Shown here piece after piece: positions 1 through 64,000 of a stretch of DNA of 64,000 nucleotides; the stretch's first letter is position 1, and each line of letters begins with the position of its first letter. The notes beneath the pieces were generated by a model. It searched no databases. It saw only the letters and a program-made list of their open reading frames with translations, and had not been told where the DNA came from. The stretch covers positions 94,008-158,007 of IMG/VR virus record IMGVR_UViG_3300029288_007060; one strand, given 5' to 3'. The DNA is from a virus. Its lineage: Duplodnaviria > Caudoviricetes. The position numbers were made by a program, and so were the translations under genes.

Positions 1-1157
1 GGGATATTGATTTTTGTTAATCCCTCGCCATCCACATCTACGCTCCATCTGCTGTGTTCTTTTGCATTATTAGAGACTTTTTCGGTAGAAAAATCCACAT
101 CCGACGACTCTTTTCTTGAATTAATCTCATAATGGTATTTAATAGACCTTCTTAAATAACTATACATTCTTCTCAGACTCTGAGAGCTATTATTTCCTGT
201 ATTAAAATCATTATCGGGTATCTGAATTTTATTTCTATTTATATCTAGTATATTGCCATAAATATCTACAACAGTTCCCTCTACCTTTTCAATCAGATGA
301 TTAAAATTCCTAGGGTTTAAATCAAGGATATCAGTTCTTCTATTTTCCCTAAACGAAGGATCGGTAGATATATTAGGTTGGTCTGTATTATTTTCTCTAA
401 CCAAGGTGGAAGCCTCGGATTCATTTTTCAAATCTCTGACGCCAAAACTATCTGCAAACTCGTACGTCAAATTTCTTTTTTCTACCAATGCAGGGTTTCT
501 GATAGTTAACTTTGATATCTGATTGCTTCTGAGACTTACTTCCTGTTCACTTAATCTTCCTATATCTGCTAACAACGAATCATAAGCCTCACCACTTAAG
601 AAATTAACAGTAGATGTATCGTTAGGATCTTCGTATTCGCTTTTGTCTCTCCTTATAACCCCTTCTATATTTCTGCCTGCTTCTGTGAATCTATAAATGT
701 TGTTGGTGCGAAGAAAAAGGGCCTTAGAAAACTTGGAAAGTTCCAAATCTGTTTCTAATTCTCCCGCACCAGACTCGAAAGCTATATTTCCATTTTTAGA
801 AAAATAGATAGCTGAATTTAAAGGTCCTTTTAAATATATTTCTCCGCTCGAAACATCTGGATATGAAGATGTATCAACCGAGCTATCAAGAACGCCGCTT
901 TGTGAAAAATAATAACTTCTCTCAGGAACAACTGACACTATATAAGCTTGTTCCTGTGGAGCCATAGCTATTAATACACGAGTATTTTTCTTAATGCCTA
1001 CAAAAATACCTCCTCCTACACCTGCGTGAGGGTGGGGTATAGGACAACGAATATTATGCTCGCCTTCTCTATCGATGAACATACATTCAACTTGTGTTTT
1101 AAACACGTTGACCACTATAGCTAATCTTACGGCATATCCGCCGGGAACTCTACTCAT
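1..1157 (-). CDS. Baseplate spike / gp5-gpV-like protein, truncated at window edge; not in the supplied ORF track
   Basis: Hand-translated: ATG at 1157 overlaps the hub stop (ATGAGTAG) and gives MSRVPGGYAVRLAIVVNVFKTQVEC...PIPHPHAGVGGGIFVGIKKNTRVLIAM, open to the edge. The N-terminus resembles a spike OB-fold and the gene follows the hub. Confidence 0.6.
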   Translation of the reverse strand, partial: MSRVPGGYAVRLAIVVNVFKTQVECMFIDREGEHNIRCPIPHPHAGVGGGIFVGIKKNTRVLIAMAPQEQAYIVSVVPERSYYFSQSGVLDSSVDTSSYPDVSSGEIYLKGPLNSAIYFSKNGNIAFESGAGELETDLELSKFSKALFLRTNNIYRFTEAGRNIEGVIRRDKSEYEDPNDTSTVNFLSGEAYDSLLADIGRLSEQEVSLRSNQISKLTIRNPALVEKRNLTYEFADSFGVRDLKNESEASTLVRENNTDQPNISTDPSFRENRRTDILDLNPRNFNHLIEKVEGTVVDIYGNILDINRNKIQIPDNDFNTGNNSSQSLRRMYSYLRRSIKYHYEINSRKESSDVDFSTEKVSNNAKEHSRWSVDVDGEGLTKINI

Positions 1158-4100
1158 TTTCTTGGTCCTTAAATATCAACACTATTTCAATTATATTTTC
1201 AATTTTGCTGGTATCTTGTCCTATAAGATTAAACACCTCTTCTTTTGGAGCTCTAAGAGAGTTGTTTGTTTCTTTTAAACTATCTGCCGTTATCAATATT
1301 GGCTCACTTAAACTACCTATTTGATTTGCTTGCAATGACATGTAAATATATTTTTCAGAAATCTTGGCAAATTTATCATTGTCTTGATCATATTTTCCAG
1401 TAGGGGCGGACAAAAATTTCTTAACCGCTGCTATTCTCTTTTCAACTTTTGGCTTGTTGTCTTCATCAACTAAAAATCCTCTAACCTCTACTTTGGGATA
1501 AGAATCAGAAGAATTGTCTGTTATGTGTGCCGAGGAAATAGATAATGCGTTTTTAAATTCATTTATATTATAATTAGCCATATCTCCAGAAAGCATAGAA
1601 ATTCTTTCGTCATCGGATTCTTTGGAAGGAAATATGATAGACGCGAGATGTCGGCCCAAACTAAAGCCTGCTGTTTGTCTGGAAGTGGTTATTTTATTAA
1701 ATACTCTTTGCGTTTTTATTAGACCCTTTCCTATCACATCGAGTGGCGTAGGAATATACTCCCCTAGTGGATGTCCATATTCTAATGTTAGCGTGGTGGT
1801 AAAAGAACCCCCATATGAAAAATTATGAGAAACAGAGCTTACATAAAATAATGTGTCTCTAGAATTAATATATACAACATCCCCTAGTTGATAGTATTCA
1901 TTACCATATAACGTCAAACTTCCCCTGACTGCTTTTTTTCTATTTTGATTAAGAAGCATTAATGCATATGGAGCACATTGAGTCTCGGCATCTTTAAAAT
2001 AAGGCCTGCTAATTCCGCCATCAGATTTATATCCGTATTGTCTCCACAAATCAAAATCTGTGGCTCCCGCCCACAAAACAGGGATTTGTCCAATACTTCC
2101 TGGACCCTCCCCTATTAAATCTTGTTCTCCATTAACATCAACTCTACATATAACATTTTCGCAACTTTCTGTAAAATTAGAATGTATTATTTGATCATCA
2201 TATATTATAAAGCGTTTTGCCGAATTTGGTCCGAGAAAATCATTATAGTCGTCTTCTATTAAATCTGAAAATTGACTAAGCATATCTGGAACAGAAATAT
2301 TTCCCATATTTGCAGGAACGGTAGTTTCATATTTTCCTGCTTGTTTTAATAGTTTTTGGTTGCAGTCTTCTAATTTTTGTCTTCTGCTGATTAATTGTGC
2401 CAGCTTATTCGTGTGGTGGTATCTGTTCACAAACATGTTTGGATAATGCGAATCATTTATAGACTTTATCTCTTCTGCAACTTTTAATATAGATTCTTCT
2501 GATTCTGTATCTACCGACTGACCACCAACTTTTGAAACTAAACTTTTTCTATTTAATAAAACAATGCTGGCCAAATCTTCTGCAAGAGACGAATTGAAGT
2601 TGGTGGTGAGTTTAATGATTTCTTCACTACCGACCGCCCCGATAATCGTAGAAATATCTTCAACCGAGCCCAGAAGGGCAGATTCTATTTTGATATTCAA
2701 ATCAACTATATCTAACTCATCTTGTACATTTTTGCTTCTCGATTTAAATAACTGAATTAAAAATGAAGGATATAGCTTTTTGCCCTCTCTCTTATCTAAT
2801 AAAAACATTTTTAGAAGCAATGATAATGGAACTTTGTTGTATCTGGGTGGCCTAAATTGAATGTGACCATGATTATCGCAAAAAAACTCAAAATCCAAAG
2901 TTTTTGCCACCAAAGAACATATATCTCTTGGGCTTTTATACTGGCTATTCCATAAGTCAATTTTTTGGGACATATTAGCAACAAACGCTCTTATATCCAA
3001 GTCTTTATCATATTCTTCTCCAACAATAAATAAATTCGAATCTACATTAAACTTACAGTCATATTGTGGTCTGAATTGTAATATTGTGTTTCTGAATCCC
3101 AATTTTTTATATTTTTCTTTCATATTCTCACTGTCTGATTCTGTTGATGCACCACCAAAATCAAGAGCAAAATCTGTTCCGTATATTCTCAATCCCACCC
3201 CAGTCGTTTTGGCCTTATCTTTCCATTTAGACGATTCTTTATTAATTTCATCTTTGATATCACTAATTCTGGACGAAAGACTAAATTTGATACTTCTAAG
3301 GTCCTCGCTATCTTCGAATTTATCATTAGATAATGCCAATTGTTGATCTTGAAGAGAAGCTAACTGCTCTCTAAGAGAATTTAAGTTGTTTGATATTCCT
3401 TGTAAATCAGTCCTATTCGCCAAGCGCTCATGAGTTGCGCGAGGGTCGGTATGAATAGACGTAAACGGCTGAAAATTTCCTAATGTTCTATTTTGAGAGC
3501 GCTGTATATCAAAAAACGAGTGAAAATAACTCTCTGGAGAATTCGATTGAACACTATTATGAAATGTTCCAAATGACATAGAGTTTTCATAAAAAGACTC
3601 ATAATTGTGGGGGTATCCCGTTACTAAAGAACTAACTATATCGGCAGCATCTTGACCAGCGAAAGGGTCGCTAATTACTGTAATCCCCATCTCTCTACGG
3701 AGCTTTTGTGTCTGGTCCTCTTGATTTCCAAGAGCAGTTTTGAGGTTTACATTTCGGGTTGCGGCTATAATTCCTTGCTTCCATTTATAAACAATTCCTG
3801 GAGCATGTTTATATTGCATAATGGATGTACCGTCTCCATTGGTTAAATAATCTTGAACAAAATTATTCTTTTCGTCAAACTTTTCTCCAACATAAGACCC
3901 GTTGTTAAAATTAATTATTTTAGCATTCACTCTGTCTTGATTGTCCTGATTTAGTTCAGGCTCATCGTCAACTAGGCCGGTTGCTTCACTAACCTTAATA
4001 TCAAATGGGGTCAGAGGGTCTTCCAATAGCCCTTGAGTTTGGTCTAAACTTGGAGCAACATTCACCCTAGATTGTTCCAGCCACTGCATATTACTACAAC

Positions 4101-5802
4101 CAGACGCCCTTGTTGTATAAACGCCACTGTCGGCACTGTAATCTTCTGATACCGTCTGAATTATTCCACCAAAAACATGGGTTCCGGCATTTCTCATTAG
4201 GCTGTCTGTTCGCAGAGTTCTATATATTTCCACGGGTATATCCAAATTATCAATACCCATTATTTTCATTTCCTCTTCCAATAAAGCATCGGATGTGTCT
4301 TGATTCTGATTAACGAAATTTTTTATAAATAGCGAGTTATTTAGAAGCGTGCTCAGCGGACCAACCAACTCATTTTGTTTAAATGTATTTCCCCTAATAT
4401 AGACATTAACAGAGTCCATAGGCTGAACTATTGATTTTCCAAGATAATGCACTCTTAAATTTCTCCTAGCGTGCTCGACATCAGGTTTTTTATTACTAAT
4501 TATGTAATTTTTATTTACCTCCATAATGGCGGAAGCGTATCTTTCTAGTAAATCAAAAATGGCGGTAATTTTGCTATTTTCGTCCGTGGTTGTTTGTTGC
4601 TCCGGTGGCAGTTGTAATAAGGATATTAAAAAATTATTTTTATTGAAAGCCACCCCGTCACCTATACTTGCGGTAATTTTATTTGATGCCGTAGATGAAG
4701 GGTTAACTTCGAAAATTATCTCCGTATTATCCGTATTGCTGAGCGCTCCTATAGAATTCGGACCAGTTGACCATGCATTGAAAATACGATTTTTTCTCAT
4801 ATGAGCAAGCTCTCGTTCAAGCTCTTTGGCTGATTCCAATAACATTTGAGGACTTGCATACATATTTTCTGTTTGCCAAGGATCAGATGCTATTTCCATA
4901 TTAGCGGCAGCCAAAGCGTATTCAATTTCGTCGGTGGTTATTTTAGATAGATTATATGGATCTTGCATAGTAAAGTCAATATTTCCAACCGACCCGTCTA
5001 GAGATAATGATGTGCTTAACTCATTCACAAGTGTTAACTCTATAACGCCATTTCCTCGGCCAACAGAAAAAATATCTGGTTGATTTGTTTCCACCGTCCA
5101 AGTTGTCTGCGTCGCGTGTCTCAAATTACTCGATTTGTATTTTAATTCTTCTAATGCAACCACCCATGAAGACAACAACTCAGAGTCTGATTTTGATTGG
5201 TCTAATAATTTTTTGTATTCGGCTATGACTTCTGGCTGACTAATCGAAGAATGCAAAACCGCAAGAGCAGAGTCAGATATTATTCCAATCTTCTCATTGT
5301 ACTCCTGCAAGAAAGCTATACATGCCGATATTCTATCTGAATCTAGGTCTGCTTCCTCATTTAACAGTCTGCCAGCCTTGGACAATGCTTCATAAGCGGC
5401 GAGCTGCTGGCATTTTTTTTCAAATAATATTTTTGTTGCTCTAAGAAATAATTTTTCTCCACTGTCTAAAAATTTTAAGTCGTTCTCATTTCTCAAAGAA
5501 CGAAAAGCTCTTTTCTTAATATAGACTGTTAAGATTGGTTCCTGAGAAGTTATCGTTCTTTGTTGTATATCGTCCACATTATCAATACTCGAACCAATAA
5601 AAGCTGTCCCTGGAACATTTGTGAATCCCGTATCAACATGCACATTTTCCTTTGGTGCCATAGGTGGCCGCGTAGCACGGAGAGATGTAAACGCATTAGA
5701 AAGCCCATTTTTTATAGACGTATATTGCTGATTAAAGTTACTAATCACATTATCATAACTGTTTTGTCTAAGTCCAGTATCACTTCCAAAAATAATAGCC
5801 AT
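1150..5802 (-). CDS. Large baseplate hub protein (gp27/gpD-like, 1550 aa)
   Basis: Hub-type motifs LDFEFFCDNHGHIQFRPP and GSLTLYGNEYYQLGDVVYI...YVSSVSHNFSYGGSFTTTLTLEYG; lies two genes after the tape measure. Confidence 0.7.
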   Translation of the reverse strand: MAIIFGSDTGLRQNSYDNVISNFNQQYTSIKNGLSNAFTSLRATRPPMAPKENVHVDTGFTNVPGTAFIGSSIDNVDDIQQRTITSQEPILTVYIKKRAFRSLRNENDLKFLDSGEKLFLRATKILFEKKCQQLAAYEALSKAGRLLNEEADLDSDRISACIAFLQEYNEKIGIISDSALAVLHSSISQPEVIAEYKKLLDQSKSDSELLSSWVVALEELKYKSSNLRHATQTTWTVETNQPDIFSVGRGNGVIELTLVNELSTSLSLDGSVGNIDFTMQDPYNLSKITTDEIEYALAAANMEIASDPWQTENMYASPQMLLESAKELERELAHMRKNRIFNAWSTGPNSIGALSNTDNTEIIFEVNPSSTASNKITASIGDGVAFNKNNFLISLLQLPPEQQTTTDENSKITAIFDLLERYASAIMEVNKNYIISNKKPDVEHARRNLRVHYLGKSIVQPMDSVNVYIRGNTFKQNELVGPLSTLLNNSLFIKNFVNQNQDTSDALLEEEMKIMGIDNLDIPVEIYRTLRTDSLMRNAGTHVFGGIIQTVSEDYSADSGVYTTRASGCSNMQWLEQSRVNVAPSLDQTQGLLEDPLTPFDIKVSEATGLVDDEPELNQDNQDRVNAKIINFNNGSYVGEKFDEKNNFVQDYLTNGDGTSIMQYKHAPGIVYKWKQGIIAATRNVNLKTALGNQEDQTQKLRREMGITVISDPFAGQDAADIVSSLVTGYPHNYESFYENSMSFGTFHNSVQSNSPESYFHSFFDIQRSQNRTLGNFQPFTSIHTDPRATHERLANRTDLQGISNNLNSLREQLASLQDQQLALSNDKFEDSEDLRSIKFSLSSRISDIKDEINKESSKWKDKAKTTGVGLRIYGTDFALDFGGASTESDSENMKEKYKKLGFRNTILQFRPQYDCKFNVDSNLFIVGEEYDKDLDIRAFVANMSQKIDLWNSQYKSPRDICSLVAKTLDFEFFCDNHGHIQFRPPRYNKVPLSLLLKMFLLDKREGKKLYPSFLIQLFKSRSKNVQDELDIVDLNIKIESALLGSVEDISTIIGAVGSEEIIKLTTNFNSSLAEDLASIVLLNRKSLVSKVGGQSVDTESEESILKVAEEIKSINDSHYPNMFVNRYHHTNKLAQLISRRQKLEDCNQKLLKQAGKYETTVPANMGNISVPDMLSQFSDLIEDDYNDFLGPNSAKRFIIYDDQIIHSNFTESCENVICRVDVNGEQDLIGEGPGSIGQIPVLWAGATDFDLWRQYGYKSDGGISRPYFKDAETQCAPYALMLLNQNRKKAVRGSLTLYGNEYYQLGDVVYINSRDTLFYVSSVSHNFSYGGSFTTTLTLEYGHPLGEYIPTPLDVIGKGLIKTQRVFNKITTSRQTAGFSLGRHLASIIFPSKESDDERISMLSGDMANYNINEFKNALSISSAHITDNSSDSYPKVEVRGFLVDEDNKPKVEKRIAAVKKFLSAPTGKYDQDNDKFAKISEKYIYMSLQANQIGSLSEPILITADSLKETNNSLRAPKEEVFNLIGQDTSKIENIIEIVLIFKDQENE

Positions 5803-5824
5803 TATTTACTTCCAATTTTTATAT

Positions 5825-6691
5825 TTATCCGTTATTAATTCCAAAGGTAGAAGACAAACTATTTCCACCATATGATAGTGGAGCCGATTCCGGATGTCTA
5901 AAATCTACATTATTCTGTTGCGGGCTAAGGCCAAATAATCCTCTAATTGCGTTCCCCGCACTAGATGCCATAGCATTAACAAATTGGCCCGTGACATCAT
6001 CTGCTATCGGGTCTTTATGCCAAGCCATAAAATTAACTCTTTTGCCTCTTGTTTCTGTTACCATAAATTCTATATTGTATTGAAATAATCCCAAACGATT
6101 TACATCTTCGGTGGTAGTCATGGATGTAAAAAATCCGCGGTATTCTATTCCTTGATAAAATAAAGTAATTCCTAAGGCCAAAGATGCTAAAGAAGGCCTT
6201 AATATAAAATTATTGTTTCTTAATTGCTCTGCCATAACTGGAACTATAGCGTCTCCCAAAGAAGCATCCTGTAGCGTCGTTTGTTGCAAAGCATTCAATA
6301 ACTCGTTTGTTTGGCTCGCGGCAACAACCTCAAAAATTCTATTCTCAGACCTATACACATCTCTTAGTACATTTATTCCTTTGACCCCGGCAGAGCCTGT
6401 TGTTCCATTAAGAGTTAGTCTTGTAAGATTATCTCCCCAATATTGCACAACAAAACCACCCTTTGTACGAGTTTGCTGTATTTGTTTGCTCTCAGCAACC
6501 ACAAAGTTTTCTGGGTTGATGTACATTTGTACGCTTGTTCCATTTGGAAGAAGCCAGGTCATAATTTGTTTGTCGCGATTTGTGATACCGGCGCCGAGGC
6601 GAGTATTTGGAAGGTCGGATGTAGCACTAAGAACATCACCCAAATTTTTGACTGCATCTACACGAAAATCATCAAAGTTTTTATATGCCAT
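5825..6691 (-). CDS. Tail tube initiator / baseplate-tube junction protein
   Basis: Tube-initiator pattern VQMYINPENF...QTRTKGGFVVQYWGDNLTRLTLNGTTG and YRGFFTSMT...FQYNIEFMV; lies between tape measure and hub. Confidence 0.65.
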   Translation of the reverse strand: MAYKNFDDFRVDAVKNLGDVLSATSDLPNTRLGAGITNRDKQIMTWLLPNGTSVQMYINPENFVVAESKQIQQTRTKGGFVVQYWGDNLTRLTLNGTTGSAGVKGINVLRDVYRSENRIFEVVAASQTNELLNALQQTTLQDASLGDAIVPVMAEQLRNNNFILRPSLASLALGITLFYQGIEYRGFFTSMTTTEDVNRLGLFQYNIEFMVTETRGKRVNFMAWHKDPIADDVTGQFVNAMASSAGNAIRGLFGLSPQQNNVDFRHPESAPLSYGGNSLSSTFGINNG

Positions 6692-6703
6692 AAAGTACCT
6701 CTA

Positions 6704-8866
6704 TTATTTTCCTGGATGTGCCTTAGATATTGCGGCATCTGCATATTTTTGTATCATGTCTCCTAGAAATATCTTAATCGTCCCATCTTGTGCGCTGGCT
6801 TTAAGGTGAACATCTGCAATAACATCAATATTTTTGGTTATTTTTTGATTAGTAAAAGACTCCGATGTGGTGTTGTGAGTTTCTCTTATATTTTTTACGT
6901 TTTCGATATTTTCCTTGGTTGGTAGAATTGGCGCAAGCGCAGTAGTAATTTGACCCCTTGCATTTTCCTCATTATTCATCTGTTTCCTAACATTGGCCGG
7001 GGACATAGCTTTGGTATTATGAGTGTCATTTCGTATCCTGGCGGCTAATCGTTCGCCAGCCTTCAAAGAGGCGGCATTTAATTTGGCTAGTTCCAAGGCT
7101 TGTTTATTTTCATCAGGCTCTTCGGACACCTTTTCTCTTATACGATTCCTTTTCGTTCGCTCCTCTCTTTTTTGCCCAAGCATCCCCATTATTTCATTAG
7201 CATAACTCATTATATTGGTTCCGCTTTTTGGGTCGGCAGCAGCTTTTTTTAAAATATTTTCCATGTTTTGAGCAAAATCTGACAGCCCCAAATCTTCCGC
7301 CAAGTCACCAATCGCGTCTACTATTTTATCTCCATTGTTTATTGTGGCCTGTTTAATTAGACTAAGATTTTTGTCCATAATGCTTTGGGTTGATTCTTGT
7401 GTTCGTTGGCCAGAACCTAACAGCTCGTCCAATTTAGAAGCAGTATTATTCCCGACATCGAGACCGCTCTTATCTATATTTTGCAACATCGCAAGAGTTT
7501 TATTTGCTGTCGCTTGGTCTATATTCATTGTTTGCATTAATAATTGTCTCTGTATAACAAAATTATTAAGTAGGGCCGGATCTGTACGAGCTTCTTCTCG
7601 TGTCAAAATCTTTTCTCCACCGCCAAACTGTTTTAATGTTTGAATAAGACTTTCGCTTACTTTCTTCATACCTTCCGGGCCCTCTTCTAATGCGGCTTCT
7701 ATATCCAGACCCGCACCCAGAGCACCTTTTGCTGCACCACCGGGTGCTTGCATTCCCAACAAAGCCCTGGTTCCAAAAGCCATCCCCTCGAGCCCTCTAA
7801 CAAACGATCGTAGCAATTGCGGGGTTAGTCCCTTTTGTCCTGTCCCGGAAAGACTATCCGCAAAAGCTTTATACAATGGGGTGACTGAAGATACAGTTCC
7901 GCCCCACATTTTTAACATGTCTGTTGCCCCCATAATAGATTCGCCAACTTTTTCGAATCCAAGACCAGAGCCTTTAGTTGCCCAACTTATTCTTCCGAAA
8001 TTTAAAATTGCTTCTGTTTGAGAGGCGCCTAACTCCGTCATAGCTTTTGATAACCACCCAGCAGTTGTGGCCGCATCTGTATTTGTTGCTGCGGAGACCA
8101 GGATAGCCGCGTTAGCAGATGTAACGGGCCCTTTCAGGCCGGTCATACTGCTGGTTAAACTTCCTATATTCTTAACTTGGTCTTCTACAGAAACCAAATT
8201 TTTAAATGCCTTCTGGACGCTTACTAGCTGTTCTGGCGTAGCTCTTATTGTTTGCAGGGATTCCGTATACCGCATTTTAAATTCTTCAATGTCTTTTTGT
8301 GCTTCCTCAAAAGTGGTTCCAAAACTCATCCCGGCCTGTAATACGTCTTTATTAAAATTCATCAGTTCTTGTTCTACTTCTACCATACCGCTAGACAATC
8401 TATTTAATTCGTTTGTCATAGATTGTTGCATTTTTGCAGCAGCAAGAGGAATTGATGCGCCAAGAACTTTTCCCAAGTCTTGTGTAACTTTTTTACTATT
8501 ATTGAGAGCAAACACAATAGAACTTTCTACAGCGCCAAAGACAGTCCCGGCAGCAGAGGCAAATGATTTAAAACCAGACATAAGCGAAGAAATTTTCTTT
8601 TCGCCCTCTGCGGCCGTTATTGCTCCGGCCTTGACTTGCTGTTCAACACCTACCATCTGGGCTTTCAATCCGTCCCAGGCACGGGTCGCTGCTTCAATGC
8701 CCTTCACTGTGCTGTCAGTAAAAGAGCCTTGGGCTCCTTGAGCCCCCTTTAAAGCGACCGCCACGCCATTTATTTTATCTCTTTGGCTGTCCAAAGAACT
8801 AATGGCGTTGCTGGCATCTTGTGTGTCTTGAGATATAATATTAGTATCAGGAACTATTTCGGGCAT
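6704..8866 (-). CDS. Tail tape measure protein (720 aa)
   Basis: Ala/Gly/Leu-rich helical protein immediately downstream of the frameshifted chaperone pair. Confidence 0.75.
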   Translation of the reverse strand: MPEIVPDTNIISQDTQDASNAISSLDSQRDKINGVAVALKGAQGAQGSFTDSTVKGIEAATRAWDGLKAQMVGVEQQVKAGAITAAEGEKKISSLMSGFKSFASAAGTVFGAVESSIVFALNNSKKVTQDLGKVLGASIPLAAAKMQQSMTNELNRLSSGMVEVEQELMNFNKDVLQAGMSFGTTFEEAQKDIEEFKMRYTESLQTIRATPEQLVSVQKAFKNLVSVEDQVKNIGSLTSSMTGLKGPVTSANAAILVSAATNTDAATTAGWLSKAMTELGASQTEAILNFGRISWATKGSGLGFEKVGESIMGATDMLKMWGGTVSSVTPLYKAFADSLSGTGQKGLTPQLLRSFVRGLEGMAFGTRALLGMQAPGGAAKGALGAGLDIEAALEEGPEGMKKVSESLIQTLKQFGGGEKILTREEARTDPALLNNFVIQRQLLMQTMNIDQATANKTLAMLQNIDKSGLDVGNNTASKLDELLGSGQRTQESTQSIMDKNLSLIKQATINNGDKIVDAIGDLAEDLGLSDFAQNMENILKKAAADPKSGTNIMSYANEIMGMLGQKREERTKRNRIREKVSEEPDENKQALELAKLNAASLKAGERLAARIRNDTHNTKAMSPANVRKQMNNEENARGQITTALAPILPTKENIENVKNIRETHNTTSESFTNQKITKNIDVIADVHLKASAQDGTIKIFLGDMIQKYADAAISKAHPGK

Positions 8867-8867
8867 A

Positions 8868-9311
8868 TTATTTCTCCAAATCCATATTCAACCAGTCTTT
8901 ATAGCTTATTTCTTTCGGTACATCTGATTTTTTTATATTATTGTAATTATCTAATACCTTTCCTATATCAACCTTGTGCATCTCTTTTTCTTGTTGATTT
9001 TTAACAGACGGAAGCGACCTACCAAACATTTGCTCAATTCCACTTATAAATTGTTCGTCAGGAACTTCTACAGCCTGTTCTCTAGCTTCTTTAATTTTCC
9101 TTACAGCCTCAGGCTCTATAAAGCTAGCGTGATATTCCACCATATCCCTATTTTCTTCAAATTTCTCGTCTCTGTCTTTTATAAAATTATGATAGTACCA
9201 TAGCCATTGAGATGAGCTAATCTCTCTAAACATCTCGTGGTCTACTGGCACACCCCACATTTTACAGAGCTTCCATCGGAGCCTGTGCCAAGGCTCCTTT
9301 ATTAATTTTTT
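8868..9311 (-). CDS. Tail assembly chaperone, -1 frameshift extension (gpT-like)
   Basis: The -1 frame from the slippery site is open (KLIKEPWHRLRWKLCK) and runs into the 130-aa ORF MWGVPVD... Confidence 0.8.
   Translation of the reverse strand, partial: KKLIKEPWHRLRWKLCKMWGVPVDHEMFREISSSQWLWYYHNFIKDRDEKFEENRDMVEYHASFIEPEAVRKIKEAREQAVEVPDEQFISGIEQMFGRSLPSVKNQQEKEMHKVDIGKVLDNYNNIKKSDVPKEISYKDWLNMDLEK
9246..9311 (-). promoter_or_regulatory. Programmed -1 frameshift signal: slippery heptamer plus H-type pseudoknot
   Basis: A-AAA-AAT (9305-9311), 7-nt spacer, stem GGAGCCT/AGGCTCC (9278-9297); the loop TGGCAC is complementary to GTGCCA at 9246-9251. Confidence 0.8.
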
Positions 9312-9859
9312 ATTTTGTCGCCGTAAATTATTTCATCGGATTCCTTGATCATAGATTCATAGGCAGAGTATAGTCTTTCCACTAATGCAAGCTGCATCTG
9401 ATCAATCACGAATGATTTTTTCTCAAAATCGCTAAGCGCGCCCTCATTACAAAAAGATACTAATGGCGCTCCGTCTATAGTTCTTATGGCGTTGGCCAAA
9501 GTCAACACTCTTATATTAAATAAATTAGCAGATTCCCCTATTTTCATAAGGGCTAAAACTATATCGTTATTTTCTTTGTGGGTTAGTGTACTTAACTCAA
9601 ACTTATGCCCGGCGATATCAAACTCTTTTGTGAATTTTCCCATAAATATTAGGCTTTCGAGTTTCTTCTGAGATTCTGTATCTATGAAACGCGGAGCAAC
9701 CGGTTGGCCCTGTTCAGGCTCACTCTCAAACTCCGCTAATCTTTGGTCAACAGAGTCTTGCGTGCTAGAAAAATCCTCCACTACATAGTTTGTAGTTTGA
9801 GGAACAGTTGTGGGCACAGGGCTACCACCCCTCATATTTGAGTGAGTAATCTTAGTCAT
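9302..9859 (-). CDS. Tail assembly chaperone (gpG-like)
   Basis: Between tube and tape measure; AGGAG RBS; ends in A AAA AAT TAA. Confidence 0.8.
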   Translation of the reverse strand: MTKITHSNMRGGSPVPTTVPQTTNYVVEDFSSTQDSVDQRLAEFESEPEQGQPVAPRFIDTESQKKLESLIFMGKFTKEFDIAGHKFELSTLTHKENNDIVLALMKIGESANLFNIRVLTLANAIRTIDGAPLVSFCNEGALSDFEKKSFVIDQMQLALVERLYSAYESMIKESDEIIYGDKIKN

Positions 9860-9921
9860 GGTCTTTCTCCTTATGTAATTTGGATAAAAATGTGTGTCAA
9901 TGGAGGGAGCTTAAACTTACA

Positions 9922-9941
9922 GGGGCGTGCCAGGACGCCCC
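9922..9941 (-). terminator. GC-rich hairpin after the tube gene, no U-tract (stabiliser or weak terminator)
   Basis: 7-bp stem GGGGCGT/ACGCCCC about 10 nt after the stop codon. Confidence 0.45.
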
Positions 9942-9950
9942 CTTCATGCA

Positions 9951-10604
9951 TTATTTGTTAAATACCGAATTTACTAATCCGGCAACATCTAGTGAGCCTC
10001 TACGAGACCCACTATTAACTGAGTGTTCTATTGTGCTTGTGTCGGTCTGAGATTGCAATCCTCTAGCGCCACCGCTATTCGGAATATCAAACTCTCCTGT
10101 TGGCGATGAAATATATGCCGTTTCGCACCACATAGTCGCTTCTTCTGTAATAACATAATTATCAGCAGTATAGGGAGTGGAGTAAGTAGTGAACCAACAA
10201 TTTTTATATGTTGCTACGACTATTTCTGGCGCATTAGAAATATCTGTCCCCGGGGTTTTTACAGAGCTCATATCTAATATTTCTATATCAAATGGAAGTC
10301 TTTGGGCATTAATAAATCTAAACCCACGCAAAAACGCCTCTGGCAATCTTACCTGATCAAATACTATACGAGAGGCAGACAACTCAAAGGTGGTTGGGCC
10401 ATTCGGAACTATTTCTATAACACCGTCTGTTCCTACTTCCTTAATTCGTTCAAGCGGCCTATTTTGTGTTACTGTTAGTCTCTGTAATGCTCCAACAGCA
10501 GTGCCAGACACCTTTATTATAATCTGAGTAGATAACCCAGTATTTGGTGCCCGCACATTAACGGCCGATCCCGTATTCGGGAAGGTTTGTTCAATACCTG
10601 GCAT
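9951..10604 (-). CDS. Tail tube protein
   Basis: Directly after the sheath; IIIKVSGTAVGALQRLTVTQNRPLERIKEVG...YKNCWFTTYS...VITEEAT is a contractile-tail tube pattern. Confidence 0.85.
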   Translation of the reverse strand: MPGIEQTFPNTGSAVNVRAPNTGLSTQIIIKVSGTAVGALQRLTVTQNRPLERIKEVGTDGVIEIVPNGPTTFELSASRIVFDQVRLPEAFLRGFRFINAQRLPFDIEILDMSSVKTPGTDISNAPEIVVATYKNCWFTTYSTPYTADNYVITEEATMWCETAYISSPTGEFDIPNSGGARGLQSQTDTSTIEHSVNSGSRRGSLDVAGLVNSVFNK

Positions 10605-10643
10605 GTTTGTAATCTCCTATTATTTAATTTTCAAATCTTTATA

Positions 10644-13199
10644 TTATAGAATTCCTACGCTAATATCAACATAAATCCAATCAAGGGGCAAAATGGGCTC
10701 TACTTCAACTGATACATTGATCTGACGTGGATCCACCTCATCTCTCACCACATTTATGTTTCTGTAAGCGGCCAAATAACCCTTGGCTGTTAATGATTGT
10801 AACACTTTGACAACCACTGATGTGATAGAGGCAGTCAATGTGGGGTCTTGTGGCTGTCCAATAAACCCACTCAACGCATCGCGCAAAGACTGAGCGGTGT
10901 TATCTCTAATAAACACAACTGAGGGCTCTTCTTCTAAAGGATCACCGCTTGATGTGGTGGTCTTGCAATGCAATATTTGTCCGCCACCAGTAACCGGTTG
11001 TACGACAGAAATGCCACGATCACCCAGTTCATTCAAAGTGAATGGTCGACGAACCTTGCTTCTTAAAATACTAAACCCTGTCAAAACTTTGTGTGTCAGT
11101 GGTATAGAAACGTTTGCGGTTGCAGCCAACAGTCCGCCAGCCGCAGCAGCCATATAAAATCCATCAATAGTGGTATTTGTTCCGTTAATAACCCTAACTA
11201 TTTCGTCAGGCCAGAAATAAATGGCTCGGAAAGTATCCCCAAAATTAACTCGCACATCGTAATTAGCCAAATCTTCGATATTTCCGGCTAATACTTCCTC
11301 AACATCATCTCCCTGAACACCTTCTAATATTCCGATGTCTTCAACAGCCACCAGCTCTCTTCCAACTAATGCTTCAGTAGTTATCCCACTAATAGCGCCA
11401 ATAAGAGCAACGCGCTCATGTTGGTTAGCAGTGTTACTCATAAGCTCACAATGGGCAATAGCAGCGCGTTGGATAATACTTATGGTATCTGTGGGTAGAG
11501 GCACAACTATTTGACAGCTAACGGCTTCCAAAGCCTCAAAAGCAGTAGCCCAACTGGTATCATAAAAATCTGCGTCATCGGCATCAATAAAGGTTGCGCG
11601 TAAGCCGTCGCCTCTAGCAATAGTTCCACTTGTATATAAGTCACTAGTAAGAAGCAAATAGGCTGATGTGTCAGCAGAATCAACTAACTCCCAACGCAAA
11701 TCTGTATGAGAGGATGCCCAATTGGCACCGGATAATGTCACAACAGTGTCATCACCGAAACCGTCTCCAACGGCAGATATATCGTATGTGCCTGCAACAT
11801 CGCTAGCATCAACTCCGTATAAATCTGTAGGCAAGATTCTTATTTGCTTGCTTGTGTCTACTTCTCCCAAGTCTAGATTGTTGGCACTAAACGATGCGGA
11901 GTCTGCGGTAAAAGTACTGCCGCCTATAGTAACTTCTCCATCAGTACCCTCGTCCTCAACCTGACTCTTTTCAACAACCGTGTAACTGAACGTATACCCG
12001 GCATTGTTTATAAAGTCATTATATATGTCTGCGGTAATAACAGCATTGTAAAAATCAACCTTTGTGGGAGAAATTTGTGTTTCTTCTCCAGTTGTTTTGT
12101 CTATTACAAAAATATGAACATCTGTGTCTGCATCTGGTGTTCCGCTTGCAATAGGGTATTGGAACGCATCAACGTCAGCTGACGTAACTGGGTTTCCAAC
12201 AGGTGGAAATCCTTCAGTACTTGCGGTCAAAGGATCATTGGCAGTAAGTAATACTGTGCTTGTTCGTCTGGCAATAGACGGTTTTGTTTGTACCGCCATC
12301 ACACCAAAAGCACCATTCTCAAAAGCCATAGATGCCCCTAGGGACAAGGTGTTAGATTCTGACGGAAATCCATGCTTCTGATACAGAGCGTTAGAATCAA
12401 CAAAGAATTCTGGATCATTAAGGTCAGCGCTAGCGATATAGTTGGCCTCGAGCGTTTGCCCAACAGTCAACACTTTGCTCGCAACCTTTACAGTAAATCT
12501 ATCGCCCCTGTCGAAAGGAGTAGCGCCCTCTGTTATTGCGATTTGTAGAATTCCATTATCTCTAGTGATACCATCACTAATAAATACTATTGGAGAGCCG
12601 TATGCATCGAGGATTTGTCCAGAAACAGACCCTATTGCAGAAAACGTAGTTTCTTCAGAGATTGGGTCACCGTAAGCGTCTCTAATTACGCTTGTTGCTT
12701 TTATAGTCCAAGTCTCGGTTGGTGCGTCTATATCTAAAAGACTCACTGTAGATATCGACCCGTTGCCCACATTAGATGTTCCGGGAGGAGCATATAAGCC
12801 GCCCTGGTCAACCAAATGTGCTCTCTGAAGTTCAATGCGGCCTGTTGCAGGCTCCAATCTATAATCGTATTGGCTGTCAAAAGCACTGGTAGTAATTGCT
12901 TCCTCGACTCCGGTGAGAGGGATGCCGTCTAACGTTAAAGCTGTTCGTTTTGCAACCAAGGGGAATTTAGACAGAATAAAATGTCTGCCGTCAGGTGCAT
13001 CTGAGCCACTAAAATCGGGATTTACTCCGTCAAGCCCACCGCCTTCGGCGTCTAAAACTACAGTCTCTTCTGCTTGCCCTAGACCCATAATAGCCAAAAC
13101 TCTAAGGCCACCAGGAATACTGATGGACCTTCGAATAGATCTAACCCGACTGTAAACGCCAGGTTGAACGTAGTTTGGAACTCCTGCTATATTCGGCAT
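10644..13199 (-). CDS. Tail sheath protein (851 aa, with inserted domains)
   Basis: N-terminal YVQPGVYSR; C-terminal sheath domain with HCELMS...ERVALIG and EVDPRQINVSVEVEPILPLDWIYVDI. Confidence 0.9.
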   Translation of the reverse strand: MPNIAGVPNYVQPGVYSRVRSIRRSISIPGGLRVLAIMGLGQAEETVVLDAEGGGLDGVNPDFSGSDAPDGRHFILSKFPLVAKRTALTLDGIPLTGVEEAITTSAFDSQYDYRLEPATGRIELQRAHLVDQGGLYAPPGTSNVGNGSISTVSLLDIDAPTETWTIKATSVIRDAYGDPISEETTFSAIGSVSGQILDAYGSPIVFISDGITRDNGILQIAITEGATPFDRGDRFTVKVASKVLTVGQTLEANYIASADLNDPEFFVDSNALYQKHGFPSESNTLSLGASMAFENGAFGVMAVQTKPSIARRTSTVLLTANDPLTASTEGFPPVGNPVTSADVDAFQYPIASGTPDADTDVHIFVIDKTTGEETQISPTKVDFYNAVITADIYNDFINNAGYTFSYTVVEKSQVEDEGTDGEVTIGGSTFTADSASFSANNLDLGEVDTSKQIRILPTDLYGVDASDVAGTYDISAVGDGFGDDTVVTLSGANWASSHTDLRWELVDSADTSAYLLLTSDLYTSGTIARGDGLRATFIDADDADFYDTSWATAFEALEAVSCQIVVPLPTDTISIIQRAAIAHCELMSNTANQHERVALIGAISGITTEALVGRELVAVEDIGILEGVQGDDVEEVLAGNIEDLANYDVRVNFGDTFRAIYFWPDEIVRVINGTNTTIDGFYMAAAAGGLLAATANVSIPLTHKVLTGFSILRSKVRRPFTLNELGDRGISVVQPVTGGGQILHCKTTTSSGDPLEEEPSVVFIRDNTAQSLRDALSGFIGQPQDPTLTASITSVVVKVLQSLTAKGYLAAYRNINVVRDEVDPRQINVSVEVEPILPLDWIYVDISVGIL

Positions 13200-13323
13200 T
13201 GTTTATTCTCCTATTAAATAATCTCGTTCTTAAAAAGTCTTTATTTTTCAATATATTACATTATATAACGTATATAATAAAATGAATATTAAAACACACA
13301 CATGTGTCCTATCTATAAAATAA

Positions 13324-13338
13324 AATATTGATAGATTT
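13324..13338 (-). promoter_or_regulatory. Putative late promoter upstream of the sheath
   Basis: AAATCTATCAATATT, one of 9 copies of the same motif, all in the coding orientation and directly upstream of genes. Confidence 0.7.
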
Positions 13339-13348
13339 TATCTCCCAA

Positions 13349-14125
13349 TTATATTAAATCTTCGTGCGTTAATTGCATGTTAACTGCCAACGCATCGGAT
13401 GCCTCTCCATCTAATGTTTTGAATGTCAAACAGAGCCCAATTCTCTCACACACATCACTTATAGGAACGTGAATTCTCCATTCTGTTCTTATCTCTAAAT
13501 TGACAGACGTCATGTATAGATAATCGTTAGCGTACGGAACCTCTGTCTCGCCCGAAGTAGCCAACGTTTTCACAAAAACACCAGCATTCTGTAAATCTTG
13601 TCGTCTGGAACCCATTAATACAATTTGAACGATATCAGCAATTTCTTCTCTATCAATTTCTGATTCGGCAATAACTTTAACTTCTATGGTTTGATCAAAA
13701 GCCCCGACCCTAGTAAAATAAGCCGGAGTGTATATTTGCGTTTGATTGCCATACGCGTCGGTTAAAATCTCTTTTCTGTTTATGGTTCCAAGATAATCCT
13801 GATTAAATGATATCGGAGAATATCTCGACCCAGTGTTTCTTACTATTATAGACGGATTGAATTTGACATCATAACGATACGAACTGCCTATAAAAATTCT
13901 AGTTGTCTCTTCATCATCCAGGCCAGCTGAAGGGTCGGTGCCCAACAAAGAAGGCGTTTTAGGGAAGCCAAAAACGTCTTGTACGTATTTGAACTGCCTG
14001 TCTATTGAAAAAACATCCCTAAGAGTATCTATAATGACATTTTTGGTATATACTATTCCGGCAGACTCTATTATGTTCTCGAGGTTAAAGATGTCGCTTA
14101 TGGCATTATAAGTTGTAAAACCCAT
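13349..14125 (-). CDS. Tail terminator / tail completion protein
   Basis: Precedes the sheath; PSIIVR...IEVKVIAESEIDREEIADIV...LYMTSVNLEIRTEW pattern. Confidence 0.6.
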   Translation of the reverse strand: MGFTTYNAISDIFNLENIIESAGIVYTKNVIIDTLRDVFSIDRQFKYVQDVFGFPKTPSLLGTDPSAGLDDEETTRIFIGSSYRYDVKFNPSIIVRNTGSRYSPISFNQDYLGTINRKEILTDAYGNQTQIYTPAYFTRVGAFDQTIEVKVIAESEIDREEIADIVQIVLMGSRRQDLQNAGVFVKTLATSGETEVPYANDYLYMTSVNLEIRTEWRIHVPISDVCERIGLCLTFKTLDGEASDALAVNMQLTHEDLI

Positions 14126-14700
14126 TATACAATCTCCAATTCCGTCTTACCCGCAGGCAATTTTTCTGGAACTACAAAATTTCTATTTTGAGGAACCAAT
14201 TTTTTCCCATTCAAAACACCCTCAAACAGAGCGACATAATTACCTGGGGCTAAATGTGACACCCAATGCCCACTTCTGTTTGTTTTCGTTTCTTTAATTA
14301 AAATATCTTTATCATTAAATATCTTAACTGTGACGCCAGATAAGTTAGTTAATTTGCCATCCAGATTAGCCACCATTTTTCCAGTCACAACTATAAAATT
14401 AGAAGCATTTCTGTTTTTCTGTATAAGTGGCGCCTCTTGTTTCATTTTAGAGGCATCACTTGATTGAAAACTAAAATTCTTAAACCCTTTGTGCTCTTCT
14501 GTTTCTGGTTTTTTCGCAATACCGGGCGACGGTTTGGGCTCAGGACGAATATCTGATTTTTGTATAACCACACCAGACGACCTTGAATTATTGATAATAA
14601 CTTTTATATTTTTATCAATTAGGTCTATTTTCTTTTCTAGCATATCTAGTCTATTTAATATTTCTTGTAAAATCTCTAAGCCTGTTTTTTCTTCTGTCAT
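14125..14700 (-). CDS. Hypothetical protein: N-terminal coiled coil plus C-terminal prealbumin/carboxypeptidase-regulatory-like beta-sandwich
   Basis: Start moved to ATG 14700 (GAGG RBS); LSGVTVKIF...ETKTNRSGHWVSHLAPGNY. Confidence 0.5.
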   Translation of the reverse strand: MTEEKTGLEILQEILNRLDMLEKKIDLIDKNIKVIINNSRSSGVVIQKSDIRPEPKPSPGIAKKPETEEHKGFKNFSFQSSDASKMKQEAPLIQKNRNASNFIVVTGKMVANLDGKLTNLSGVTVKIFNDKDILIKETKTNRSGHWVSHLAPGNYVALFEGVLNGKKLVPQNRNFVVPEKLPAGKTELEIV

Positions 14701-14710
14701 GATAAACCTC

Positions 14711-17700
14711 TTAATAAGTAAACACCACTGTCGCTCCATAAACTGTGGCGCTGTAATTTATTACTGAATTAGCACGTATCTTTAAAAAGTAATTATATTT
14801 AGAGTAATCTATTATTTCTCCGCCTGCTGTTGTGACCGTAACCAATCCAACGCTTCCAGAGTTTCCAAAAATTGCTCCGGCACCAGACATATCTAACATG
14901 TCACTAATAGCTGTAGTACCCATAGTTGTTAAAACATCTTGTTTATATAATTGTGCGGTAAATGCTGATGCCCCAGCACCAACATCAATGTATCCTTGTA
15001 CCTTAGCATAATTTAGTTTTGCTCCATTCGGTATATTATCAATAGGAAAATATAAAGTTCTTACATAAGTACCAACAGAGCTATTTAAATTTTCATCCCA
15101 CTGGCCAGCAGTTGAAGTAAGTTTCCATTGTGGCAGCCCATCTTCATCAAAGCTTGTCTGGGCCGCGGAAGCTGGAACGCTTAATGTGTCCTGGAACCCT
15201 TTGTTTATTCCAAGTATGTTAACATCATAGTCTCCAGAAACAGAGTAGGTAAAAGACCCACCAAAAAAATTAGAGGTAACAATCGATTCTGTTACGCCAT
15301 CTAATGAAATACATTCAGTAACAAAATTTATAGAATTGTAAATTCTATTTGATACAACAATGTGGTCGCTACCATACAAACTAATAGCCTTCGATATTTC
15401 ACTTCCCGAAATAGTATTTCCGGAAATTTTAACTCTTCCACTGCCAGAGCTAACATTTGTGATTCCTATACACCCAGAACTAACCATTCCGGTTATAATA
15501 TTATTGCTTATATCCAAATCACTAGCATAGGCATAAATTGCCTGTGTTGAAAAAGCATAGTCTGTTACAGATAGGTCACCGGGCTGACTTATGTTGTTAC
15601 CAGATATTTTAGAATTAGAGCCATTCCATCTTATTCCTGTCACTCCAGGCCCAACTAAAATATTATCGGTTATACTAGAATACAACACTGCTCCATATAT
15701 GTAAGCAGAAGAGGCCATGATGCCAAGATTAATCAAACTATTATTTGATATTTTAACCCTGCTAGTTGTATCCGTCTGAGCATCAATTAAAATACCTCTA
15801 TACAAATCACAGTCTTTGATAGTGTTGTAGGAAATATCAGCAAACTTTAGCCCATCCAAAATACGAATGGCTATATCATTATTGTTTCCAGTACCCATGT
15901 TCATAATAGTATTTCTGTGTATATGAACATGATAGGTGTTTGCAACATAGATGCCGTATATTTCATTATCGTCTAATTTAATTCCGTCGATTAAATTATC
16001 ATTTATAAATAGCTGGTCTACAATTCCTGTCACCGAATTATCTAACAAATCTATTCTGATACCATTTGTTATAGTATTTTGAGCAGCATGCACAATATTA
16101 TTATCACATATTCTTAATGTGCTTATATTATTTTCTATTTCTACCATTACTGCTCGCAAATCTGTCGCAGATACTATACTGGGAATATCAATATTGTTTT
16201 TTAAAATAGAGATATTTTTAACGGTCCTGTCTGCACTACTCACTTTTATTGCATATGAAAGTCCTCCAGTGCCTGACACATTCGTTATATTATTATCCTC
16301 AATCAATAGGTTTTCTACCCCGGCATTAGACACAATTCCAGAATACACTGTGTCAATATAGTTGTTCACTATCTTAATATTTTCTGTCGCCAAAGTAGAG
16401 ATTTCAATAGCAATATCATTTTCATATGTGGTTACGCTTTCTCCGAATTTAAAATAGCATTTCTCAATTGTAACATTAGACCCCGTTATATAAACCAAAG
16501 AGGAGTCTAGGCTGGCGATATCGCTATTTATCTCGATATTCTCTAATCTATTATTTCCCTCCAAAGTTATGAAATGGCTTCCTTGTATTGATGCATTGCT
16601 TATTTTTTGTTTTCCTGCACCATAAGGACCCGCCCCAAGTATAGAGACTCCGTTTGGAACAACGATTGGTTTCGCTGGTATAATGTCATTGATTATTTTG
16701 ATAATTATTTTTTCGTCATTAGGGTATTTCTCAGCATATGCCAACGCACCCTCTAGTGTTTTAAAATTACCAGACAAATTGTTTGCACTACCATCAACGA
16801 CTAATTCGATTTTATTATCAATATTGTTTATGAACTTTCTGATGTCTGTTATATCTGTGGTTGTATTATTTATTCCCCCATCGGTAAGATAAACGTAATA
16901 TAACGGAAGTACTCTTCCATATATTGAGTCATACCCATCTACTAATAATGTTCCCAAATCATCGTCAAATGTTTGCAACGTTCCGAGCCCATTAACACCT
17001 ATAATTTTATTGCCAGTTATCAGTTGGCCAGAGTCGGATGATGGGATTACCACCCTTTGTGTTTCTATCGCTATTCTGACACCATCAATATAGGCGACCC
17101 CGCCAGTAAGTGGAACAGCCACCATATTGGTCATAGAGTCAGAGAATTGTTCAGACGTGATGATATCAAACCCTCTTATAACGCCATCGGCGCGGAGTTC
17201 GGATATAGGACGCTGAGTCATGGCCGAAACCACATCATCTCTAACATCCAGCATTCCCAAATTTCCAAATAATCTATTATCAAATATGTTGGTGGCCTTT
17301 AGCTCTCCATCAAAATGTACAGTTCCTAATAATAGAGCTTCGTCTTCCGGTATGTATGGAAACACACTTAGGTCCTCAATGCCACCCAATATAGTTCCCG
17401 GCAAAATATTTAATAATAAATAATCTATGTTATTAGGATGATAAAGTTTAAAAGACCCAACAAAGGTATTACTAATCGATGATACGGATCCTGTCAGAGA
17501 ACTATTTATAAGATAAAAATTGACAGTATCTGCAACGCCAGTATCCACAAAGACATTGAACTCTCCGTTCGGAAAACCAGAAGACAAACCAATTATTTCG
17601 ATAGAGGAGCCTAAAGTAGAACCGTATATCAAACGCTGATGCAATAATGCATTTTGATTAGAATCAACATATATTTCAACTAGCCCTTTGTCAGTTTCGC

Positions 17701-19594
17701 TATTGTTCAACAAATTCAAAGACAAATCCGCAGAAGTGAATCTAACATAAAATCTCGTCGGATTTGTGACAACAGGGATTTCTTCCGAAGCAAATACGGA
17801 CACAGTGCTTGTTGTAGATGTCATAACAGTATAGCTACCATTAACGGTGCCTGTTGGGTGTCCCATCACATGCATTACAGAACCGGATACTATATTGTAA
17901 TCTAATGGATTTATAATTTGGCCGGAGGCAGAATATAATGTAAATGTACTACTATCTGATGTGATATCAATATATGCTTCTAGTGTTATAGTTAATCCAC
18001 CTAAAGACTTTCCGCTCACAGAATAATTTAATCCTTCATTTCCATATATAACTTTGCCAACAACGTCTGCGCCATAGGCGTCTAAACCTAGCGCATAATT
18101 TCCATTGTATCCATCTTCAATTGTGATGGTATATCCATCGCCAACCCAATTATGGGCTATGGCCAACTCATCTCCTATTCTGTAGGCCGTAATGGGAAAA
18201 TGAAGCTGCCCAACAGGATCAGACACATAAGCGTTTATTCTGTCTGCAACAGATTTTGCGTTTACAGGAGAGGCAGCAGATAAGGATAATCTGTCTAAAC
18301 TCAAATCGGGTATTGTGACACTTCTGTAGTTACCGGCGCCTATTCCGACCGTAACACATACCTCATACCCATCAAGAGCTAAAATAGGGGCATTAAAACC
18401 AATACTTTTAACTCTGGCTGTCTGTGGATTTAAAACCGATACGCTATCCACTATTGTTTCATTATTTCTTATTGCGCAGGCCAGAGGACAAGACTCATTA
18501 GATATAAAAATTGGCTTATATATTTCCGCAATTATATTGTCCCCAGCAACAACTGTTTCCGAAAATGTATGAAATATTGCTAATTGATTTGATAATAATA
18601 TTGGAAAATTGCCAAGACTCTCAGAATCACTCAAGGGGCCAATTGCCCGAATTTGATATGTGCCTGCATCATCAGCATTACCCTGGATATATATTATATC
18701 TCCGACTTCTATATTATAATTTGAAAAATTACTCAATGCTGTAAAAGTAACTATGCCGGTGTCTTCGGCATAAGTGATTGCAGAAGAAGACAAGACTTTT
18801 TGTTTCTCATTAAATAAATCTCCAGACGCAATCGTTTTAAAAACACCATTAGAGTGAAAGTCAATGGTATGGGTAATTCCTAAGGCCCCAGCACTAGAAT
18901 CTATATCTTCTAGTGCAGACTGAACGTCTGTCGACGTTTTGTCTATAATTGATGTGAAAGAGGATGTATCAACTTCGATATTTGATGCCTCATGTCTAAA
19001 GGGAAAATCTAAACCAGACTCAATATGCGGGGTTATTGTATTATCTCCGCCAAACAGATAAGATGCTATTTCATTGATAGCGTCTCCAATAGTGGCGGTA
19101 CTGGGCGACAAACCACCTATCACACCAATATTATTGACGTCTATTTTAATCTGATACCCGTCATGAAAGTTTGAGACGCCAAGGGTATGTTCATTTAGGG
19201 TGTTTGATAGAGACGTATAACCAGTTTGCAATCCTAAAATATCCGTCTTAGAGGAGTCTATCCAAGTCTTTAATGTCACCGTGTCATAATCTAAACTTAA
19301 TTTAGATTCTTTAATTCCTGCATTAGCCCCGACATGTCTGTCTAAAACTGGCAATCCTACCAAACCAATGCCATCCAACGCCGCACTTTTAATTGCTCCA
19401 TTTTCATCTATAGATACATTAATACGATCCGCAAGACTATCTTCGTTTCCTTGTAAATTAATGCCAAGCGTATCCTCAATTGCCAAAACAGCATCACGAA
19501 TACTGTTAATACTGTCTGCCGTTATCTCTGTAACATTATCGTCGGCCAATGGCAACTCGAGGTCGCTGTCTATTTGATTTGGAAATAAAGTCAT
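14711..19594 (-). CDS. Tail spike/fibre with C-terminal right-handed beta-helix (candidate depolymerase)
   Basis: Start moved to ATG 19594 (GGAG RBS); many I-x-x-N-x-I beta-helix rungs; N-terminal region paralogous to 19614-22640. Confidence 0.7.
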   Translation of the reverse strand: MTLFPNQIDSDLELPLADDNVTEITADSINSIRDAVLAIEDTLGINLQGNEDSLADRINVSIDENGAIKSAALDGIGLVGLPVLDRHVGANAGIKESKLSLDYDTVTLKTWIDSSKTDILGLQTGYTSLSNTLNEHTLGVSNFHDGYQIKIDVNNIGVIGGLSPSTATIGDAINEIASYLFGGDNTITPHIESGLDFPFRHEASNIEVDTSSFTSIIDKTSTDVQSALEDIDSSAGALGITHTIDFHSNGVFKTIASGDLFNEKQKVLSSSAITYAEDTGIVTFTALSNFSNYNIEVGDIIYIQGNADDAGTYQIRAIGPLSDSESLGNFPILLSNQLAIFHTFSETVVAGDNIIAEIYKPIFISNESCPLACAIRNNETIVDSVSVLNPQTARVKSIGFNAPILALDGYEVCVTVGIGAGNYRSVTIPDLSLDRLSLSAASPVNAKSVADRINAYVSDPVGQLHFPITAYRIGDELAIAHNWVGDGYTITIEDGYNGNYALGLDAYGADVVGKVIYGNEGLNYSVSGKSLGGLTITLEAYIDITSDSSTFTLYSASGQIINPLDYNIVSGSVMHVMGHPTGTVNGSYTVMTSTTSTVSVFASEEIPVVTNPTRFYVRFTSADLSLNLLNNSETDKGLVEIYVDSNQNALLHQRLIYGSTLGSSIEIIGLSSGFPNGEFNVFVDTGVADTVNFYLINSSLTGSVSSISNTFVGSFKLYHPNNIDYLLLNILPGTILGGIEDLSVFPYIPEDEALLLGTVHFDGELKATNIFDNRLFGNLGMLDVRDDVVSAMTQRPISELRADGVIRGFDIITSEQFSDSMTNMVAVPLTGGVAYIDGVRIAIETQRVVIPSSDSGQLITGNKIIGVNGLGTLQTFDDDLGTLLVDGYDSIYGRVLPLYYVYLTDGGINNTTTDITDIRKFINNIDNKIELVVDGSANNLSGNFKTLEGALAYAEKYPNDEKIIIKIINDIIPAKPIVVPNGVSILGAGPYGAGKQKISNASIQGSHFITLEGNNRLENIEINSDIASLDSSLVYITGSNVTIEKCYFKFGESVTTYENDIAIEISTLATENIKIVNNYIDTVYSGIVSNAGVENLLIEDNNITNVSGTGGLSYAIKVSSADRTVKNISILKNNIDIPSIVSATDLRAVMVEIENNISTLRICDNNIVHAAQNTITNGIRIDLLDNSVTGIVDQLFINDNLIDGIKLDDNEIYGIYVANTYHVHIHRNTIMNMGTGNNNDIAIRILDGLKFADISYNTIKDCDLYRGILIDAQTDTTSRVKISNNSLINLGIMASSAYIYGAVLYSSITDNILVGPGVTGIRWNGSNSKISGNNISQPGDLSVTDYAFSTQAIYAYASDLDISNNIITGMVSSGCIGITNVSSGSGRVKISGNTISGSEISKAISLYGSDHIVVSNRIYNSINFVTECISLDGVTESIVTSNFFGGSFTYSVSGDYDVNILGINKGFQDTLSVPASAAQTSFDEDGLPQWKLTSTAGQWDENLNSSVGTYVRTLYFPIDNIPNGAKLNYAKVQGYIDVGAGASAFTAQLYKQDVLTTMGTTAISDMLDMSGAGAIFGNSGSVGLVTVTTAGGEIIDYSKYNYFLKIRANSVINYSATVYGATVVFTY

Positions 19595-19613
19595 TTCTGT
19601 CTCCGTAAAAGTT

Positions 19614-22600
19614 TTATAGTACGTCGCCCAAGAGAGCAAATTGTGATGTATCTGAAGAAATCTGATTTATATGTCCAGCTATTGAATAGCTGCTTGTAAC
19701 AACCCTCACATTATTGAAAGCAATAACTGGCTCAGGATCATCTCCTGTGCCACCATCAATAAGAGTAGAGTTAACAATCTTTATTCTAGGAACCAACTTA
19801 AACATTATGTCGTTGTCAATATCCAATAGGGATAATGGTATCGACACTACATATTTTTCAACTACTGAGTCAGACGGCAAAACCCCTAATGTTAATGTTT
19901 TAACTATACAATACTCATCATATGTACTCACGGAATCTATTCCAATCTTGGCCGCTATTCCAACCTCTATATATGCAGTTCCGCTTGCGCCAAAGGGGCC
20001 ACCTAGCCCACCAGTATATTCTGTCTCAACAAAAATATTTGCGTAAGTTAATCCTGGCGCAAAGAATATCGGGTATGCAATTAGAGAAGCTGAGTTGAAT
20101 TCAAATACTCTTGTGGTAGAATTATTTCCTGCCATAAAACCAACGACACCGTAAGTTACAGCATCAAAGCCATTGTGAGCGCCGGGGTCTAGTTCGGCAA
20201 TATATCCATCGGCACTAGCAATAGTTATTCCCCACATACTTCCGGACACTGTGTTTTGCACTTGTTCTATTTTATTATTCAAGTCCGTTTCTATATCTAA
20301 TAATTGCTTATCTATTTTGGAAACTATCAACCTCTTATCTACAAGATATCCATCTACCTCTACTCCGTCTGTTTCGAACTGCAATATAGGGACAACATTT
20401 ATATTATCTCCATAATTATTTCCGCTTGTTAAATCATCGAAAGTATAACCTGCATCGAACTCATTTTTTACAATAAAATGTCCTGCACTATCTACCATAA
20501 GAATATTGTTAGCGAATGTAAAGTCATCTATCACCACATCAGTGGTGGGAACAGACAATATATTTCCAGAAACTAAAACTCTTCCGCCTCGTATTTTTAT
20601 AGTACTGGTCGTATTTGAAATCACATCCAAGCCTTCCAAGACGCCGTTGTTTCTTAAAGAATCAAGGGCGTTAGTTAGAGGCACAGTATTTAAAATATCT
20701 TGCGACAAATTTTCTATTGAATTGCCAATTTTGCGTTTGTCTGTTACATATTTTAAGGTATCAAAACCCAGATTGCCACAAAAATGCACTGATGATAAAT
20801 ACAATAGATCACTGGATTCTGCGCATGCATATACAGTCATATCCTCTCGACTATGTGATGGAGAGCCGTATGTCTCAAAAATAGCAGAACTAATATTGTC
20901 CGGCGCGAACACTTTAAGATTTCCAGAAAACCCGGCCGGAATTTGAACGGGCAACCCAGCCACATTGTCTTCATAGAGAATAATATAATCATCACTAGTG
21001 ACTTCCCATTCTATATTGTTTATCGGGAACTCTTTATTAATTGTTCGCAAAACCACATTAGATATAGAATCATATTGTACGCGTGTTTGTTTTGATATAA
21101 TTCCGTATCCATCGGCATCTCTTTCTAGAAAAATATCATATATGTTTCCTTTTGTATTATTTATAAAACTCAATGAGTCTGCAGCTATCTCCAAATCAAA
21201 ATCTCCCAGAGCGATATTTGTGTTTAACAAAAATGTAGAGACAGAGGGAAATGAAGCAATATAGTATGTTCCATTAGCTGACGATGCACTTGAGTGATTT
21301 GTAATATTACAAAGAATTCTTCCGTTATTGGTTATGTCTAACCCAAGAGACGATAAATCTCCCAACGCCGGGTCAATCTTATTAGGATTAACAGAGTCCG
21401 CATGGGTATATTGTATTTTTAATAATGACTTAAGCCCAACAATACGATTTCCATTAATATATGCCGCATGCTTCTCTTCTGGCCAATAAAATGTGGTTGT
21501 TATCACATCTTCGAAACCTAATGCTGTTGCGGCCGAAAGCGAAACTGTATCCAGTATGGCTATAGTAAAATTATACCCAGGTATGTTATGGGCGATAGTT
21601 AGTCTTCCGCCCGTATTATATGCGCTAATTGGATAATGGTTTGTGGCAGACTGAGCAACTGTATTTATCTTTGCTACAATTATATCTATATCTTGGGTCG
21701 GAATAACAGAACTAATATCTATATCCAAATATGTTCTGTCCACGCCACCAGCCTGAATTCTTAATGTGGTAGCGACCCCTATCTTTAACGCCCTAAAGTC
21801 TATGCCCTTGCTAGTAACCCTTGCAACATTTGGGCGCATGACCTGAAGAATATTCGTAGCAACAGTTTTGTCTGTTTGAAAGATGGTGCTGGCCAAAGTT
21901 GTCACCACCAAATCACCCTGATCGCCACTTTCTGCAAAAATATTATTTTGAATAGCATTTGTGTGATGATTTGTTTGATGAGCCTCTATTTTTCCAGTGT
22001 AAACTAAATCTAATTCCTCTAAAGCATCCTGGACGTTAGTGGATGATATGTTTTCAAAAACATTATCTACTGATACCGTACTTGCTGTATGCGACACGAT
22101 ATTCAAATCAGTTTCATGGTCAGTTAAAGCATTGTTGATATTATGCAAAACTTCTTCTACTGTGCTTACTCCCCTGATTGTTTCGGTTGTGTCTATATCA
22201 TAACCGTCGTGTTTATCTGATGTGCCAGCATAATGATTGATCATTCTAACAGAAAATGTGGATAAGCTAGCATTTGTTGCATCTATATTTGTTTGTTTGT
22301 CGTCTATTAAAGCCTTAAGAGTGGTGGTAGAATAATCTAGGTCGATTTTGCTTTCAGATATATTTGCATTAGTGGCTATCTGCGAATTTGATATTGGCAA
22401 TGTTACCAACCCAAGCGTCGAAAGCGCCGAAGACTTCAAATGACCGTCTTCATCAATTACTAAATTAATTCTTGTGACTAAGTCTTGCATATTTCCAGCT
22501 GGACTTGTTCCTATGGCCTTTTCAATTGCCATAACAGCGTCTCGAACCGAGTTTATTGTATCGGCAGTGAGTTCAGTAACTCCATTTTCTGATAATGGAA

Positions 22601-22640
22601 GTTCTAAATTAGAATCTAATGCCAGTGGATATGAAGTCAT
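19614..22640 (-). CDS. Tail fibre/spike-associated structural protein (paralogue of the neighbouring spike)
   Basis: Shares the N-terminal anchor and blocks such as ARV.S.G, HYPISAY..G..L.IAHN and LR.NGV..G.D with 14711-19594. Confidence 0.6.
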   Translation of the reverse strand: MTSYPLALDSNLELPLSENGVTELTADTINSVRDAVMAIEKAIGTSPAGNMQDLVTRINLVIDEDGHLKSSALSTLGLVTLPISNSQIATNANISESKIDLDYSTTTLKALIDDKQTNIDATNASLSTFSVRMINHYAGTSDKHDGYDIDTTETIRGVSTVEEVLHNINNALTDHETDLNIVSHTASTVSVDNVFENISSTNVQDALEELDLVYTGKIEAHQTNHHTNAIQNNIFAESGDQGDLVVTTLASTIFQTDKTVATNILQVMRPNVARVTSKGIDFRALKIGVATTLRIQAGGVDRTYLDIDISSVIPTQDIDIIVAKINTVAQSATNHYPISAYNTGGRLTIAHNIPGYNFTIAILDTVSLSAATALGFEDVITTTFYWPEEKHAAYINGNRIVGLKSLLKIQYTHADSVNPNKIDPALGDLSSLGLDITNNGRILCNITNHSSASSANGTYYIASFPSVSTFLLNTNIALGDFDLEIAADSLSFINNTKGNIYDIFLERDADGYGIISKQTRVQYDSISNVVLRTINKEFPINNIEWEVTSDDYIILYEDNVAGLPVQIPAGFSGNLKVFAPDNISSAIFETYGSPSHSREDMTVYACAESSDLLYLSSVHFCGNLGFDTLKYVTDKRKIGNSIENLSQDILNTVPLTNALDSLRNNGVLEGLDVISNTTSTIKIRGGRVLVSGNILSVPTTDVVIDDFTFANNILMVDSAGHFIVKNEFDAGYTFDDLTSGNNYGDNINVVPILQFETDGVEVDGYLVDKRLIVSKIDKQLLDIETDLNNKIEQVQNTVSGSMWGITIASADGYIAELDPGAHNGFDAVTYGVVGFMAGNNSTTRVFEFNSASLIAYPIFFAPGLTYANIFVETEYTGGLGGPFGASGTAYIEVGIAAKIGIDSVSTYDEYCIVKTLTLGVLPSDSVVEKYVVSIPLSLLDIDNDIMFKLVPRIKIVNSTLIDGGTGDDPEPVIAFNNVRVVTSSYSIAGHINQISSDTSQFALLGDVL

Positions 22641-22649
22641 ATTGTCCTC

Positions 22650-23633
22650 TTAGTTATTTAAATAAAAAGCTAAATCTACAGACAGACTATATTGTTTTAA
22701 AAGATTCGTATAGGGAGTTCCTACAGAAGCACCTACAGCAGCATTCAACTCAACATTGCCAAAAATCTTAGGAGAATACAGAATTCCTAGCTTTTGTTCA
22801 GCGCCTTTCCAATTTTTGGTATCAACAGACACATGCGTGTTGATTCCGAAATTTTTATAATTCATAAACTCTGCTCCCAACCCGGCACGTAGATTAGTAA
22901 AGTCATATCCAAACAAGCCTATTACGCGAGGCCTGAACAATCTATTGTCTGGAGAGTTTGGTTCGTTAGTATAAATGAAGGAGGCATCAATAATGTCGGT
23001 CTTACTACCAGGAATTGGTTTATATACGTCTTTGCCATTCTCTACTGTCTTATAAACCTCATTTAATTGGACACGTCTCGTCTCCAAAAATCCATTTTTT
23101 TGTTTATAAACCTCGCCCTTAATAACAAAAGTCTGTTTGCCAGAAAATATTTCATTGTCTTTAACAAAAATATTAGGGTCCTTTAATTGGAATCTATTGT
23201 ATATGTCGGCCCAACTATAAGAAATAACGCAATCTTTTGATAATATGCAACCCGAAGCATCTGTATCAGACTGTCCGCCGATTATTTGTTGTCTAAGTTC
23301 AGCAATAGTTTCGTCTTTAGATTTAATAATCAGGTCGTGCTCTTTCTTAAATTTTTCAAAATCGGCATTTATAGAATCTTTATCGGCCTGAAGTTTTTTA
23401 TTAAGTTCCTTTTGAGTAACTAGTTGTGATTGAGAGATTCCAAGAGTTGTATTTAATCCTTGAAGCTCTCTTTCTTTATCAGAAAGTTGGCCGGCAACTT
23501 GTCTTTGGTATGTGGCCAACCGCTGTTCATATTGCGACTTGGCATAACTATTTAGCCCAAACGCTCCCGCGACCCCCAATCCTATCACTAACCACAAAAA
23601 ATACTTATTTCCTAGCAAACTTGCAAACTTCAT
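22650..23633 (-). CDS. Membrane-anchored coiled-coil protein with C-terminal amphipathic beta-strands (candidate spanin-like lysis protein)
   Basis: TM segment FLWLVIGLGVAGAFGL, ~85-aa coiled coil, OMP-like alternating strands ending YSLSVDLAFYLNN. Confidence 0.4.
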   Translation of the reverse strand: MKFASLLGNKYFLWLVIGLGVAGAFGLNSYAKSQYEQRLATYQRQVAGQLSDKERELQGLNTTLGISQSQLVTQKELNKKLQADKDSINADFEKFKKEHDLIIKSKDETIAELRQQIIGGQSDTDASGCILSKDCVISYSWADIYNRFQLKDPNIFVKDNEIFSGKQTFVIKGEVYKQKNGFLETRRVQLNEVYKTVENGKDVYKPIPGSKTDIIDASFIYTNEPNSPDNRLFRPRVIGLFGYDFTNLRAGLGAEFMNYKNFGINTHVSVDTKNWKGAEQKLGILYSPKIFGNVELNAAVGASVGTPYTNLLKQYSLSVDLAFYLNN

Positions 23634-23644
23634 GTCTTTCTCCT

Positions 23645-26600
23645 TTATTTGTTTTTCTTTTCTAACTCATCAATTCTGTTTGTTAATTCTTGGACCGCCT
23701 TAACTAATACTGCCACCAAACAACTGTCACCAACCATATACATACCATTGCTTCCCACCGAAACCATGTTGGGATATATATCTTTGACTTGTTGAGCAAC
23801 ATATCCTATATTGACATGAGGCAATGATGCGTCCTTCCAATCAAATTCTTTTAATTCTATTTTGTTTATAATATCTAAACCATTTATTTTAGTAGGCTCA
23901 ATATTTTTCTTTAATCTTTCATCTGATGATCCAGCAAAGGCAGCATTGATACCCGACCATTTCATGATTGCTTTCTCGTTGCCACCACCGTCACGCAATG
24001 AGGCCCAAACAATATCTCCGTCCATTGTGGGAGACACTAAGCCCGCGTCGATTCTGAGGCCGACAGAAGCAATACTGTTGTTAAGATTTTGAATCCAGGC
24101 ACCATAAGCAGCGGCCGTTGTGGCCTTACACAGGATACCAACCCCACCAGTTCCGCCGCTTACAAAATATCCTCCGCTTCCGTTGTTGGAACCGCCACCA
24201 TAGACACCATATCCATCATCTCCACTATGTATGCCCAGAACACCATAACTACTGGCGCCGCCGAACCCATAGCCAAAAACACCATGATTAGATGACGATG
24301 TGCTAAGACCATAGACACCAGCTCCGCCACCGCTTCCCCCAGTGCCATATACACCATGTCCAGCACCAACGCCAAGGCCTTTAATACCTATACCATTTGT
24401 GGGCCCGCCTTGTGCAAATATACCAGCGGAATTAGAATTTCCGCCTTGTGCGTATAGCCCAACGCCAGACTTTTTACCTATGGCAAACAGACCTATGCCA
24501 TTATTATCTCCACCCTGTGCATAGACGCCATATCCATCTGAATTACCACCAATGCCACTAACGCCATATCCTGACCCAGACCCAAGTCCCTCTACTCCAA
24601 CCCCGTTTATGAGACCGCCAACGCCAGTTACACCAGTGCTATTACCTCCACTATAAGTAGTTCCACCAAATCCTATAACTCCGCTCACTCCACCGACGCC
24701 CTTAACACCATAAGAATAACCATCTTCATTATATCCAATTACCCCTATGCCGTAATGACCATCAGCCTTGCCAACAACACCAGCACCATCATATTTTCCA
24801 ATTCCAACCAGACCGGCGTTTGAGTGTTTGCTGTGGGCTACAGACAAAATGTTGGCTGTTCCAAAACTACTAGTTTGTGACGTCCAAGTGGTACCATCTG
24901 GAGATGTGGCCAAACTGCCACTGTTTCCTACCATAACCCATGTGTCTTCTCCATTATAAGCAATAGCGTTATTTACTGAGAAAGGGGCTGCCACTGGAGC
25001 CCAAGTTATACCATCAGTAGATGAAGATTTAATAGAATTATTGCATACAGCTATCCATAGATCTTTTCCATTATGTATTACATCAAGTCCATTCGCTCCT
25101 GATAAAGAAAAAGTAGACGAAGCCCAATTTATTCCATCAGAGGATGTGTGAAGACTGCCACCCGCGCCCACAGTAACCCATAAATCTTTGCCATTATGTG
25201 CCACCTTGGTAACACCAAATGTAGCGTCTCTAACTGTCCAGGTCATACCGTCTGAAGAAGAAGCGACTATGATTGTCCCCACAGCAATCCACAAATCTTT
25301 TCCATCATGATCTATTCCAGTTATATCATAAGCACCAAAGATACTAGAAGCACTAGTTTGACTAACCCAATCAATTCCGTTTGATGATGTGGCTAACGTT
25401 CCAGCATCACCAACGGCAACCCATAAATCTCTGTCGTTATATGCTATTCCATTAATATTATTAGCACCAAATACAGCTAAGGCGTCTGCTTGTAGGGTCC
25501 AGATAATGCCATCAGTAGAAGTAGCTAGTTTTCCAGCATCACCAACAGCAATCCACAAATCTTTGTTATTATAGGCCACTTCGTTTATATTGCTAGAGTC
25601 GAAGGTAGAATAAGCATCTGCCTGCTGAACCCAGTTTATACCATTATACGATGTGGCTAGCATTCCATACTCTCCAGCTGCCACAAATAATCCATTTCCT
25701 CCGACTCCATACGTACCAGGAGAAAATCCTCTTCCAACTGACATAACACCCATGCCATTGATGTTTCCGCCAATGCCTATCACACCAGTGCCAGAGCCAT
25801 TTCCAGATGAAGTGCCAAGACCTATAACTCCGCCTATTCCTCCGATTCCCTTAACGCCATAAGAATAACCGTCTTCATTATATCCTATAACGCCAATGCC
25901 AGAGCTCCCTTCAGCTTTACCAATAACGCCTGCTCCGTCATATTTGCCAATCCCAACTAGACCTGCGTGTGATTGTTTTGTATGAACCACAGCATACAAC
26001 GTTTTTGAAGAAAAACCACTAGTCCTTTGCGTCCAATCAGTACCATTTGGGGATGTGGCTAATTTATCAGAAGCGCCTACCGCTATCCACAAATCTCTCC
26101 CATTATAATTAACATAGGAGATTTGAGTTGCCCCAAAACTGCTAGTGCGCTGTGTCCAATTTATTCCGTCTGTCGATGTCGCCAATTTGCCGGACCCGCC
26201 AACAGCAATCCATAAATCTCTTCCATTATGTGAGACACCCAAAATACCAGTTGTTCCAAAACTGCTAGTTTGCGGAGTCCAATTTATACCATCCGGAGAT
26301 ATTGTTAATTTTCCTGCGTCACCCACAGCAACAAATAAGTCTTTACCATCATAACCAACAGCCATGAGCCAATCTGTACCAGTAAGCCCACTGTCTTGTT
26401 GGGTCCAATTTATTCCATCTGGTGACGTTGCTATTTTGACATCTTGCGCCACCGCTACCCATAAATCTTTACCATTATGCACAACGCCAGCGACAAAGCT
26501 ACTGCCAAAGCCACTAGTACGCTGTGTCCAATTTATTCCGTCTGGCGATGTCGCCAATTTGCCCGCTGCACCAACAGCAACCCACAAATCTTTTCCATTA

Positions 26601-28432
26601 TATGCTATACTGGATATATCACTGGTGCCAAAGCCACTAGTGCGTTGCTGCCAGTCAATACCGTTAGTGGATGTTGCTAATGTGCCAGCATCTCCGCCGG
26701 CAACCCATAATCCCTTTCCGTCATAGGCAACGCAATAAATGGAAGTCGATCCAAAGCTACTAGTTCTTTGAGTCCAAGATAGTCCGTCATAAGATGTGGC
26801 GAGACCGCCACCAGAAGATACCGCAACAAAGATGCCATTGCCACCAGTGCTAAAAACACCAGACGAGGGTCCTCTCCCTATAGAGAAAACGCCAGTTCCA
26901 CTATTTCCTCCGCCAATAGACAATATTCCATATCCGTCATATCCGTCGGTATCGCCGCCGCAGGCAATAACTCCGTATCCGGTTCCGGTTCCTACTGCGC
27001 GAATACCGCATGCGCCGAGGCCACCCACGGATACAATTCCGTGTTTACTGGGACCACCGGTTGCTTCAATTGCGTACCCGCCAGTTGTATTGCTTCCGCC
27101 CCTAACAACAATTCCTGTTCCACCAGTATATGCTCCAGTGGCGTCAATTGCTGTTCCATTAACTCCAGAAGCATATACATATAATGCCGGCGATGGCCCA
27201 GAGGAACCACCTCCTATAACCTTTACTCCATATCCGGTAGTAGAGGCTCTTGCCTCGATAGCCGTATTGGTATTGGTGGGCTGGGATAATATATTGGTTG
27301 CATACAAAGCAGACGCAGTATTGACAGAATTTCCTATAATACTAACCGATGTACTATCAGGACCAACCATTGTGTCAAAGTTATTTCCTTCAAAAATTCC
27401 ATTTGTAATAGGCCCATAATTTATAGTAGAATAGGGCATAGAGTTTTCGCATATATGAACATTGTTTATCGACACCGCACCAGCGTTTAGAATGACACTT
27501 AAGTCATATGACGAGGATGTGGTATTTTTTCCTATATAAACATTATCCAAGGAAGATATTTCGTTGCCAACAAAACTGATGGCCTTACCATCCGCGCCGG
27601 CAGTAAACGTATTTCCATCGATAGATATGTTTCTATAAGAGGCCGTGTAACCAGAGTTAGGTTTCGTGGAAGTTGTACCAATAAAAACAGGCTCTCCTGT
27701 CGGAGAACCAAGCCCAAAAGAGCTATCTGACTCAAACACGTTGTCGCGTATTTTTATATTATCGAATGTTACAGCCGTATCGTCAGGATAAATACTAACA
27801 CCATAAGCATCCGCGTGCGTAAAAAAGGTACAGTCTTGTATGTTTATATTTTTTATTAATTGACCCGACGTAGTTGTTGATATTTCGATAGCAGAAGATG
27901 GCACAGCAGTTGTTGAAACAACATCAAAGCTAATATTTTCTATAGATATATTGCTTCCTGCCAACCTGAAAATAGCCTCTTGCTCCGCGCTTTCTATAAA
28001 CACATTTCCTAATCCAGCAATTCTTACGCCACTGGGTACTGTTACCAAACCGTCTGTATAGTTATAATATCCGTCTTTAACTAATATTGTTCCGCCATAA
28101 GCATCAATTACAGACTGAAGAGTGGCCGCAGTCGTACCGCTGGCTGTTCCAAAACTTTGAATTCCATCGCCAACCGTAATTAAAAATTGTTGTTGTATTT
28201 CAAATATATCAGCATTAACATCTGCTTGGAAACTTTCTACCGCAGTAATTCTATCTTTAACTGTTCCGAATATACCTGATGGGTTAGTTCCCAATTCAGT
28301 CTCGACAGCCACGACAGCATTTCTAATGCGGTTCACGTCCTCGCTTCTTATTTCGTCAATCAAATTTCGACGTAAAGGTAAGCTGGAATAGCCATCTATG
28401 CCAGCAGGATATAGGGAATTTTCATTTACCAT
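23645..28432 (-). CDS. Tail fibre: anchor, beta-helix, Gly-rich shaft, two 7-repeat Asp-box/BNR propellers, C-terminal S74-type intramolecular chaperone
   Basis: Start moved to ATG 28432 (GGAGA RBS); 14 repeats of the A-T-S-x-D-G-x-x-W type; SSDERLKKNI...IGYVAQQV chaperone signature. Confidence 0.85.
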   Translation of the reverse strand: MVNENSLYPAGIDGYSSLPLRRNLIDEIRSEDVNRIRNAVVAVETELGTNPSGIFGTVKDRITAVESFQADVNADIFEIQQQFLITVGDGIQSFGTASGTTAATLQSVIDAYGGTILVKDGYYNYTDGLVTVPSGVRIAGLGNVFIESAEQEAIFRLAGSNISIENISFDVVSTTAVPSSAIEISTTTSGQLIKNINIQDCTFFTHADAYGVSIYPDDTAVTFDNIKIRDNVFESDSSFGLGSPTGEPVFIGTTSTKPNSGYTASYRNISIDGNTFTAGADGKAISFVGNEISSLDNVYIGKNTTSSSYDLSVILNAGAVSINNVHICENSMPYSTINYGPITNGIFEGNNFDTMVGPDSTSVSIIGNSVNTASALYATNILSQPTNTNTAIEARASTTGYGVKVIGGGSSGPSPALYVYASGVNGTAIDATGAYTGGTGIVVRGGSNTTGGYAIEATGGPSKHGIVSVGGLGACGIRAVGTGTGYGVIACGGDTDGYDGYGILSIGGGNSGTGVFSIGRGPSSGVFSTGGNGIFVAVSSGGGLATSYDGLSWTQRTSSFGSTSIYCVAYDGKGLWVAGGDAGTLATSTNGIDWQQRTSGFGTSDISSIAYNGKDLWVAVGAAGKLATSPDGINWTQRTSGFGSSFVAGVVHNGKDLWVAVAQDVKIATSPDGINWTQQDSGLTGTDWLMAVGYDGKDLFVAVGDAGKLTISPDGINWTPQTSSFGTTGILGVSHNGRDLWIAVGGSGKLATSTDGINWTQRTSSFGATQISYVNYNGRDLWIAVGASDKLATSPNGTDWTQRTSGFSSKTLYAVVHTKQSHAGLVGIGKYDGAGVIGKAEGSSGIGVIGYNEDGYSYGVKGIGGIGGVIGLGTSSGNGSGTGVIGIGGNINGMGVMSVGRGFSPGTYGVGGNGLFVAAGEYGMLATSYNGINWVQQADAYSTFDSSNINEVAYNNKDLWIAVGDAGKLATSTDGIIWTLQADALAVFGANNINGIAYNDRDLWVAVGDAGTLATSSNGIDWVSQTSASSIFGAYDITGIDHDGKDLWIAVGTIIVASSSDGMTWTVRDATFGVTKVAHNGKDLWVTVGAGGSLHTSSDGINWASSTFSLSGANGLDVIHNGKDLWIAVCNNSIKSSSTDGITWAPVAAPFSVNNAIAYNGEDTWVMVGNSGSLATSPDGTTWTSQTSSFGTANILSVAHSKHSNAGLVGIGKYDGAGVVGKADGHYGIGVIGYNEDGYSYGVKGVGGVSGVIGFGGTTYSGGNSTGVTGVGGLINGVGVEGLGSGSGYGVSGIGGNSDGYGVYAQGGDNNGIGLFAIGKKSGVGLYAQGGNSNSAGIFAQGGPTNGIGIKGLGVGAGHGVYGTGGSGGGAGVYGLSTSSSNHGVFGYGFGGASSYGVLGIHSGDDGYGVYGGGSNNGSGGYFVSGGTGGVGILCKATTAAAYGAWIQNLNNSIASVGLRIDAGLVSPTMDGDIVWASLRDGGGNEKAIMKWSGINAAFAGSSDERLKKNIEPTKINGLDIINKIELKEFDWKDASLPHVNIGYVAQQVKDIYPNMVSVGSNGMYMVGDSCLVAVLVKAVQELTNRIDELEKKNK

Positions 28433-29244
28433 TTGAGTCTCCAAAAATCATTTTATCGTATTTTCTTTTCAAATATATGTTTGGTGTGGCATTCTTGTAT
28501 ATAAAGGCAGAAATTTTATTAATATTTCTTTTCCCACCATAAGCAATAGAAAAAATATTATCATTTTTATGAGAATAAACACTATTTTGATTTAATTCGC
28601 ATTGTGATATTAATATATCTCTATACACATATAGAAACTTTTCTGTGCCAACTATAGTGAAATATGGACAATTGTATGCTGTATTATAAGAAATACACCC
28701 ATCTCCATCAAAATATCCGCGCATAAAATGATTAACTAGCGAGTGATTTATTACAAATTCAGGAAAAGTATAAACTAAAGATTTTTTTGGTACAATATTA
28801 AATCTCGTCAAATCATTGAATATTTTGTTGCTGTGAATTTGAATATATACTGCTTTTCCTCCACACCCAAGATTGTCGTTTTTTTCAGAAATGGGCCCGT
28901 CATATTTCATATCTTGCTTAAATTTTTCCAAATGTTCTTTGTCTTTATAAGAAAGACCTATGCTCAATCTATCCATCCTTTCCTTTTGATGTCTTATGTT
29001 TCCATCAGCCGCGATAAATCCGGCCCAATAAAAAGATTCAGCGGTATCAGCAGAGAAAAAAAGATTCGTTGAAAATATATCTACATCTTCTTAAGTTATT
29101 AAATCCGTTTTCAATCTCCAATCTTTTTAAATGACGCCATATAGACGACGAACTAACATTAAAGGTTTTTGCTACGGCGAACACCGAGCCAACTTTCAAA
29201 TATTCAGCATACCACTTTTTAACATCTTCATCAGTATATATCAT
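28422..29244 (-). pseudogene. LAGLIDADG homing endonuclease broken by one extra T
   Basis: Removing one T from the T7 run (29056-29062) joins the 65-aa and 184-aa ORFs through ESFYWAGFIAADG; second motif FMRGYFDGDG; paralogue of 38448-39563. Confidence 0.85.
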
Positions 29245-29284
29245 ATAGTCCCCGACACGTAAAGAGCATCCAACTAATTGTTAA

Positions 29285-29299
29285 AATATTGATAGATTT
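29285..29299 (-). promoter_or_regulatory. Putative late promoter
   Basis: AAATCTATCAATATT, 40 nt upstream of the endonuclease start. Confidence 0.7.
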
Positions 29300-29343
29300 T
29301 TTTGATTTGATTGTTAAAGAAAAATATTAATCTTATCATACAC

Positions 29344-31053
29344 TTATATTGTAACGAAGTAAGGCGAGTAATTTGTTGGATAGCTGTAGATGGGATCTGT
29401 TTTGTCTAATCTTCTCATTTTTATATCTTGTCTTCCGGTTTTATTAAATAATAATTTATTTCTTGTTACCTCGAGTACCGCATATCTGAATTCCTCTAAA
29501 CCATCCTCAGTATATCGTATAATGATGTCTCTACTTTTAATGTTCGGCACCGTCAGTGTCCACATCACTATCTCATCGGGTTGGCGAAGGCCTTGGTCTT
29601 GAACTAGGTCCAAATCGTCAACATACGGAGAAGTTCTCATCATAAACATTCCTTGCGTATTAACAAACGTTTCGCTTATTGGGCGGCTGTTAAATAACCT
29701 ATCAAATCCTCCCTCAAACCCTGTGGCAAAACAATAAGGACACCTAACTCTCTGATGTTCTCTTCTCAAACTAATACATCTGCAACGTTTTCCTGTCCAT
29801 CTTCGGCGCAACACCACCACATATTCACCAGTAACTTGCAACATCGAATCCAATTGGGACAATATTCTGTCTTGAAAATTAAATCCTCTGGACCCATTAT
29901 AATCTCCACCTAAATAACTCCCTACGCATTCTCCACTAAAGGAATCCTGCAAGCTGGGCCTATGATAGCCGCAATAATCATAACTAGCAAAATCTTCCGC
30001 CGCGGTCTCGGAACCAATTAAATCTGTAGTAAGCACGTCTTCTAAAGCGGCCCGATATCCATCTTCGTCTACATTAGCTTGCCCTATAGCATCTGTATTT
30101 CTTGGTGTACCTATTGTATAGAACCAATCAGCTGTAGCTTGTACTATATTACTATTTCCGTCTTCAAACCCGTGCCACAAACTAACTGAGGCGCCTATAT
30201 CGTGAGTGCTGGCAAATGTTCCTGATTGGGCTCGGTCAAGCTCTGCAACATAGAAAGTAGTAGCGTCTTTGCTGGAATATTTCATCAACTCGTAATCTAC
30301 TAGTATCACTCCAGTATCTGGATATCCTTCCGTGCTTTCTACTTGAACGGAGGCTCCATATGCGTCTATACTATCAGTTAATGTTTGGTCAGTCGGATAT
30401 GCGTATACATTTTCTCCAACTTGCTCTAATGCTGAGATTGTAATATCAGAAGTGTCCGCTTCTGCAGCTCTAACGGCCAAATAATATGCTTTTCCGGGAT
30501 CAACGCTTATTACAGCTTCTGTTTCTGTAGTAAGATTTTTAGGCCCAACAGAAAAAACCCCAAAACGAGTCGTGGAATAATATATATTGTAATATAATTG
30601 CTTGGTCGTACTTGTTGCTAAGGCTTCTCTCCACGCCAAGTGTAACCCCATGCCGTTTCCAACATCATCCACCAACATTAACCCAACGCTTTGTGCCCAT
30701 GTGGGATACGGACGACAAACAGGTATTTCTACCGTTTCAGGCTCTACTACTATTTCTCCTTCTTCTTGAACGCCAAAACTGAAACGTCTGGTATTGGTAG
30801 ACATTCCGTCAATTGCTATCCACGACCATTCATCGTAGAGAGTTGTGGGCAACATAGAAGAAGGAATATTATAAGTCACCCTATAAAATCCTTGAGAGAT
30901 TTGCGATGGCGTGAGAGTGGCTAATAATGTTCCGCCAGCAGATGCGGTATAAATTTTAACCTGACCAACGAAAAATGGGTTAAAAAGCACACCATTGTCA
31001 TAAAATCGTGACCCGAGATTGATTGAAGTTCCTATTATTCCAGTACGGCTCAT
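29344..31053 (-). CDS. Head-closure/neck protein with N-terminal Ig/Fn3-like domains and a Cys cluster
   Basis: C-terminal TGEYVVVLRRRWTGKRCRC...CPYCFATGFEGGF...IKSRDIIIR...FRYAVLEV resembles myophage neck proteins. Confidence 0.6.
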   Translation of the reverse strand: MSRTGIIGTSINLGSRFYDNGVLFNPFFVGQVKIYTASAGGTLLATLTPSQISQGFYRVTYNIPSSMLPTTLYDEWSWIAIDGMSTNTRRFSFGVQEEGEIVVEPETVEIPVCRPYPTWAQSVGLMLVDDVGNGMGLHLAWREALATSTTKQLYYNIYYSTTRFGVFSVGPKNLTTETEAVISVDPGKAYYLAVRAAEADTSDITISALEQVGENVYAYPTDQTLTDSIDAYGASVQVESTEGYPDTGVILVDYELMKYSSKDATTFYVAELDRAQSGTFASTHDIGASVSLWHGFEDGNSNIVQATADWFYTIGTPRNTDAIGQANVDEDGYRAALEDVLTTDLIGSETAAEDFASYDYCGYHRPSLQDSFSGECVGSYLGGDYNGSRGFNFQDRILSQLDSMLQVTGEYVVVLRRRWTGKRCRCISLRREHQRVRCPYCFATGFEGGFDRLFNSRPISETFVNTQGMFMMRTSPYVDDLDLVQDQGLRQPDEIVMWTLTVPNIKSRDIIIRYTEDGLEEFRYAVLEVTRNKLLFNKTGRQDIKMRRLDKTDPIYSYPTNYSPYFVTI

Positions 31054-31067
31054 GTTATTTTCCTATA

Positions 31068-31448
31068 TTAAGCTTCCGGTATTATATCGTACACATCTAC
31101 CACTAAGTCTCTGCTTGCATGTATTTCATAACTATCGCCTTCTATTATAGGAGGATTGCTGATAGAAGCATGGGTAATATATTTGTTAGCGGACGAATTT
31201 GCTATAGCAGACAAAGTATACAAATATCTTCCTGGTTGATTGGTTGAATCTACTTCTGAAAACGAAAGAGCGGTTAAAGTGGAGGACCACGCCGACCCCG
31301 TCCAATATTTGCTATCAGAAAATCTTTGTATTGTAAGAGTAATAAATCCGGCCTGACCAATTAAGCCCTTAGATGTATTCGGATCGGCCACAAATAAATC
31401 TATCGGAATAGATTCAGATATGTTCCATATTAGAGGCGAATCGGACAT
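31068..31448 (-). CDS. Small Ig-like virion protein
   Basis: Beta-rich with QPGRYLYTL, similar to the N-terminal domains of the two neck proteins; AAGGAG RBS. Confidence 0.45.
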   Translation of the reverse strand: MSDSPLIWNISESIPIDLFVADPNTSKGLIGQAGFITLTIQRFSDSKYWTGSAWSSTLTALSFSEVDSTNQPGRYLYTLSAIANSSANKYITHASISNPPIIEGDSYEIHASRDLVVDVYDIIPEA

Positions 31449-31502
31449 TTTTTCTCCTTAAATCATTTTAAAATAAAGTTTGTCGGTGGGCACGTACAAT
31501 CG

Positions 31503-31711
31503 ATAGTAAAATAATGCTAATATATCAACAGCATCTTGATGATTTATACTATTACCAATAGTTCTAATGCGTTTTGTATCGTCGCTAGGACACTACCATC
31601 CGTATAACTCTGATGGTAGTGTCTGATTTTTATTCACTTATTTGAGATCCCCCACCAAATTTACATAATAACTACCGTCATAGTAAAATAATGATAATAT
31701 ATCAACAGCAT
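31503..31711. repeat. 32-bp direct repeat (31503-31534 and 31680-31711, 1 mismatch) flanking a 12-bp hairpin (31589-31623)
   Basis: atagtaaaataatg[c/a]taatatatcaacagcat; gacactaccatc-N11-gatggtagtgtc. Confidence 0.85.
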
Positions 31712-34700
31712 AGGCAGTTGCTGTCAAGGAACCTATGGTTCCGCCACTCCATCTAAAAGTATTAGGAAATGTTATAGTTTTGGCGCTAGAACCTTGAATA
31801 AACATAATATTGTAACTGCCACCATTGATTGGGTTAGTTAATGTTAGTACACAAGGCGAACTGACGTCCTGCAAACTTACAATCTGTGCGTTTCCAGCAT
31901 TCCAGTTAATATTTGCATCACCAGTGGGTACTAAATATCCGTCACTAGCCAAATCGGGAGCAATTTGACCAGAAACTATCACATTAGCAGTGAAGTATCC
32001 ATCGGCACCAACCGAAAGAGAGCTAGTTGCTGATAAGTCACCATAAACAGTTAAGCTTACTGGATTTGTATATGACCCAATGGATCCAGTGTTATTTCCT
32101 GTTGCCGTGGCACCATTGCCTATTGCTAGAGCGTTAGTATATGCGGAAGTAGTCGCAAGATATCCGATTGCTATTGAACTAGCACCACTAGTGACAGCAT
32201 TAGAACCGATTGCGATACTAGTGGTAGCTTCGCATTTCGAGTCGGCACCAATTGCCACAGAATTATCAGCAAGCGTCTTACACGTAGCCCCATTTCCTAT
32301 AGCCACAGAATAACTACACGCTGAATGTAAAATTGTGGCGCTATTACCAATAGCAACACTGTTATAAGCCTGGATATTTGTAGAGGGTCCTACTGCCGTG
32401 CCGTATTGAACTGCTGCATTGGCAGATCTACCAATGGCTACACAATAAGTAGATTGTGAAAGAGCAGAGATACCTATTGAAATAGCGCTATTTCCTGTTG
32501 CAGTAGTAGAATTTCCGATAGCGATTCCACCAACGCCACTAACTCCTGCGTTATATCCAATCGCGGTTCCGCCTGTTGTAATACAATTTGCACTGGCACC
32601 AGCACCAAATGCTGTAGCCCCTGTGGCATTGCCTGCTGTAGCCCCCTTACCGACAGCAGTGCCACCGATAACGGTGGCAGAAGCCCCAGAACCAATAGCG
32701 GTATTATTAATATTTGTAGTAGCCTGAACATTATATCCGATAGCTGTGCAATCATTCTGCGTTGCTTGTGCGTCACGACCAATTGCAACAGACGCTGTTC
32801 CTGTTGCATCAGTACCGTATCCAATAGCTGTTCCGCCAGCGCCCGAAGCAATCGCTGTAGAGCCAATGGCAACGGTAGCTATTTGACTAGTTGCAGCCTG
32901 ATAGCCAATAGCCACAGCATTAGAAGAAACTGTTACAGACGCTGATCTACCTATAGCTACCGAATTAATTTGATTGCATGTTGCATTGTTTCCTATTACT
33001 ACTGATTCTGTCGCAGAAACAATAGCAGTATCTCCAATAGCCAAAGATGTATTTACATTAGCTGTTGCGCCACTACCAAATGCTAATGCCGCAGTTCCCG
33101 TCGCTGATGAACTTGTTCCGATAGCTACCGATCGTGAACCAGATGAAATTGATGCATCCCCAATTGCTATTGCACCTGTGTTTGATTGTGCTGTGGCATT
33201 TGCGCCAAGAGCAACACCTGTACTAATTAATGCTCGTGCATTTTGTCCCAAAGCAACAGCATTTGTTTGTGTTGCTTGACTATTTTGACCAATTGCCACA
33301 GCAACTAAAGCACTAGCGGTTGCAGAGTAACCAATAGCAACACCGCCTTGACCCGCACTGGCCGCAGAACTTCCGATAGCAACGGAATCCGAATTACTGG
33401 CATTAGCACTCTTACCAAGAGCTGTAGATGCTTGTCCACCCGCAGATGCGGCATTACCGAAAGCAGAACCTTGTATGCCACCTGCAACAGAAGACAAACC
33501 AACTGCTGTGGCACTCGCGGCGGAGGCATTTGCAGATTTTCCAAGTGCTGTAGTACCTGCTGCTGTTGCTGTAGAACTAGAACCAAACGCCGTGGCATTA
33601 GTGCCTGTAGTGGCTTGGGCATTATAGCCAACGGCGGTAGAATCTGTAGTAGATGCGGAGGACAACAGACCGAAATGCTCACTAGTTGCTCCTGTTCCAG
33701 GACTTGTTATTGTTCCTACCACATGTAATTCTGCACTAGGAGATGTGGTATGTATTCCTAATCTATTATTTGCTCTGTCCCAGAATAGGTCATTATCCCC
33801 AGCTATTTTGTTGGTTCCTGTAAAGAAAGTTACATAACCGTCACCAGTGGAGCCTGTTGAGGCGGTATATCCATCTAACGCTGTTTTTAATGCTGTATTT
33901 ATTATATTACCATTTATAGTTACATCTCCAGTAAAATCTCTGGTTCCGTTAATTAAAGCGTACTGTGGATGATCGTCGTTTAATAATCCGCTCAAGCTTG
34001 AATGAGATAACGCAGAAGCAACAGCATTGCCTCCACTTATACTAAGTCTGCTGTCTGTAACGTCTACTATTTGTGCTTTATCATTGGTGTTTGTGGCCTG
34101 AAATATAACACGATATAATAATTTAAATTCATTAAATTGTAATATAGCCTGATTTACTTGAGCAAAGTCATTATTGGCTCTGGCATTCGCTAAAGAAATA
34201 TCTGTTCTTTGTCCTTGAATTGATATAATAGGCTCTCTAATATTGCTGGTTGCAATTATCCAATAAGCGACGTAGTTTACATTCCCAACCTCAGTTTGTT
34301 GCCAAGCTCCGCCAGTAAATTGATTATATGCTATTCTTCCTGTTCCCGCAGTTACATAAGGATGAATGGTCGCTACAAATTTTCTAGGAAGAGAGCTAGC
34401 TCCAGTTAAATAATAGACGGGTATCTGAGCGACAGGATACAATATTTGTTGGAAATCACTAGAAGGAGAATCAGCATGTGTTATAGAAAATTCTATGTCT
34501 TCATCATGTATAATTCCATTTCCTATTCCTATTGTTGTAACTGTCGAATCATTTGCCGTATAAGTAATCGGCAATCCTGATTCATACGCAGTACCACGAG
34601 TGGAGTGCAAATAATCATGTGTGCCTTTACTCATAGTAATAGAATGAAATTCATACGATATATCGCCGACAACAGAATGAGCGGTGGCATCCCAATAGAA

Positions 34701-37055
34701 AGAGAATAGTTGAACAGTGTCAAGTATATCCCAAATAGTTGTAGATATAGTTAATACGCCACTAGCATTGTAATAAACATAGTGTCTGCCTTCGGCTTCT
34801 GCTATACTAACGCTAGCTGTAGTTTTGCTTATTTTTGTTCCGTCAATATAAATTATGTGATTTCCTGTAACAGTAGCTACAACATTTGGATTTACATAAG
34901 CTGCTGATGGTGTAGGAACAGTTAAAACACCAGTAGGTAATTCGGTGTCTGTAAAAATAGCGCCATAAGCATCACAGGATTCTCTTATATCAGAAAACGC
35001 TTGTGTTAAGTCTTCATTTATTATATTACCGCCAACTGAAATTGAGCCAGCAAATGTATTAGATTGTGTAAAAACATTAGATTCGTCTAAAGACGCATAA
35101 CCATCCAATGTTTGTGATAAATTAGCATTTATTATAGTGCCGCCGACCATTAAATCATTTTGTATTATATCGGATGTAAAATTATATCCGTCATAAGCCA
35201 ATGATACTATATCTCTTCTAGAAGCAATGGTAGTAATAATGGGGGTTATTCCCCTTATCCATTGTACATTGGCAGGCCAAATGACATTTCTAAATGGTGG
35301 CGCATCAGATTGTTCTATTTCAAGAGTATATAGTGAGCCCGCAAGAGAGCTTGCAAACGTTAATGTAACGTCACCAGGAGCATCGCTAAGATTAAGAATC
35401 TGATGATTGCAATTATTCCACTCTATAACTTGGGCGGCAATAACAGGCGTATTTGTTTTTATCTGAGATTGGCCAAATTGTTGTCCAGCAATGGTGTTTT
35501 TGCCTGAAGTGATATTTCCATAATTTCTAAGATTGATAGGCTCCAAAGCTCTGCCTATAACGCCATCGTATTGGGCTGTTGCTTCAGCCATATGCCCTAT
35601 TGCAAGGGTGCTCGCAAAACCATTGCTAGTTGCGTGGCCTCCAATAGAAATACTTTCATAAGAGTTTGCGATAGCATCATGTCCCAAGGCTGTACCACCT
35701 ATATCAGCCGATGCCAATTGACCAATAGATGTTCCTCCACCTGAAGCGCCGCCAACTGCACTAGTGCCCACAACAGTATTTGCCGAGCCTGTTGATGAAG
35801 CGCTATGACCAATAACAACACAGTCTGCTGCTGCATTTGTGACAGATATATTGGGCCCAACTGCCACAGTATAATTACAATTAACAGCAACAGATGAAGA
35901 CGTACCAAATGCAATGCTTGATGTTGCACTAGCAGCAGAACTTCCTCCAAAAGCAATCCCTCCTAGGGCAGCAGAAGAAGCACTTCCAAAAGACATGCTT
36001 GAAGAATCGCTTGTACTTGCGTCTTCTCCAAAGGATATGCAACCAGCACCATTTGCTACAGCATTGGCACCTAAAGCAACAGAAGGGCTCCCAAGGGCAC
36101 GAGCATTTTGGCCTATAGCCACTGCGTTTGTTTGTGTCGCTTGTGAAATTTGCCCTATAGAAACCGCCACAATTCCACTAGCAGTTGCATTTTTCCCAAT
36201 AGCAACACTTCCGCTGGCTGAAGCTGTTGACTGATGCCCTACAGCAACAGTGTATTCGTTTGACGCGGCGGCTTGATACCCATAAGATTGTGCGTATTGA
36301 TTTGAGGCTGTGGCCCCGTATCCAATTGCCGATGCCCAAGTCGATGATGCGTTGGCTGTAATACCAATCGCTAAACCATAAGCTCCTGTCGCAGAAGATG
36401 CTTGACCAATGGCTGTACCACCAAAACTACCACCTGATGCGGTTGCTCCTTGTCCAATTGCAGTAGATTTAGTTCCAGATGCGGTAGATGCATTTCCAAT
36501 AGACACAGAATTGGTTCCAGAGGCAACAGAAGATAACCCGAAATGCTCACTGGTTGTTCCTGCCCCAGGACTTGTTATTGTTCCTACCACATGTAGTTCT
36601 GCACTAGGAGATGCTGTATGTATGCCCAAACGATTATTCGCTCTATCCCAAAACAAATCATTATCCCCAGCTATTTTATTAGTTCCAGTAAAGAAAGTTA
36701 CATAACCATCTCCAGTGGAACCGGTTGATGTAGTGTAGCCATCTAGTACAGAAGAAATATTATTTATTTGATTTTGATATCCATCAGCAGCATTCATCAG
36801 AGGAATAAGACTAGAGTTTATTTGTGTTCCAATATTATCTATTTGAGTTTGATAGCCGTCACAGGATTGACGAATAGTTTGAAAAGTTTCTGTTAAGTCT
36901 TCGTTTATTATATTGCCAGATATTTTTATGCTGCCGTTTATATCTAATGATTCTGTCGGAGAAGACGTACCAATGCCAACATATCCATCAGAACGATAGA
37001 TATCGCCATTAAGATTTGTTAACCAACGAGATATTGATACTTCTGGTAGTTTCAT
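31638..37055 (-). CDS. Long adhesin-like fibre with two YadA-head-type repeat arrays (1805 aa)
   Basis: Dozens of 14-15-aa A-x-A-I-G-x-x-A-x-A repeats in two blocks; duplicated GDGYVTFFTGTNKIAGDNDLFWDRANNRLGIHT segment and duplicated tip domain. Confidence 0.8.
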   Translation of the reverse strand: MKLPEVSISRWLTNLNGDIYRSDGYVGIGTSSPTESLDINGSIKISGNIINEDLTETFQTIRQSCDGYQTQIDNIGTQINSSLIPLMNAADGYQNQINNISSVLDGYTTSTGSTGDGYVTFFTGTNKIAGDNDLFWDRANNRLGIHTASPSAELHVVGTITSPGAGTTSEHFGLSSVASGTNSVSIGNASTASGTKSTAIGQGATASGGSFGGTAIGQASSATGAYGLAIGITANASSTWASAIGYGATASNQYAQSYGYQAAASNEYTVAVGHQSTASASGSVAIGKNATASGIVAVSIGQISQATQTNAVAIGQNARALGSPSVALGANAVANGAGCISFGEDASTSDSSSMSFGSASSAALGGIAFGGSSAASATSSIAFGTSSSVAVNCNYTVAVGPNISVTNAAADCVVIGHSASSTGSANTVVGTSAVGGASGGGTSIGQLASADIGGTALGHDAIANSYESISIGGHATSNGFASTLAIGHMAEATAQYDGVIGRALEPINLRNYGNITSGKNTIAGQQFGQSQIKTNTPVIAAQVIEWNNCNHQILNLSDAPGDVTLTFASSLAGSLYTLEIEQSDAPPFRNVIWPANVQWIRGITPIITTIASRRDIVSLAYDGYNFTSDIIQNDLMVGGTIINANLSQTLDGYASLDESNVFTQSNTFAGSISVGGNIINEDLTQAFSDIRESCDAYGAIFTDTELPTGVLTVPTPSAAYVNPNVVATVTGNHIIYIDGTKISKTTASVSIAEAEGRHYVYYNASGVLTISTTIWDILDTVQLFSFYWDATAHSVVGDISYEFHSITMSKGTHDYLHSTRGTAYESGLPITYTANDSTVTTIGIGNGIIHDEDIEFSITHADSPSSDFQQILYPVAQIPVYYLTGASSLPRKFVATIHPYVTAGTGRIAYNQFTGGAWQQTEVGNVNYVAYWIIATSNIREPIISIQGQRTDISLANARANNDFAQVNQAILQFNEFKLLYRVIFQATNTNDKAQIVDVTDSRLSISGGNAVASALSHSSLSGLLNDDHPQYALINGTRDFTGDVTINGNIINTALKTALDGYTASTGSTGDGYVTFFTGTNKIAGDNDLFWDRANNRLGIHTTSPSAELHVVGTITSPGTGATSEHFGLLSSASTTDSTAVGYNAQATTGTNATAFGSSSTATAAGTTALGKSANASAASATAVGLSSVAGGIQGSAFGNAASAGGQASTALGKSANASNSDSVAIGSSAASAGQGGVAIGYSATASALVAVAIGQNSQATQTNAVALGQNARALISTGVALGANATAQSNTGAIAIGDASISSGSRSVAIGTSSSATGTAALAFGSGATANVNTSLAIGDTAIVSATESVVIGNNATCNQINSVAIGRSASVTVSSNAVAIGYQAATSQIATVAIGSTAIASGAGGTAIGYGTDATGTASVAIGRDAQATQNDCTAIGYNVQATTNINNTAIGSGASATVIGGTAVGKGATAGNATGATAFGAGASANCITTGGTAIGYNAGVSGVGGIAIGNSTTATGNSAISIGISALSQSTYCVAIGRSANAAVQYGTAVGPSTNIQAYNSVAIGNSATILHSACSYSVAIGNGATCKTLADNSVAIGADSKCEATTSIAIGSNAVTSGASSIAIGYLATTSAYTNALAIGNGATATGNNTGSIGSYTNPVSLTVYGDLSATSSLSVGADGYFTANVIVSGQIAPDLASDGYLVPTGDANINWNAGNAQIVSLQDVSSPCVLTLTNPINGGSYNIMFIQGSSAKTITFPNTFRWSGGTIGSLTATAYAVDILSLFYYDGSYYVNLVGDLK

Positions 37056-37059
37056 TTTA

Positions 37060-37569
37060 TTATTCGTCCAATAATTTTTTTTCTTTTTCTCGCCTTTCTT
37101 TGCCGTTTATATCATGATAGTCTAAAAGATGATCTACGTATTCTTCGGCCGAATCTTCTCCCTCGTGCCTCTTTTTAAAATCCACTTGGGTCTCAAATGC
37201 CTCCATTTCGGTCGGCTTGTCTAAATAATCATCGGCCTTATCTTTGCTTAAATTTTTTCCGGTTATTTGCTGAAGCACATGAACTATCTCGTGCGAAAGA
37301 TAAGGCGTAGCAAATTCAAAAGCATTATCTCTCGATAGCATACTTTGATTCAAATATATTTTCTTATCTTTTGTTTTGGCCGATACATCCAACTCGCAAA
37401 AACAGATAGGAACAGAATCTATTACATCTATAGGAATATTGTATTCTTCGAACTTTTCGATAACTGCTTTGTCTTTCTTTATTGTCGAGCGCATCCTAGA
37501 AATAAGTGAGTCTGTACATATTTCTCTATTACTTATCTTGCGAATTTGTCTCCGAGATAGCTTGTTCAT
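37060..37569 (-). CDS. HExxH zincin-like metallopeptidase
   Basis: YLSHEIVHVLQQ...YLDKPTEMEAF. Confidence 0.6.
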   Translation of the reverse strand: MNKLSRRQIRKISNREICTDSLISRMRSTIKKDKAVIEKFEEYNIPIDVIDSVPICFCELDVSAKTKDKKIYLNQSMLSRDNAFEFATPYLSHEIVHVLQQITGKNLSKDKADDYLDKPTEMEAFETQVDFKKRHEGEDSAEEYVDHLLDYHDINGKERREKEKKLLDE

Positions 37570-37756
37570 TTTTGTCCTCGACCGTAGAGTTTTTCATTAT
37601 CTTGTTTAGACATAAGCCTTGTTTTAAAACCGCAATTCTTTGATTAGCAGTTGCTATAAGAGTTTCTAGCCCAGCCAATTCTAACTCAGTTTCTTCTTCA
37701 TTCTCTGGACTGGAGTAACCAACGTACCTTAAACTTAAACTTTCAACTTTACGCAT
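37529..37756 (-). CDS. Hypothetical protein
   Basis: ATG 37756 with AGGAG RBS; fills the gap between genes. Confidence 0.45.
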   Translation of the reverse strand: MRKVESLSLRYVGYSSPENEEETELELAGLETLIATANQRIAVLKQGLCLNKIMKNSTVEDKNEQAISETNSQDK

Positions 37757-37767
37757 AACTTTCTCCT

Positions 37768-38223
37768 TTATTTTATTAGTTGGAAAAGCTGCATAGACAT
37801 AGCAGCCAGAGCGGCCAACATTGCGCCCCAAAATTTCCATTTCGCCACGGATTGTTCTCTTTTGAATTTCCCGTCTTGAATGTCATCCCTTTCTTTCTTC
37901 AGTAAAGCGGTAGATATAATCTTTTTAAGCTCGAGTATAGACGAACTCATATCGTCTTTTAAATCATTTATCTGTTCTTCCGCGTCTTCCAATGCTCTCT
38001 CGGCTAAAGCAACACGAGTCATCATAGAGCCTTTGCCGTTACCATCTCTAACCACATGAGAGAGCAAATCTACATTATCTGCCAAGTCTTCCATCTTGGT
38101 TTTCATAATAGCCAAAGATGTAGTGTGTTCTTTTATATCATTCAGAACATTCTGCATCAACATTGTGGCCGTATTTAAACTTTTTAAAAGTTCGGGCGGG
38201 ATGCCATTATTGGTATCAGTCAT
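37768..38223 (-). CDS. Coiled-coil protein with C-terminal TM helix (XhlA/holin-like)
   Basis: ATG 38223 with GAGG RBS; heptads followed by WKFWGAMLAALAAMSMQLF. Confidence 0.5.
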   Translation of the reverse strand: MTDTNNGIPPELLKSLNTATMLMQNVLNDIKEHTTSLAIMKTKMEDLADNVDLLSHVVRDGNGKGSMMTRVALAERALEDAEEQINDLKDDMSSSILELKKIISTALLKKERDDIQDGKFKREQSVAKWKFWGAMLAALAAMSMQLFQLIK

Positions 38224-38262
38224 TTTATTCCTCTCTTTAAAATCCCCCACACAGAACCAGCT

Positions 38263-38433
38263 TTATTTATTTATATTTAATCTAATATTAAACTCCCCCG
38301 CCAAAAAAATAAGGTCCCTGTATTGTTTGTTTGCTTCGCGCAATTCTTTCGGAATCTCTATCAAAAGTGCCTCATTCAATTGGTCTATATACTTCTGAAG
38401 TTCGTTGGCTATCTTTGTTAAGTCTGTTTCCAT
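38263..38433 (-). CDS. Hypothetical protein
   Basis: Short helical ORF with AGGAG upstream. Confidence 0.4.
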   Translation of the reverse strand: METDLTKIANELQKYIDQLNEALLIEIPKELREANKQYRDLIFLAGEFNIRLNINK

Positions 38434-38447
38434 TTTGTTTATAGCTC

Positions 38448-39563
38448 CTATGCGTATTTCCAAGTATAACCTTTATGACTTTTGCATTTGCCTTGACAAC
38501 AAGAAGAAATTGCTGAACCAGTAAACCCTGCTGCTTTAGCTTCCTTAATTGATTTAAAATTAATTTCTTGGCCAGTCTCTATATTTGTTGCTATGACTGG
38601 GCTAAACTTAAAATCTTCTGGCAACATAGTAAATTGTTCAGAAAACGCTAAATCATACTTTCTATCCAAACGAATCTGTTCATTAGAATTCTGATATAGA
38701 AAATCTCTAATCTTAAAAACTTTTCTGTTACCGCCATACTCTAAAGTATAGATTCCAGAATTTAATCTTGGTTTTTTGCCGTTTGGTTTTATATCACACT
38801 CTCTTTCTAAAATATTTTTATATACAGTCAAAAATTCTTTGGTGCCGCGAAGAGAAAAATAAAGCTGTTCGACAGGCCTACCCTTCTTTGGCTTCGAGAC
38901 ATAGAAACTTCCATCACCGTCATTATAGCCTCTCATAAAATGATTAACATTTGGGTGGTTTATTAGCCATTCCGGAAAAGTTAATACCAATGACTTTCTT
39001 TGTGTTACATGAAATCTAGCCAAATCATCGAAAATTTTATCTGAACTTATACAAAGTTCAGATGCTATATATTTTTCATTTACCATCTTTGTAGAAATTG
39101 GCCCATCAAACTTTATAATATTTTTAAACTTATATAAGTGTAGATTATCTTTAGATGCAAGACCAACACTCAACTGTTTATATTTTTTGTCTTTAAGTTT
39201 TACACAACCATCTGCCGCAAGAAATCCAGCCCAATAAAAACTTTCGATGATATTTGTAGAGAAGAAATCATCAGAACAAGTATATCTTATTGCTTTATTA
39301 ATAAGTCCCAAAGCCCCCAATTTTTCTCTTACATATTCTGCAGAAACATCGAAGTTTTCGGCGGTCTTTCTTATAGACTGCGTTTCTTTATAATCATAGG
39401 CCATTTTATCAATATTAATCTCCTTCCTCCATTTTTTTAGCACACCAAGTTTTTTAAGCCTGCATGATACTGTGGAGCTTGGAATTCCCAACTTGTCGCT
39501 AACTTTATTCGCACTGCCAAGATTATAATATTCTTCTACTAATGTTTTATCATCTACTTTCAT
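38448..39563 (-). mobile_element. Free-standing LAGLIDADG homing endonuclease (HTH N-terminus, NUMOD1-like C-terminus)
   Basis: YWAGFLAADG and FMRGYNDGDG; tail FKSIKEAK...ISSCCQGKCKSHKGYTWKY; ATG 39563 with AAGGAG. Confidence 0.85.
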
Positions 39564-39610
39564 AGACACTCCTTTGAATGTTAAACAATTTGTCTTTCTC
39601 TATACAAATA

Positions 39611-39625
39611 AATATTAGTAGAAAA
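39611..39625 (-). promoter_or_regulatory. Putative late promoter
   Basis: TTTTCTACTAATATT variant upstream of the endonuclease. Confidence 0.6.
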
Positions 39626-39660
39626 ATAGCACTATAACTCCCTGATTTTACTATACTTTT

Positions 39661-40548
39661 TTATATTATCTGCCTTTGTCGTAGGTGGCGAAGCCTTAAG
39701 AAAGCTGGTGCAATACCCGAAACACGCCAGGAACCAAGACCGCGCGGTGAGGGTTTTAGGTTGCACTTTATAACCTTCACTTTGTCTTTATAATCTGCCA
39801 ACTGAGTAGTGTATTGGCTATTTAAAATCTCTGATATAGTAGGCGGCTGATATGTTATCCCATTATCTGTAATAACAAATTCGCGCCCCCGCTCAATCAG
39901 AGTCTGCGCAGCTAACGCTAACAATACAGCTCCCTGCACTATTACGTCGGCAAATATAGTATAAATTTGAGGGTCAGAAAAAAGAAAATTCGAGAAATGT
40001 GGAATTTGATTGAATTCAGATAAGCTATTAACCAAGAACGCTATTAATTCTGCATCAGTAAATACATTGCATATCTCTGTGGTATAGCCGCCCAAGCCAT
40101 CTGGTATCTTTCTTACGCCATTATTTTTTAAACGAGGCTTAATTAATTTTAACAAAACATTAACCCCATAAGTTTCTGCTTGCGTAAACACAAATGGAAT
40201 ATCCTCGCCAGGATAATAAACGGGTTCAATATCTTCTTCTAATTCACTAGATGCACTAACCAAAAATTGAAAACCGCTAGATATAGTTTCGTTTCCGATT
40301 TTGGCCGTCCACAAATCAGTATAGTATCCATCCGGCCCGGTTAACGGTATAGAGTAAGTAAAACTATAAATACCAGGGTCTTCGGCCAGCCCAACCCCAA
40401 CTCTAGTGGCGGCCTGTTGAAGTGTACCATTAGAATCATAAATTGCAACAGTAGGGATATCGTCTGTGTTTACGTGAGTGCCCTCTGCGTCAGAGAATTG
40501 CACAAAAATCTCTATGTCTCTTCCCTGTATTCCGAATCTATTGGACAC
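39661..40548 (-). CDS. Head-tail adaptor protein with N-terminal Ig-like domain
   Basis: FTDAELIAFLVNSLSEFN...IVQGAVLLAL...ITDNGITY helical adaptor pattern; GGAGG RBS before a GTG start. Confidence 0.6.
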   Translation of the reverse strand: MSNRFGIQGRDIEIFVQFSDAEGTHVNTDDIPTVAIYDSNGTLQQAATRVGVGLAEDPGIYSFTYSIPLTGPDGYYTDLWTAKIGNETISSGFQFLVSASSELEEDIEPVYYPGEDIPFVFTQAETYGVNVLLKLIKPRLKNNGVRKIPDGLGGYTTEICNVFTDAELIAFLVNSLSEFNQIPHFSNFLFSDPQIYTIFADVIVQGAVLLALAAQTLIERGREFVITDNGITYQPPTISEILNSQYTTQLADYKDKVKVIKCNLKPSPRGLGSWRVSGIAPAFLRLRHLRQRQII

Positions 40549-40562
40549 TGTATCCTCCGATA

Positions 40563-41201
40563 TTATTCTTTGGGCTCATCTACAGTCTGCATAACAATCA
40601 CGTTCTTTTCTGTTTGAACTGCTTCTGTTTCTGTCTCTTCGCCGCTCTCATTTAGTATTTTGTTTTCTATTTTTATGATTTTATCAGTGGCATCTTTGGT
40701 GTCTTCAACCACGCCCGAATCTTGAGTCCCCGAAACTATTGCTTTCAGAGAACGAGGCTTGGTTGACTCTCCGACAGTTATAGTGCCATTAATATTTTTT
40801 ACTACCGGAGGCCTTGTTTCTGTGGCAACAGCATCAATATCGACCCCGTAATCTGCAAAATCAAAATTCTCCTTTGTGTCATCGTCTAAAACAGATTCCG
40901 GCTCAATTATAATAGATGATTTGGTTTGTTTTATTAAATAAGGAGAATTGCTCTGTTTTATTTTCTTCAGGGAGGGGGGATTAACAGATGTGTGTTTTTT
41001 TACAATTTTAAGAGTTTTGGTCTTGAGCCTTCTAGATATCGACCCAGACTCCAAGGATAATTTCACCTGGTCAACAGTAAGTTGCGGGTTTGTCTGATAT
41101 ACATTTATAGTGTGCCCTGATTTTATGGTCAAGTATAAATCGTCCAGACTAACATCCATTGCGCTCAAATTTTGTAACCATAGAAAATTTTTCTCTTTCA
41201 T
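40563..41201 (-). CDS. Hypothetical protein
   Basis: 212-aa ORF with AGGAG RBS. Confidence 0.6.
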   Translation of the reverse strand: MKEKNFLWLQNLSAMDVSLDDLYLTIKSGHTINVYQTNPQLTVDQVKLSLESGSISRRLKTKTLKIVKKHTSVNPPSLKKIKQSNSPYLIKQTKSSIIIEPESVLDDDTKENFDFADYGVDIDAVATETRPPVVKNINGTITVGESTKPRSLKAIVSGTQDSGVVEDTKDATDKIIKIENKILNESGEETETEAVQTEKNVIVMQTVDEPKE

Positions 41202-41232
41202 ACACCACTCCTATAATAACACATTCTTTATT

Positions 41233-41253
41233 AAACAAGCCGATGGAATCGGC
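41233..41253 (-). terminator. Possible intrinsic terminator after csp
   Basis: GCCGAT-TCC-ATCGGC followed by TTGTTT. Confidence 0.45.
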
Positions 41254-41274
41254 AACAAAACTATCTTTTAAGAA

Positions 41275-41529
41275 CTAGAAGGTTTCTTCTTCGTCCTTTG
41301 GGGCATCTTTCAAGACCTTAATCTTGATAGCTTGTGGACCACGATCATTAGCCCCGATTTCGAAGGAAACCACTTGGCCAGGCTTAAGGGTCTTGTAACC
41401 TTCCATTTCTATGTTTGTCCAATGAACAAACAAATCCTTTTGCCCGTCATCACGAGCTAGGAAGCCAATTCCAGTCTTGGCGTTGAACCAAATTACCTTT
41501 CCTGTGAGTACTTTATTACTTTCTGTCAT
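41275..41529 (-). CDS. csp: Cold-shock domain protein (CspA family)
   Basis: GKVIWFNAKTGIGFL (RNP1-like), DLFVHW (RNP2-like), GYKTLKPGQVVSFEI, GPQA. Confidence 0.95.
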   Translation of the reverse strand: MTESNKVLTGKVIWFNAKTGIGFLARDDGQKDLFVHWTNIEMEGYKTLKPGQVVSFEIGANDRGPQAIKIKVLKDAPKDEEETF

Positions 41530-41706
41530 AATTTTCTCCTTAAATTTTTAGAAGCTTTGCTTCTTTCTTACACGTATTCCTGTGCCCATTAGACAAATCT
41601 GGCCTAATGGGAAAATCACCTAACTCTTTGTTTTGGTTGCACTTTATGCAAATCTTCATATTTCTTACCCAAAATAGTGCACAGCACTACGTATATTATA
41701 TTAAAA

Positions 41707-41721
41707 ATTATTGATAGAAAT
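41707..41721 (-). promoter_or_regulatory. Putative late promoter
   Basis: TTTCTATCAATAAT about 175 nt upstream of csp. Confidence 0.6.
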
Positions 41722-41776
41722 CTGAGATTTATATTAAAGAAAGAGCTTCTTGAACTTTGGCGGGATGTATTTGTTT

Positions 41777-42283
41777 TTATATTCCTCCTCTTACTAATTT
41801 AGCCCTCGGATGGCTAATAAGAAATTCTATCACGTCTTCTGGGCTAGTGGCCTCTCTATACATAAAATGAGACAATGGAAAGTTAGCAGATTGCAACGAG
41901 CAGATTACTAATTCACTACAAAAATAAGCTGATTTGTTGGAAAATGGTTGGCAAACCTTTCTGCCAAGATGTTTGTTGAGAAATACCCACGCTAAACCCA
42001 AAATAGCAAGAAAATCATACGACTTGGTTAATTGTTTTAATGAATAAGAAAGAACTCGATGTTCTTCCTCCGGGGTTAATAAAATCTCAAACTCGGCCAT
42101 TATACTGGTGCGTCTTTTGAATAGTTCATAATGTTCACAAATCACACCATTATAGGCTGCGTTTATAACCAATTCTTCATCGGCCGCACAAAACACAATG
42201 TAAGAGTGGCTTACTTTAGAACACGTGAGCCATTTAATAGCCTTGGATATTATTGAATTGCTTGAAGAAAGTCCTATTCTCAT
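41777..42283 (-). CDS. Permuted papain-like amidase (YiiX/YaeF, C92 family)
   Basis: ISKAIKWLTCSKVSHSYI (His), YD, YFCSELV (Cys), SPED. Confidence 0.8.
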   Translation of the reverse strand: MRIGLSSSNSIISKAIKWLTCSKVSHSYIVFCAADEELVINAAYNGVICEHYELFKRRTSIMAEFEILLTPEEEHRVLSYSLKQLTKSYDFLAILGLAWVFLNKHLGRKVCQPFSNKSAYFCSELVICSLQSANFPLSHFMYREATSPEDVIEFLISHPRAKLVRGGI

Positions 42284-42326
42284 GAGACATCTCCGAAATG
42301 GAATTGTCTTACAGAAGAATATAAAA

Positions 42327-42341
42327 AATATTAGTAGATTT
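42327..42341 (-). promoter_or_regulatory. Putative late promoter
   Basis: AAATCTACTAATATT upstream of the amidase. Confidence 0.65.
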
Positions 42342-42614
42342 TTATAAAGATAGCTTTAATATTAGATAGTTTAATTGTATTTCTTGCACGGAACATTCCT
42401 TTCCGATATCATCAAAGAAGAAATTTCCTTGGTTTCTGCTTAGCGATGACAAAATGAATGTTAGGTCTAATATATCTTCACTATTAAAGTTGAGTGGGTC
42501 AGATATAAATACGCAATGAAAGCGGCCATATTGGCCGCGATAGAAATGCAAATGTTCAAAACCAAATGCTGTTTTTAATTGTATGCACTGCTCTTTGGTA
42601 GTTAAGTCAGACAT
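42342..42614 (-). CDS. Hypothetical protein (start uncertain)
   Basis: ORF fills the gap downstream of the HNH gene; the ATG at 42614 overlaps the HNH stop region. Confidence 0.4.
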   Translation of the reverse strand: MSDLTTKEQCIQLKTAFGFEHLHFYRGQYGRFHCVFISDPLNFNSEDILDLTFILSSLSRNQGNFFFDDIGKECSVQEIQLNYLILKLSL

Positions 42615-44131
42615 TTCGTATATTTTTTCAAGTCTGACATAGACTTTTCTCGGTGACACTTTGGACATAATGCTTGGGCGTTTGTTTGCCAATCATCTAG
42701 ACCGCCCTTAAAAATAGGAATAATGTGATCACATTCAAGAGTTTGACTTAACTCTTCCAGTTGTTCTTGGCAGATGCCGCATTTTTCGCATTTATATTCT
42801 GCTCGTTTTTTAATGCAACTACGAGCCTCAGCAGAAAAATCTAATCCCAAGCGATACCTTCGCGCTACTTCTTCCCGGTCTTCGTTCCAATTACTTGCTT
42901 CTGGTCCAATTTTCTTTTCAAGTTCTCCAGAACTAAAAGCACTTTTTCTTGCTTCGCTTATTAATTCAGATGATTTGGCAACCCTTTGATCTGTTTCTTT
43001 AGTAAGACCTTTGTTCCAAGCCTCTTTTTCTCCAGACGCATAAGCTTCTTTTAAGCCCTCAGAGTTCTTTTCTTTGGCTTCTGTTGTAGTGTTTCTATTT
43101 CTGTTTAGTTCGTTCACCCATTCATATTTTCCATCCGCATAATCTTGCTTGAGTTTTGAAGTAATCTTGCAAACTCTCAATGATTCTATTTCTTCTGATG
43201 ATAGATATTTTCTAATAACTCTAGTAACGCTTGTTCCGCCCTTAAAAATAACATCATCGCGAGTAGCAATTTTTCTGGCACTTAAGCCGTCTTTAAACAA
43301 ACCTACCACCAATTGTTCTTGTTTTTTCAATTCATCTGGATGTAGCTCGGTAAAGTGTGAAATCATAGAAACAGAAGAAAGACCGCAGATTGAACAGATT
43401 TGGTTGATTTTTGTTTGTTTGACCGCAGATAGCCCTATTTGTTTGAGGGCCTTATCAAATGAGCCAAAGGCCCTGATATAGGAATTGACACTATACTTTG
43501 TTTTGTAATCCACATCTTCTGTCATAGGAACTCTACCTAATTCATCACTAATTCGCTTCAATTCAAACAATAAGTCTTCATCTGAAACTTTTAGTGGCGC
43601 GTCTCCTTTTTGTATTCCGGCTTCTTCTGCCACGGCCTCCAAACTTCCAAATCTACGCCTAAAAGTATTTGCTGCGTATTTAGAATGAGTATCAAGGTCT
43701 CTCGATGTAGGAATTCGATTTAATTTGGCGTATATTTTTATATAATCATTAATAAACTCTTCTTTAGATGTTCTATTATTTAAATCAATCTTGGAAATTT
43801 TCAATAACGAATCTACGGATCCAAAATATTTCATTATTGTTGGTAATGAATGGCCAGAAGATCGAATCAAATCATTGACATTTAAATCTTTATTGGCAAT
43901 ATATGCTTTTTTAATATCTATAATGATTCGTTCTTTCACTATAAAATCTTTTTCTTCTTTTTGTATCCCGGCCGCTTTTAATGCATTTTCCCAAGAGCCG
44001 AAGGCTCTTCGATAAGCATCTAGGGATATTTTACTTTTTGTGTTCCAGGTTACGGTTTTGGGAACTTCATTAGTTTCGGCAAATACTCTTTTCATCTCAT
44101 CTATTAATTCTTGGTCTGATATTTTTCTCAT
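42602..44131 (-). mobile_element. Free-standing HNH homing endonuclease with endonuclease-associated helical repeats
   Basis: Four Y/F-x-R-x-F-G-S-W/F-type repeats, NUMOD-like AWNKGLTKETDQRV, C-terminal CEKC...DHIIP...GG...N...LCPKCH. Confidence 0.85.
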
Positions 44132-44184
44132 AGCAATCTCCTTTAATATAATATTACACCAAACATCCCTACTAATACTATTAA

Positions 44185-44199
44185 ATTATTGATAGATTT
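44185..44199 (-). promoter_or_regulatory. Putative late promoter
   Basis: AAATCTATCAATAAT between the MCP terminator and the HNH gene. Confidence 0.7.
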
Positions 44200-44266
44200 T
44201 TAAGAAAAGGCTACCAGCGGATGAGCCAAGAAATTAATCTTGGTTGGATTGTCACGAAAAATGATC

Positions 44267-44297
44267 AAAAAAAGAGAGGCGAACAAAGCCGCCTCTC
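44267..44297 (-). terminator. Intrinsic terminator after the major capsid gene
   Basis: GAGAGGCG-N8-CGCCTCTC followed by T7. Confidence 0.9.
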
Positions 44298-44334
44298 AAT
44301 TATTCTATTCTATTGGCATGCTATAACTACTTGA

Positions 44335-45351
44335 TTAGCCTACGGTTACTGTCTTTCGGCCTGCGCATACACCCCTGGGGTTCACAATTCCGATTCCGAT
44401 AATCTCGTTCACAACCCAGCCCAACTTAAGCTGCTTCGGCTCGTCAGCTGGCAACACCTCTATGTCTTGTCTAATCGGCATTACACCAACGAACTCTGGA
44501 TCTGCGGCGCCATAAATGCTACCAACTGGCACAACCTTACTGACAATAATGTCAGCGCCCCAAAGATGGGCAAAAAGACCAGTCTGCAAGATTTCGCGTT
44601 GCGAAACCATGTCGATCTCACCAGTGGAAGTTCCACTGTATGCGGCCCAATTGAGAATGTCATTGAACTCAATGATGTTCATGAGGAATTTGGTCGTAAC
44701 CAAGTCCCAACGATCAACCTGAACCTTAATATTGGACAAGTTGCGCTTCAAAAGGCCTGCGTCAGCGATGTCTTGAGCAGTGTTTTCACCACCCAAAGAT
44801 GCGTCACCAGCATAATCCAAAGCTGCGAAAATGTTAGCATCTTCTTGGGCCTGGATTTCCTGGCGTGCTTTTTGCTGGGCACGGTCGATGACATTGAATC
44901 TTCGACGTTTGACTTCAGCGATGCGTACTGTAGGATTCGACACAACTTCAAAATCCGGCACGGTAACGCGGTCTGAGAAAATACGTGATTCTGGTGCAGA
45001 ACCATTGCTGGACACAACAACGGCTGCAACATCAATATCACGGTCATAGACGGGCAATGCGCCTTGGGGCAATGGGTCTACAACTAGAACTCTACGGCCA
45101 ACACCTTGATAGTCGAGGTTCCTACGAATTGGGTTAGCCATGGCTTGGCCCAAAGCAACTTTACCTTCTTGGGTCATCAAAGCGCGGCGAACCAATTCAT
45201 CTTTTTGCTCTTCTGTGAAAGAAGGGCTACCAGCAAGACCTTGATTGGCTGACTGATTGTTTTGGATAATAGATGCGAATTTTACGATCTGAGCTAAAGC
45301 GTCTCTGTCGTTCAACGCATTCAATTCTCCGTGGGTATTAAACATTGACAT
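44335..45351 (-). CDS. Major capsid protein (HK97 fold, 338 aa)
   Basis: Start moved to ATG 45351 (GGAGG RBS); PIRRNLDYQGVGRRVLVVDPLP, long spine-helix-like NVIDRAQQKARQEIQAQEDANIFAALD, C-terminal GWVVNEIIGIGIVNPRG; followed by a strong terminator. Confidence 0.9.
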   Translation of the reverse strand: MSMFNTHGELNALNDRDALAQIVKFASIIQNNQSANQGLAGSPSFTEEQKDELVRRALMTQEGKVALGQAMANPIRRNLDYQGVGRRVLVVDPLPQGALPVYDRDIDVAAVVVSSNGSAPESRIFSDRVTVPDFEVVSNPTVRIAEVKRRRFNVIDRAQQKARQEIQAQEDANIFAALDYAGDASLGGENTAQDIADAGLLKRNLSNIKVQVDRWDLVTTKFLMNIIEFNDILNWAAYSGTSTGEIDMVSQREILQTGLFAHLWGADIIVSKVVPVGSIYGAADPEFVGVMPIRQDIEVLPADEPKQLKLGWVVNEIIGIGIVNPRGVCAGRKTVTVG

Positions 45352-45484
45352 ATTTTTTTCCTCCGTGGAAATTTCTATTTTGGTATCTGGTCGTATATTT
45401 TCCCGTCCCAGACCTGATAGATGATTTTTAAATTTGTTGGCTATTGCCAACCGACTCACAACAAATTTAAAACATGTCTTTACT

Positions 45485-45524
45485 AGAAAAACCTCGGGGA
45501 GCCGGATAAAACCGACTCCCCGAG
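45485..45524 (-). terminator. Terminator-like hairpin between decoration gene and MCP
   Basis: CTCGGGGAGTCGG...CCGGCTCCCCGAG (13 bp, one G-U) followed by GTTTTTC. Confidence 0.7.
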
Positions 45525-45536
45525 ATTAATTAACTA

Positions 45537-46250
45537 TTAGCTAATGGTTCTGTAACCAGAGCCTGCCCACTGAATCACAACACGGTCAAATGTCGAAGCA
45601 CTTGGCGATGAACTGAAGAAGCGACCAGGAGTCTGAACCAAGCCACCGCTGTTCGTCAACTCAACGAATTGAGCAACGATTGGGCCTGATACGTAACGGC
45701 ATAATAGACCGGTAGCATTAACGCCTAGTTGGGCACCCGGTACCGGCGTATCCCAAGCTGCGCTATTCGTAGTAGGATACACGATAGCTGTGGTCTGAAC
45801 ATTAGCGTGGTCAACTGCGTCCAAACTAATCGCATAAAGACCAGGGCTATTCCACAAGGTAACTTTGCCTGAGCCAGTCAAAGAGCTGGGCCCGAGGTTG
45901 GTACCAGTTGTGGTCGTGCCGGTGTTACCACCAACAACTGTGCCAAACAACACGCCATAGCCAGCAGAGCCTTCATCTGCCAGATACAATGCATTGTAAT
46001 AAGGCGTGCCAATATAGCTTGTAGAAGCTATACGAGCCAAGGGACGATATTGGGTAGTCGTACCAGTATCGATACTGGGTGCGACGTAACCGTCTTGAGC
46101 GTCAAACGCGGAAGTTTCAGTAGAGCTGTTTGCTACTGTAGTGTAATGCAAGGTCATTACTTCTCCGCCTAAAATACTCGAAGCATCCGTATTTAGGATG
46201 TCGAATTGGCCTAGTGGTTGAACACCAGATTGCATAAGATATAGAGCCAT
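45537..46250 (-). CDS. Capsid decoration/cement protein
   Basis: Immediately upstream of MCP with GGAGG RBS; SGKVTLW...GLY and L-x-x-NA-x-GLL shared with 51550-52242. Confidence 0.6.
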   Translation of the reverse strand: MALYLMQSGVQPLGQFDILNTDASSILGGEVMTLHYTTVANSSTETSAFDAQDGYVAPSIDTGTTTQYRPLARIASTSYIGTPYYNALYLADEGSAGYGVLFGTVVGGNTGTTTTGTNLGPSSLTGSGKVTLWNSPGLYAISLDAVDHANVQTTAIVYPTTNSAAWDTPVPGAQLGVNATGLLCRYVSGPIVAQFVELTNSGGLVQTPGRFFSSSPSASTFDRVVIQWAGSGYRTIS

Positions 46251-46342
46251 TTTAATTCCTCCAAAGAATTAGTTTTTGTGGTAAAATTCTCAGATAAAAA
46301 CATAGTTTAAATCACAAGAATATCCATGTATATATAAGAAAA

Positions 46343-46357
46343 AATATTGATAGATTT
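46343..46357 (-). promoter_or_regulatory. Putative late promoter for the decoration-MCP unit
   Basis: AAATCTATCAATATT. Confidence 0.7.
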
Positions 46358-48613
46358 TTAATACTTTTTAACTATATTCATTAAATTGCTGTAATCAATC
46401 ACAAAATTAATAGCTGGTTGAACAAAAACACCAGTGAATTCATTAGTTTTTTGCTTGTTGTTAAAGTCTTGCTCTAATTTTTGCAACGAACTAACAGTAG
46501 CGGAATCTAATGTTCCAGTCGCAGGAATCTTTAAAAAAGATTGTATTTTGGTCACATTGTCGTTTGTCTGGCCCGGTTTGTTTGTTTGTTTGCTGGGAGC
46601 CTGTACGCCAGGCACACCAACTCGACTGGCCAAATCATTAAAAGATAAGGCGAGTTTGTACACAAAATCTATTATTTGATTCTTGGCTTGTTCTGCCACA
46701 CTCTTATCTTCTGCGTTTTCTTCGACTAAGTTCCACTGACTTACAGCATCATTAAGAGACTTTAGCTCTTTGCTCATTCCAGATACATATTTTGAAATAG
46801 ATTGCTCTGGATTTGATTCCAACCCATCATTTATCAATTTTTGCATCTCGTCAATATTATTCATAGATGTTTTAACTTTATTCACTATATCTTGGCCAGG
46901 ACCATAAGTACGAACTTTACTTAGTGGATCTTTGACATTTTGGGCCGCACGGACTACCTGGCTGGGGTCATTTTTATGAAACCAATCAAATACTCCAATA
47001 GCGCCGAGCGTGGCTGCCGCACCACCAGCAAGCACAGTGACAGGAAGACCTAATGTTTTCGCCTGGTCTTGTACTGTCAAGCCGAATAGTTTATTTCTTA
47101 ATGGAATTTTTCCACTCTCTATTATTTTTGCTATTCTGTCCGTACTATTTAATTGCAATAATTTGGCGATATTGTCAGGATTTGCCTCGAACAATTTACG
47201 CATTTCTTCCGCACCAGAAGTTCTTTTTAGAGCAAGATATTCTTGCAAAAATGCAGCGTCATTATTAAGATTTTTACTTTTTGCAGACAATACCATTGCG
47301 TTAGTATCGAATGCTTTTTTCATATTTTCTAACCATGTTCCAGAATATTGTTGCAGCTGAGGATTGTTTTTCATCATGGCGAGAGCCGTACTTTCTCCGC
47401 CTGGCTCACTGGCAACTTGCCGTATAGAAATTAATGTATTGATATAGCTTTTGTCACCTTTTATATTTTCTAATAATTTATTTCTTTGTATTATATCCTC
47501 GTCACTTTTTCTAATAAGCTCATTTGCTAATTCTGGCCTATTTTTTGCCATTATTTTGTTTTTTTCTATTGAACGCAATAATCTACCAGCCTCAGACTCA
47601 TTTGCATTTACGGCTGATTGAAGTTTGGTAATCTGGTCGGCTAAACTTTTGCTTGCTATAGAAAGTGATTCTTTTATATCTTGTGAGTGTTTTGTGACAC
47701 TTTCTGTAACAGAAGTCAGATCTCTGAGTATATCATCTGCGTGCTCTGCTATTTGTTCAGAACTTTTGGTTGCCTTTCCTGATTTCCACCAAAGTTTTAA
47801 TGCGCCTGCAACTTCAGGCGTAGCTTCTGCTACCTTACCTGCAGCTGCCCCGCCCAGCTTAAAAGTGTTTTTGGTCAACCACCAAATAAGTTTGGGTATA
47901 GCTGTTATTATTCCGGCACTCTTGATAAAAGTTGTTTGTGCACTCTCTTCTAATGTTATTTCACCTCTCCACAAAGCCATTATTTTCTCTCTCACGATCA
48001 TAACTTTAGATGGCATTGTGCCCCCGAACATATAGGCGAGATGACGCGCGCGGTCTAACGCTATGGTCATTTCTACACTGTCGCCCTTTACCGCATAGAA
48101 TTTAGCATCAGATAAATGACGATTTATTTCCTTAATAGCTCCACATGTTCTACCATCTGCTTCTTTGTGTAACGGGCTTACCTCGCCGTCTTTAATGCAA
48201 GTGCCGCGGTCAAAAGGGCAGTTATCCATAAGAGCCAAAACTTTTTCGGCCACATTAGTTAGTGCGTCGGCTGATTCAGAATCGCCTAGTTCGTCACAAA
48301 TATCGGCCATTTTGGTCAAAGTAGTAACAGCAGATGCGTAAGTTCCTAACAAAGCACCAGTGGGCATCTTATTAATAACCGTCATCATTTTCTCATGCTG
48401 TTCGTTTTGATTTTCCACCAAACCGCCATCGCCTCGTGATTCAGCAACATACACTTTCTCCGGATGTGCTTGTTCAATCAAGTCCTCTTCAGGAAATTCT
48501 CTCTTCTCTTCTATAATTTTCTTGTCTTCTGCATACGGGTTTTTGGCCGGGGTTTCTTGCTCGGCCATTATCTTCATAAACTCCCGCATCACTTCTGATG
48601 TTTCGTAGCCCAT
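46358..48613 (-). CDS. Putative internal virion/ejection protein (tag, TM segment, PG-binding-like C-terminus)
   Basis: Tag LTKMADICDELGDSESAD; TM LGLPVTVLAGGAAATLGAIGVF; VTKIQSFLKIPATGTLDSATVSSL. Confidence 0.5.
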   Translation of the reverse strand: MGYETSEVMREFMKIMAEQETPAKNPYAEDKKIIEEKREFPEEDLIEQAHPEKVYVAESRGDGGLVENQNEQHEKMMTVINKMPTGALLGTYASAVTTLTKMADICDELGDSESADALTNVAEKVLALMDNCPFDRGTCIKDGEVSPLHKEADGRTCGAIKEINRHLSDAKFYAVKGDSVEMTIALDRARHLAYMFGGTMPSKVMIVREKIMALWRGEITLEESAQTTFIKSAGIITAIPKLIWWLTKNTFKLGGAAAGKVAEATPEVAGALKLWWKSGKATKSSEQIAEHADDILRDLTSVTESVTKHSQDIKESLSIASKSLADQITKLQSAVNANESEAGRLLRSIEKNKIMAKNRPELANELIRKSDEDIIQRNKLLENIKGDKSYINTLISIRQVASEPGGESTALAMMKNNPQLQQYSGTWLENMKKAFDTNAMVLSAKSKNLNNDAAFLQEYLALKRTSGAEEMRKLFEANPDNIAKLLQLNSTDRIAKIIESGKIPLRNKLFGLTVQDQAKTLGLPVTVLAGGAAATLGAIGVFDWFHKNDPSQVVRAAQNVKDPLSKVRTYGPGQDIVNKVKTSMNNIDEMQKLINDGLESNPEQSISKYVSGMSKELKSLNDAVSQWNLVEENAEDKSVAEQAKNQIIDFVYKLALSFNDLASRVGVPGVQAPSKQTNKPGQTNDNVTKIQSFLKIPATGTLDSATVSSLQKLEQDFNNKQKTNEFTGVFVQPAINFVIDYSNLMNIVKKY

Positions 48614-48615
48614 TT

Positions 48616-50262
48616 TTATCTCCTAAAACTCATTTGACCTGGTCCAGGTTGAACTCCATCGTGAAGTTCTATAACATAATCTCTTAAAGTCTTTGCTCTA
48701 TTAATCCAATCTCCGGGCAAACCAGTTACCCTTGATTGTAATGCTTCATTAACTATTGTCGCCTGTTCTTCTACTGTTCTGTATCCCCACATTGCTAACC
48801 ACTCGCTTGCGCGCATAGCAGGCCGGCCCTTTTCCTGAATAGTCATAGTCATTAGACAAGACGCAATTTCATCTGGGTCCATATTATCTTTTCCGATAGG
48901 ACAGCGAGCAGAAATTGCAGGTGCTTCAGGTTTATCTTTATTTTCTTCTTTACCACCAGATATTGATTTTTGGAAAGCAGCCAATGCCTTATAAATTCCA
49001 TTAAGCTTCTCTTGATTTTTATTAAGCTCGTTGTAATTAAAAACATCTTTGCCAGTTATGTCTATAGATTTCAAGTATTCTTCTAGCTCTGGTATTTTTA
49101 CCATGAGGTCATTTAATGAGGCTGCGCTTTGAGGACCAAAAATTCCGTCTGCAACCAAATCCGGCCTGTCCAACATTTTGAAGTTGTTTATGGTGGTTTG
49201 AATGGCCGCCACTGTATTATTTTTTGTTTGTCCGACTTGTCTGGTCCTGGCCGTAGGTGCGGTAGGTTGTTTGTCACCTATCTGAGTACCATCTGCCAAA
49301 ACTAATGCTCGTTTAGAAATAGCGGGCTTATAAGAAGATTTTTTGGTAGATTTGGACAAATAGTTTATAGCCTGTTCTAAAGATGATTTGAGCTTAGTTA
49401 AATGAGGCATTCCTTGCTCTAATTCTGCCTCACCTATTGTCTCATCGGTCTTTAATAATATTTTTTGTGCCAAATTCCAAGCATAGTCTTCGGATGGAGT
49501 CAAGCCCGGGGCTTGATTTTGATTCAACGAGACAACCTTAGAATAAAGAGAGGATATATCATTAGCCAAAGTTAAATAATCTTTTCCAGATTTTTTGCTA
49601 GATTGCTGAACAACCTGTATGGTGGCTTCTTTTAATTTCTGCTGAAGAGACACGAATTGCTTTTGAATAGCATCAGAAGTTAGATTGATTGCATTTTCAG
49701 CTTCACCAATATCCCAGCCAACATCGGTTAGATTTTTTTTCACTTCGGGCCATTGTTGCTTGAGTGTCGCTAGGTAATTAACCAACATTTTCATTTGGCC
49801 TAGTTGTGTTAGGACAATTTGGGCGTCTTGTTCTTTATTGCCGGATAATGGACGCACAACGAATACTGTCTTATAAGCCTCTAAATTTTTAATCCAATCA
49901 TCTACAATTTGTTTTGCATTTTCGTTAGGATCCAAGACTTTAATACGGCTCACTAAATCGTTTAGATTATTATCTGTGATTTGAAATGTTCCATGAAAAG
50001 CATCATAAAGACCCCATCCCAATAAGGCTGTACCCAACACCCAACCTATAGGGCTGGCTCCTAAGGCAACCGCAGCGCCTACGCCACCGGCTAACCCTGT
50101 TCCAGCAGCAAGGCCTACGCCAGTACCAATTGCCGCTGGTATACCGACTTCTGGTATTAGAGCTTGTGCCAAATCTTTCCAACTCCAAGCTAGTTTAATA
50201 AGCTCGGGTTGCATTAAAGAGGCATACTTTAATAATATTTCATCTCTAGTGGATTGGGGCAT
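48616..50262 (-). CDS. Putative internal virion/ejection protein (glycine-zipper TM region, PG-binding domain)
   Basis: GIPAAIGTGVGLAAGTGLAGGVGAAVALGASPIGWVLGTALLGWGL; VAAIQ...LVADGIFGPQSAASL. Confidence 0.55.
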   Translation of the reverse strand: MPQSTRDEILLKYASLMQPELIKLAWSWKDLAQALIPEVGIPAAIGTGVGLAAGTGLAGGVGAAVALGASPIGWVLGTALLGWGLYDAFHGTFQITDNNLNDLVSRIKVLDPNENAKQIVDDWIKNLEAYKTVFVVRPLSGNKEQDAQIVLTQLGQMKMLVNYLATLKQQWPEVKKNLTDVGWDIGEAENAINLTSDAIQKQFVSLQQKLKEATIQVVQQSSKKSGKDYLTLANDISSLYSKVVSLNQNQAPGLTPSEDYAWNLAQKILLKTDETIGEAELEQGMPHLTKLKSSLEQAINYLSKSTKKSSYKPAISKRALVLADGTQIGDKQPTAPTARTRQVGQTKNNTVAAIQTTINNFKMLDRPDLVADGIFGPQSAASLNDLMVKIPELEEYLKSIDITGKDVFNYNELNKNQEKLNGIYKALAAFQKSISGGKEENKDKPEAPAISARCPIGKDNMDPDEIASCLMTMTIQEKGRPAMRASEWLAMWGYRTVEEQATIVNEALQSRVTGLPGDWINRAKTLRDYVIELHDGVQPGPGQMSFRR

Positions 50263-50270
50263 AGTTCACC

Positions 50271-51497
50271 TTACTTTATTTTTGGAGCAGCGGGAGAGAA
50301 AGCAGGTGCAAACCTATTCTCAGGATTCACAACCGGTCTATATTGCTCGGGCTTCAACGGCGCAGGTGGAGCCTCTGGAGGAGCCGCTGGAGGCGTAGTT
50401 GTTTGCGGTATCGGTTCAAGTTCCGGTTGTTTGGGTTGTGAGCTTTTCCATGCGGCCTCAGTATTCGGGCCCCATATACCATCCTCTTTTAAAGCGCCCT
50501 TCGTTTTATTGTATGACTGTTGAAACTGCAAGACTTTCGGATTGGATTTGTTTGCATTTTGTACAGGCTTGGTAGGTTGTTGAATCACAGGTGCCGCAGC
50601 TGCTGGTGTAGTTAGCGGCGGCCAGTTGCCCGTACCAGGCATACGTGATTGCTGCGAAATATCATTACGTGTCTGCTGGACGGGATCATAAGGCATATAC
50701 ATATTGCCGGGATACGTATCTGACTCAAGTGCTTTTTTTATTAAAGTATCCACCTTATTAGCAACTTCGACAAATCCGCCGTCATCGAGTTTATTTGCTA
50801 ATGTAATCAAAGTATAATTAAAGACTTCTTCTGGAGTTGCCACCAATTTAATAGCATGCTCTAAATCTTTCAGAACATCCGTATGGCCCATCTTATTTAA
50901 TTTTTCGTATAAGTCCATCAAGGTGGCATAAGTTCCCTTTGGAACAGAGTGGGCAACATCAATGTCTGTCTCCTGTTGCTCTAATATAGTTTCAATAAGA
51001 TTGCCTTCGTCATCTTTATGATAAGTAACCTCTGTGTGCATTTTGCCAGGATGAGCGCTATCAACCAAATCTTTACCTGTTTCACCACTAACATCGTATC
51101 CTTCAGTTGCCTCAACAACTAAATCTGTTTTGGTACTAGAGCGTTTTGCCATGGCCTCTTGTAGCTTGGGAGCCAGTGCAGCGTACAGATTAGGGTCGCC
51201 TAGTTTAATTTTTTCAATAACGGCGTTGAACTTTGCAAAATCTCTAATCGCTGTAGGAATATTAATTCCTTCTAGCAATCGTTTCTTTTCCAAATCATCA
51301 ACAACTTTAGATGCATTCAAAAGCTCTGTCCATTTTTCCATTGGTGCTCCGACTGGGCGTTCTTGCCGTTCTCCAAGTGGAATTGGGGTCGGTACGGCAG
51401 GCATTTGGTCTGCAGCCGTTTTAACAAAATTTTTCTCCCCAGCTATACGAGCATATTCTCGCATTACTAATGATTCGTCAAAGCTTATTGTGCGCAT
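50271..51497 (-). CDS. Putative internal virion protein (tags, PG-binding domain, Pro-rich tail)
   Basis: LITLANKLDDGGFVEVANKVDTLIKKA; VLQFQ...LKEDGIWGPNTEAA. Confidence 0.55.
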   Translation of the reverse strand: MRTISFDESLVMREYARIAGEKNFVKTAADQMPAVPTPIPLGERQERPVGAPMEKWTELLNASKVVDDLEKKRLLEGINIPTAIRDFAKFNAVIEKIKLGDPNLYAALAPKLQEAMAKRSSTKTDLVVEATEGYDVSGETGKDLVDSAHPGKMHTEVTYHKDDEGNLIETILEQQETDIDVAHSVPKGTYATLMDLYEKLNKMGHTDVLKDLEHAIKLVATPEEVFNYTLITLANKLDDGGFVEVANKVDTLIKKALESDTYPGNMYMPYDPVQQTRNDISQQSRMPGTGNWPPLTTPAAAAPVIQQPTKPVQNANKSNPKVLQFQQSYNKTKGALKEDGIWGPNTEAAWKSSQPKQPELEPIPQTTTPPAAPPEAPPAPLKPEQYRPVVNPENRFAPAFSPAAPKIK

Positions 51498-51549
51498 CTG
51501 TTATCTCCTATTTTTATTATATCATCTTGAAATATTTTCTATAAAACTA

Positions 51550-52242
51550 TTACATCCACATAAATTCAATCGAATTGTTAATTCCAGTTGGAGGGCCCGT
51601 AAGCACCGCCACTCCTGGGTGCGATGGGGTGATTCTTTCTGTTGTCAACAAGCCTTCAGCATTACAAAACAACGTGGCATTCACAACATATTGCTGAGTT
51701 GGATCAAATTGGTCTGTTTCATAAATCCCTCTTTGAAACCAAACAGTGATGCGGCCACTAGAAACTGTGGTATTGTCTCCAGGTATATTGGCTATCCTAT
51801 ATGTATAGTTCACAATTGTTCTGATAGAATCTGGTATTGAGTCACCGTCAGAGTCGTAATTGAGCGTGCTTCCGGCCGGAACAGAAATTACACCATTCAC
51901 ATCATAAAGTATAAGGCCTTCAATATCGGCCGTAAAACTACTACGAACTATATTGGAAAATCTTAATCTTTTTTCTGTATCTATAGCGGACACATAATGT
52001 CCATACCCATCACCCACGCCGACCAGCGGAATAACAACAACTTCATCAATAACAGATGCTGTGAAAGCAGACGTATTAATGTCGTCAATTATTCCTATTG
52101 GCGCTGTACCATCACTAACCCCGCAAACTATTTCGTTTCCAAGAACTTTCATTTGGCCTATCTGACCCGGCTGAAATGTGCTAGTTGGATCGACGGGAAA
52201 TGAAACCGGTAGACTGGATCCGACCTGGATTAACTTTAACAA
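51550..52242 (-). CDS. Second capsid decoration-like protein
   Basis: TTG start at 52242 after GGAGG; SGRITVWFQRGIYETDQF...LFCNAEGLL, paralogous to 45537-46250. Confidence 0.55.
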   Translation of the reverse strand: MLKLIQVGSSLPVSFPVDPTSTFQPGQIGQMKVLGNEIVCGVSDGTAPIGIIDDINTSAFTASVIDEVVVIPLVGVGDGYGHYVSAIDTEKRLRFSNIVRSSFTADIEGLILYDVNGVISVPAGSTLNYDSDGDSIPDSIRTIVNYTYRIANIPGDNTTVSSGRITVWFQRGIYETDQFDPTQQYVVNATLFCNAEGLLTTERITPSHPGVAVLTGPPTGINNSIEFMWM

Positions 52243-53153
52243 GACAAACCTCCACATTGGGCTATGAATTTTTTAATTGAGTGATGGTCAAACCCATATT
52301 CTCTTCCAATCGCAGAATAACTTTGCCCATCATTATACATTTTTAATATTTTTTCTACACAGATATCCAAAATTTTTATCGTGTGTGGTTCATCTGGGCA
52401 ATCAATTATATGCCATTTGTACATCAAACAATTGCACGGGCACCCGATAATTTTTGTTATAAGTTTTTTATAATATTTTCTTGGTATATAAATTCTGGGA
52501 TAATCCCTATCTCTCTGAATCCAACAGACATGATATATACCAACAAATTCATCTAATTTCTTGCAAAGATATTCTGCATCTTTAAAAGAAAAAGCGTTTG
52601 TGGAAAGTCTCATTGCCCCAGATTTATTTAAAGTTCCATCATCCATAATCCAAAAAGTAATCGATTCCGGCGACAATTCTAAATTTTTTGGGACAATTTT
52701 CTTTTTATCTAGATACCAAAGATTGTATAATTCAGCAAACTGAGTTGTACTTTCTGTGAATAACCTATAACTGTCTGTTTTAAATTTTTTATCAATTGAG
52801 TGATATTTTCTACAATGTACGTGCTCTTTTTCAAACAAATCTATAATATAATCCACGTACTCTTCATGTTTTTGAGCAAAACAAAAATATGCTTGGTTGC
52901 CAGTATAATGCAAACCACCATCTCCCAAAAGCCACCCATTTATACAATTTAATAATTTGTATGAAAGTGGCTTGTCATTATTAAATCTTAAAATATTATT
53001 TTCCCTACTGGTGCGCATTTTAATTCCGTTGCGTTTTAAGACATTATAAATTGGAGTGCGGCTAACACCAAATTGCTCTGCCAATTGGTAAGCCGAAACT
53101 CCCAACAAATAACTCTCAATTATCGCTTGTTCTTTCCCGGACAACTTTTCCAT
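52236..53153 (-). mobile_element. Free-standing LAGLIDADG homing endonuclease (LLGDG / W-x-MDDG type) with HTH ends
   Basis: INGWLLGDGGL and FWIMDDG, LSTNAFS; ATG 53153 with GGGAG RBS. Confidence 0.85.
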
Positions 53154-53176
53154 TCTTGCTCCCAATATAGAAAACA

Positions 53177-53191
53177 AATATTGATATATTT
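53177..53191 (-). promoter_or_regulatory. Putative late promoter (variant)
   Basis: AAATATATCAATATT, overlapping the upstream stop codon. Confidence 0.5.
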
Positions 53192-53543
53192 ACTTATCCA
53201 AATTTTGATTCAAAACTTGTAGAGCATCATCAATAAGATTAGAAGCGTCTGTGGCGCCTGCATCATCTAATTCATTGGCCAATTTAACCAAGTCATTAAT
53301 AATACCAAACATAACCGCGGACTTCTTCTTTTTCTTATCTTTTTTCTCGTCTTTCTTTTCTTCCTTCTCCTCTTCTTTGTCTTCCTTTTTCTCTTCTTTC
53401 TTTTCGTCCTTATCCTCATCCTTCTCGTCTTTCTTTTCTTCCTTCTTCTCTTCTTTGTCTTCCTTCTTTGCAGCAGTCTTAACCATATCTACATCAAGAA
53501 GTTTGGCAAGATTCCTCATCATTTCATTACCGGATTGTGACAT
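53190..53543 (-). CDS. Small charged head-core protein (K/E/D low complexity plus C-terminal tag)
   Basis: VKTAA, then ~50 aa of K/E/D, then LVKLANELDDAGATDASNLIDD. Confidence 0.6.
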   Translation of the reverse strand: MSQSGNEMMRNLAKLLDVDMVKTAAKKEDKEEKKEEKKDEKDEDKDEKKEEKKEDKEEEKEEKKDEKKDKKKKKSAVMFGIINDLVKLANELDDAGATDASNLIDDALQVLNQNLDK

Positions 53544-53553
53544 TGTATTCTCC

Positions 53554-54315
53554 TTATAATTTGGTCTTATATTTTAATTTCACAGGTTCAGATTTACCCA
53601 ACTCCTGTTTCTGTTTAAGAACTCTTTTAGCTTCTTCATCGAATTGTTTTGTGGTTACTGGTTTCCCTTCTATATACAGCCAATAAAATTCGGGGTCAGT
53701 AACAGCTATTCTTCCGGCCAGGTGACGCATTTTGTTAAATATGTTGTTTAAAAAAACGTCTCCCTTAGATTCTGGGTCATGTGCCGACCGGGATATTTGT
53801 TTGTCCAACACTGCCTTCCAAAGCTCCGTGTTTAAATCGGTCAATTCATCGAATCTGTATATTTCTTTCATTAGGGCAATCATGGGGTCTTTGCTTATTA
53901 ATGCCTTGGCAGCGGGATATAGCCATGGTTTAAGTTCTATTCTACGGTGTAAATCCCAGGCAAAATAATCTTCTGGTGATTTCTCCACTAACTCGTTCAT
54001 GGTATTTTTTACAAGTGTTTGGTTCTCAGGCTGTCTTATCCATCCACGATACGGTTGTTTTGTTCCTCTTAAAAACTCTTGAGTATGATACTTTGCGGCC
54101 CACTCCGCTGTGCCTTGTTTGGGCTCAACGTCTCTATTGGAAATAGGCTTCTCTTTTATCTCTAGCGGCACAGGAACAGTTTGAGATAAATCAGTCGATT
54201 TTTCTGGAGGCATCACTTCTAATTCTTCTGTCTTCGGTGGCACAGGAATATCTATTGCAAGCTTATCCAATAAGGCAGCAAATTTAAAAAGTATTTCGTC
54301 TTTTATACCAATCAT
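53554..54315 (-). CDS. Hypothetical head-region protein
   Basis: N-terminus DEILFKFAALLDKLA resembles DEILLKYASLM...IKLA of 48616-50262. Confidence 0.55.
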   Translation of the reverse strand: MIGIKDEILFKFAALLDKLAIDIPVPPKTEELEVMPPEKSTDLSQTVPVPLEIKEKPISNRDVEPKQGTAEWAAKYHTQEFLRGTKQPYRGWIRQPENQTLVKNTMNELVEKSPEDYFAWDLHRRIELKPWLYPAAKALISKDPMIALMKEIYRFDELTDLNTELWKAVLDKQISRSAHDPESKGDVFLNNIFNKMRHLAGRIAVTDPEFYWLYIEGKPVTTKQFDEEAKRVLKQKQELGKSEPVKLKYKTKL

Positions 54316-54323
54316 TTAAAGCC

Positions 54324-54467
54324 TCAATTAGACTCACTATCATTTTTTTGAAACCAGGATTCGTAATATACTTCTAAAAATCCTAATATTTCTTCTTCAG
54401 TTAATTCCATTTTCTTTAAGTCTTCAATTTCAACATATAATTCAAGCGCGTCCATCAAGTTTTTCAT
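54324..54467 (-). CDS. Possible small acidic protein
   Basis: MKNLMDALELY... fills the gap; weak RBS. Confidence 0.3.
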   Translation of the reverse strand: MKNLMDALELYVEIEDLKKMELTEEEILGFLEVYYESWFQKNDSESN

Positions 54468-54486
54468 ATGCAACTCATAAGGAGGC

Positions 54487-54513
54487 GGGAAGGACGCTCG
54501 AGGCATCCTTCCC
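54487..54513 (-). terminator. GC-rich hairpin after protease-scaffold gene, no U-tract
   Basis: GGGAAGGATGC-CTCGA-GCGTCCTTCCC. Confidence 0.5.
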
Positions 54514-54548
54514 TGTTATTTTATATGAACTCCAAGAACCTTATACTA

Positions 54549-57500
54549 TTACTTCCAGCCCAAAGTATTAAGACCGTCTAACATAGATACTTCTTGGGTT
54601 GGTTCAGCAGATGCAGTAACATTCAATGATTCTGCTGCGGCATCAAGACCCACTCTTGGTATTGAACCACTATTTTTCTTTTCTACTGCATTTATACTTG
54701 CAACAATGCGCTTGGTTGATTCGAAAGCTGCATCGTCAAACTGCATAACTTCGTCAACATAGTTGTCTAAAGATGCGCGGGTAGAGTGTATAATGCCCTT
54801 CTCTTGTGCTTGTAAACCAAGGTCATAAGCTCTGCGCAATTTAATCTTATAAGCGCCATCGCTGGCTTCTTTCTTTTTAGAAGCAAACTCTTTGCTCAAA
54901 TCAGCACCAAAACTTCCAGCGCCAGGAGCCTGACTAAAGAATTTCTTCCAATAGCTAACGGTTTCTGAATCAACTTTGCCTTCAGCAACCAATTTATCCA
55001 TATCCTCTGCTTTAATTGAGCCTTCAACAATCTTTTCTTGAAGGATTGCAGCAGCTTCACGCACATTGCGTGGGCCAGATTCTGCCACATCACGCATTAC
55101 TTCGTGAATCTCTTCAATTGTCTCTACCTTAGCTTCTGGGGTCTTGGTTCCAGTAAGCTCGGTGGTAGTGCCACCTTTTGGATGTGCTTGGAAGAAAGTT
55201 GGTTCTGTAGCATTCTCTGCGGTATCCAAAGTTAGGGGCTTATCATGAATGGTAGGATATTGCAATTTATTAGCTGCCGCGGCAACTAACTTTTCTCGGT
55301 TACTCTTACGAGCAGCACAAGTCTCAATTGCATCTTCTTCCACCATCATAGAATCGTCGGCCTTCATGCATTTGCATTCTTTGTCTTTTGCGCCGTGACA
55401 AACAGAACAAGTCTCTTGGGCAGCATCTTCTGCAACGGCCAGCATAGCAGCCCGATTTTCGGCACGAACTTTCAATGCCTTATCCAAAAGCTCTTGGGCT
55501 TTCTTTTCTTTGTCCTCTTTTTTGTCTTCTTTCTTATCTTCCTTATCTTCTTTCTTTTCTTTCTTCTTTTTCTTAGCATCGACAACTAAACTGGCCTGGG
55601 CCATAATAGTTTCGCTGTCTTGTAATACTTGACTAACGACCTCAAGCATCTTATCATCAGCGGATTTTTCTAAGGCTTCACTGGCAAGAGCCAATTCGTC
55701 AGCCGATTCATCCATCAATGATAGAACAGAGGCGGTCAATTCGTCTAATTTGCCGGGTTCTTTCTTAGAGACATCGACATCAATGTCAACAAGTCCCTTG
55801 CCGCCAGACAATTCACGAATTTCCTCAATCTTCTCTTCAACAGCATTCAAAGCTGCATTAATCTTATCTTGAGCCTTATCTTTCTTGTCATCCTTAGGCT
55901 CTTCTGCAGGAGCTGGGGCTGGAGCCGCAGCATCAGGAGCTGGAGCCGGGGCTGCTGGAGCCGGAGGCATGTCAACTGCTGGGACTGCATCTGCGCCCTT
56001 TAGTAAATAAGCAACGCGGTCAAAACCCTCGTTGCGAATATGGGCCATAACATCCTTGCCATATTCTTTTGAATTGAGATAATCCCAATTGGTGTCCAAT
56101 TCGTCACCATAGATTTCAGAACCAGTGGCAGAAAGAATCATCTTATCGCCAGCAAAAATGTCCCAATGAGAGGCGTCTTTGCGAATCCCGCCCTTATCAT
56201 CGGCAACTTTGGTAAACACTGCGCGCAATTTGGCACGCAACATCTTTTCTTTAACCGGCTTGTCAGCAGGAACCATACCATCAGTTCCGCCCATTTCATA
56301 AAGGCCAGTCATTTGCTTGTCTTCGGTATCACGGATTTTGTCCGCGTCTTCTTTCGGATACTTTTCTTTGCCTGGAGTTGGTTCATTTAAGCCACCGCCG
56401 CCGAGCCAATAAGCCCTGCGCTTCATCTTTCTTTCTTCCAATTCAGATTTCTTAAGATTTAGACCATCGCGGCCAATTTCCTTAAGTTTCTGCTCGTCAC
56501 CAGGGAACAATCCATCCGATCCTGTCTCAAGTGGTTCACCCACCATTTGCTTGTCTTCACTATCACGAATCTTTTGATAATCACCCATTTCTGGATATTT
56601 TTCTTTGCCGGGAGTAGGTTCATTAACGCCCCCACCACCAAGCCAATAAGCTCTGCGTGCTTTTGCGCGTGCCCGTAATCTAGCTGAGTTCATATTATTT
56701 TCCTCCTTAGAAAATGTTTCTTTCAGTTCTTTGATTGAGTCTTGTACAGACTCGATTTTGGATCGAAGGAGACTAATTTCTTCTAAAGTTCCCTGTTTCA
56801 TGTTGTCTCCTTCTTTATTTGCATATCTGCTTGATGGATTTAATGATCCAGGAGCAGGTTGTGCTGTGTCTTGGTCACTCATTGTACTCATGCTTGGTCC
56901 ACCACCCATAGTGGCCTGCGGCCATACTTTGAGGTCTTCATCTTGTTCTTGTACTGGTTCTTTCACTTTATCTGAAAGCTCATCGATAAATCCATCGATT
57001 TTTTCTTTGAGCATCTTTTGTCTTTCTGGGTCGTCTTCTCTATCTATCTGATCTTGTAGTACTTGGATTGCTTTACCAACTTCACCTAAGTCAGACGCGG
57101 TTTTGTCACCAGCAGTTTTCTGTAGGCTCATTAGGTTATTAAGCTTCGCCTGAATCTCGTTAACTGAGTCGGCCAAAGATTGAAGTTCTGTAGGATTAAC
57201 GCAACGGTCATTAACCAATTGGTTTATCCTTTCTTGTTTCTTTTCAACATAATTATTTACAGAGGCAATAATGTTATGAATTTTCGCCAACTGATCGGCA
57301 CCATTAACAACCAGGCTGATTTCAATAGGACTAAGGTCTAAATTAATTTCGCCGTAATTGCTGCGAGATTTAATGCATTTACAATAATCCTTTTCGGTGG
57401 TAGCAACATTGCCACATTCGGTACACACAGCCCTTCCAACCGCCGTGCCCATACTGACTGAGTTGGAGTATCCTGTTTCAACCTTTCGAGCCAAATCAGA

Positions 57501-58019
57501 GTAGTTTTTTCTATCGAGAGCACATAATGCATGTACTCTTTTGAATTTTTTGTCATAAAACGTATCAACGATTATACCACGTATACCGTCAACCGAATCA
57601 GATTTGTGGTCTTTACAAACTGGGCGCCCTTGCCATTTTTTATGAGCCTTAATAAGCTCAGCCTCACCAAAAATATCCCCGTTTAAGTTCTTGTAAGGCT
57701 TAATTCCGTCTTTGCTAATCCACTTGATAGACTCTTTGCCCTTTACTCTTATTGGTTCAAAATGCCCCTCAATAGGTTCACCTTTTGCGTTTAGAATTGG
57801 CTTTCCAGTCTTTTGATCTATTAATGCGCTCTCGGCCGCATGCATCATTATAGTATGGAAATAAAGGAAATCTTTAGCCTTTGGAGCAATCCGCTTTAAT
57901 TTTTTGGCCAGTTTAATAAATTGTTCAGTAATTTCTTGTGTTGCCAGCGCCTGTTTTGGCGACAGTAGACTTTTTTCAGCATCAAAATTTAAATTTTCGC
58001 CAATCTTGTTAAACGACAT
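54549..58019 (-). CDS. Prohead maturation protease fused to scaffold (1156 aa)
   Basis: N-terminal NLNGDIF...PVCKDH...GIIVD...SVSMG + CTEC/CKC insert + EISLVVNGAD, an HK97/assemblin-like protease pattern; long charged helical C-terminal region. Confidence 0.8.
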   Translation of the reverse strand: MSFNKIGENLNFDAEKSLLSPKQALATQEITEQFIKLAKKLKRIAPKAKDFLYFHTIMMHAAESALIDQKTGKPILNAKGEPIEGHFEPIRVKGKESIKWISKDGIKPYKNLNGDIFGEAELIKAHKKWQGRPVCKDHKSDSVDGIRGIIVDTFYDKKFKRVHALCALDRKNYSDLARKVETGYSNSVSMGTAVGRAVCTECGNVATTEKDYCKCIKSRSNYGEINLDLSPIEISLVVNGADQLAKIHNIIASVNNYVEKKQERINQLVNDRCVNPTELQSLADSVNEIQAKLNNLMSLQKTAGDKTASDLGEVGKAIQVLQDQIDREDDPERQKMLKEKIDGFIDELSDKVKEPVQEQDEDLKVWPQATMGGGPSMSTMSDQDTAQPAPGSLNPSSRYANKEGDNMKQGTLEEISLLRSKIESVQDSIKELKETFSKEENNMNSARLRARAKARRAYWLGGGGVNEPTPGKEKYPEMGDYQKIRDSEDKQMVGEPLETGSDGLFPGDEQKLKEIGRDGLNLKKSELEERKMKRRAYWLGGGGLNEPTPGKEKYPKEDADKIRDTEDKQMTGLYEMGGTDGMVPADKPVKEKMLRAKLRAVFTKVADDKGGIRKDASHWDIFAGDKMILSATGSEIYGDELDTNWDYLNSKEYGKDVMAHIRNEGFDRVAYLLKGADAVPAVDMPPAPAAPAPAPDAAAPAPAPAEEPKDDKKDKAQDKINAALNAVEEKIEEIRELSGGKGLVDIDVDVSKKEPGKLDELTASVLSLMDESADELALASEALEKSADDKMLEVVSQVLQDSETIMAQASLVVDAKKKKKEKKEDKEDKKEDKKEDKEKKAQELLDKALKVRAENRAAMLAVAEDAAQETCSVCHGAKDKECKCMKADDSMMVEEDAIETCAARKSNREKLVAAAANKLQYPTIHDKPLTLDTAENATEPTFFQAHPKGGTTTELTGTKTPEAKVETIEEIHEVMRDVAESGPRNVREAAAILQEKIVEGSIKAEDMDKLVAEGKVDSETVSYWKKFFSQAPGAGSFGADLSKEFASKKKEASDGAYKIKLRRAYDLGLQAQEKGIIHSTRASLDNYVDEVMQFDDAAFESTKRIVASINAVEKKNSGSIPRVGLDAAAESLNVTASAEPTQEVSMLDGLNTLGWK

Positions 58020-58092
58020 CTGTCATCTCCTCGATAATTTTTGAACTCTCGGCCCACTTTGTAATATCTTCTATCGTATACTTTGCTATATA

Positions 58093-59475
58093 CTACTCTT
58101 CCTTCCATTCTCCGCCTGTTACGTTTGTAATTGCTATTCCATTAGGACTCATACGACCAACAGAATTCGCATCGTTGGCCTCATCACTCTCTTCCTTCCA
58201 AAAATTGGCCAAATCTTTTTCATCTAATTTGTCGTGACAATAACAATCACCGGCACAATCTTCGGCACATTGTTCACAGTGTTCTAATTCTTCTTTTGGT
58301 CCCGAATCCTTTGCGTCATAGTCTTCATACTTAGTTGACGGAGGCATTTCTATCTCGAGGCCAGAACCATCACAATGCCCGCAGGCATCTCCGTGCGGTC
58401 CACTATGCCCTTTTCCTTTACAGTATCTGCAAAGATTTTCTTTCTCTGTCTCGGCTTCTGATTTTGTATCTTTCTTACTTTGTGAGTCAAAAAAATCTTC
58501 GGCAGATTGTATAGGCGAACCTTGTGGAATCGCCCCAACAAAAGATTCTATTCCATCTTTTCCGGGTCTACGGCCAGCAGTCATCTCATAAAATTTCTTA
58601 GTGGCTATATTCAATCGCTCTTCGTTCTTAGACATATCTATCATAATTCTGTCCAAGTCCAAATGCTCTACCGTATTGTCGATATCAAAATATCGCAAGC
58701 GTTTAAAGAACTCTTGTAGGAGGGTAATTGATTCTTTGATTTCATTATCAGCTTTGTGTAAGAACAATAGAAGATTCTTTTTGGTTCCATCATCGAGATG
58801 TTTTAGTGGAGCTTTTGGACGGGCGGCTTCAGAAATCAAAGATGCTTCGGAGTCTGAAGCTACAGGTTTAAATTCTTTATCTCCAATTCCTAAAATATCT
58901 AAAGCACTTTTGAAATCGCCGTTCTCTACAAGTATTTGTAACGCTGCGACCAATTGTGTTCCTATTTGAGATTCCAAATTATGAGTGAACTCTGGTTTCG
59001 ATAACGTTTCTTGAACACGAAACCCGTCATTATCTCTAATGGCCATTTTTAATTGGCCTCGCATTATTCTCATTTCAGGGGTGAGTTTTGAAGGATCAAG
59101 CGCCGCCGTCTTAATTGACTTAAACCGCTTGTCCATTTTTGGATATAGTCCTTTGCCACCAGAAAGCAAAATGGTGTTATTTAGTCCAACGGTCATAGTG
59201 CCATCAGGATGTTTTGTGACTTCAAAAGCACGGCCAAGACTCGCTAAAATCTTAGCAACTCTCTCGGACTTGCCTTTTTCAGTCAGCATGTCTAATTCGT
59301 CTGAAGATATTTTTATAGATTGAACTGGAGGCATTCCCATTGGAACAGATTTAGGAATCATGTCTTTGATTGTTTTGTCAATTTCTGCAGCAAGTGCAGA
59401 CTTACCTTCTTGGTCTAACTTGTCAGCCATTTTAATTAATTGGTCTATATATTCTTTTTTAGATATAGGCATCAC
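58093..59475 (-). CDS. Tagged head-region protein with DnaJ-type CxxCxGxG zinc finger
   Basis: N-terminal LIKMADKLDQEGKSALAAEID; CRYCKGKG...CGHCDGSG; CEQCAEDCAGDCYCH. Confidence 0.6.
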   Translation of the reverse strand: MMPISKKEYIDQLIKMADKLDQEGKSALAAEIDKTIKDMIPKSVPMGMPPVQSIKISSDELDMLTEKGKSERVAKILASLGRAFEVTKHPDGTMTVGLNNTILLSGGKGLYPKMDKRFKSIKTAALDPSKLTPEMRIMRGQLKMAIRDNDGFRVQETLSKPEFTHNLESQIGTQLVAALQILVENGDFKSALDILGIGDKEFKPVASDSEASLISEAARPKAPLKHLDDGTKKNLLLFLHKADNEIKESITLLQEFFKRLRYFDIDNTVEHLDLDRIMIDMSKNEERLNIATKKFYEMTAGRRPGKDGIESFVGAIPQGSPIQSAEDFFDSQSKKDTKSEAETEKENLCRYCKGKGHSGPHGDACGHCDGSGLEIEMPPSTKYEDYDAKDSGPKEELEHCEQCAEDCAGDCYCHDKLDEKDLANFWKEESDEANDANSVGRMSPNGIAITNVTGGEWKEE

Positions 59476-59482
59476 CTAACTC

Positions 59483-59656
59483 CTAATTCAATTCTTCTGA
59501 TTTTTCTATTTCGCAATCACAAACGAGCTCATTTTCTTCGTCCGTAATAGAAATGGCTTTAAGTTTTTTCCCACACTCTGGACAATAACATTCTTTTCCA
59601 TTATCATCAAAATAATCCAAAATCGGTATTTCGTCTCCAATTTTAATGAATGACAT
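59483..59656 (-). CDS. 57-aa zinc-ribbon protein; not in the supplied ORF track
   Basis: AGGAG RBS; MSFIKIGDEIPILDYFDDNGKECYCPECGKKL...LVCDCEIEKSEELN*; fills the gap between neighbours. Confidence 0.75.
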   Translation of the reverse strand: MSFIKIGDEIPILDYFDDNGKECYCPECGKKLKAISITDEENELVCDCEIEKSEELN

Positions 59657-59657
59657 A

Positions 59658-60245
59658 CTATCTCCTGGCCAATATCTTTAATATACGACTTCCTCTTCGA
59701 ATATTAAATCTTAGTTCGCTAATCTTTGTCTTTCCCAAAATGTCTTGGTTTATATGCGCAAACAATTGATTGTCTACGACATCCTTAATCGATTTGTTGC
59801 GTTTTTCAATTTGAAAACAAACACGCTCAAGAGTCTGAGTAAATCCTTCTTTGTCTGGCTCTTTCAATAAGTCTAACACGGCTTCTGCACCATCGGACAA
59901 CTCACCAACCTCGGCCAATAGAATCTCTTTTAATCTCATCATATTGGGGTCAGTTATTCCTGAAAGTTGTTCTATTCCTGATTTGGTTGAAAGCAAAAAA
60001 TCGTTAAATGACTCTTTAATTTTTCTACCGTATCTCAAAAGACGGCCTTTATATTTTCCAGCCAAATCGCCTTTTGATGGTCTTTGTTGAGTAATGGCGT
60101 CTTTTAAATCCAATATAACTTTAACCGACTTATCTAATTTCTTTAAGATTTCCTTAAAATTCTCTTTAACTTCCTTAGCTGTAGAGCGTTCGGAGTCCGT
60201 AATAGTCAAATTGGATGGTTGTCCATAAATAGCATTTTTGTTCAT
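59658..60245 (-). CDS. Hypothetical helical protein
   Basis: First gene after a late motif; ATG 60245 with GGAGA (60281 is an alternative start). Confidence 0.6.
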   Translation of the reverse strand: MNKNAIYGQPSNLTITDSERSTAKEVKENFKEILKKLDKSVKVILDLKDAITQQRPSKGDLAGKYKGRLLRYGRKIKESFNDFLLSTKSGIEQLSGITDPNMMRLKEILLAEVGELSDGAEAVLDLLKEPDKEGFTQTLERVCFQIEKRNKSIKDVVDNQLFAHINQDILGKTKISELRFNIRRGSRILKILARR

Positions 60246-60294
60246 TATAGACAAGTCTCCATTTTGCACACCATTACGCATACTTATAAAATAA

Positions 60295-60309
60295 AATATT
60301 GATAGATTT
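60295..60309 (-). promoter_or_regulatory. Putative late promoter for the protease-scaffold unit
   Basis: AAATCTATCAATATT. Confidence 0.7.
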
Positions 60310-60389
60310 TTTATATTTTTATACTAAGTTTAATTCCTTTTGTGATTAAAAGTAATATGTGTAAGTGATTGAAATTGTAAGATTCTTTA

Positions 60390-61169
60390 TTAAGCTGGTC
60401 CATATGCACCTTCTAAATCGCCATATCCGCGATACATATACGCGTCACTCAGACCCTGAAAAGAACCGCAGTTGCTATTGTCTGTCACACTATTACCATC
60501 TCTGCCGTTAGAACGAGCTACAGCCTCATTTCCTTGTTTTTCTTTTTCAGCAGGATCCATCTTTTGAGTTTTCTTATTTTTTCTGTCTTCTTCTAAATTA
60601 TGTATTATTTTAACCAATTCTTCATCAATAGCGTCTGCCTCATCAAATAGGCCCTTTTCATCTAATTCGTTGGCCAATTTTACTAATTTCTTTAATATTT
60701 CGCGCCCCACAAGAGAAGGGCTATCAACACTGAAAAGGCTCGGCGAACTGCCAGCACTGCCATCATACACTGGGCCACAGCCTGGTTCGCCACGAGGACC
60801 ACCCACATTCGTTTGATTGTCAGTATTTACAAACATATCAACAATATAATCTTCATCGTCTGAATCTAAACTTCCGTCTATAGAATCCATCGCAGCATAA
60901 ATTTTGTCTGATGGTTCTTTAAATCCTATTTCGTCCAAAAAAGTAGCTATATTAGAAAGCCTATTTAAAGTCTTGGTATGGAAATCGTCTACTTCGCCAT
61001 CTTCATTGTGCGCTTTAAAAAAGTGCACATCTGCTTCATGTTTTTTCGCAGCAGACAAAGAATCAAAAGTGCCTAAATTTCTACGCTTCCCATCAGGCCC
61101 TTTCTTTTTAGAATAAAGGCGATATTTTCCCGATGGAAGTTTTTTAAGGATACTGGTTTTGATTAGCAT
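60390..61169 (-). CDS. Tagged head-region protein with basic N-terminal mini-domain
   Basis: GKYRLYSKK...RRNLGTFDSLSAAKKHE; two tag copies. Confidence 0.6.
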   Translation of the reverse strand: MLIKTSILKKLPSGKYRLYSKKKGPDGKRRNLGTFDSLSAAKKHEADVHFFKAHNEDGEVDDFHTKTLNRLSNIATFLDEIGFKEPSDKIYAAMDSIDGSLDSDDEDYIVDMFVNTDNQTNVGGPRGEPGCGPVYDGSAGSSPSLFSVDSPSLVGREILKKLVKLANELDEKGLFDEADAIDEELVKIIHNLEEDRKNKKTQKMDPAEKEKQGNEAVARSNGRDGNSVTDNSNCGSFQGLSDAYMYRGYGDLEGAYGPA

Positions 61170-61803
61170 GATAAAAATTATACCTTTTTCTCTACCTTGG
61201 GAGGATACTCTACGACAGGCGCTGGCCCAATAGTAAGAGGAGGAATTGTAGCCGGTTTAGGAGTAGGCTCTCTGCGCTTTGGCGAATCATCCGCCTCAAA
61301 CGTAGGCGTGTTTAATGCCTTCAGCTTATCTATAATGCTGTCTCTATGGTTTATTAGACTATGCAGGCGCAATCTCCACCCACCATCATAATCTGCCTGC
61401 GGAAGACACTCTTCAATATCTTCTTTCACTCTCTTAAGTTCTTCTTCTAAGGTTTCTGTTTTAACCAACGAATCTACTTCGTCTGCCTCATCAAATAGGC
61501 CCTTTTCATCTAATTCGTTGGCCAATTTTACTAATTGTTTTAATAAGCTCATTTTGCTCTCCGTTTGTAATGCGGGTGCGTTTAATTTTTTCAGCCTGGC
61601 GATAATATCGTCTCTATGATCCATTAGATTACGCAAACGCAATCTCCATCTATCATCCGAATCCATCCATAACCATGCTTCGTCAATATGCTCACGTATG
61701 TTCTTAAGCTCTTCTAAGATTTCTCTTTTAGCCAACGCATCTGCTTCGTCTGCTGCACCAAACAATCCCTTCTCATCTAATTCGTTGGCCAATTTTACTA
61801 ATT
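60632..61803. repeat. Tag-encoding DNA repeat: 57 bp identical at 60632-60688 and 61480-61536; 31-bp core also at 61773-61803
   Basis: cgtctgcctcatcaaataggcccttttcatctaattcgttggccaattttactaatt, compared base by base. Confidence 0.9.
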
Positions 61804-61819
61804 TTTTTAACAGACTCAT
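61178..61819 (-). CDS. Tagged protein made of two tandem ~89-aa units
   Basis: MSLLK[KQ]LVKLANELDEKGLF...WRLRL..L..HRD.II..LK.LN.P occurs twice. Confidence 0.7.
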   Translation of the reverse strand: MSLLKKLVKLANELDEKGLFGAADEADALAKREILEELKNIREHIDEAWLWMDSDDRWRLRLRNLMDHRDDIIARLKKLNAPALQTESKMSLLKQLVKLANELDEKGLFDEADEVDSLVKTETLEEELKRVKEDIEECLPQADYDGGWRLRLHSLINHRDSIIDKLKALNTPTFEADDSPKRREPTPKPATIPPLTIGPAPVVEYPPKVEKKV

Positions 61820-62211
61820 TTTGTTCTCCGTTTAATTTCTCCACGAAACACTTTATCTAACCATTCTTGAGTCATTCTTTGTTTCTTGGTGGTATCTGGA
61901 GCTTCTTTAAATGATTTTTGTATAACTATAATATCATGTCTTCCAGTTTTCCTAATCACAGCAATGTATACAAACTCATGGGATTTTCTTATTTCGGCTG
62001 GTTCTTCGGAACGCAATATGAATCGGTGCAATGGGGTGGCAGAATTATAATCCATTGCTATCAAATAATTGATAGAATCATTCGGCCCGAGCATACCAGG
62101 AACGCTTTTATAATACTCTCTCCAGTACTTACGAACCTTGGTGGATATTCCAATGCTGCCACCACCGCTTGGTGTTTCGATTCCTGCATTATGTCTGAGA
62201 GAGAGTTTCAT
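61816..62211 (-). CDS. Hypothetical basic protein
   Basis: Translationally coupled to both neighbours (TAA-ATG, ATGA). Confidence 0.55.
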   Translation of the reverse strand: MKLSLRHNAGIETPSGGGSIGISTKVRKYWREYYKSVPGMLGPNDSINYLIAMDYNSATPLHRFILRSEEPAEIRKSHEFVYIAVIRKTGRHDIIVIQKSFKEAPDTTKKQRMTQEWLDKVFRGEIKRRTK

Positions 62212-62922
62212 TTATTTCCTATGATTAATAAAATATACCAAATACGGGCTTGCGGTGCATATAGAAACATGATCAAACCCATTTGGACCCGCCACCAACA
62301 TACCCACAACAAATCCTTCTGCATTAAACACCGGGGAACCCGAATTGCCAGGCGCTGCTGCGGCATCTACCGTTAGTTTGGAAGGCATTCCTTCATACAT
62401 ATCCTTGCTGTCCTTTAATACTGTTTTGCCTTCAAACGATGTGGCAAATACGCCCAAAGGAGCCCCAACAATATATACGGTGGTATGCAATGGCATACCA
62501 GAATAATTGGGCGTGAATTTAACAGGAGCTAGCCCATGGCCGTCTTTCTGCAACAAACAAATGTCATTTTTGGCATCGATTTTAAGTATCCTTAGCCCAT
62601 TAGTTTCTAATATAGTTTCGTCATCAGGGGCATAGAATTGCATAAAGATATCATTTACCAAAACGCCCGCGGCCTGGTATTGTAAAATTCCAGCGCAAAC
62701 GTGTCCAGCAGTCATTATCTGGTTTTTGTTAATAGCAAAGCCGGCGCCAGACATTTGTCTTCCATCGGGACTTTTACCAACAATCATGCCAATAGATTTG
62801 TAGGTCTTATTAACATCGAAACTCGGCTTTTTAGATTGGGTGGCGTCAGAATCTACATTAAAATTGAAAGTGCAACAAGCGGTAACAAGAAACAAGCAAG
62901 CAACTAAAAATCTTTTAAACAT
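62212..62922 (-). CDS. Trypsin-like (S1) serine protease, probable lipoprotein
   Basis: Triad motifs TAGHVC, DICLL, GNSGSP; signal MFKRFLVACLFLVTA-C; ATG 62922 with GGAG. Confidence 0.85.
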   Translation of the reverse strand: MFKRFLVACLFLVTACCTFNFNVDSDATQSKKPSFDVNKTYKSIGMIVGKSPDGRQMSGAGFAINKNQIMTAGHVCAGILQYQAAGVLVNDIFMQFYAPDDETILETNGLRILKIDAKNDICLLQKDGHGLAPVKFTPNYSGMPLHTTVYIVGAPLGVFATSFEGKTVLKDSKDMYEGMPSKLTVDAAAAPGNSGSPVFNAEGFVVGMLVAGPNGFDHVSICTASPYLVYFINHRK

Positions 62923-63005
62923 ATACAGCTCCATTTATTTGAATTTTTAAATTACGCTTTTTATGCTACTGCTCAATCATATATTACTTACCTCTTGCGT
63001 GGTAT

Positions 63006-63689
63006 TTAACTTTCTTTTATTAAGTCATCAATCCTAACTTTCCCCTCCACTATATCTCTAACCGTCAAAGTCTCTGGAATAAAAACATCTTTTAAGTGTG
63101 GACTAACAGTTGGGCGCCCCAAGTCTAAATCTGGATTGCCTTTAACAATGTTCAACAACCCTCTGGCCCCGGCCAAATCCCCATTATGCAAGAAATTCAT
63201 TAGTGTTCGAAAATCATCTGTCGTAAGTTGTAGGTCAGAAGCAGAAATATGAGACATTATGTTTTTGGCAGTTTCCAGGTCATCACTCTTCAGTGCTTTA
63301 ATCAGCATATTGGTTTGAGCCATAGAGGCCATTTTTATTAGTTCGTCGACTTTATCCGCCTCCGCATAAAGACCTTGTGAATCTAATGAATTTGATATTT
63401 TAACTAATCTTTTTATAAGACAACATGTTCTTTTGATGTCTTTAAAAACCCCATCTTCCTTAGCAGAATCTTCCATTTTTTCTAAGCGGGTGTAATAATC
63501 AGGTATTTCAGTCAGGTGGTCTAAAGCAATATCTTGGGCTATTTCAGTATTGGAGTTGTGCTCATACTCAATTTCAATTCCGGCATCTAATTCTTTTGAA
63601 TCAACATCTTTTGGCTCGGTGAATTGCCCCAACCCACCAGGAATTTTGTCTGTAGGGCTGCTTTCTTCCCTTTTTGATAGTTTTTTCAT
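63006..63689 (-). CDS. DUF5661-like domain protein carrying the tag
   Basis: GIEIEYEH...IALDHLTEIPDYYTRL, then LVKISNSLDSQGLYAEADKVDELIKMA. Confidence 0.6.
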   Translation of the reverse strand: MKKLSKREESSPTDKIPGGLGQFTEPKDVDSKELDAGIEIEYEHNSNTEIAQDIALDHLTEIPDYYTRLEKMEDSAKEDGVFKDIKRTCCLIKRLVKISNSLDSQGLYAEADKVDELIKMASMAQTNMLIKALKSDDLETAKNIMSHISASDLQLTTDDFRTLMNFLHNGDLAGARGLLNIVKGNPDLDLGRPTVSPHLKDVFIPETLTVRDIVEGKVRIDDLIKES

Positions 63690-63703
63690 ATAATACTCCA
63701 ACA

Positions 63704-64000
63704 TTACTTATTAAATATTTTATTTCCAGTATTAAGCGCAGGTCTCATGATATCATTAATATTCAGGCCAGGCTCCCAAAAGAGCTCGATACTTTCTTCA
63801 TTTACGTAGAATATTTTCCCTTTGTTGTCCAAAGTCAGCACACCGCTCTCTTTATCATATTCCAGCACTATTCCTTTTATTATATTGCGATTTAATACCA
63901 TAGAGTCAGAATAGTAAATATATTCTGATTCATCTCTGCAATGAAATTCTATCTCTTTGTTTTTAAAGTGTTTTTCTATAAAGATGCCCGCATTATTCAT
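63704..64000 (-). CDS. Hypothetical protein (start may lie outside the window)
   Basis: 98-aa ORF at the edge. Confidence 0.5.
   Translation of the reverse strand: MNNAGIFIEKHFKNKEIEFHCRDESEYIYYSDSMVLNRNIIKGIVLEYDKESGVLTLDNKGKIFYVNEESIELFWEPGLNINDIMRPALNTGNKIFNK

Follow-up and report, generated by a model that had tools for sequence, protein, structure and literature searches.

The tripeptide DGY occurs on the fibre and other outer proteins of this uncultivated jumbo phage and its relatives at about 15 times the frequency expected by chance, and it looks like a real, lineage-specific surface tag that has not been described so far. In the window (the whole stretch of 64,000 nucleotides that was analysed, positions 94,008 to 158,007 of IMG/VR record IMGVR_UViG_3300029288_007060), ten genes, all on the minus strand, encode DGY or the related DAYG (Table 1). 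The best reading, which we favour tentatively and give somewhat less than an even chance, is that a phage glycosyltransferase reads the motif in trans and attaches a sugar to its Tyr.

Table 1. Motif-bearing genes of the window and positions of the motif codons
Gene	Strand	Product	DGY codons	DAYG codons	Basis of assignment
10644..13199	-	Tail sheath, 851 aa		12669-12680, 12597-12608	PHROG tail sheath
13349..14125	-	Tail protein, 258 aa, between fibres and sheath		13748-13759	
14711..19594	-	Tailspike-like protein, 1627 aa, β-helix in C-terminal half	19154-19162, 18365-18373, 18131-18139, 18107-18115, 16931-16939	18071-18082	Start from homologue alignment; ORF 14711-19639
19614..22640	-	Fibre or receptor-binding-type protein, 1008 aa	22200-22208, 21105-21113, 20346-20354, 20202-20210		
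23645..28444	-	Glycine-rich fibre, ~1595 aa	28388-28396, 28067-28075, 26939-26947, 26930-26938, 25865-25873, 24716-24724, 24530-24538, 24209-24217	28094-28105, 27800-27811	Pfam Peptidase_S74, E=6.7e-14; PHROG tail fibre families
29344..31053	-	Virion protein, 569 aa	30055-30063	30355-30366	
31638..37055	-	Fibre protein, 1805 aa, YadA-head-like repeats	36981-36989, 36852-36860, 36777-36785, 36735-36743, 36702-36710, 35184-35192, 35097-35105, 33867-33875, 33834-33842, 31995-32003, 31935-31943	34962-34973	Pfam YadA_head, E=2.7e-47; PHROG tail fibre
39661..40548	-	Head-proximal protein, 295 aa	40324-40332		
45537..46250	-	Protein of 237 aa just upstream of the major capsid gene (decoration-protein position)	46086-46094		
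51550..52257	-	Head-region protein, 235 aa	52003-52011		

Genes encoding the motif

Two gene starts proposed in an earlier note on this DNA hold: position 28432 is the first ATG of ORF 23645-28444, and alignment to homologues places the start of the tailspike-like gene at the ATG at 19594. The glycine-rich fibre combines Asp-box-like propeller repeats with a C-terminal Peptidase_S74 chaperone domain. The N-terminal domain of the 1008-aa fibre is a paralogue of that of the 1627-aa protein; the PDB neighbours of the AlphaFold2 model of the 1008-aa fibre are only low-TM-score phage tail proteins and reveal nothing on the motif. PHROGs and Pfam contain no match for the ORFs that had been labelled neck, decoration, and terminator. 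Only the decoration label of the 237-aa gene is backed by gene order: it is followed by the major capsid gene (44335-45459), an arrangement that matches gp26-gp27 of phage G, in which gp26 is the capsid decoration gene.

Excess of DGY over chance

Motifs were counted in the translations of the 44 ORFs of the window. The recount gives 32 DGY and 8 DAYG, exactly the figures of the earlier hand count. The four fibre genes encode 28 DGY, compared with 1.65 expected from composition (a rough estimate had been 1 to 2), and all 44 ORFs together are expected to contain 3.6. The 1805-aa fibre alone has 11 against 0.31 expected and the ~1595-aa fibre 8 against 0.66. Among all tripeptides in the window proteins, DGY is the most enriched (P about 1e-24). 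Shuffling in 10-residue blocks yields 2.0±1.35 DGY, with a maximum of 9 (n=2000). Collapsing of internal duplicates, which include two site pairs in the 1805-aa fibre, leaves 27 independent DGY sites, 23 of them in fibres, so that duplication explains few of the copies, as had been supposed. The enrichment test suggested earlier has thus been run, and the excess outlasts correction for composition, local composition, and duplication, which rejects an artefact of composition or duplication.

The signal acts on the protein and not on the DNA, as DGY is encoded by 11 different codon combinations and 32 of the 35 matches to GAYGGNTAY on the coding strand are in frame. A DNA-level motif is further ruled out by the single match on the opposite strand.

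The four DGY outside the fibres occur singly, whereas the DAYG motifs are divided among the fibres (4), the sheath (2), the 258-aa protein (1), and the 569-aa protein (1). No DGY is present in the major capsid protein, the tape measure, the hub, and several others; this absence, noted earlier, is real but uninformative, because all the non-fibre ORFs together are expected to contain only 1.9 (4 observed; P=0.12).

Conservation and lineage distribution

The tailspike-like protein has 41 homologues, and DGY145, DGY408, DGY494, DGY886, and DAYG505 are kept in at least 90% of them. The 1008-aa fibre has about 50 full-length homologues with 40 to 55% identity and a mean of 3.7 DGY each, compared with 0.21 expected; its sites 145 and 510 are found in 44 to 46 of 47 homologues and its sites 763 and 811 in 26 or 27 of 47. 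In families at 40 to 58% identity, the best sites are kept in 40 to 46 of 42 to 47 sequences, with varying flanks.

Two sublineages of relatives are DGY rich (6- to 22-fold), and a sister lineage with orthologous proteins is near the baseline. The five DGY-rich genomes that were fully or largely fetched encode 42 to 159 DGY, compared with 8.6 to 18 expected. Their excess lies in large virion-type proteins; the remaining proteome is near expectation, and non-virion proteins do not avoid DGY. The DGY-poor lineage has no outlier tripeptide of its own, and one of its baseplate proteins also contains DGY arrays, a point against the favoured reading. The three lineages are about equidistant, and no outgroup shares the proteins compared.

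Sites in the smaller proteins follow these lineages. The 258-aa tail protein has D[GA]YGN in 5 of 5 rich genomes and TDYG or NEYG in the poor lineage. DGY331 of the 569-aa protein and DGY53 of the 237-aa protein are likewise kept in 5 of 5 rich genomes; the former is deleted in the poor lineage and the latter is missing from its orthologues. DAYG230 of the 569-aa protein is found in the closest sublineage only. The 295-aa protein keeps its P-x-G-x-W-x-D-x-W scaffold throughout, with DGY in the close sublineage, YGV in the low-GC sublineage, and KGL in the poor lineage, and the corresponding variants of the 235-aa protein are DGYG, GPNN or GPGG, and DSNG. Both DAYG motifs of the sheath (DAYG174 and DAYG198) lie in D-x-x-G-x-P hairpin turns of its insertion domain and are kept in close relatives; orthologues elsewhere have DSNG, NSLN, DANG, DSAG, or DDSG. 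An RH-DGY position is occupied in other lineages by RH-KLS, TLF, KGQ, or SGI, and an N-terminal I-DGY position by D-SN, DSD, or DST.

At orthologous scaffold positions, Tyr is replaced mostly by small polar residues. Such unrelated residues in other lineages indicate that the fold does not need DGY. The D and Y tend to vanish together while the G stays (QGN, KGT, PGN, SGF, EGF). Only about 4 of 22 alignable sites are common to the two rich sublineages, yet the counts are high in both; by analogy, this movement of sites with preservation of their number resembles that of glycan-shield sites.

None of the cultured relatives carries the DGY trait, and literature searches turned up nothing relevant on a DGY motif. 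A search of a phage collection returned no DNA match to the head region and no protein match to the 1008-aa fibre. Bacillus phage G, whose major capsid protein shares 53% identity with the one encoded here, has a modest DGY excess (14 compared with 2.2 expected), largely in two repeated modules of tail proteins.

Residue requirements and local structure

In proteins of at least 700 aa from DGY-rich genomes, the observed/expected ratio is 13.1 for DGY and 2.6 for DAY. It is 0.7 for NGY, 0.5 for EGY, 0.7 for SGY, and 0.4 for DSY, and among variants of the third position 0.9 for DGF, 0.6 for DGW, 0.9 for DGH, 1.1 for DGI, and 1.3 for DGV. The motif can be written D-[G>A]-Y; it is 13- to 17-fold enriched and strict for D and Y. 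NGY, EGY, DGF, and DGW show no enrichment; the carboxylate and the phenol OH both matter. When the tail-gene loci are pooled, 312 DGY are found where 22 are expected, and they fall into 238 distinct contexts whose flanks are close to random.

These ratios do not agree with a type I' β-turn or a generic Asx-Gly turn, in which N-G does at least as well as D-G and any strand former can come next: NGY, DGF, DGI, and DGV are not enriched along with DGY. A simple turn should tolerate N-G, and packing of the aromatic ring should tolerate F. The tyrosine corner (L-x-P-G-x-Y) has Gly at Y-2, often Pro at Y-3, and a hydrophobic residue at Y-5; here, Gly is at Y-1 and Asp at Y-2, and the 238 contexts show no preference for P or L at the needed positions. 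In EF-hand and DxDxDG calcium loops, acidic ligands occupy positions 1, 3, and 5, with a further acidic residue at 12; position 6 is Gly and position 8 hydrophobic. Around DGY, the enrichment of flanking D is at most 1.4-fold with no fixed spacing, and dockerin-like GDVNGDG loops adjoin only a few of the sites. Of the alternatives listed in the earlier note, a generic Ca-binding turn and a purely trimer-stabilizing motif fit poorly. The sheath, Ig-like repeats, and low-complexity arrays contain the motif too.

The local structure was inspected in AlphaFold2 models of the 1008-aa fibre (pLDDT 80.7) and the 1627-aa protein, which together contain ten motif sites. Eight of these are in coil or turn that immediately follows a helix or strand, and two are inside predicted strands. 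In the 1627-aa model, the conserved sites occupy loops or the ends of helices, and pLDDT is below 50 for residues 495-510 and 886-890; the near-invariant DGY886 coincides with the latter 5-residue loop, whereas DGY494 and DAYG505 are in or at the edge of the former. The motif positions in these models thus look like mostly loops and helix ends, conserved yet structurally dispensable. Some of the tyrosines may be partly buried, given the two sites in predicted strands and the V or L at one orthologous Tyr position.

This placement bears on the idea that DGY is a capping element, namely an Asp-Gly left-handed-glycine turn or helix C-cap whose Tyr would begin the next strand and bond via its OH, and which the lineage would have favoured as a building block while its fibre repertoire grew by duplication. 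Sites directly after helices ("..IQTILKDL-DGY" every 27 to 34 residues; H402-408, H880-885) or in hairpin loops would suit such an element, as would the hydrophobic residue that often precedes it (LDG, FDG, IDG, and VDG are 2- to 2.7-fold enriched), the retention of G where D and Y are lost, and the occurrence of DGY within the conserved repeated modules of phage G. We nevertheless regard it as quite unlikely: N-G and D-G-F should serve equally and neither is enriched, the sister-lineage scaffolds fold with unrelated residues at these positions, and there is almost no flank periodicity across the 238 contexts. A universal local motif also should not be lineage specific, and the poor lineage has no excess.

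Alternatively, DGY could be a binding patch acting in cis. Asp paired with an aromatic residue is the usual minimal sugar-binding pair in lectins, and the Asp carboxylate and Tyr ring on an exposed turn could be a minimal site that binds a host-surface sugar, polymer, or cation with low affinity; with hundreds of copies on each virion, avidity for the host envelope or matrix would result with no modifying enzyme. Strict D and Y, context independence, restriction to outward-facing proteins, and lineage specificity would all fit a ligand set by the host, some sites do precede dockerin-like loops, and dense arrays with a 3- to 6-residue spacing, as in a fibre of G003 (8 DGY within 36 residues) and in the DGY/DAY arrays of poor-lineage baseplate proteins, suggest multivalency. 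However, a contiguous tripeptide is rarely a binding site alone, and the sites are found in helix caps, hairpins, and Ig-like repeats, so that no common pocket is apparent. Neither EF-hand or DxDxDG spacing nor enrichment of D or E at the needed flanks is seen, and this alternative appears unlikely.

Candidate reader of the tag

The earlier note had called for a search for modifying enzymes. The tail genes are directly followed by a large island of genes for soluble sugar-handling proteins, one of them Maf-like, so that glycosyltransferase genes lie near structural genes, as in the mycobacteriophages. In G000, where it lies directly downstream of the baseplate genes, it has matches to GT2 (8) and to the GT1 family (3), together with a PseB-like dehydratase, and its Maf-like gene matches PF01973 at the family cut-off. 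Directly behind the last baseplate gene comes a GT4-like gene (G000 75614-76828), with GT2 genes after it. In this stretch of 47 kb, no polytopic membrane protein is encoded, and the island has no membrane transferase.

One GT2 gene (G000 74878-75612) adjoins the universal GT4-like gene. Among the evaluable records, all 7 of the DGY-rich kind have adjacent orthologues of the pair and none of the 6 DGY-poor ones does, a correlation that spans only about three equidistant lineages, i.e., one or two evolutionary events, and is confounded by phylogeny. Restriction to the rich lineages is also seen for an RmlA-like nucleotidyltransferase and for another GT2 family (G000 71678-74567). The search thus did find a transferase island and a GT2 that tracks the motif, but islands as such fail to separate rich from poor relatives. 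Large glycosyltransferase islands also adjoin the tail genes of the DGY-poor relatives, and since these lack an outlier tripeptide of their own, such an island does not imply a DGY-type tag. The mere presence of GT2 or GT1-family genes was rejected as a discriminator, as the poor lineage has both. The Maf-like enzyme cannot be the general reader because the complete DGY-rich genome G016 has no PF01973 match. The rich-specific genes of the window, two LAGLIDADG (homing) endonucleases and a cold-shock protein, were discarded as writers.

The same tag-like evolution would be expected if DGY were a docking or processing signal for some other phage protein, such as a small protein for decoration or bundling, a chaperone that serves assembly, or an enzyme that modifies Tyr or Asp with a group other than a sugar. 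The shared rich-specific genes encode, among others, a trigger-factor-like chaperone, a structural protein of 628 aa that contains Big_1, and several uncharacterized proteins. There is no kinase, sulfotransferase, Fic, or ATP-grasp enzyme among them, though, and the rich-specific genes of the window offer no better candidate. Each virion would need a binder in hundreds of copies, and none of the small proteins stands out as an abundant candidate. We regard this possibility as very improbable.

Tag-like evolution, chemical strictness, dispensability, and the adjacent sugar island point to a tag on outward-facing proteins that is read in trans. We infer that the tag is read at all, that a glycosyltransferase reads it, and that the acceptor is Tyr. 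In the proposed scheme, D-[G>A]-Y would be a short tag on fibres, tailspike, the outer sheath domain, and a few head or neck accessory proteins, serving recognition in trans and not folding. The reader would be a soluble phage glycosyltransferase acting in the cytoplasm during late gene expression. It would O-glycosylate the Tyr hydroxyl and recognize the site by the Asp at -2, while the small residue in the middle would permit a turn; other transferases of the island would then extend the glycan, yielding a sugar coat over tail and fibres. On the other hand, the glycosyltransferases could modify DNA or a host component instead.

As in a sequon, a short acceptor-bearing motif is here enriched (13- to 17-fold) and conserved (at least 90% of homologues at the best sites) on its putative targets. 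The earlier suggestion of a surface-modification sequon accordingly finds partial support in the strict D and Y, context independence, lineage restriction, and within-family conservation, but not in the islands, which are shared with DGY-poor relatives, and only over some three lineages in the GT2. A more specific proposal is that D-G-Y is the first defined Tyr O-glycosylation sequon, with a soluble GT2 (candidate G000 74878-75612) as the writer, extension by the 40-kb sugar island, and a coat in a whole clade of uncultivated jumbo phages; this is possible, but we consider it less likely than not. If true, a simple, transferable three-residue site and a soluble enzyme would be available for site-specific protein glycosylation, large environmental phages would sugar-coat their tails on a scale not described before, and the large glycosyltransferase islands beside the tail genes of many jumbo phages would be explained. 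Whatever the reader, a three-residue word at hundreds of putatively exposed positions is a strong handle: it marks outward-facing virion proteins of uncultivated phages and can guide the search for its reading factor.

Comparison with known systems

The fibre needle of phage T4, gp37, carries iron-binding H-x-H motifs on its trimer axis. As with DGY, this is a short i/i+2 motif with chemically specific side chains repeated along a phage fibre, but D-G-Y is also found in the sheath, Ig-like repeats, and accessory head proteins and needs a small middle residue. In Maf-type flagellin glycosylation (PF01973), pseudaminic or legionaminic acid is transferred directly onto the filament protein in the cytoplasm. 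The genome studied here has a PF01973 gene and the PseB-like dehydratase; however, Maf acts on Ser or Thr without a strict sequon, whereas the candidate acceptor here is Tyr.

The sequon of PglB is D/E-x-N-x-S/T. The O-glycosylation motif of Bacteroidota is D-(S/T)-(A/I/L/V/M/T) (PMC8698959, PMC5420450). Both are similar to DGY in being very short and context free, with an essential Asp 1 or 2 residues before the acceptor, and in being found on surface proteins. They differ in that lipid-linked glycans are transferred in the periplasm by membrane oligosaccharyltransferases onto Asn, Ser, or Thr, whereas here the island encodes no membrane transferase and the candidate acceptor is Tyr.

Attachment of glycans to the Tyr hydroxyl on prokaryotic surface arrays is known from the S-layer proteins of Paenibacillus alvei (SpaA) and Thermoanaerobacter (PMC2943079). 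It takes place during secretion via an O-oligosaccharyltransferase, at few sites per protein and with no reported consensus sequence (PMC2943079).

Mycobacteriophage virions are glycosylated by phage-encoded glycosyltransferases (Freeman et al. 2023, cited in PMC12619734). Soluble phage glycosyltransferases are encoded near structural genes and the virion proteins are the presumed acceptors, much as proposed here. The glycans are reported on C-terminal extensions of capsid and tail-tube subunits, with neither a defined tripeptide nor a Tyr linkage, whereas the candidate sites here are internal D-G-Y loops that number in the hundreds and are spread over fibres, sheath, and accessory proteins.

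Enrichment of DGY in the fibre proteins

Translation of the ORFs in the window gives the same figures as the hand count in the earlier note: 32 DGY tripeptides, all but four singletons in the four giant fibres, and 8 DAYG. From composition, 1.65 DGY would be expected in the four fibres and 3.6 across all 44 ORFs; DGY is by a wide margin the most enriched tripeptide (P about 1e-24). The excess persists against shuffled proteins: 10-residue block shuffles, which keep local composition, yield 2.0±1.35 DGY and at most 9 in any of 2000, and 23 independent fibre sites are left once internal duplicates are collapsed. DGY is indeed absent from the capsid, tape measure, hub and other proteins named earlier, but this is uninformative, as all non-fibre ORFs together are expected to contain 1.9 and contain 4.

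The signal resides in the protein and not in the DNA. DGY is encoded by 11 codon combinations; GAYGGNTAY matches the coding strand 35 times, 32 of them in frame, and the opposite strand once.

Features in the window, the source record (G000) and related genomes
Record	Coordinates	Feature	Remarks
window	31638-37055	fibre, 1805 aa	minus strand; 11 DGY
window	23645-28444	fibre	minus strand; 8 DGY; 17.8% Gly
window	14711-19594	fibre, 1627 aa	minus strand; 5 DGY
window	19614-22640	fibre, 1008 aa	minus strand; 4 DGY
window	44335-45459	major capsid protein	
window	41275-41529	cold-shock-domain protein, 84 aa	PF00313, E=9e-24
window	28422-28976, 38448-39569, 52236-53177, 42602-44131	homing endonucleases	three LAGLIDADG-type, one with HNH domain
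G000	74878-75612	GT2	adjoins GT4-like gene
G000	75614-76828 (L124:614-1828)	GT4-like, 404 aa	outside the window
G000	76905-79658 (p917)	protein with dockerin-like calcium-loop sequence	loop at residues about 596-610
G003 (relative)	1490-12394	protein with DGY array	array at residues about 1560-1595
G016 (DGY-rich, complete, 448 kb)	243601-244848	trigger-factor-like chaperone	
G016	136358-137290	EF-Ts homologue	
L003 (contig of a 289-kb relative)	7494-8249	251-aa gene	weak PF01973 (Maf-like) match
L003	9335-9982	trypsin-like protease	
L126 (Bacillus phage G)	316783-347675	gp420-gp431	giant tail proteins

Distribution among relatives

The DGY excess is a trait of a lineage. The 1008-aa fibre has about 50 full-length metagenomic homologues (40-55% identity), with a mean of 3.7 DGY versus 0.21 expected, and adjoining fibre genes on the relatives' contigs show the same excess. 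In 36 loci collected by a profile scan of viral contigs, the observed/expected ratio is bimodal, 6-22 in one set versus 0-4 in the other. The former set spans 29-52% GC and includes phages whose similarity is limited to the N-terminal fibre domain. Four DGY-rich and two DGY-poor genomes, one of them complete at 448 kb, were compared in full. In the rich genomes, the excess is confined to a subset of large virion-type proteins (a 3634-aa fibre in one relative carries 57 DGY), and the remaining proteome is near expectation. The DGY-poor lineage has no outlier tripeptide of any kind.

In Bacillus phage G, most of the 14 DGY belong to two repeated modules that its giant tail proteins share: one ends in DGYWYVRG (six copies), the other reads LV-DGY-[LI]-VK (three copies). 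The G003 array packs eight DGY into 36 low-complexity residues at spacings of 3-6; G024 and G028, both DGY-poor, have similar DGY/DAY arrays at an orthologous position of their giant baseplate proteins. In p917, a dockerin-like calcium-loop sequence, GDV[ND]xDG, is kept in all lineages, with DAY before it in the closest sublineage only.

Chemistry, conservation and structural context

In proteins of ≥700 aa from the rich genomes, DGY is enriched 13.1-fold and DAY 2.6-fold, and NGY, EGY, SGY, DGF, DGW, DGH and DSY are at or below expectation. A plain Asx-Gly turn is disfavoured, since N-G would be at least as good there, and so is aromatic packing, for which Phe would serve. Across the pooled tail loci, 312 sites fall into 238 distinct contexts, and their flanks are almost random. 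These contexts include helix ends of a 27-34-residue repeat, two positions within an Ig-like repeat of about 115 aa, starts of Big_5-type domains, and dense low-complexity arrays.

In two AlphaFold2 models (pLDDT 80.7 and 71.8), 8 of 10 sites come right after a helix or strand, in coil or turn, and the near-invariant DGY886 falls on a five-residue low-confidence loop. The DGY near residue 510 of the 1008-aa fibre lies in a hairpin region. DGY might be an intrinsic capping motif, but this is unlikely: it is weakened by the lack of enrichment of NGY and DGF and by the orthologues. At conserved scaffold positions, R-H-DGY-x-I is replaced in other lineages by R-H-KLS, TLF, KGQ or SGI, and DGYG by GPNN or DSNG; in the sheath, whose insertion domain carries two DAYG, D-AY-G-x-P is replaced by D-SN-G, NSLN or DANG. 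The residue at the Tyr position there is usually small and polar. Such unrelated residues indicate that the fold does not require DGY.

Within a family, the best DGY sites persist in 40-46 of 42-47 sequences, beside variable flanks and indels. Where a site is lost, Asp and Tyr tend to vanish together and Gly is retained. Of 22 alignable sites, only about 4 are common to the two rich sublineages, yet totals are high in both. The motif is probably a tag read in trans. A patch of Asp and Tyr acting in cis, binding directly and giving multivalent adhesion, seems rather unlikely.

Candidate sugar transferases

Asp-dependent sequons are known in bacteria, and a literature search found no description of the DGY motif. 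The leading specific mechanism for a tag read in trans, put forward tentatively, is tyrosine O-glycosylation, in which a soluble phage GT2, the candidate enzyme, would place a sugar on the Tyr hydroxyl of DGY. Tyrosine O-glycosylation has a precedent in S-layers (PMC2943079).

The search of the rest of the genome proposed in the earlier note did find transferases. Downstream of its baseplate genes, G000 carries 8 matches to GT2 and 3 to the GT1 family, together with genes for a PseB-like dehydratase and a Maf-like protein whose PF01973 match sits right at the family cut-off. Glycosyltransferase islands beside tail genes are just as prominent in the DGY-poor lineage, so that island presence alone says nothing. 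Of the evaluable records, all 7 rich ones and none of the 6 poor ones have an adjacent orthologue of the GT2 that adjoins the GT4-like gene. The GT4-like gene itself comes immediately after the last baseplate gene in all lineages examined, rich and poor (34-55% identity), and is a candidate for a conserved transferase associated with the tail. Only the rich lineages have a second GT2 family and an RmlA-like nucleotidyltransferase. As the three lineages are about equidistant, these correlations represent one or two evolutionary events.

The G000 sugar-gene stretch encodes no polytopic membrane protein, which would fit direct sugar transfer to a soluble acceptor. Among named families, the two-domain GT2 best matches the mycofactocin glycosyltransferase MftF, far below cut-off; MftF glycosylates a tyrosine-derived phenol, and this resemblance is only a curiosity. 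Kinases, sulfotransferases and Fic-type enzymes were not found among the rich-specific shared genes, and a docking site or a non-sugar modification signal is improbable.

The Maf-like gene is ruled out as a general reader, being missing from the complete rich genome. In the 289-kb relative, the 251-aa gene with the weak Maf-like match lies between two fibre genes, with a trypsin-like protease gene ≤2 kb after it.

Genomic setting

The window is the final 64 kb of the 158-kb record G000 (completeness ~39%, CheckV estimate), with almost all genes on the minus strand. Along transcription, head genes are followed by the four fibre genes, sheath, tube and baseplate and, beyond the window, by a long sugar-handling gene island. 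The major capsid protein and its Bacillus phage G counterpart are 53% identical. Among cultured phages, the head region has no DNA-level match and the 1008-aa fibre no protein-level match.

The fibre with eight DGY contains two long Asp-box-like repeat runs (S-x-D-G-x-x-W, then K-D-L-W), which account for its DLW, INW and WTQ excesses, and ends in a C-terminal Peptidase_S74 self-cleaving chaperone domain. The cold-shock protein, encoded within the head/neck block, is conserved in every DGY-rich relative examined and missing from both DGY-poor genomes; the G016 chaperone and EF-Ts homologue are likewise common to other rich genomes and not found in the two poor ones. The homing-endonuclease genes are interspersed with structural genes, and homologues of them are spread across all DGY-rich genomes.

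Follow-up and report, generated by a model that had tools for sequence, protein, structure and literature searches.

A portable, TPR-like hairpin module on seven unrelated proteins of the head-gene block of a giant phage, and its possible role in capsid loading

In phage T4 the capsid-targeting sequence (CTS) is a short peptide, always at the N terminus, that the prohead protease removes. It is found on the internal proteins IPI, IPII and IPIII and on Alt (PMC3012670). These diverse proteins have one conserved sequence in common, which is proposed to mediate their entry into the scaffolding core of the prohead, and the cargo genes need not adjoin the head genes. The coat-binding helix-turn-helix in the scaffolding protein of phage P22 acts via basic residues. 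The scaffold has one such element, at its own C-terminal end, and the 36 residues of the element suffice to load fused cargo into capsids (PMC9962691). Here we describe a module, called the tag below, that resembles both systems in part and that is carried by seven proteins of an uncultured giant phage, a relative of Bacillus phage G. Huge phages have hundreds of genes without known function, and to our knowledge the sorting of their proteins is almost unstudied since no member of this clade has been cultured.

The window, i.e. the whole stretch of 64,000 nucleotides that was analysed, is part of a 158-kb contig. A search of sequencing runs gave one sample, the landfill metagenome (DNA) from which it probably comes, and no RNA sample. 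Using a regular expression and profile HMMs, nine tag copies were found in seven minus-strand genes between positions 46358 and 63704, at the sites where a preliminary description of this DNA had reported a recurring motif. The module is about 29-35 amino acids long and has the broad consensus IKELVKLANELDEKGLYKEADEIDEIIKK; the cores given below are 29 amino acids each, in window coordinates. An independent profile, built from 532 copies from other sequences with the window's own copies left out, recovered the same nine copies (E 2e-14 to 6e-4), and the next-best match in all six frames of the contig had an E of 0.55. The regular expression gave one chance match elsewhere in the contig. Tail, neck and endonuclease genes carry no tag, as had been claimed, in the contig, which represents only ~39% of a genome. 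Two of the nine copies are N-terminal, six are internal and one is near-C-terminal. When the tags were masked, the seven proteins showed no significant mutual similarity, save for a common 46-aa stretch in 50271-51497 and 46358-48613 (E 0.003), so the varied placement and the different protein bodies of the preliminary description were both borne out. The tag is a real, portable and position-independent module on otherwise unrelated proteins.

All copies lie on the minus strand. Copy 1 (IKRLVKISNSLDSQGLYAEADKVDELIKM, 63330-63416, HMM E 2.6e-15) covers residues 97-125 of the 232-aa protein 63006-63704, which has a DUF5661 domain toward its N-terminal end (residues 34-79, E 1.6e-13). Profile matches placed copy 2 (61724-61810) at the N-terminal residues 4-32 and copy 3 (61457-61543) at residues 93-121 of the 213-aa protein 61178-61819. 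Read by eye, the translation of this protein resembles two tandem ~89-aa units with a tag at the head of each. The 259-aa protein 60390-61169 has the degenerate copy 4 (LSNIATFLDEIG / LNRLSNIATFLDEIGFKEPSDKIY..., 60882-60968, residues 68-96, independent-profile E 4e-4) and copy 5 (60609-60695, residues 159-187, a profile match), and its orthologues in loci L074 and L003 have two tags each as well. Copy 6 (59362-59448, a profile match) is N-terminal in protein 58093-59475. The true start of this protein is probably the ATG at 59472, judging from the database protein P0049, whose 459 aa are one residue below the 460-aa GTG reading. Two CxxCxGxG zinc-finger motifs, for which Pfam gave no match, were read from its translation, and in its orthologues the tag is N-terminal too, with a different middle part of the protein. 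Profile matches also located copy 7 (53214-53300), close to the C terminus of protein 53190-53543 (117 aa, rich in Lys, Glu and Asp), and the internal copy 8 (50733-50819), at residues 227-255 of the 408-aa protein 50271-51497. The latter protein contains a peptidoglycan-binding-like stretch with a weak PHROG endolysin match (E 1.6e-3), and its tag is kept in the orthologue L009_450_1895. The divergent copy 9 (LTKMADICDELG..., 48242-48328, independent-profile E 6e-4) covers residues 96-124 of the 751-aa protein 46358-48613 and is at the same place in the orthologues L009_3577_4890 and L195_2729_4006, the latter from genome G009. Two of the tagged proteins and an untagged neighbour have peptidoglycan-binding-like stretches as well as hydrophobic segments, the latter judged by eye.

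The DNA of copy 3 is nearly identical to that of copies 2 and 5 across ~60 nt, a sign of recent duplication or gene conversion. Such copying would be expected if the tag had no common function and were a small stable helical cap, spread by recombination, that aids the folding or solubility of diverse proteins. The comparison of orthologue pairs, in which the tag showed no excess conservation over the rest of the protein, is also in accordance with this explanation. We nevertheless regard it as very improbable, since across 76 diverse copies seven tag positions, the polar Asp15 and Asp27 among them, show conservation above 90%. Moreover, the tag has been retained in a clade in which capsid-protein identity has dropped to 58%, and IMG/VR contigs contain runs of up to 12 adjacent genes with a tag at the start of each. 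L7, A11, L14, G18 and A23 are nearly invariant in alignment A4.

The AlphaFold2 model of the tag, calculated from the 76-sequence alignment, consists of a helix (residues 3-16), a turn and a second helix (residues 20-39) with a pLDDT of 90.4, i.e. the helical hairpin that had been proposed is a confidently predicted helix-turn-helix, and the fold class can be taken as established. For the two-tag protein 61178-61819 the single-sequence AlphaFold2 model had a pLDDT of 48 and is informative for the helix positions only. The conserved exposed residues of the tag are acidic. An already described domain with these features was looked for in Pfam, PHROGs and the PDB, and no family matched. The PDB profile search at E<=10 returned only designed TPR (E 1e-4) and Nup93 chains, and no chain of the P22 scaffold (gp8). 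We also considered a SAP/HeH DNA-binding or a helix-hairpin-helix motif, and rejected them on account of the acidic second helix, the single Gly and the lack of a Pfam match.

The similarity to TPR is one of pattern. In Pfam no TPR match at E<=10 was obtained with five isolated tags and two multi-tag proteins, whereas the control TPR proteins P0044, P0056 and P0058 scored down to 1e-158 in the same run. Hhalign paired the tag with the first part of a TPR_10 repeat, at a probability as low as 12%, and genuine TPR_10/TPR_12 proteins turned up as cross-hits of the tag profile. A Foldseek search of the tag model against the PDB gave nothing significant, as expected for 40 residues; the weak matches were mostly TPR proteins (~0.5 A rmsd), and the only look-alikes in the ESM Atlas were unnamed viral clusters. 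Like the TPR families TPR_1, TPR_10 and TPR_12, the tag is a helix-turn-helix unit, and when the nearly invariant residues of A4 were aligned by hand to the TPR consensus, six of the seven small or hydrophobic positions (4, 7, 8, 11, 20, 24 and 27) of that 34-residue unit fit in register. The exception is position 24, a nearly invariant Asp in the tag; Asp also replaces positions 12 and 21. In addition, tags are usually solitary or separated by long linkers (~90-200 residues), with no arrays of three or more. The tag is, in our reading, an undescribed, virus-specific domain family with the residue pattern of a single TPR motif.

This pattern fits the TPR positions of inter-helix packing, and a single two-helix hairpin would probably need a partner for its stability, which counts for the idea that tags bind one another. 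Hairpins of different proteins would then stack or bundle, and multi-tag proteins would cross-link a network, either inside the head core or cytoplasmic. Among the 147 best database proteins, which contain 280 tag copies in all, 99 have two copies and 17 have three, and a minority of the copies form two adjacent units at a spacing of 37-43 residues, near the TPR period. The Lys/Glu/Asp-rich one-tag protein 53190-53543 would resemble a linker with a single sticky end. The replacement by Asp of the hydrophobic TPR position 24, the contact to the next repeat, argues against binding of this kind, as do the many proteins with one tag only, and we consider it unlikely.

If the tag is compared with the T4 signal, the common points are the sharing of one conserved sequence by diverse proteins and the proposed destination. 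The differences are substantial: the tag is a folded helix-turn-helix of ~30-35 aa, it is internal or C-terminal in ~70% of cases, it often occurs in 2-3 copies, and it has no sequence similarity to the CTS. N-terminal location was seen in 2 of the 9 window copies and in 83 of the 280 database copies. No conserved cleavage motif follows the tag, which speaks against head docking, and only a mild enrichment of Ala (+1/+2) and Glu (+3/+4) was found; [AGS]-x-E within 10 aa after the tag occurs in 24% of copies and in 7% of random windows, a comparison whose background is flawed. Also, the protease is fused to the scaffold in the present phage, unlike in T4. The analogy with T4 internal proteins drawn in the preliminary description is loose. 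As 56% of the database copies are internal and most proteins have 2-3 copies, a general interaction module is as good a description as an address. The predicted hairpin agrees with the P22 coat-binding domain in size and architecture (two helices, a short turn, ~36 residues), and this likeness suggests a similar role. The exposed conserved residues are of the opposite charge, however, and the carriers of the tag are many accessory proteins, the scaffold not being among them.

The head block also contains the protease-scaffold gene and the capsid gene, both on the minus strand, and codes for further conserved proteins that have no tag (59658-60281, 61816-62211 and 63704-64000). The first (54549-58019) lies amid the tagged genes and codes for an 1156-aa fusion of a prohead protease (PHROG head maturation protease, E 8.6e-12) with a scaffold-like region; it is conserved in the relatives, and regular expression and profile search found zero tag copies in it. 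The second (44335-45351) codes for the 338-aa major capsid protein (PHROG major head protein, E 1.9e-76), which has 53% identity to gp27 of phage G and whose start, the ATG at 45351, is confirmed across 79 relatives. A promoter-like motif, AAATCTATCAATATTT, lies at 60294-60309 on the minus strand, upstream of 59658-60281. The contig has 10 such sites where 0.95 would be expected, each of them on the coding strand, and the motif also precedes tail and decoration genes (13323, 29284, 44184, 46342). A transcript spanning the protease-scaffold gene and the tagged gene 58093-59475 probably starts here: the two genes are in one run downstream of the motif, and are therefore probably co-transcribed.

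We propose that the tag acts as a portable module for protein-protein docking. The seven tagged accessory proteins, whose genes lie between the capsid gene and the portal side of the head block, would be tethered by it to a single shared partner within the prohead during assembly, either the scaffolding core or the inner capsid surface, and would thereby be built into the head. Those with peptidoglycan-binding and membrane segments may exit with the DNA; ejection proteins have such stretches and hydrophobic segments, a resemblance that favours the proposal, as does the probable co-transcription with the protease-scaffold gene. We find capsid loading via the tag plausible, though short of probable, and docking, the prohead as its destination and delivery to the host are inferences. 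A point in favour is the confinement of all nine copies, on seven unrelated proteins, to the head block of the contig.

The gene context of tags in other viruses was read from IMG/VR loci that were found with a degenerate DNA pattern. The preliminary description had expected a profile to find only late or virion genes in relatives. In close relatives, whose capsid proteins are at least 78% identical, most or all copies are kept in the terminase-to-capsid block (8/8 in G008, 8/8 in G007, 9/9 in G006 and 6/6 in G010), and in the complete 442-kb genome G009 it contains 9 of 11 copies, within the 45 kb that start a little upstream of the large terminase and end at the capsid gene. The same concentration throughout G006-G010 argues for head docking. 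In distant members (58-73% identical), most copies are tens to hundreds of kb away from the head genes (13/15 in G002, 10/10 in G003), and the tags of the complete 372-kb genome G011 are dispersed with 0/9 within 30 kb of the capsid gene. Of 80 loci centred on the capsid gene, only 18 have a tag within 10 kb. Most tagged genes of the distant relatives code for small proteins and form arrays among non-structural genes, i.e. chaperonin-, sigma-factor- and nucleotide-metabolism-like genes, so that the occurrence among early or host-type genes, which had been named as evidence against a head role, is found in part, i.e. in G002, G003 and G011. This distribution argues against head docking and would fit a tag that docks to a partner outside the capsid, be it a protein of the host, a chaperone or protease of the phage, or a phage compartment inside the cell; the head-block location in this sub-clade would then be incidental. 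TPR-type hairpins are general protein-interaction units, which is in agreement with such a partner. On the other hand, the tag is strongly concentrated in the head module of six related genomes and absent from cellular genomes, and as huge phages often have dispersed virion genes, a long distance to the capsid gene says little. A non-capsid partner seems to us unlikely.

The neighbourhood and the distribution across the clade are established observations. The tag is widespread, with 1098 representative proteins at E<=1e-3 and up to 19 copies in one contig. It is absent from 50,697 GenBank phage records, phage G among them, where tblastn with tagged proteins and a consensus-like tag found nothing up to E<=10, and none of the cultured phages has it. 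In 596 Gb of cellular genomes it is essentially lacking too. Occurrence in viruses only implies that the tag serves a phage-specific process, and it is in favour of head docking. New here are the TPR-like pattern, the different location in close and distant relatives, the virus-only distribution and a second, strictly N-terminal motif.

One module on hundreds of unrelated proteins offers a handle, as whatever reads the tag defines a common pathway to which the tagged proteins can be assigned. If the destination is the capsid, the tag would list the injected proteome of the whole clade, likely anti-defence and take-over proteins, and it would also give a small fusion tag, tolerant of position, with which cargo could be loaded into large capsids. 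Should the destination lie elsewhere, the tag points to a new sorting or assembly system in phage-infected cells. A wider form of the proposal, which we think somewhat unlikely, is that one conserved head component reads the tag as a general, position-independent capsid address, with clade-wide loading of interchangeable sets of effectors for injection; this would amount to a natural plug-and-play system for cargo whose form differs from that of the T4 signal.

The complex prediction of the tag with the capsid protein and the conserved scaffold segments 580-800 and 1040-1156 scored 0.00 in a run without controls, and is neutral as to binding. The exact promoter motif is not conserved in G002, G003 and G005. 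In G002 a core with one mismatch precedes 6 of ~8 transcription units of tag genes, compared to 17 of 73 intergenic regions overall, and may lend weak support to a head role. A small terminase was considered as the identity of the tagged gene just upstream of the large terminase; the genes in this place are non-homologous between sub-clades, and the idea was dropped. The second motif is present on five head proteins.

The motif proposed in the preliminary description, written as a regular expression, matches nine times in seven minus-strand ORFs between 46358 and 63704, at coordinates that agree with that description, and once more in the rest of the contig in an unrelated context. The tagged genes are 63006-63704, 61178-61819, 60390-61169, 58093-59475, 53190-53543, 50271-51497 and 46358-48613. 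A profile of the nine copies detected no other copy in the six frames of the 158 kb (next match E 0.1). The same nine were recovered by a broad profile of 547 copies and by an independent profile of 532 copies that excludes every sequence of this window (E 2e-14 to 6e-4; next match 0.55). Both copies of 61178-61819 and the second copy of 60390-61169 are nearly identical in DNA over about 60 nt, so these were copied recently; the remaining copies are old.

The view that the tag is attached to different bodies was borne out. Once the tags are masked, no relationship is left among the seven proteins apart from one stretch, i.e. residues 143-188 of 50271-51497 and residues 44-86 of 46358-48613 (37% identity over 46 aa, E 0.003). 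This stretch centres on A-H-P-x-K and, judged from sequence, could be a third common element or a processing site. The bodies themselves hold in outline: DUF5661 was confirmed on one tagged protein, two CxxCxGxG motifs and a Lys/Glu/Asp-rich protein are seen in translation, and the peptidoglycan-binding assignments come from weak PHROG matches only.

The window forms the final 64 kb of a 158-kb contig that is estimated to cover about 39% of the genome, and genes of the window are on the minus strand almost throughout. The major capsid protein (44335-45351, minus strand; PHROG major head protein family, E 1.9e-76) shares 53% identity with gp27 of Bacillus phage G. Relatives of this protein are encoded on more than 300 IMG/VR contigs, the longest being 442 kb, and the best 80 of them are 67-89% identical over the best-matching segment. 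The DNA therefore comes from an uncultured huge phage that belongs to a large clade; among cultured phages, phage G is the nearest relative of this clade. The longest capsid ORF (44335-45459) begins at GTG 45459; ATG 45351 is the start used in 79 relatives (M-S-[ML]-F-N-T-H-G-E) and follows a strong ribosome-binding site, which gives a protein of 338 and not 374 aa. The tagged genes lie in the region between the contig end and the capsid gene. This region also encodes a prohead protease fused to a scaffold-like region (54549-58019, minus strand, 1156 aa), two decoration-like proteins, a trypsin-like protease and a LAGLIDADG endonuclease.

An AlphaFold2 model built on a 76-sequence alignment of diverse copies predicts a helix at residues 3-16, a three-residue turn and a helix at 20-39 (pLDDT 90). 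Seven positions are more than 90% conserved in this alignment (L7, A11, L14, D15, G18, A23 and D27), and the tag is net acidic. It does not appear to be an already described domain: Pfam and PHROGs, searched with the window proteins and with 142 tag-bearing database proteins, contain no family over the tag. In the PDB the tag sequence matches designed TPR proteins only (E 1e-4), and the weak Foldseek matches of the model are TPR proteins for the most part. The conserved residues fall on TPR positions 4, 7, 8, 11, 20 and 27 with a Gly in the turn, whereas the tag has Asp at TPR positions 12, 21 and 24. Since the tag matches none of the Pfam TPR models and hhalign puts the pair at a probability of just 12%, we call it a solitary TPR-like hairpin and not a member of the TPR family. 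Neither the curated libraries nor the searchable literature contain the module; the concept of a common address or docking element on phage proteins is already known.

A profile search of 1.84 billion representative proteins gave 1098 matches at E<=1e-3 and 26 at E<=1e-10. The best 150 include three genuine TPR_10/TPR_12 proteins, i.e. about 2% cross-matches, a share that is probably higher further down the list. Ten matched proteins were checked; all came from metagenome assemblies and none had a functional name. In the best 147 proteins, copies are internal in 157 cases, N-terminal in 83 and C-terminal in 40; two copies are present in 99 of these proteins and three in 17. A degenerate DNA pattern found 78 loci in IMG/VR, on which the profile identified 153 copies in 144 ORFs. 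These ORFs often stand in runs of neighbouring genes (12 in locus L075, seven each in L073 and L050, six in L063), each starting M-[IL]-K-E-L-I-K-L-A-[NT]-H-L-D. In 596 Gb of bacterial and archaeal genomes the same pattern gave 25 matches, of which a single one is a true tag; it lies on a 1.5-kb contig from a metagenome-assembled genome. No tag was found in GenBank phage records, nor anywhere in the genomes of phage G and three further distant relatives, the same query being positive in five clade members. The same capsid protein (58-88% identity) is encoded on most of the large contigs with tags.

The location of the tagged genes differs between close and distant relatives. Where the capsid protein is at least 78% identical, most or all tags lie within the head-packaging module (8/8 in G008, 8/8 in G007, 9/9 in G006 and 6/6 in G010, all from related uncultured phages). 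In the complete 442-kb genome G009, nine of 11 copies fall in a 45-kb stretch that begins just upstream of the large terminase, passes through portal and protease-scaffold and ends at the capsid gene (chance about 5e-8, binomial estimate). Orthologues of the tagged genes of the window keep the tag at the same place. In G002 (94% complete), by contrast, the compact 18-kb head module contains no tags; a tagged gene is found immediately upstream of the terminase, another at 8 kb, and 13 are 60-160 kb away, as arrays of small proteins next to chaperonin-, sigma-factor- and purine-metabolism-like genes (judged from N-terminal sequences only). All ten copies of G003 are more than 80 kb from head genes, and the nine of G011 (complete, terminal repeats) are dispersed over both strands, each more than 30 kb from the capsid gene. 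Only 18 of 80 capsid-centred loci, mostly those of the closest relatives, have a tag at a distance of 10 kb or less. The association with head genes is thus robust for this sub-clade and does not characterise the tag as such.

The 16-nt motif AAATCTATCAATATTT (up to two mismatches) occurs at ten sites in the contig against 0.95 expected. All lie between genes, are oriented with the coding strand and precede tail, decoration and head genes; seven are in the window (13323, 29284, 42326, 44184, 46342, 53176 and 60294, minus strand) and three upstream of it. On this sequence pattern AAATCTATCAATATTT is probably a late promoter. The site at 60294 precedes 59658-60281, the first gene of a run that includes tagged gene 58093-59475 and the protease-scaffold gene; this gene order makes co-transcription of the two probable. 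The exact motif is absent from G002. A relaxed core with one mismatch precedes six of about eight tag-gene units there, compared with 17 of 73 intergenic regions overall, and also a decoration gene; this enrichment is weak evidence because the core is AT-rich and degenerate.

That the tag would act as a portable docking module, whatever its target, is well supported by sequence and model: the predicted hairpin is too small to stand alone, its polar surface residues are conserved, unrelated bodies carry it at any position, and it persists over a deeply diverged, virus-only clade. A serious alternative, compatible with a capsid location, is that tags associate with one another, as suggested by the multi-copy proteins, by occasional tandem units at TPR spacing and by the TPR-like packing pattern. 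If the tag is a docking module, the prohead is the best single candidate for its target in this phage, given where the tagged genes lie, the probable co-transcription of one of them with the scaffold gene, the resemblance of some tagged bodies to ejection proteins and the precedent of P22. There a helix-turn-helix of the same size as the tag ties the scaffold, and any fused cargo, to the coat shell (PMC9962691). By this analogy the tag would dock accessory proteins to the assembling prohead. The T4 capsid-targeting sequence (PMC3012670), to which the tag had been likened, is a functional analogue of different form. A capsid role of the tag in general is opposed by the small dispersed tagged genes of distant relatives, and no conserved cleavage motif was found after the tag. 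The position-independent prohead address first proposed is partly supported: the portable hairpin module stands, and a role in the capsid is plausible for this phage. The target may also be a partner other than the capsid.

A second common element is strictly N-terminal, about 6-12 residues followed by S/E-x-[VIM]-[ML]-x-[EN]-[FYL]-x-[KR]-[IL]-[AM]. It stands at the start of five head-block proteins (at 48524-48613, 50173-50262, 51408-51497, 53454-53543 and 54226-54315, minus strand), three of which are also tagged, and nowhere else in the 158-kb contig (next match E 0.41). It is conserved on the G008 and G009 orthologues, and a similar helix (...FIKLAKKLK...) is present at the N-terminal end of the protease-scaffold. 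Compared with the tag, this second element is nearer in form to the T4 capsid-targeting sequence.

Besides the prohead protease, the head block encodes a second protease (62212-62934, minus strand; Trypsin_2, E 1.9e-16) with an apparent lipoprotein signal peptide (...LVTAC...). In G009 the stretch from portal to head accessory genes (L196:1851-11880) encodes, inside the head module, three very large proteins of 698, 1376 and 1268 aa in which there are regions resembling RNA ligase and ATP-dependent DNA ligase; the counterpart in this phage is beyond the contig end. Head genes flank a LAGLIDADG homing endonuclease (52236-53177, minus strand), and a 509-aa protein with a C-terminal HNH endonuclease domain (42602-44131, minus strand) adjoins the capsid gene. 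The capsid gene of G012 (C1:187659-192111, the contig of locus L054) consists of four pieces that are spread over 4.5 kb and separated by stops, and may be interrupted by introns or homing-endonuclease insertions. The protease-scaffold gene of another relative (L177:842-5092) has an insertion of about 400 residues within the protease domain; it begins C-F-L-P-G-T-K, ends V-V-H-N-C and contains a LAGLIDADG-like part, features that suggest an intein.
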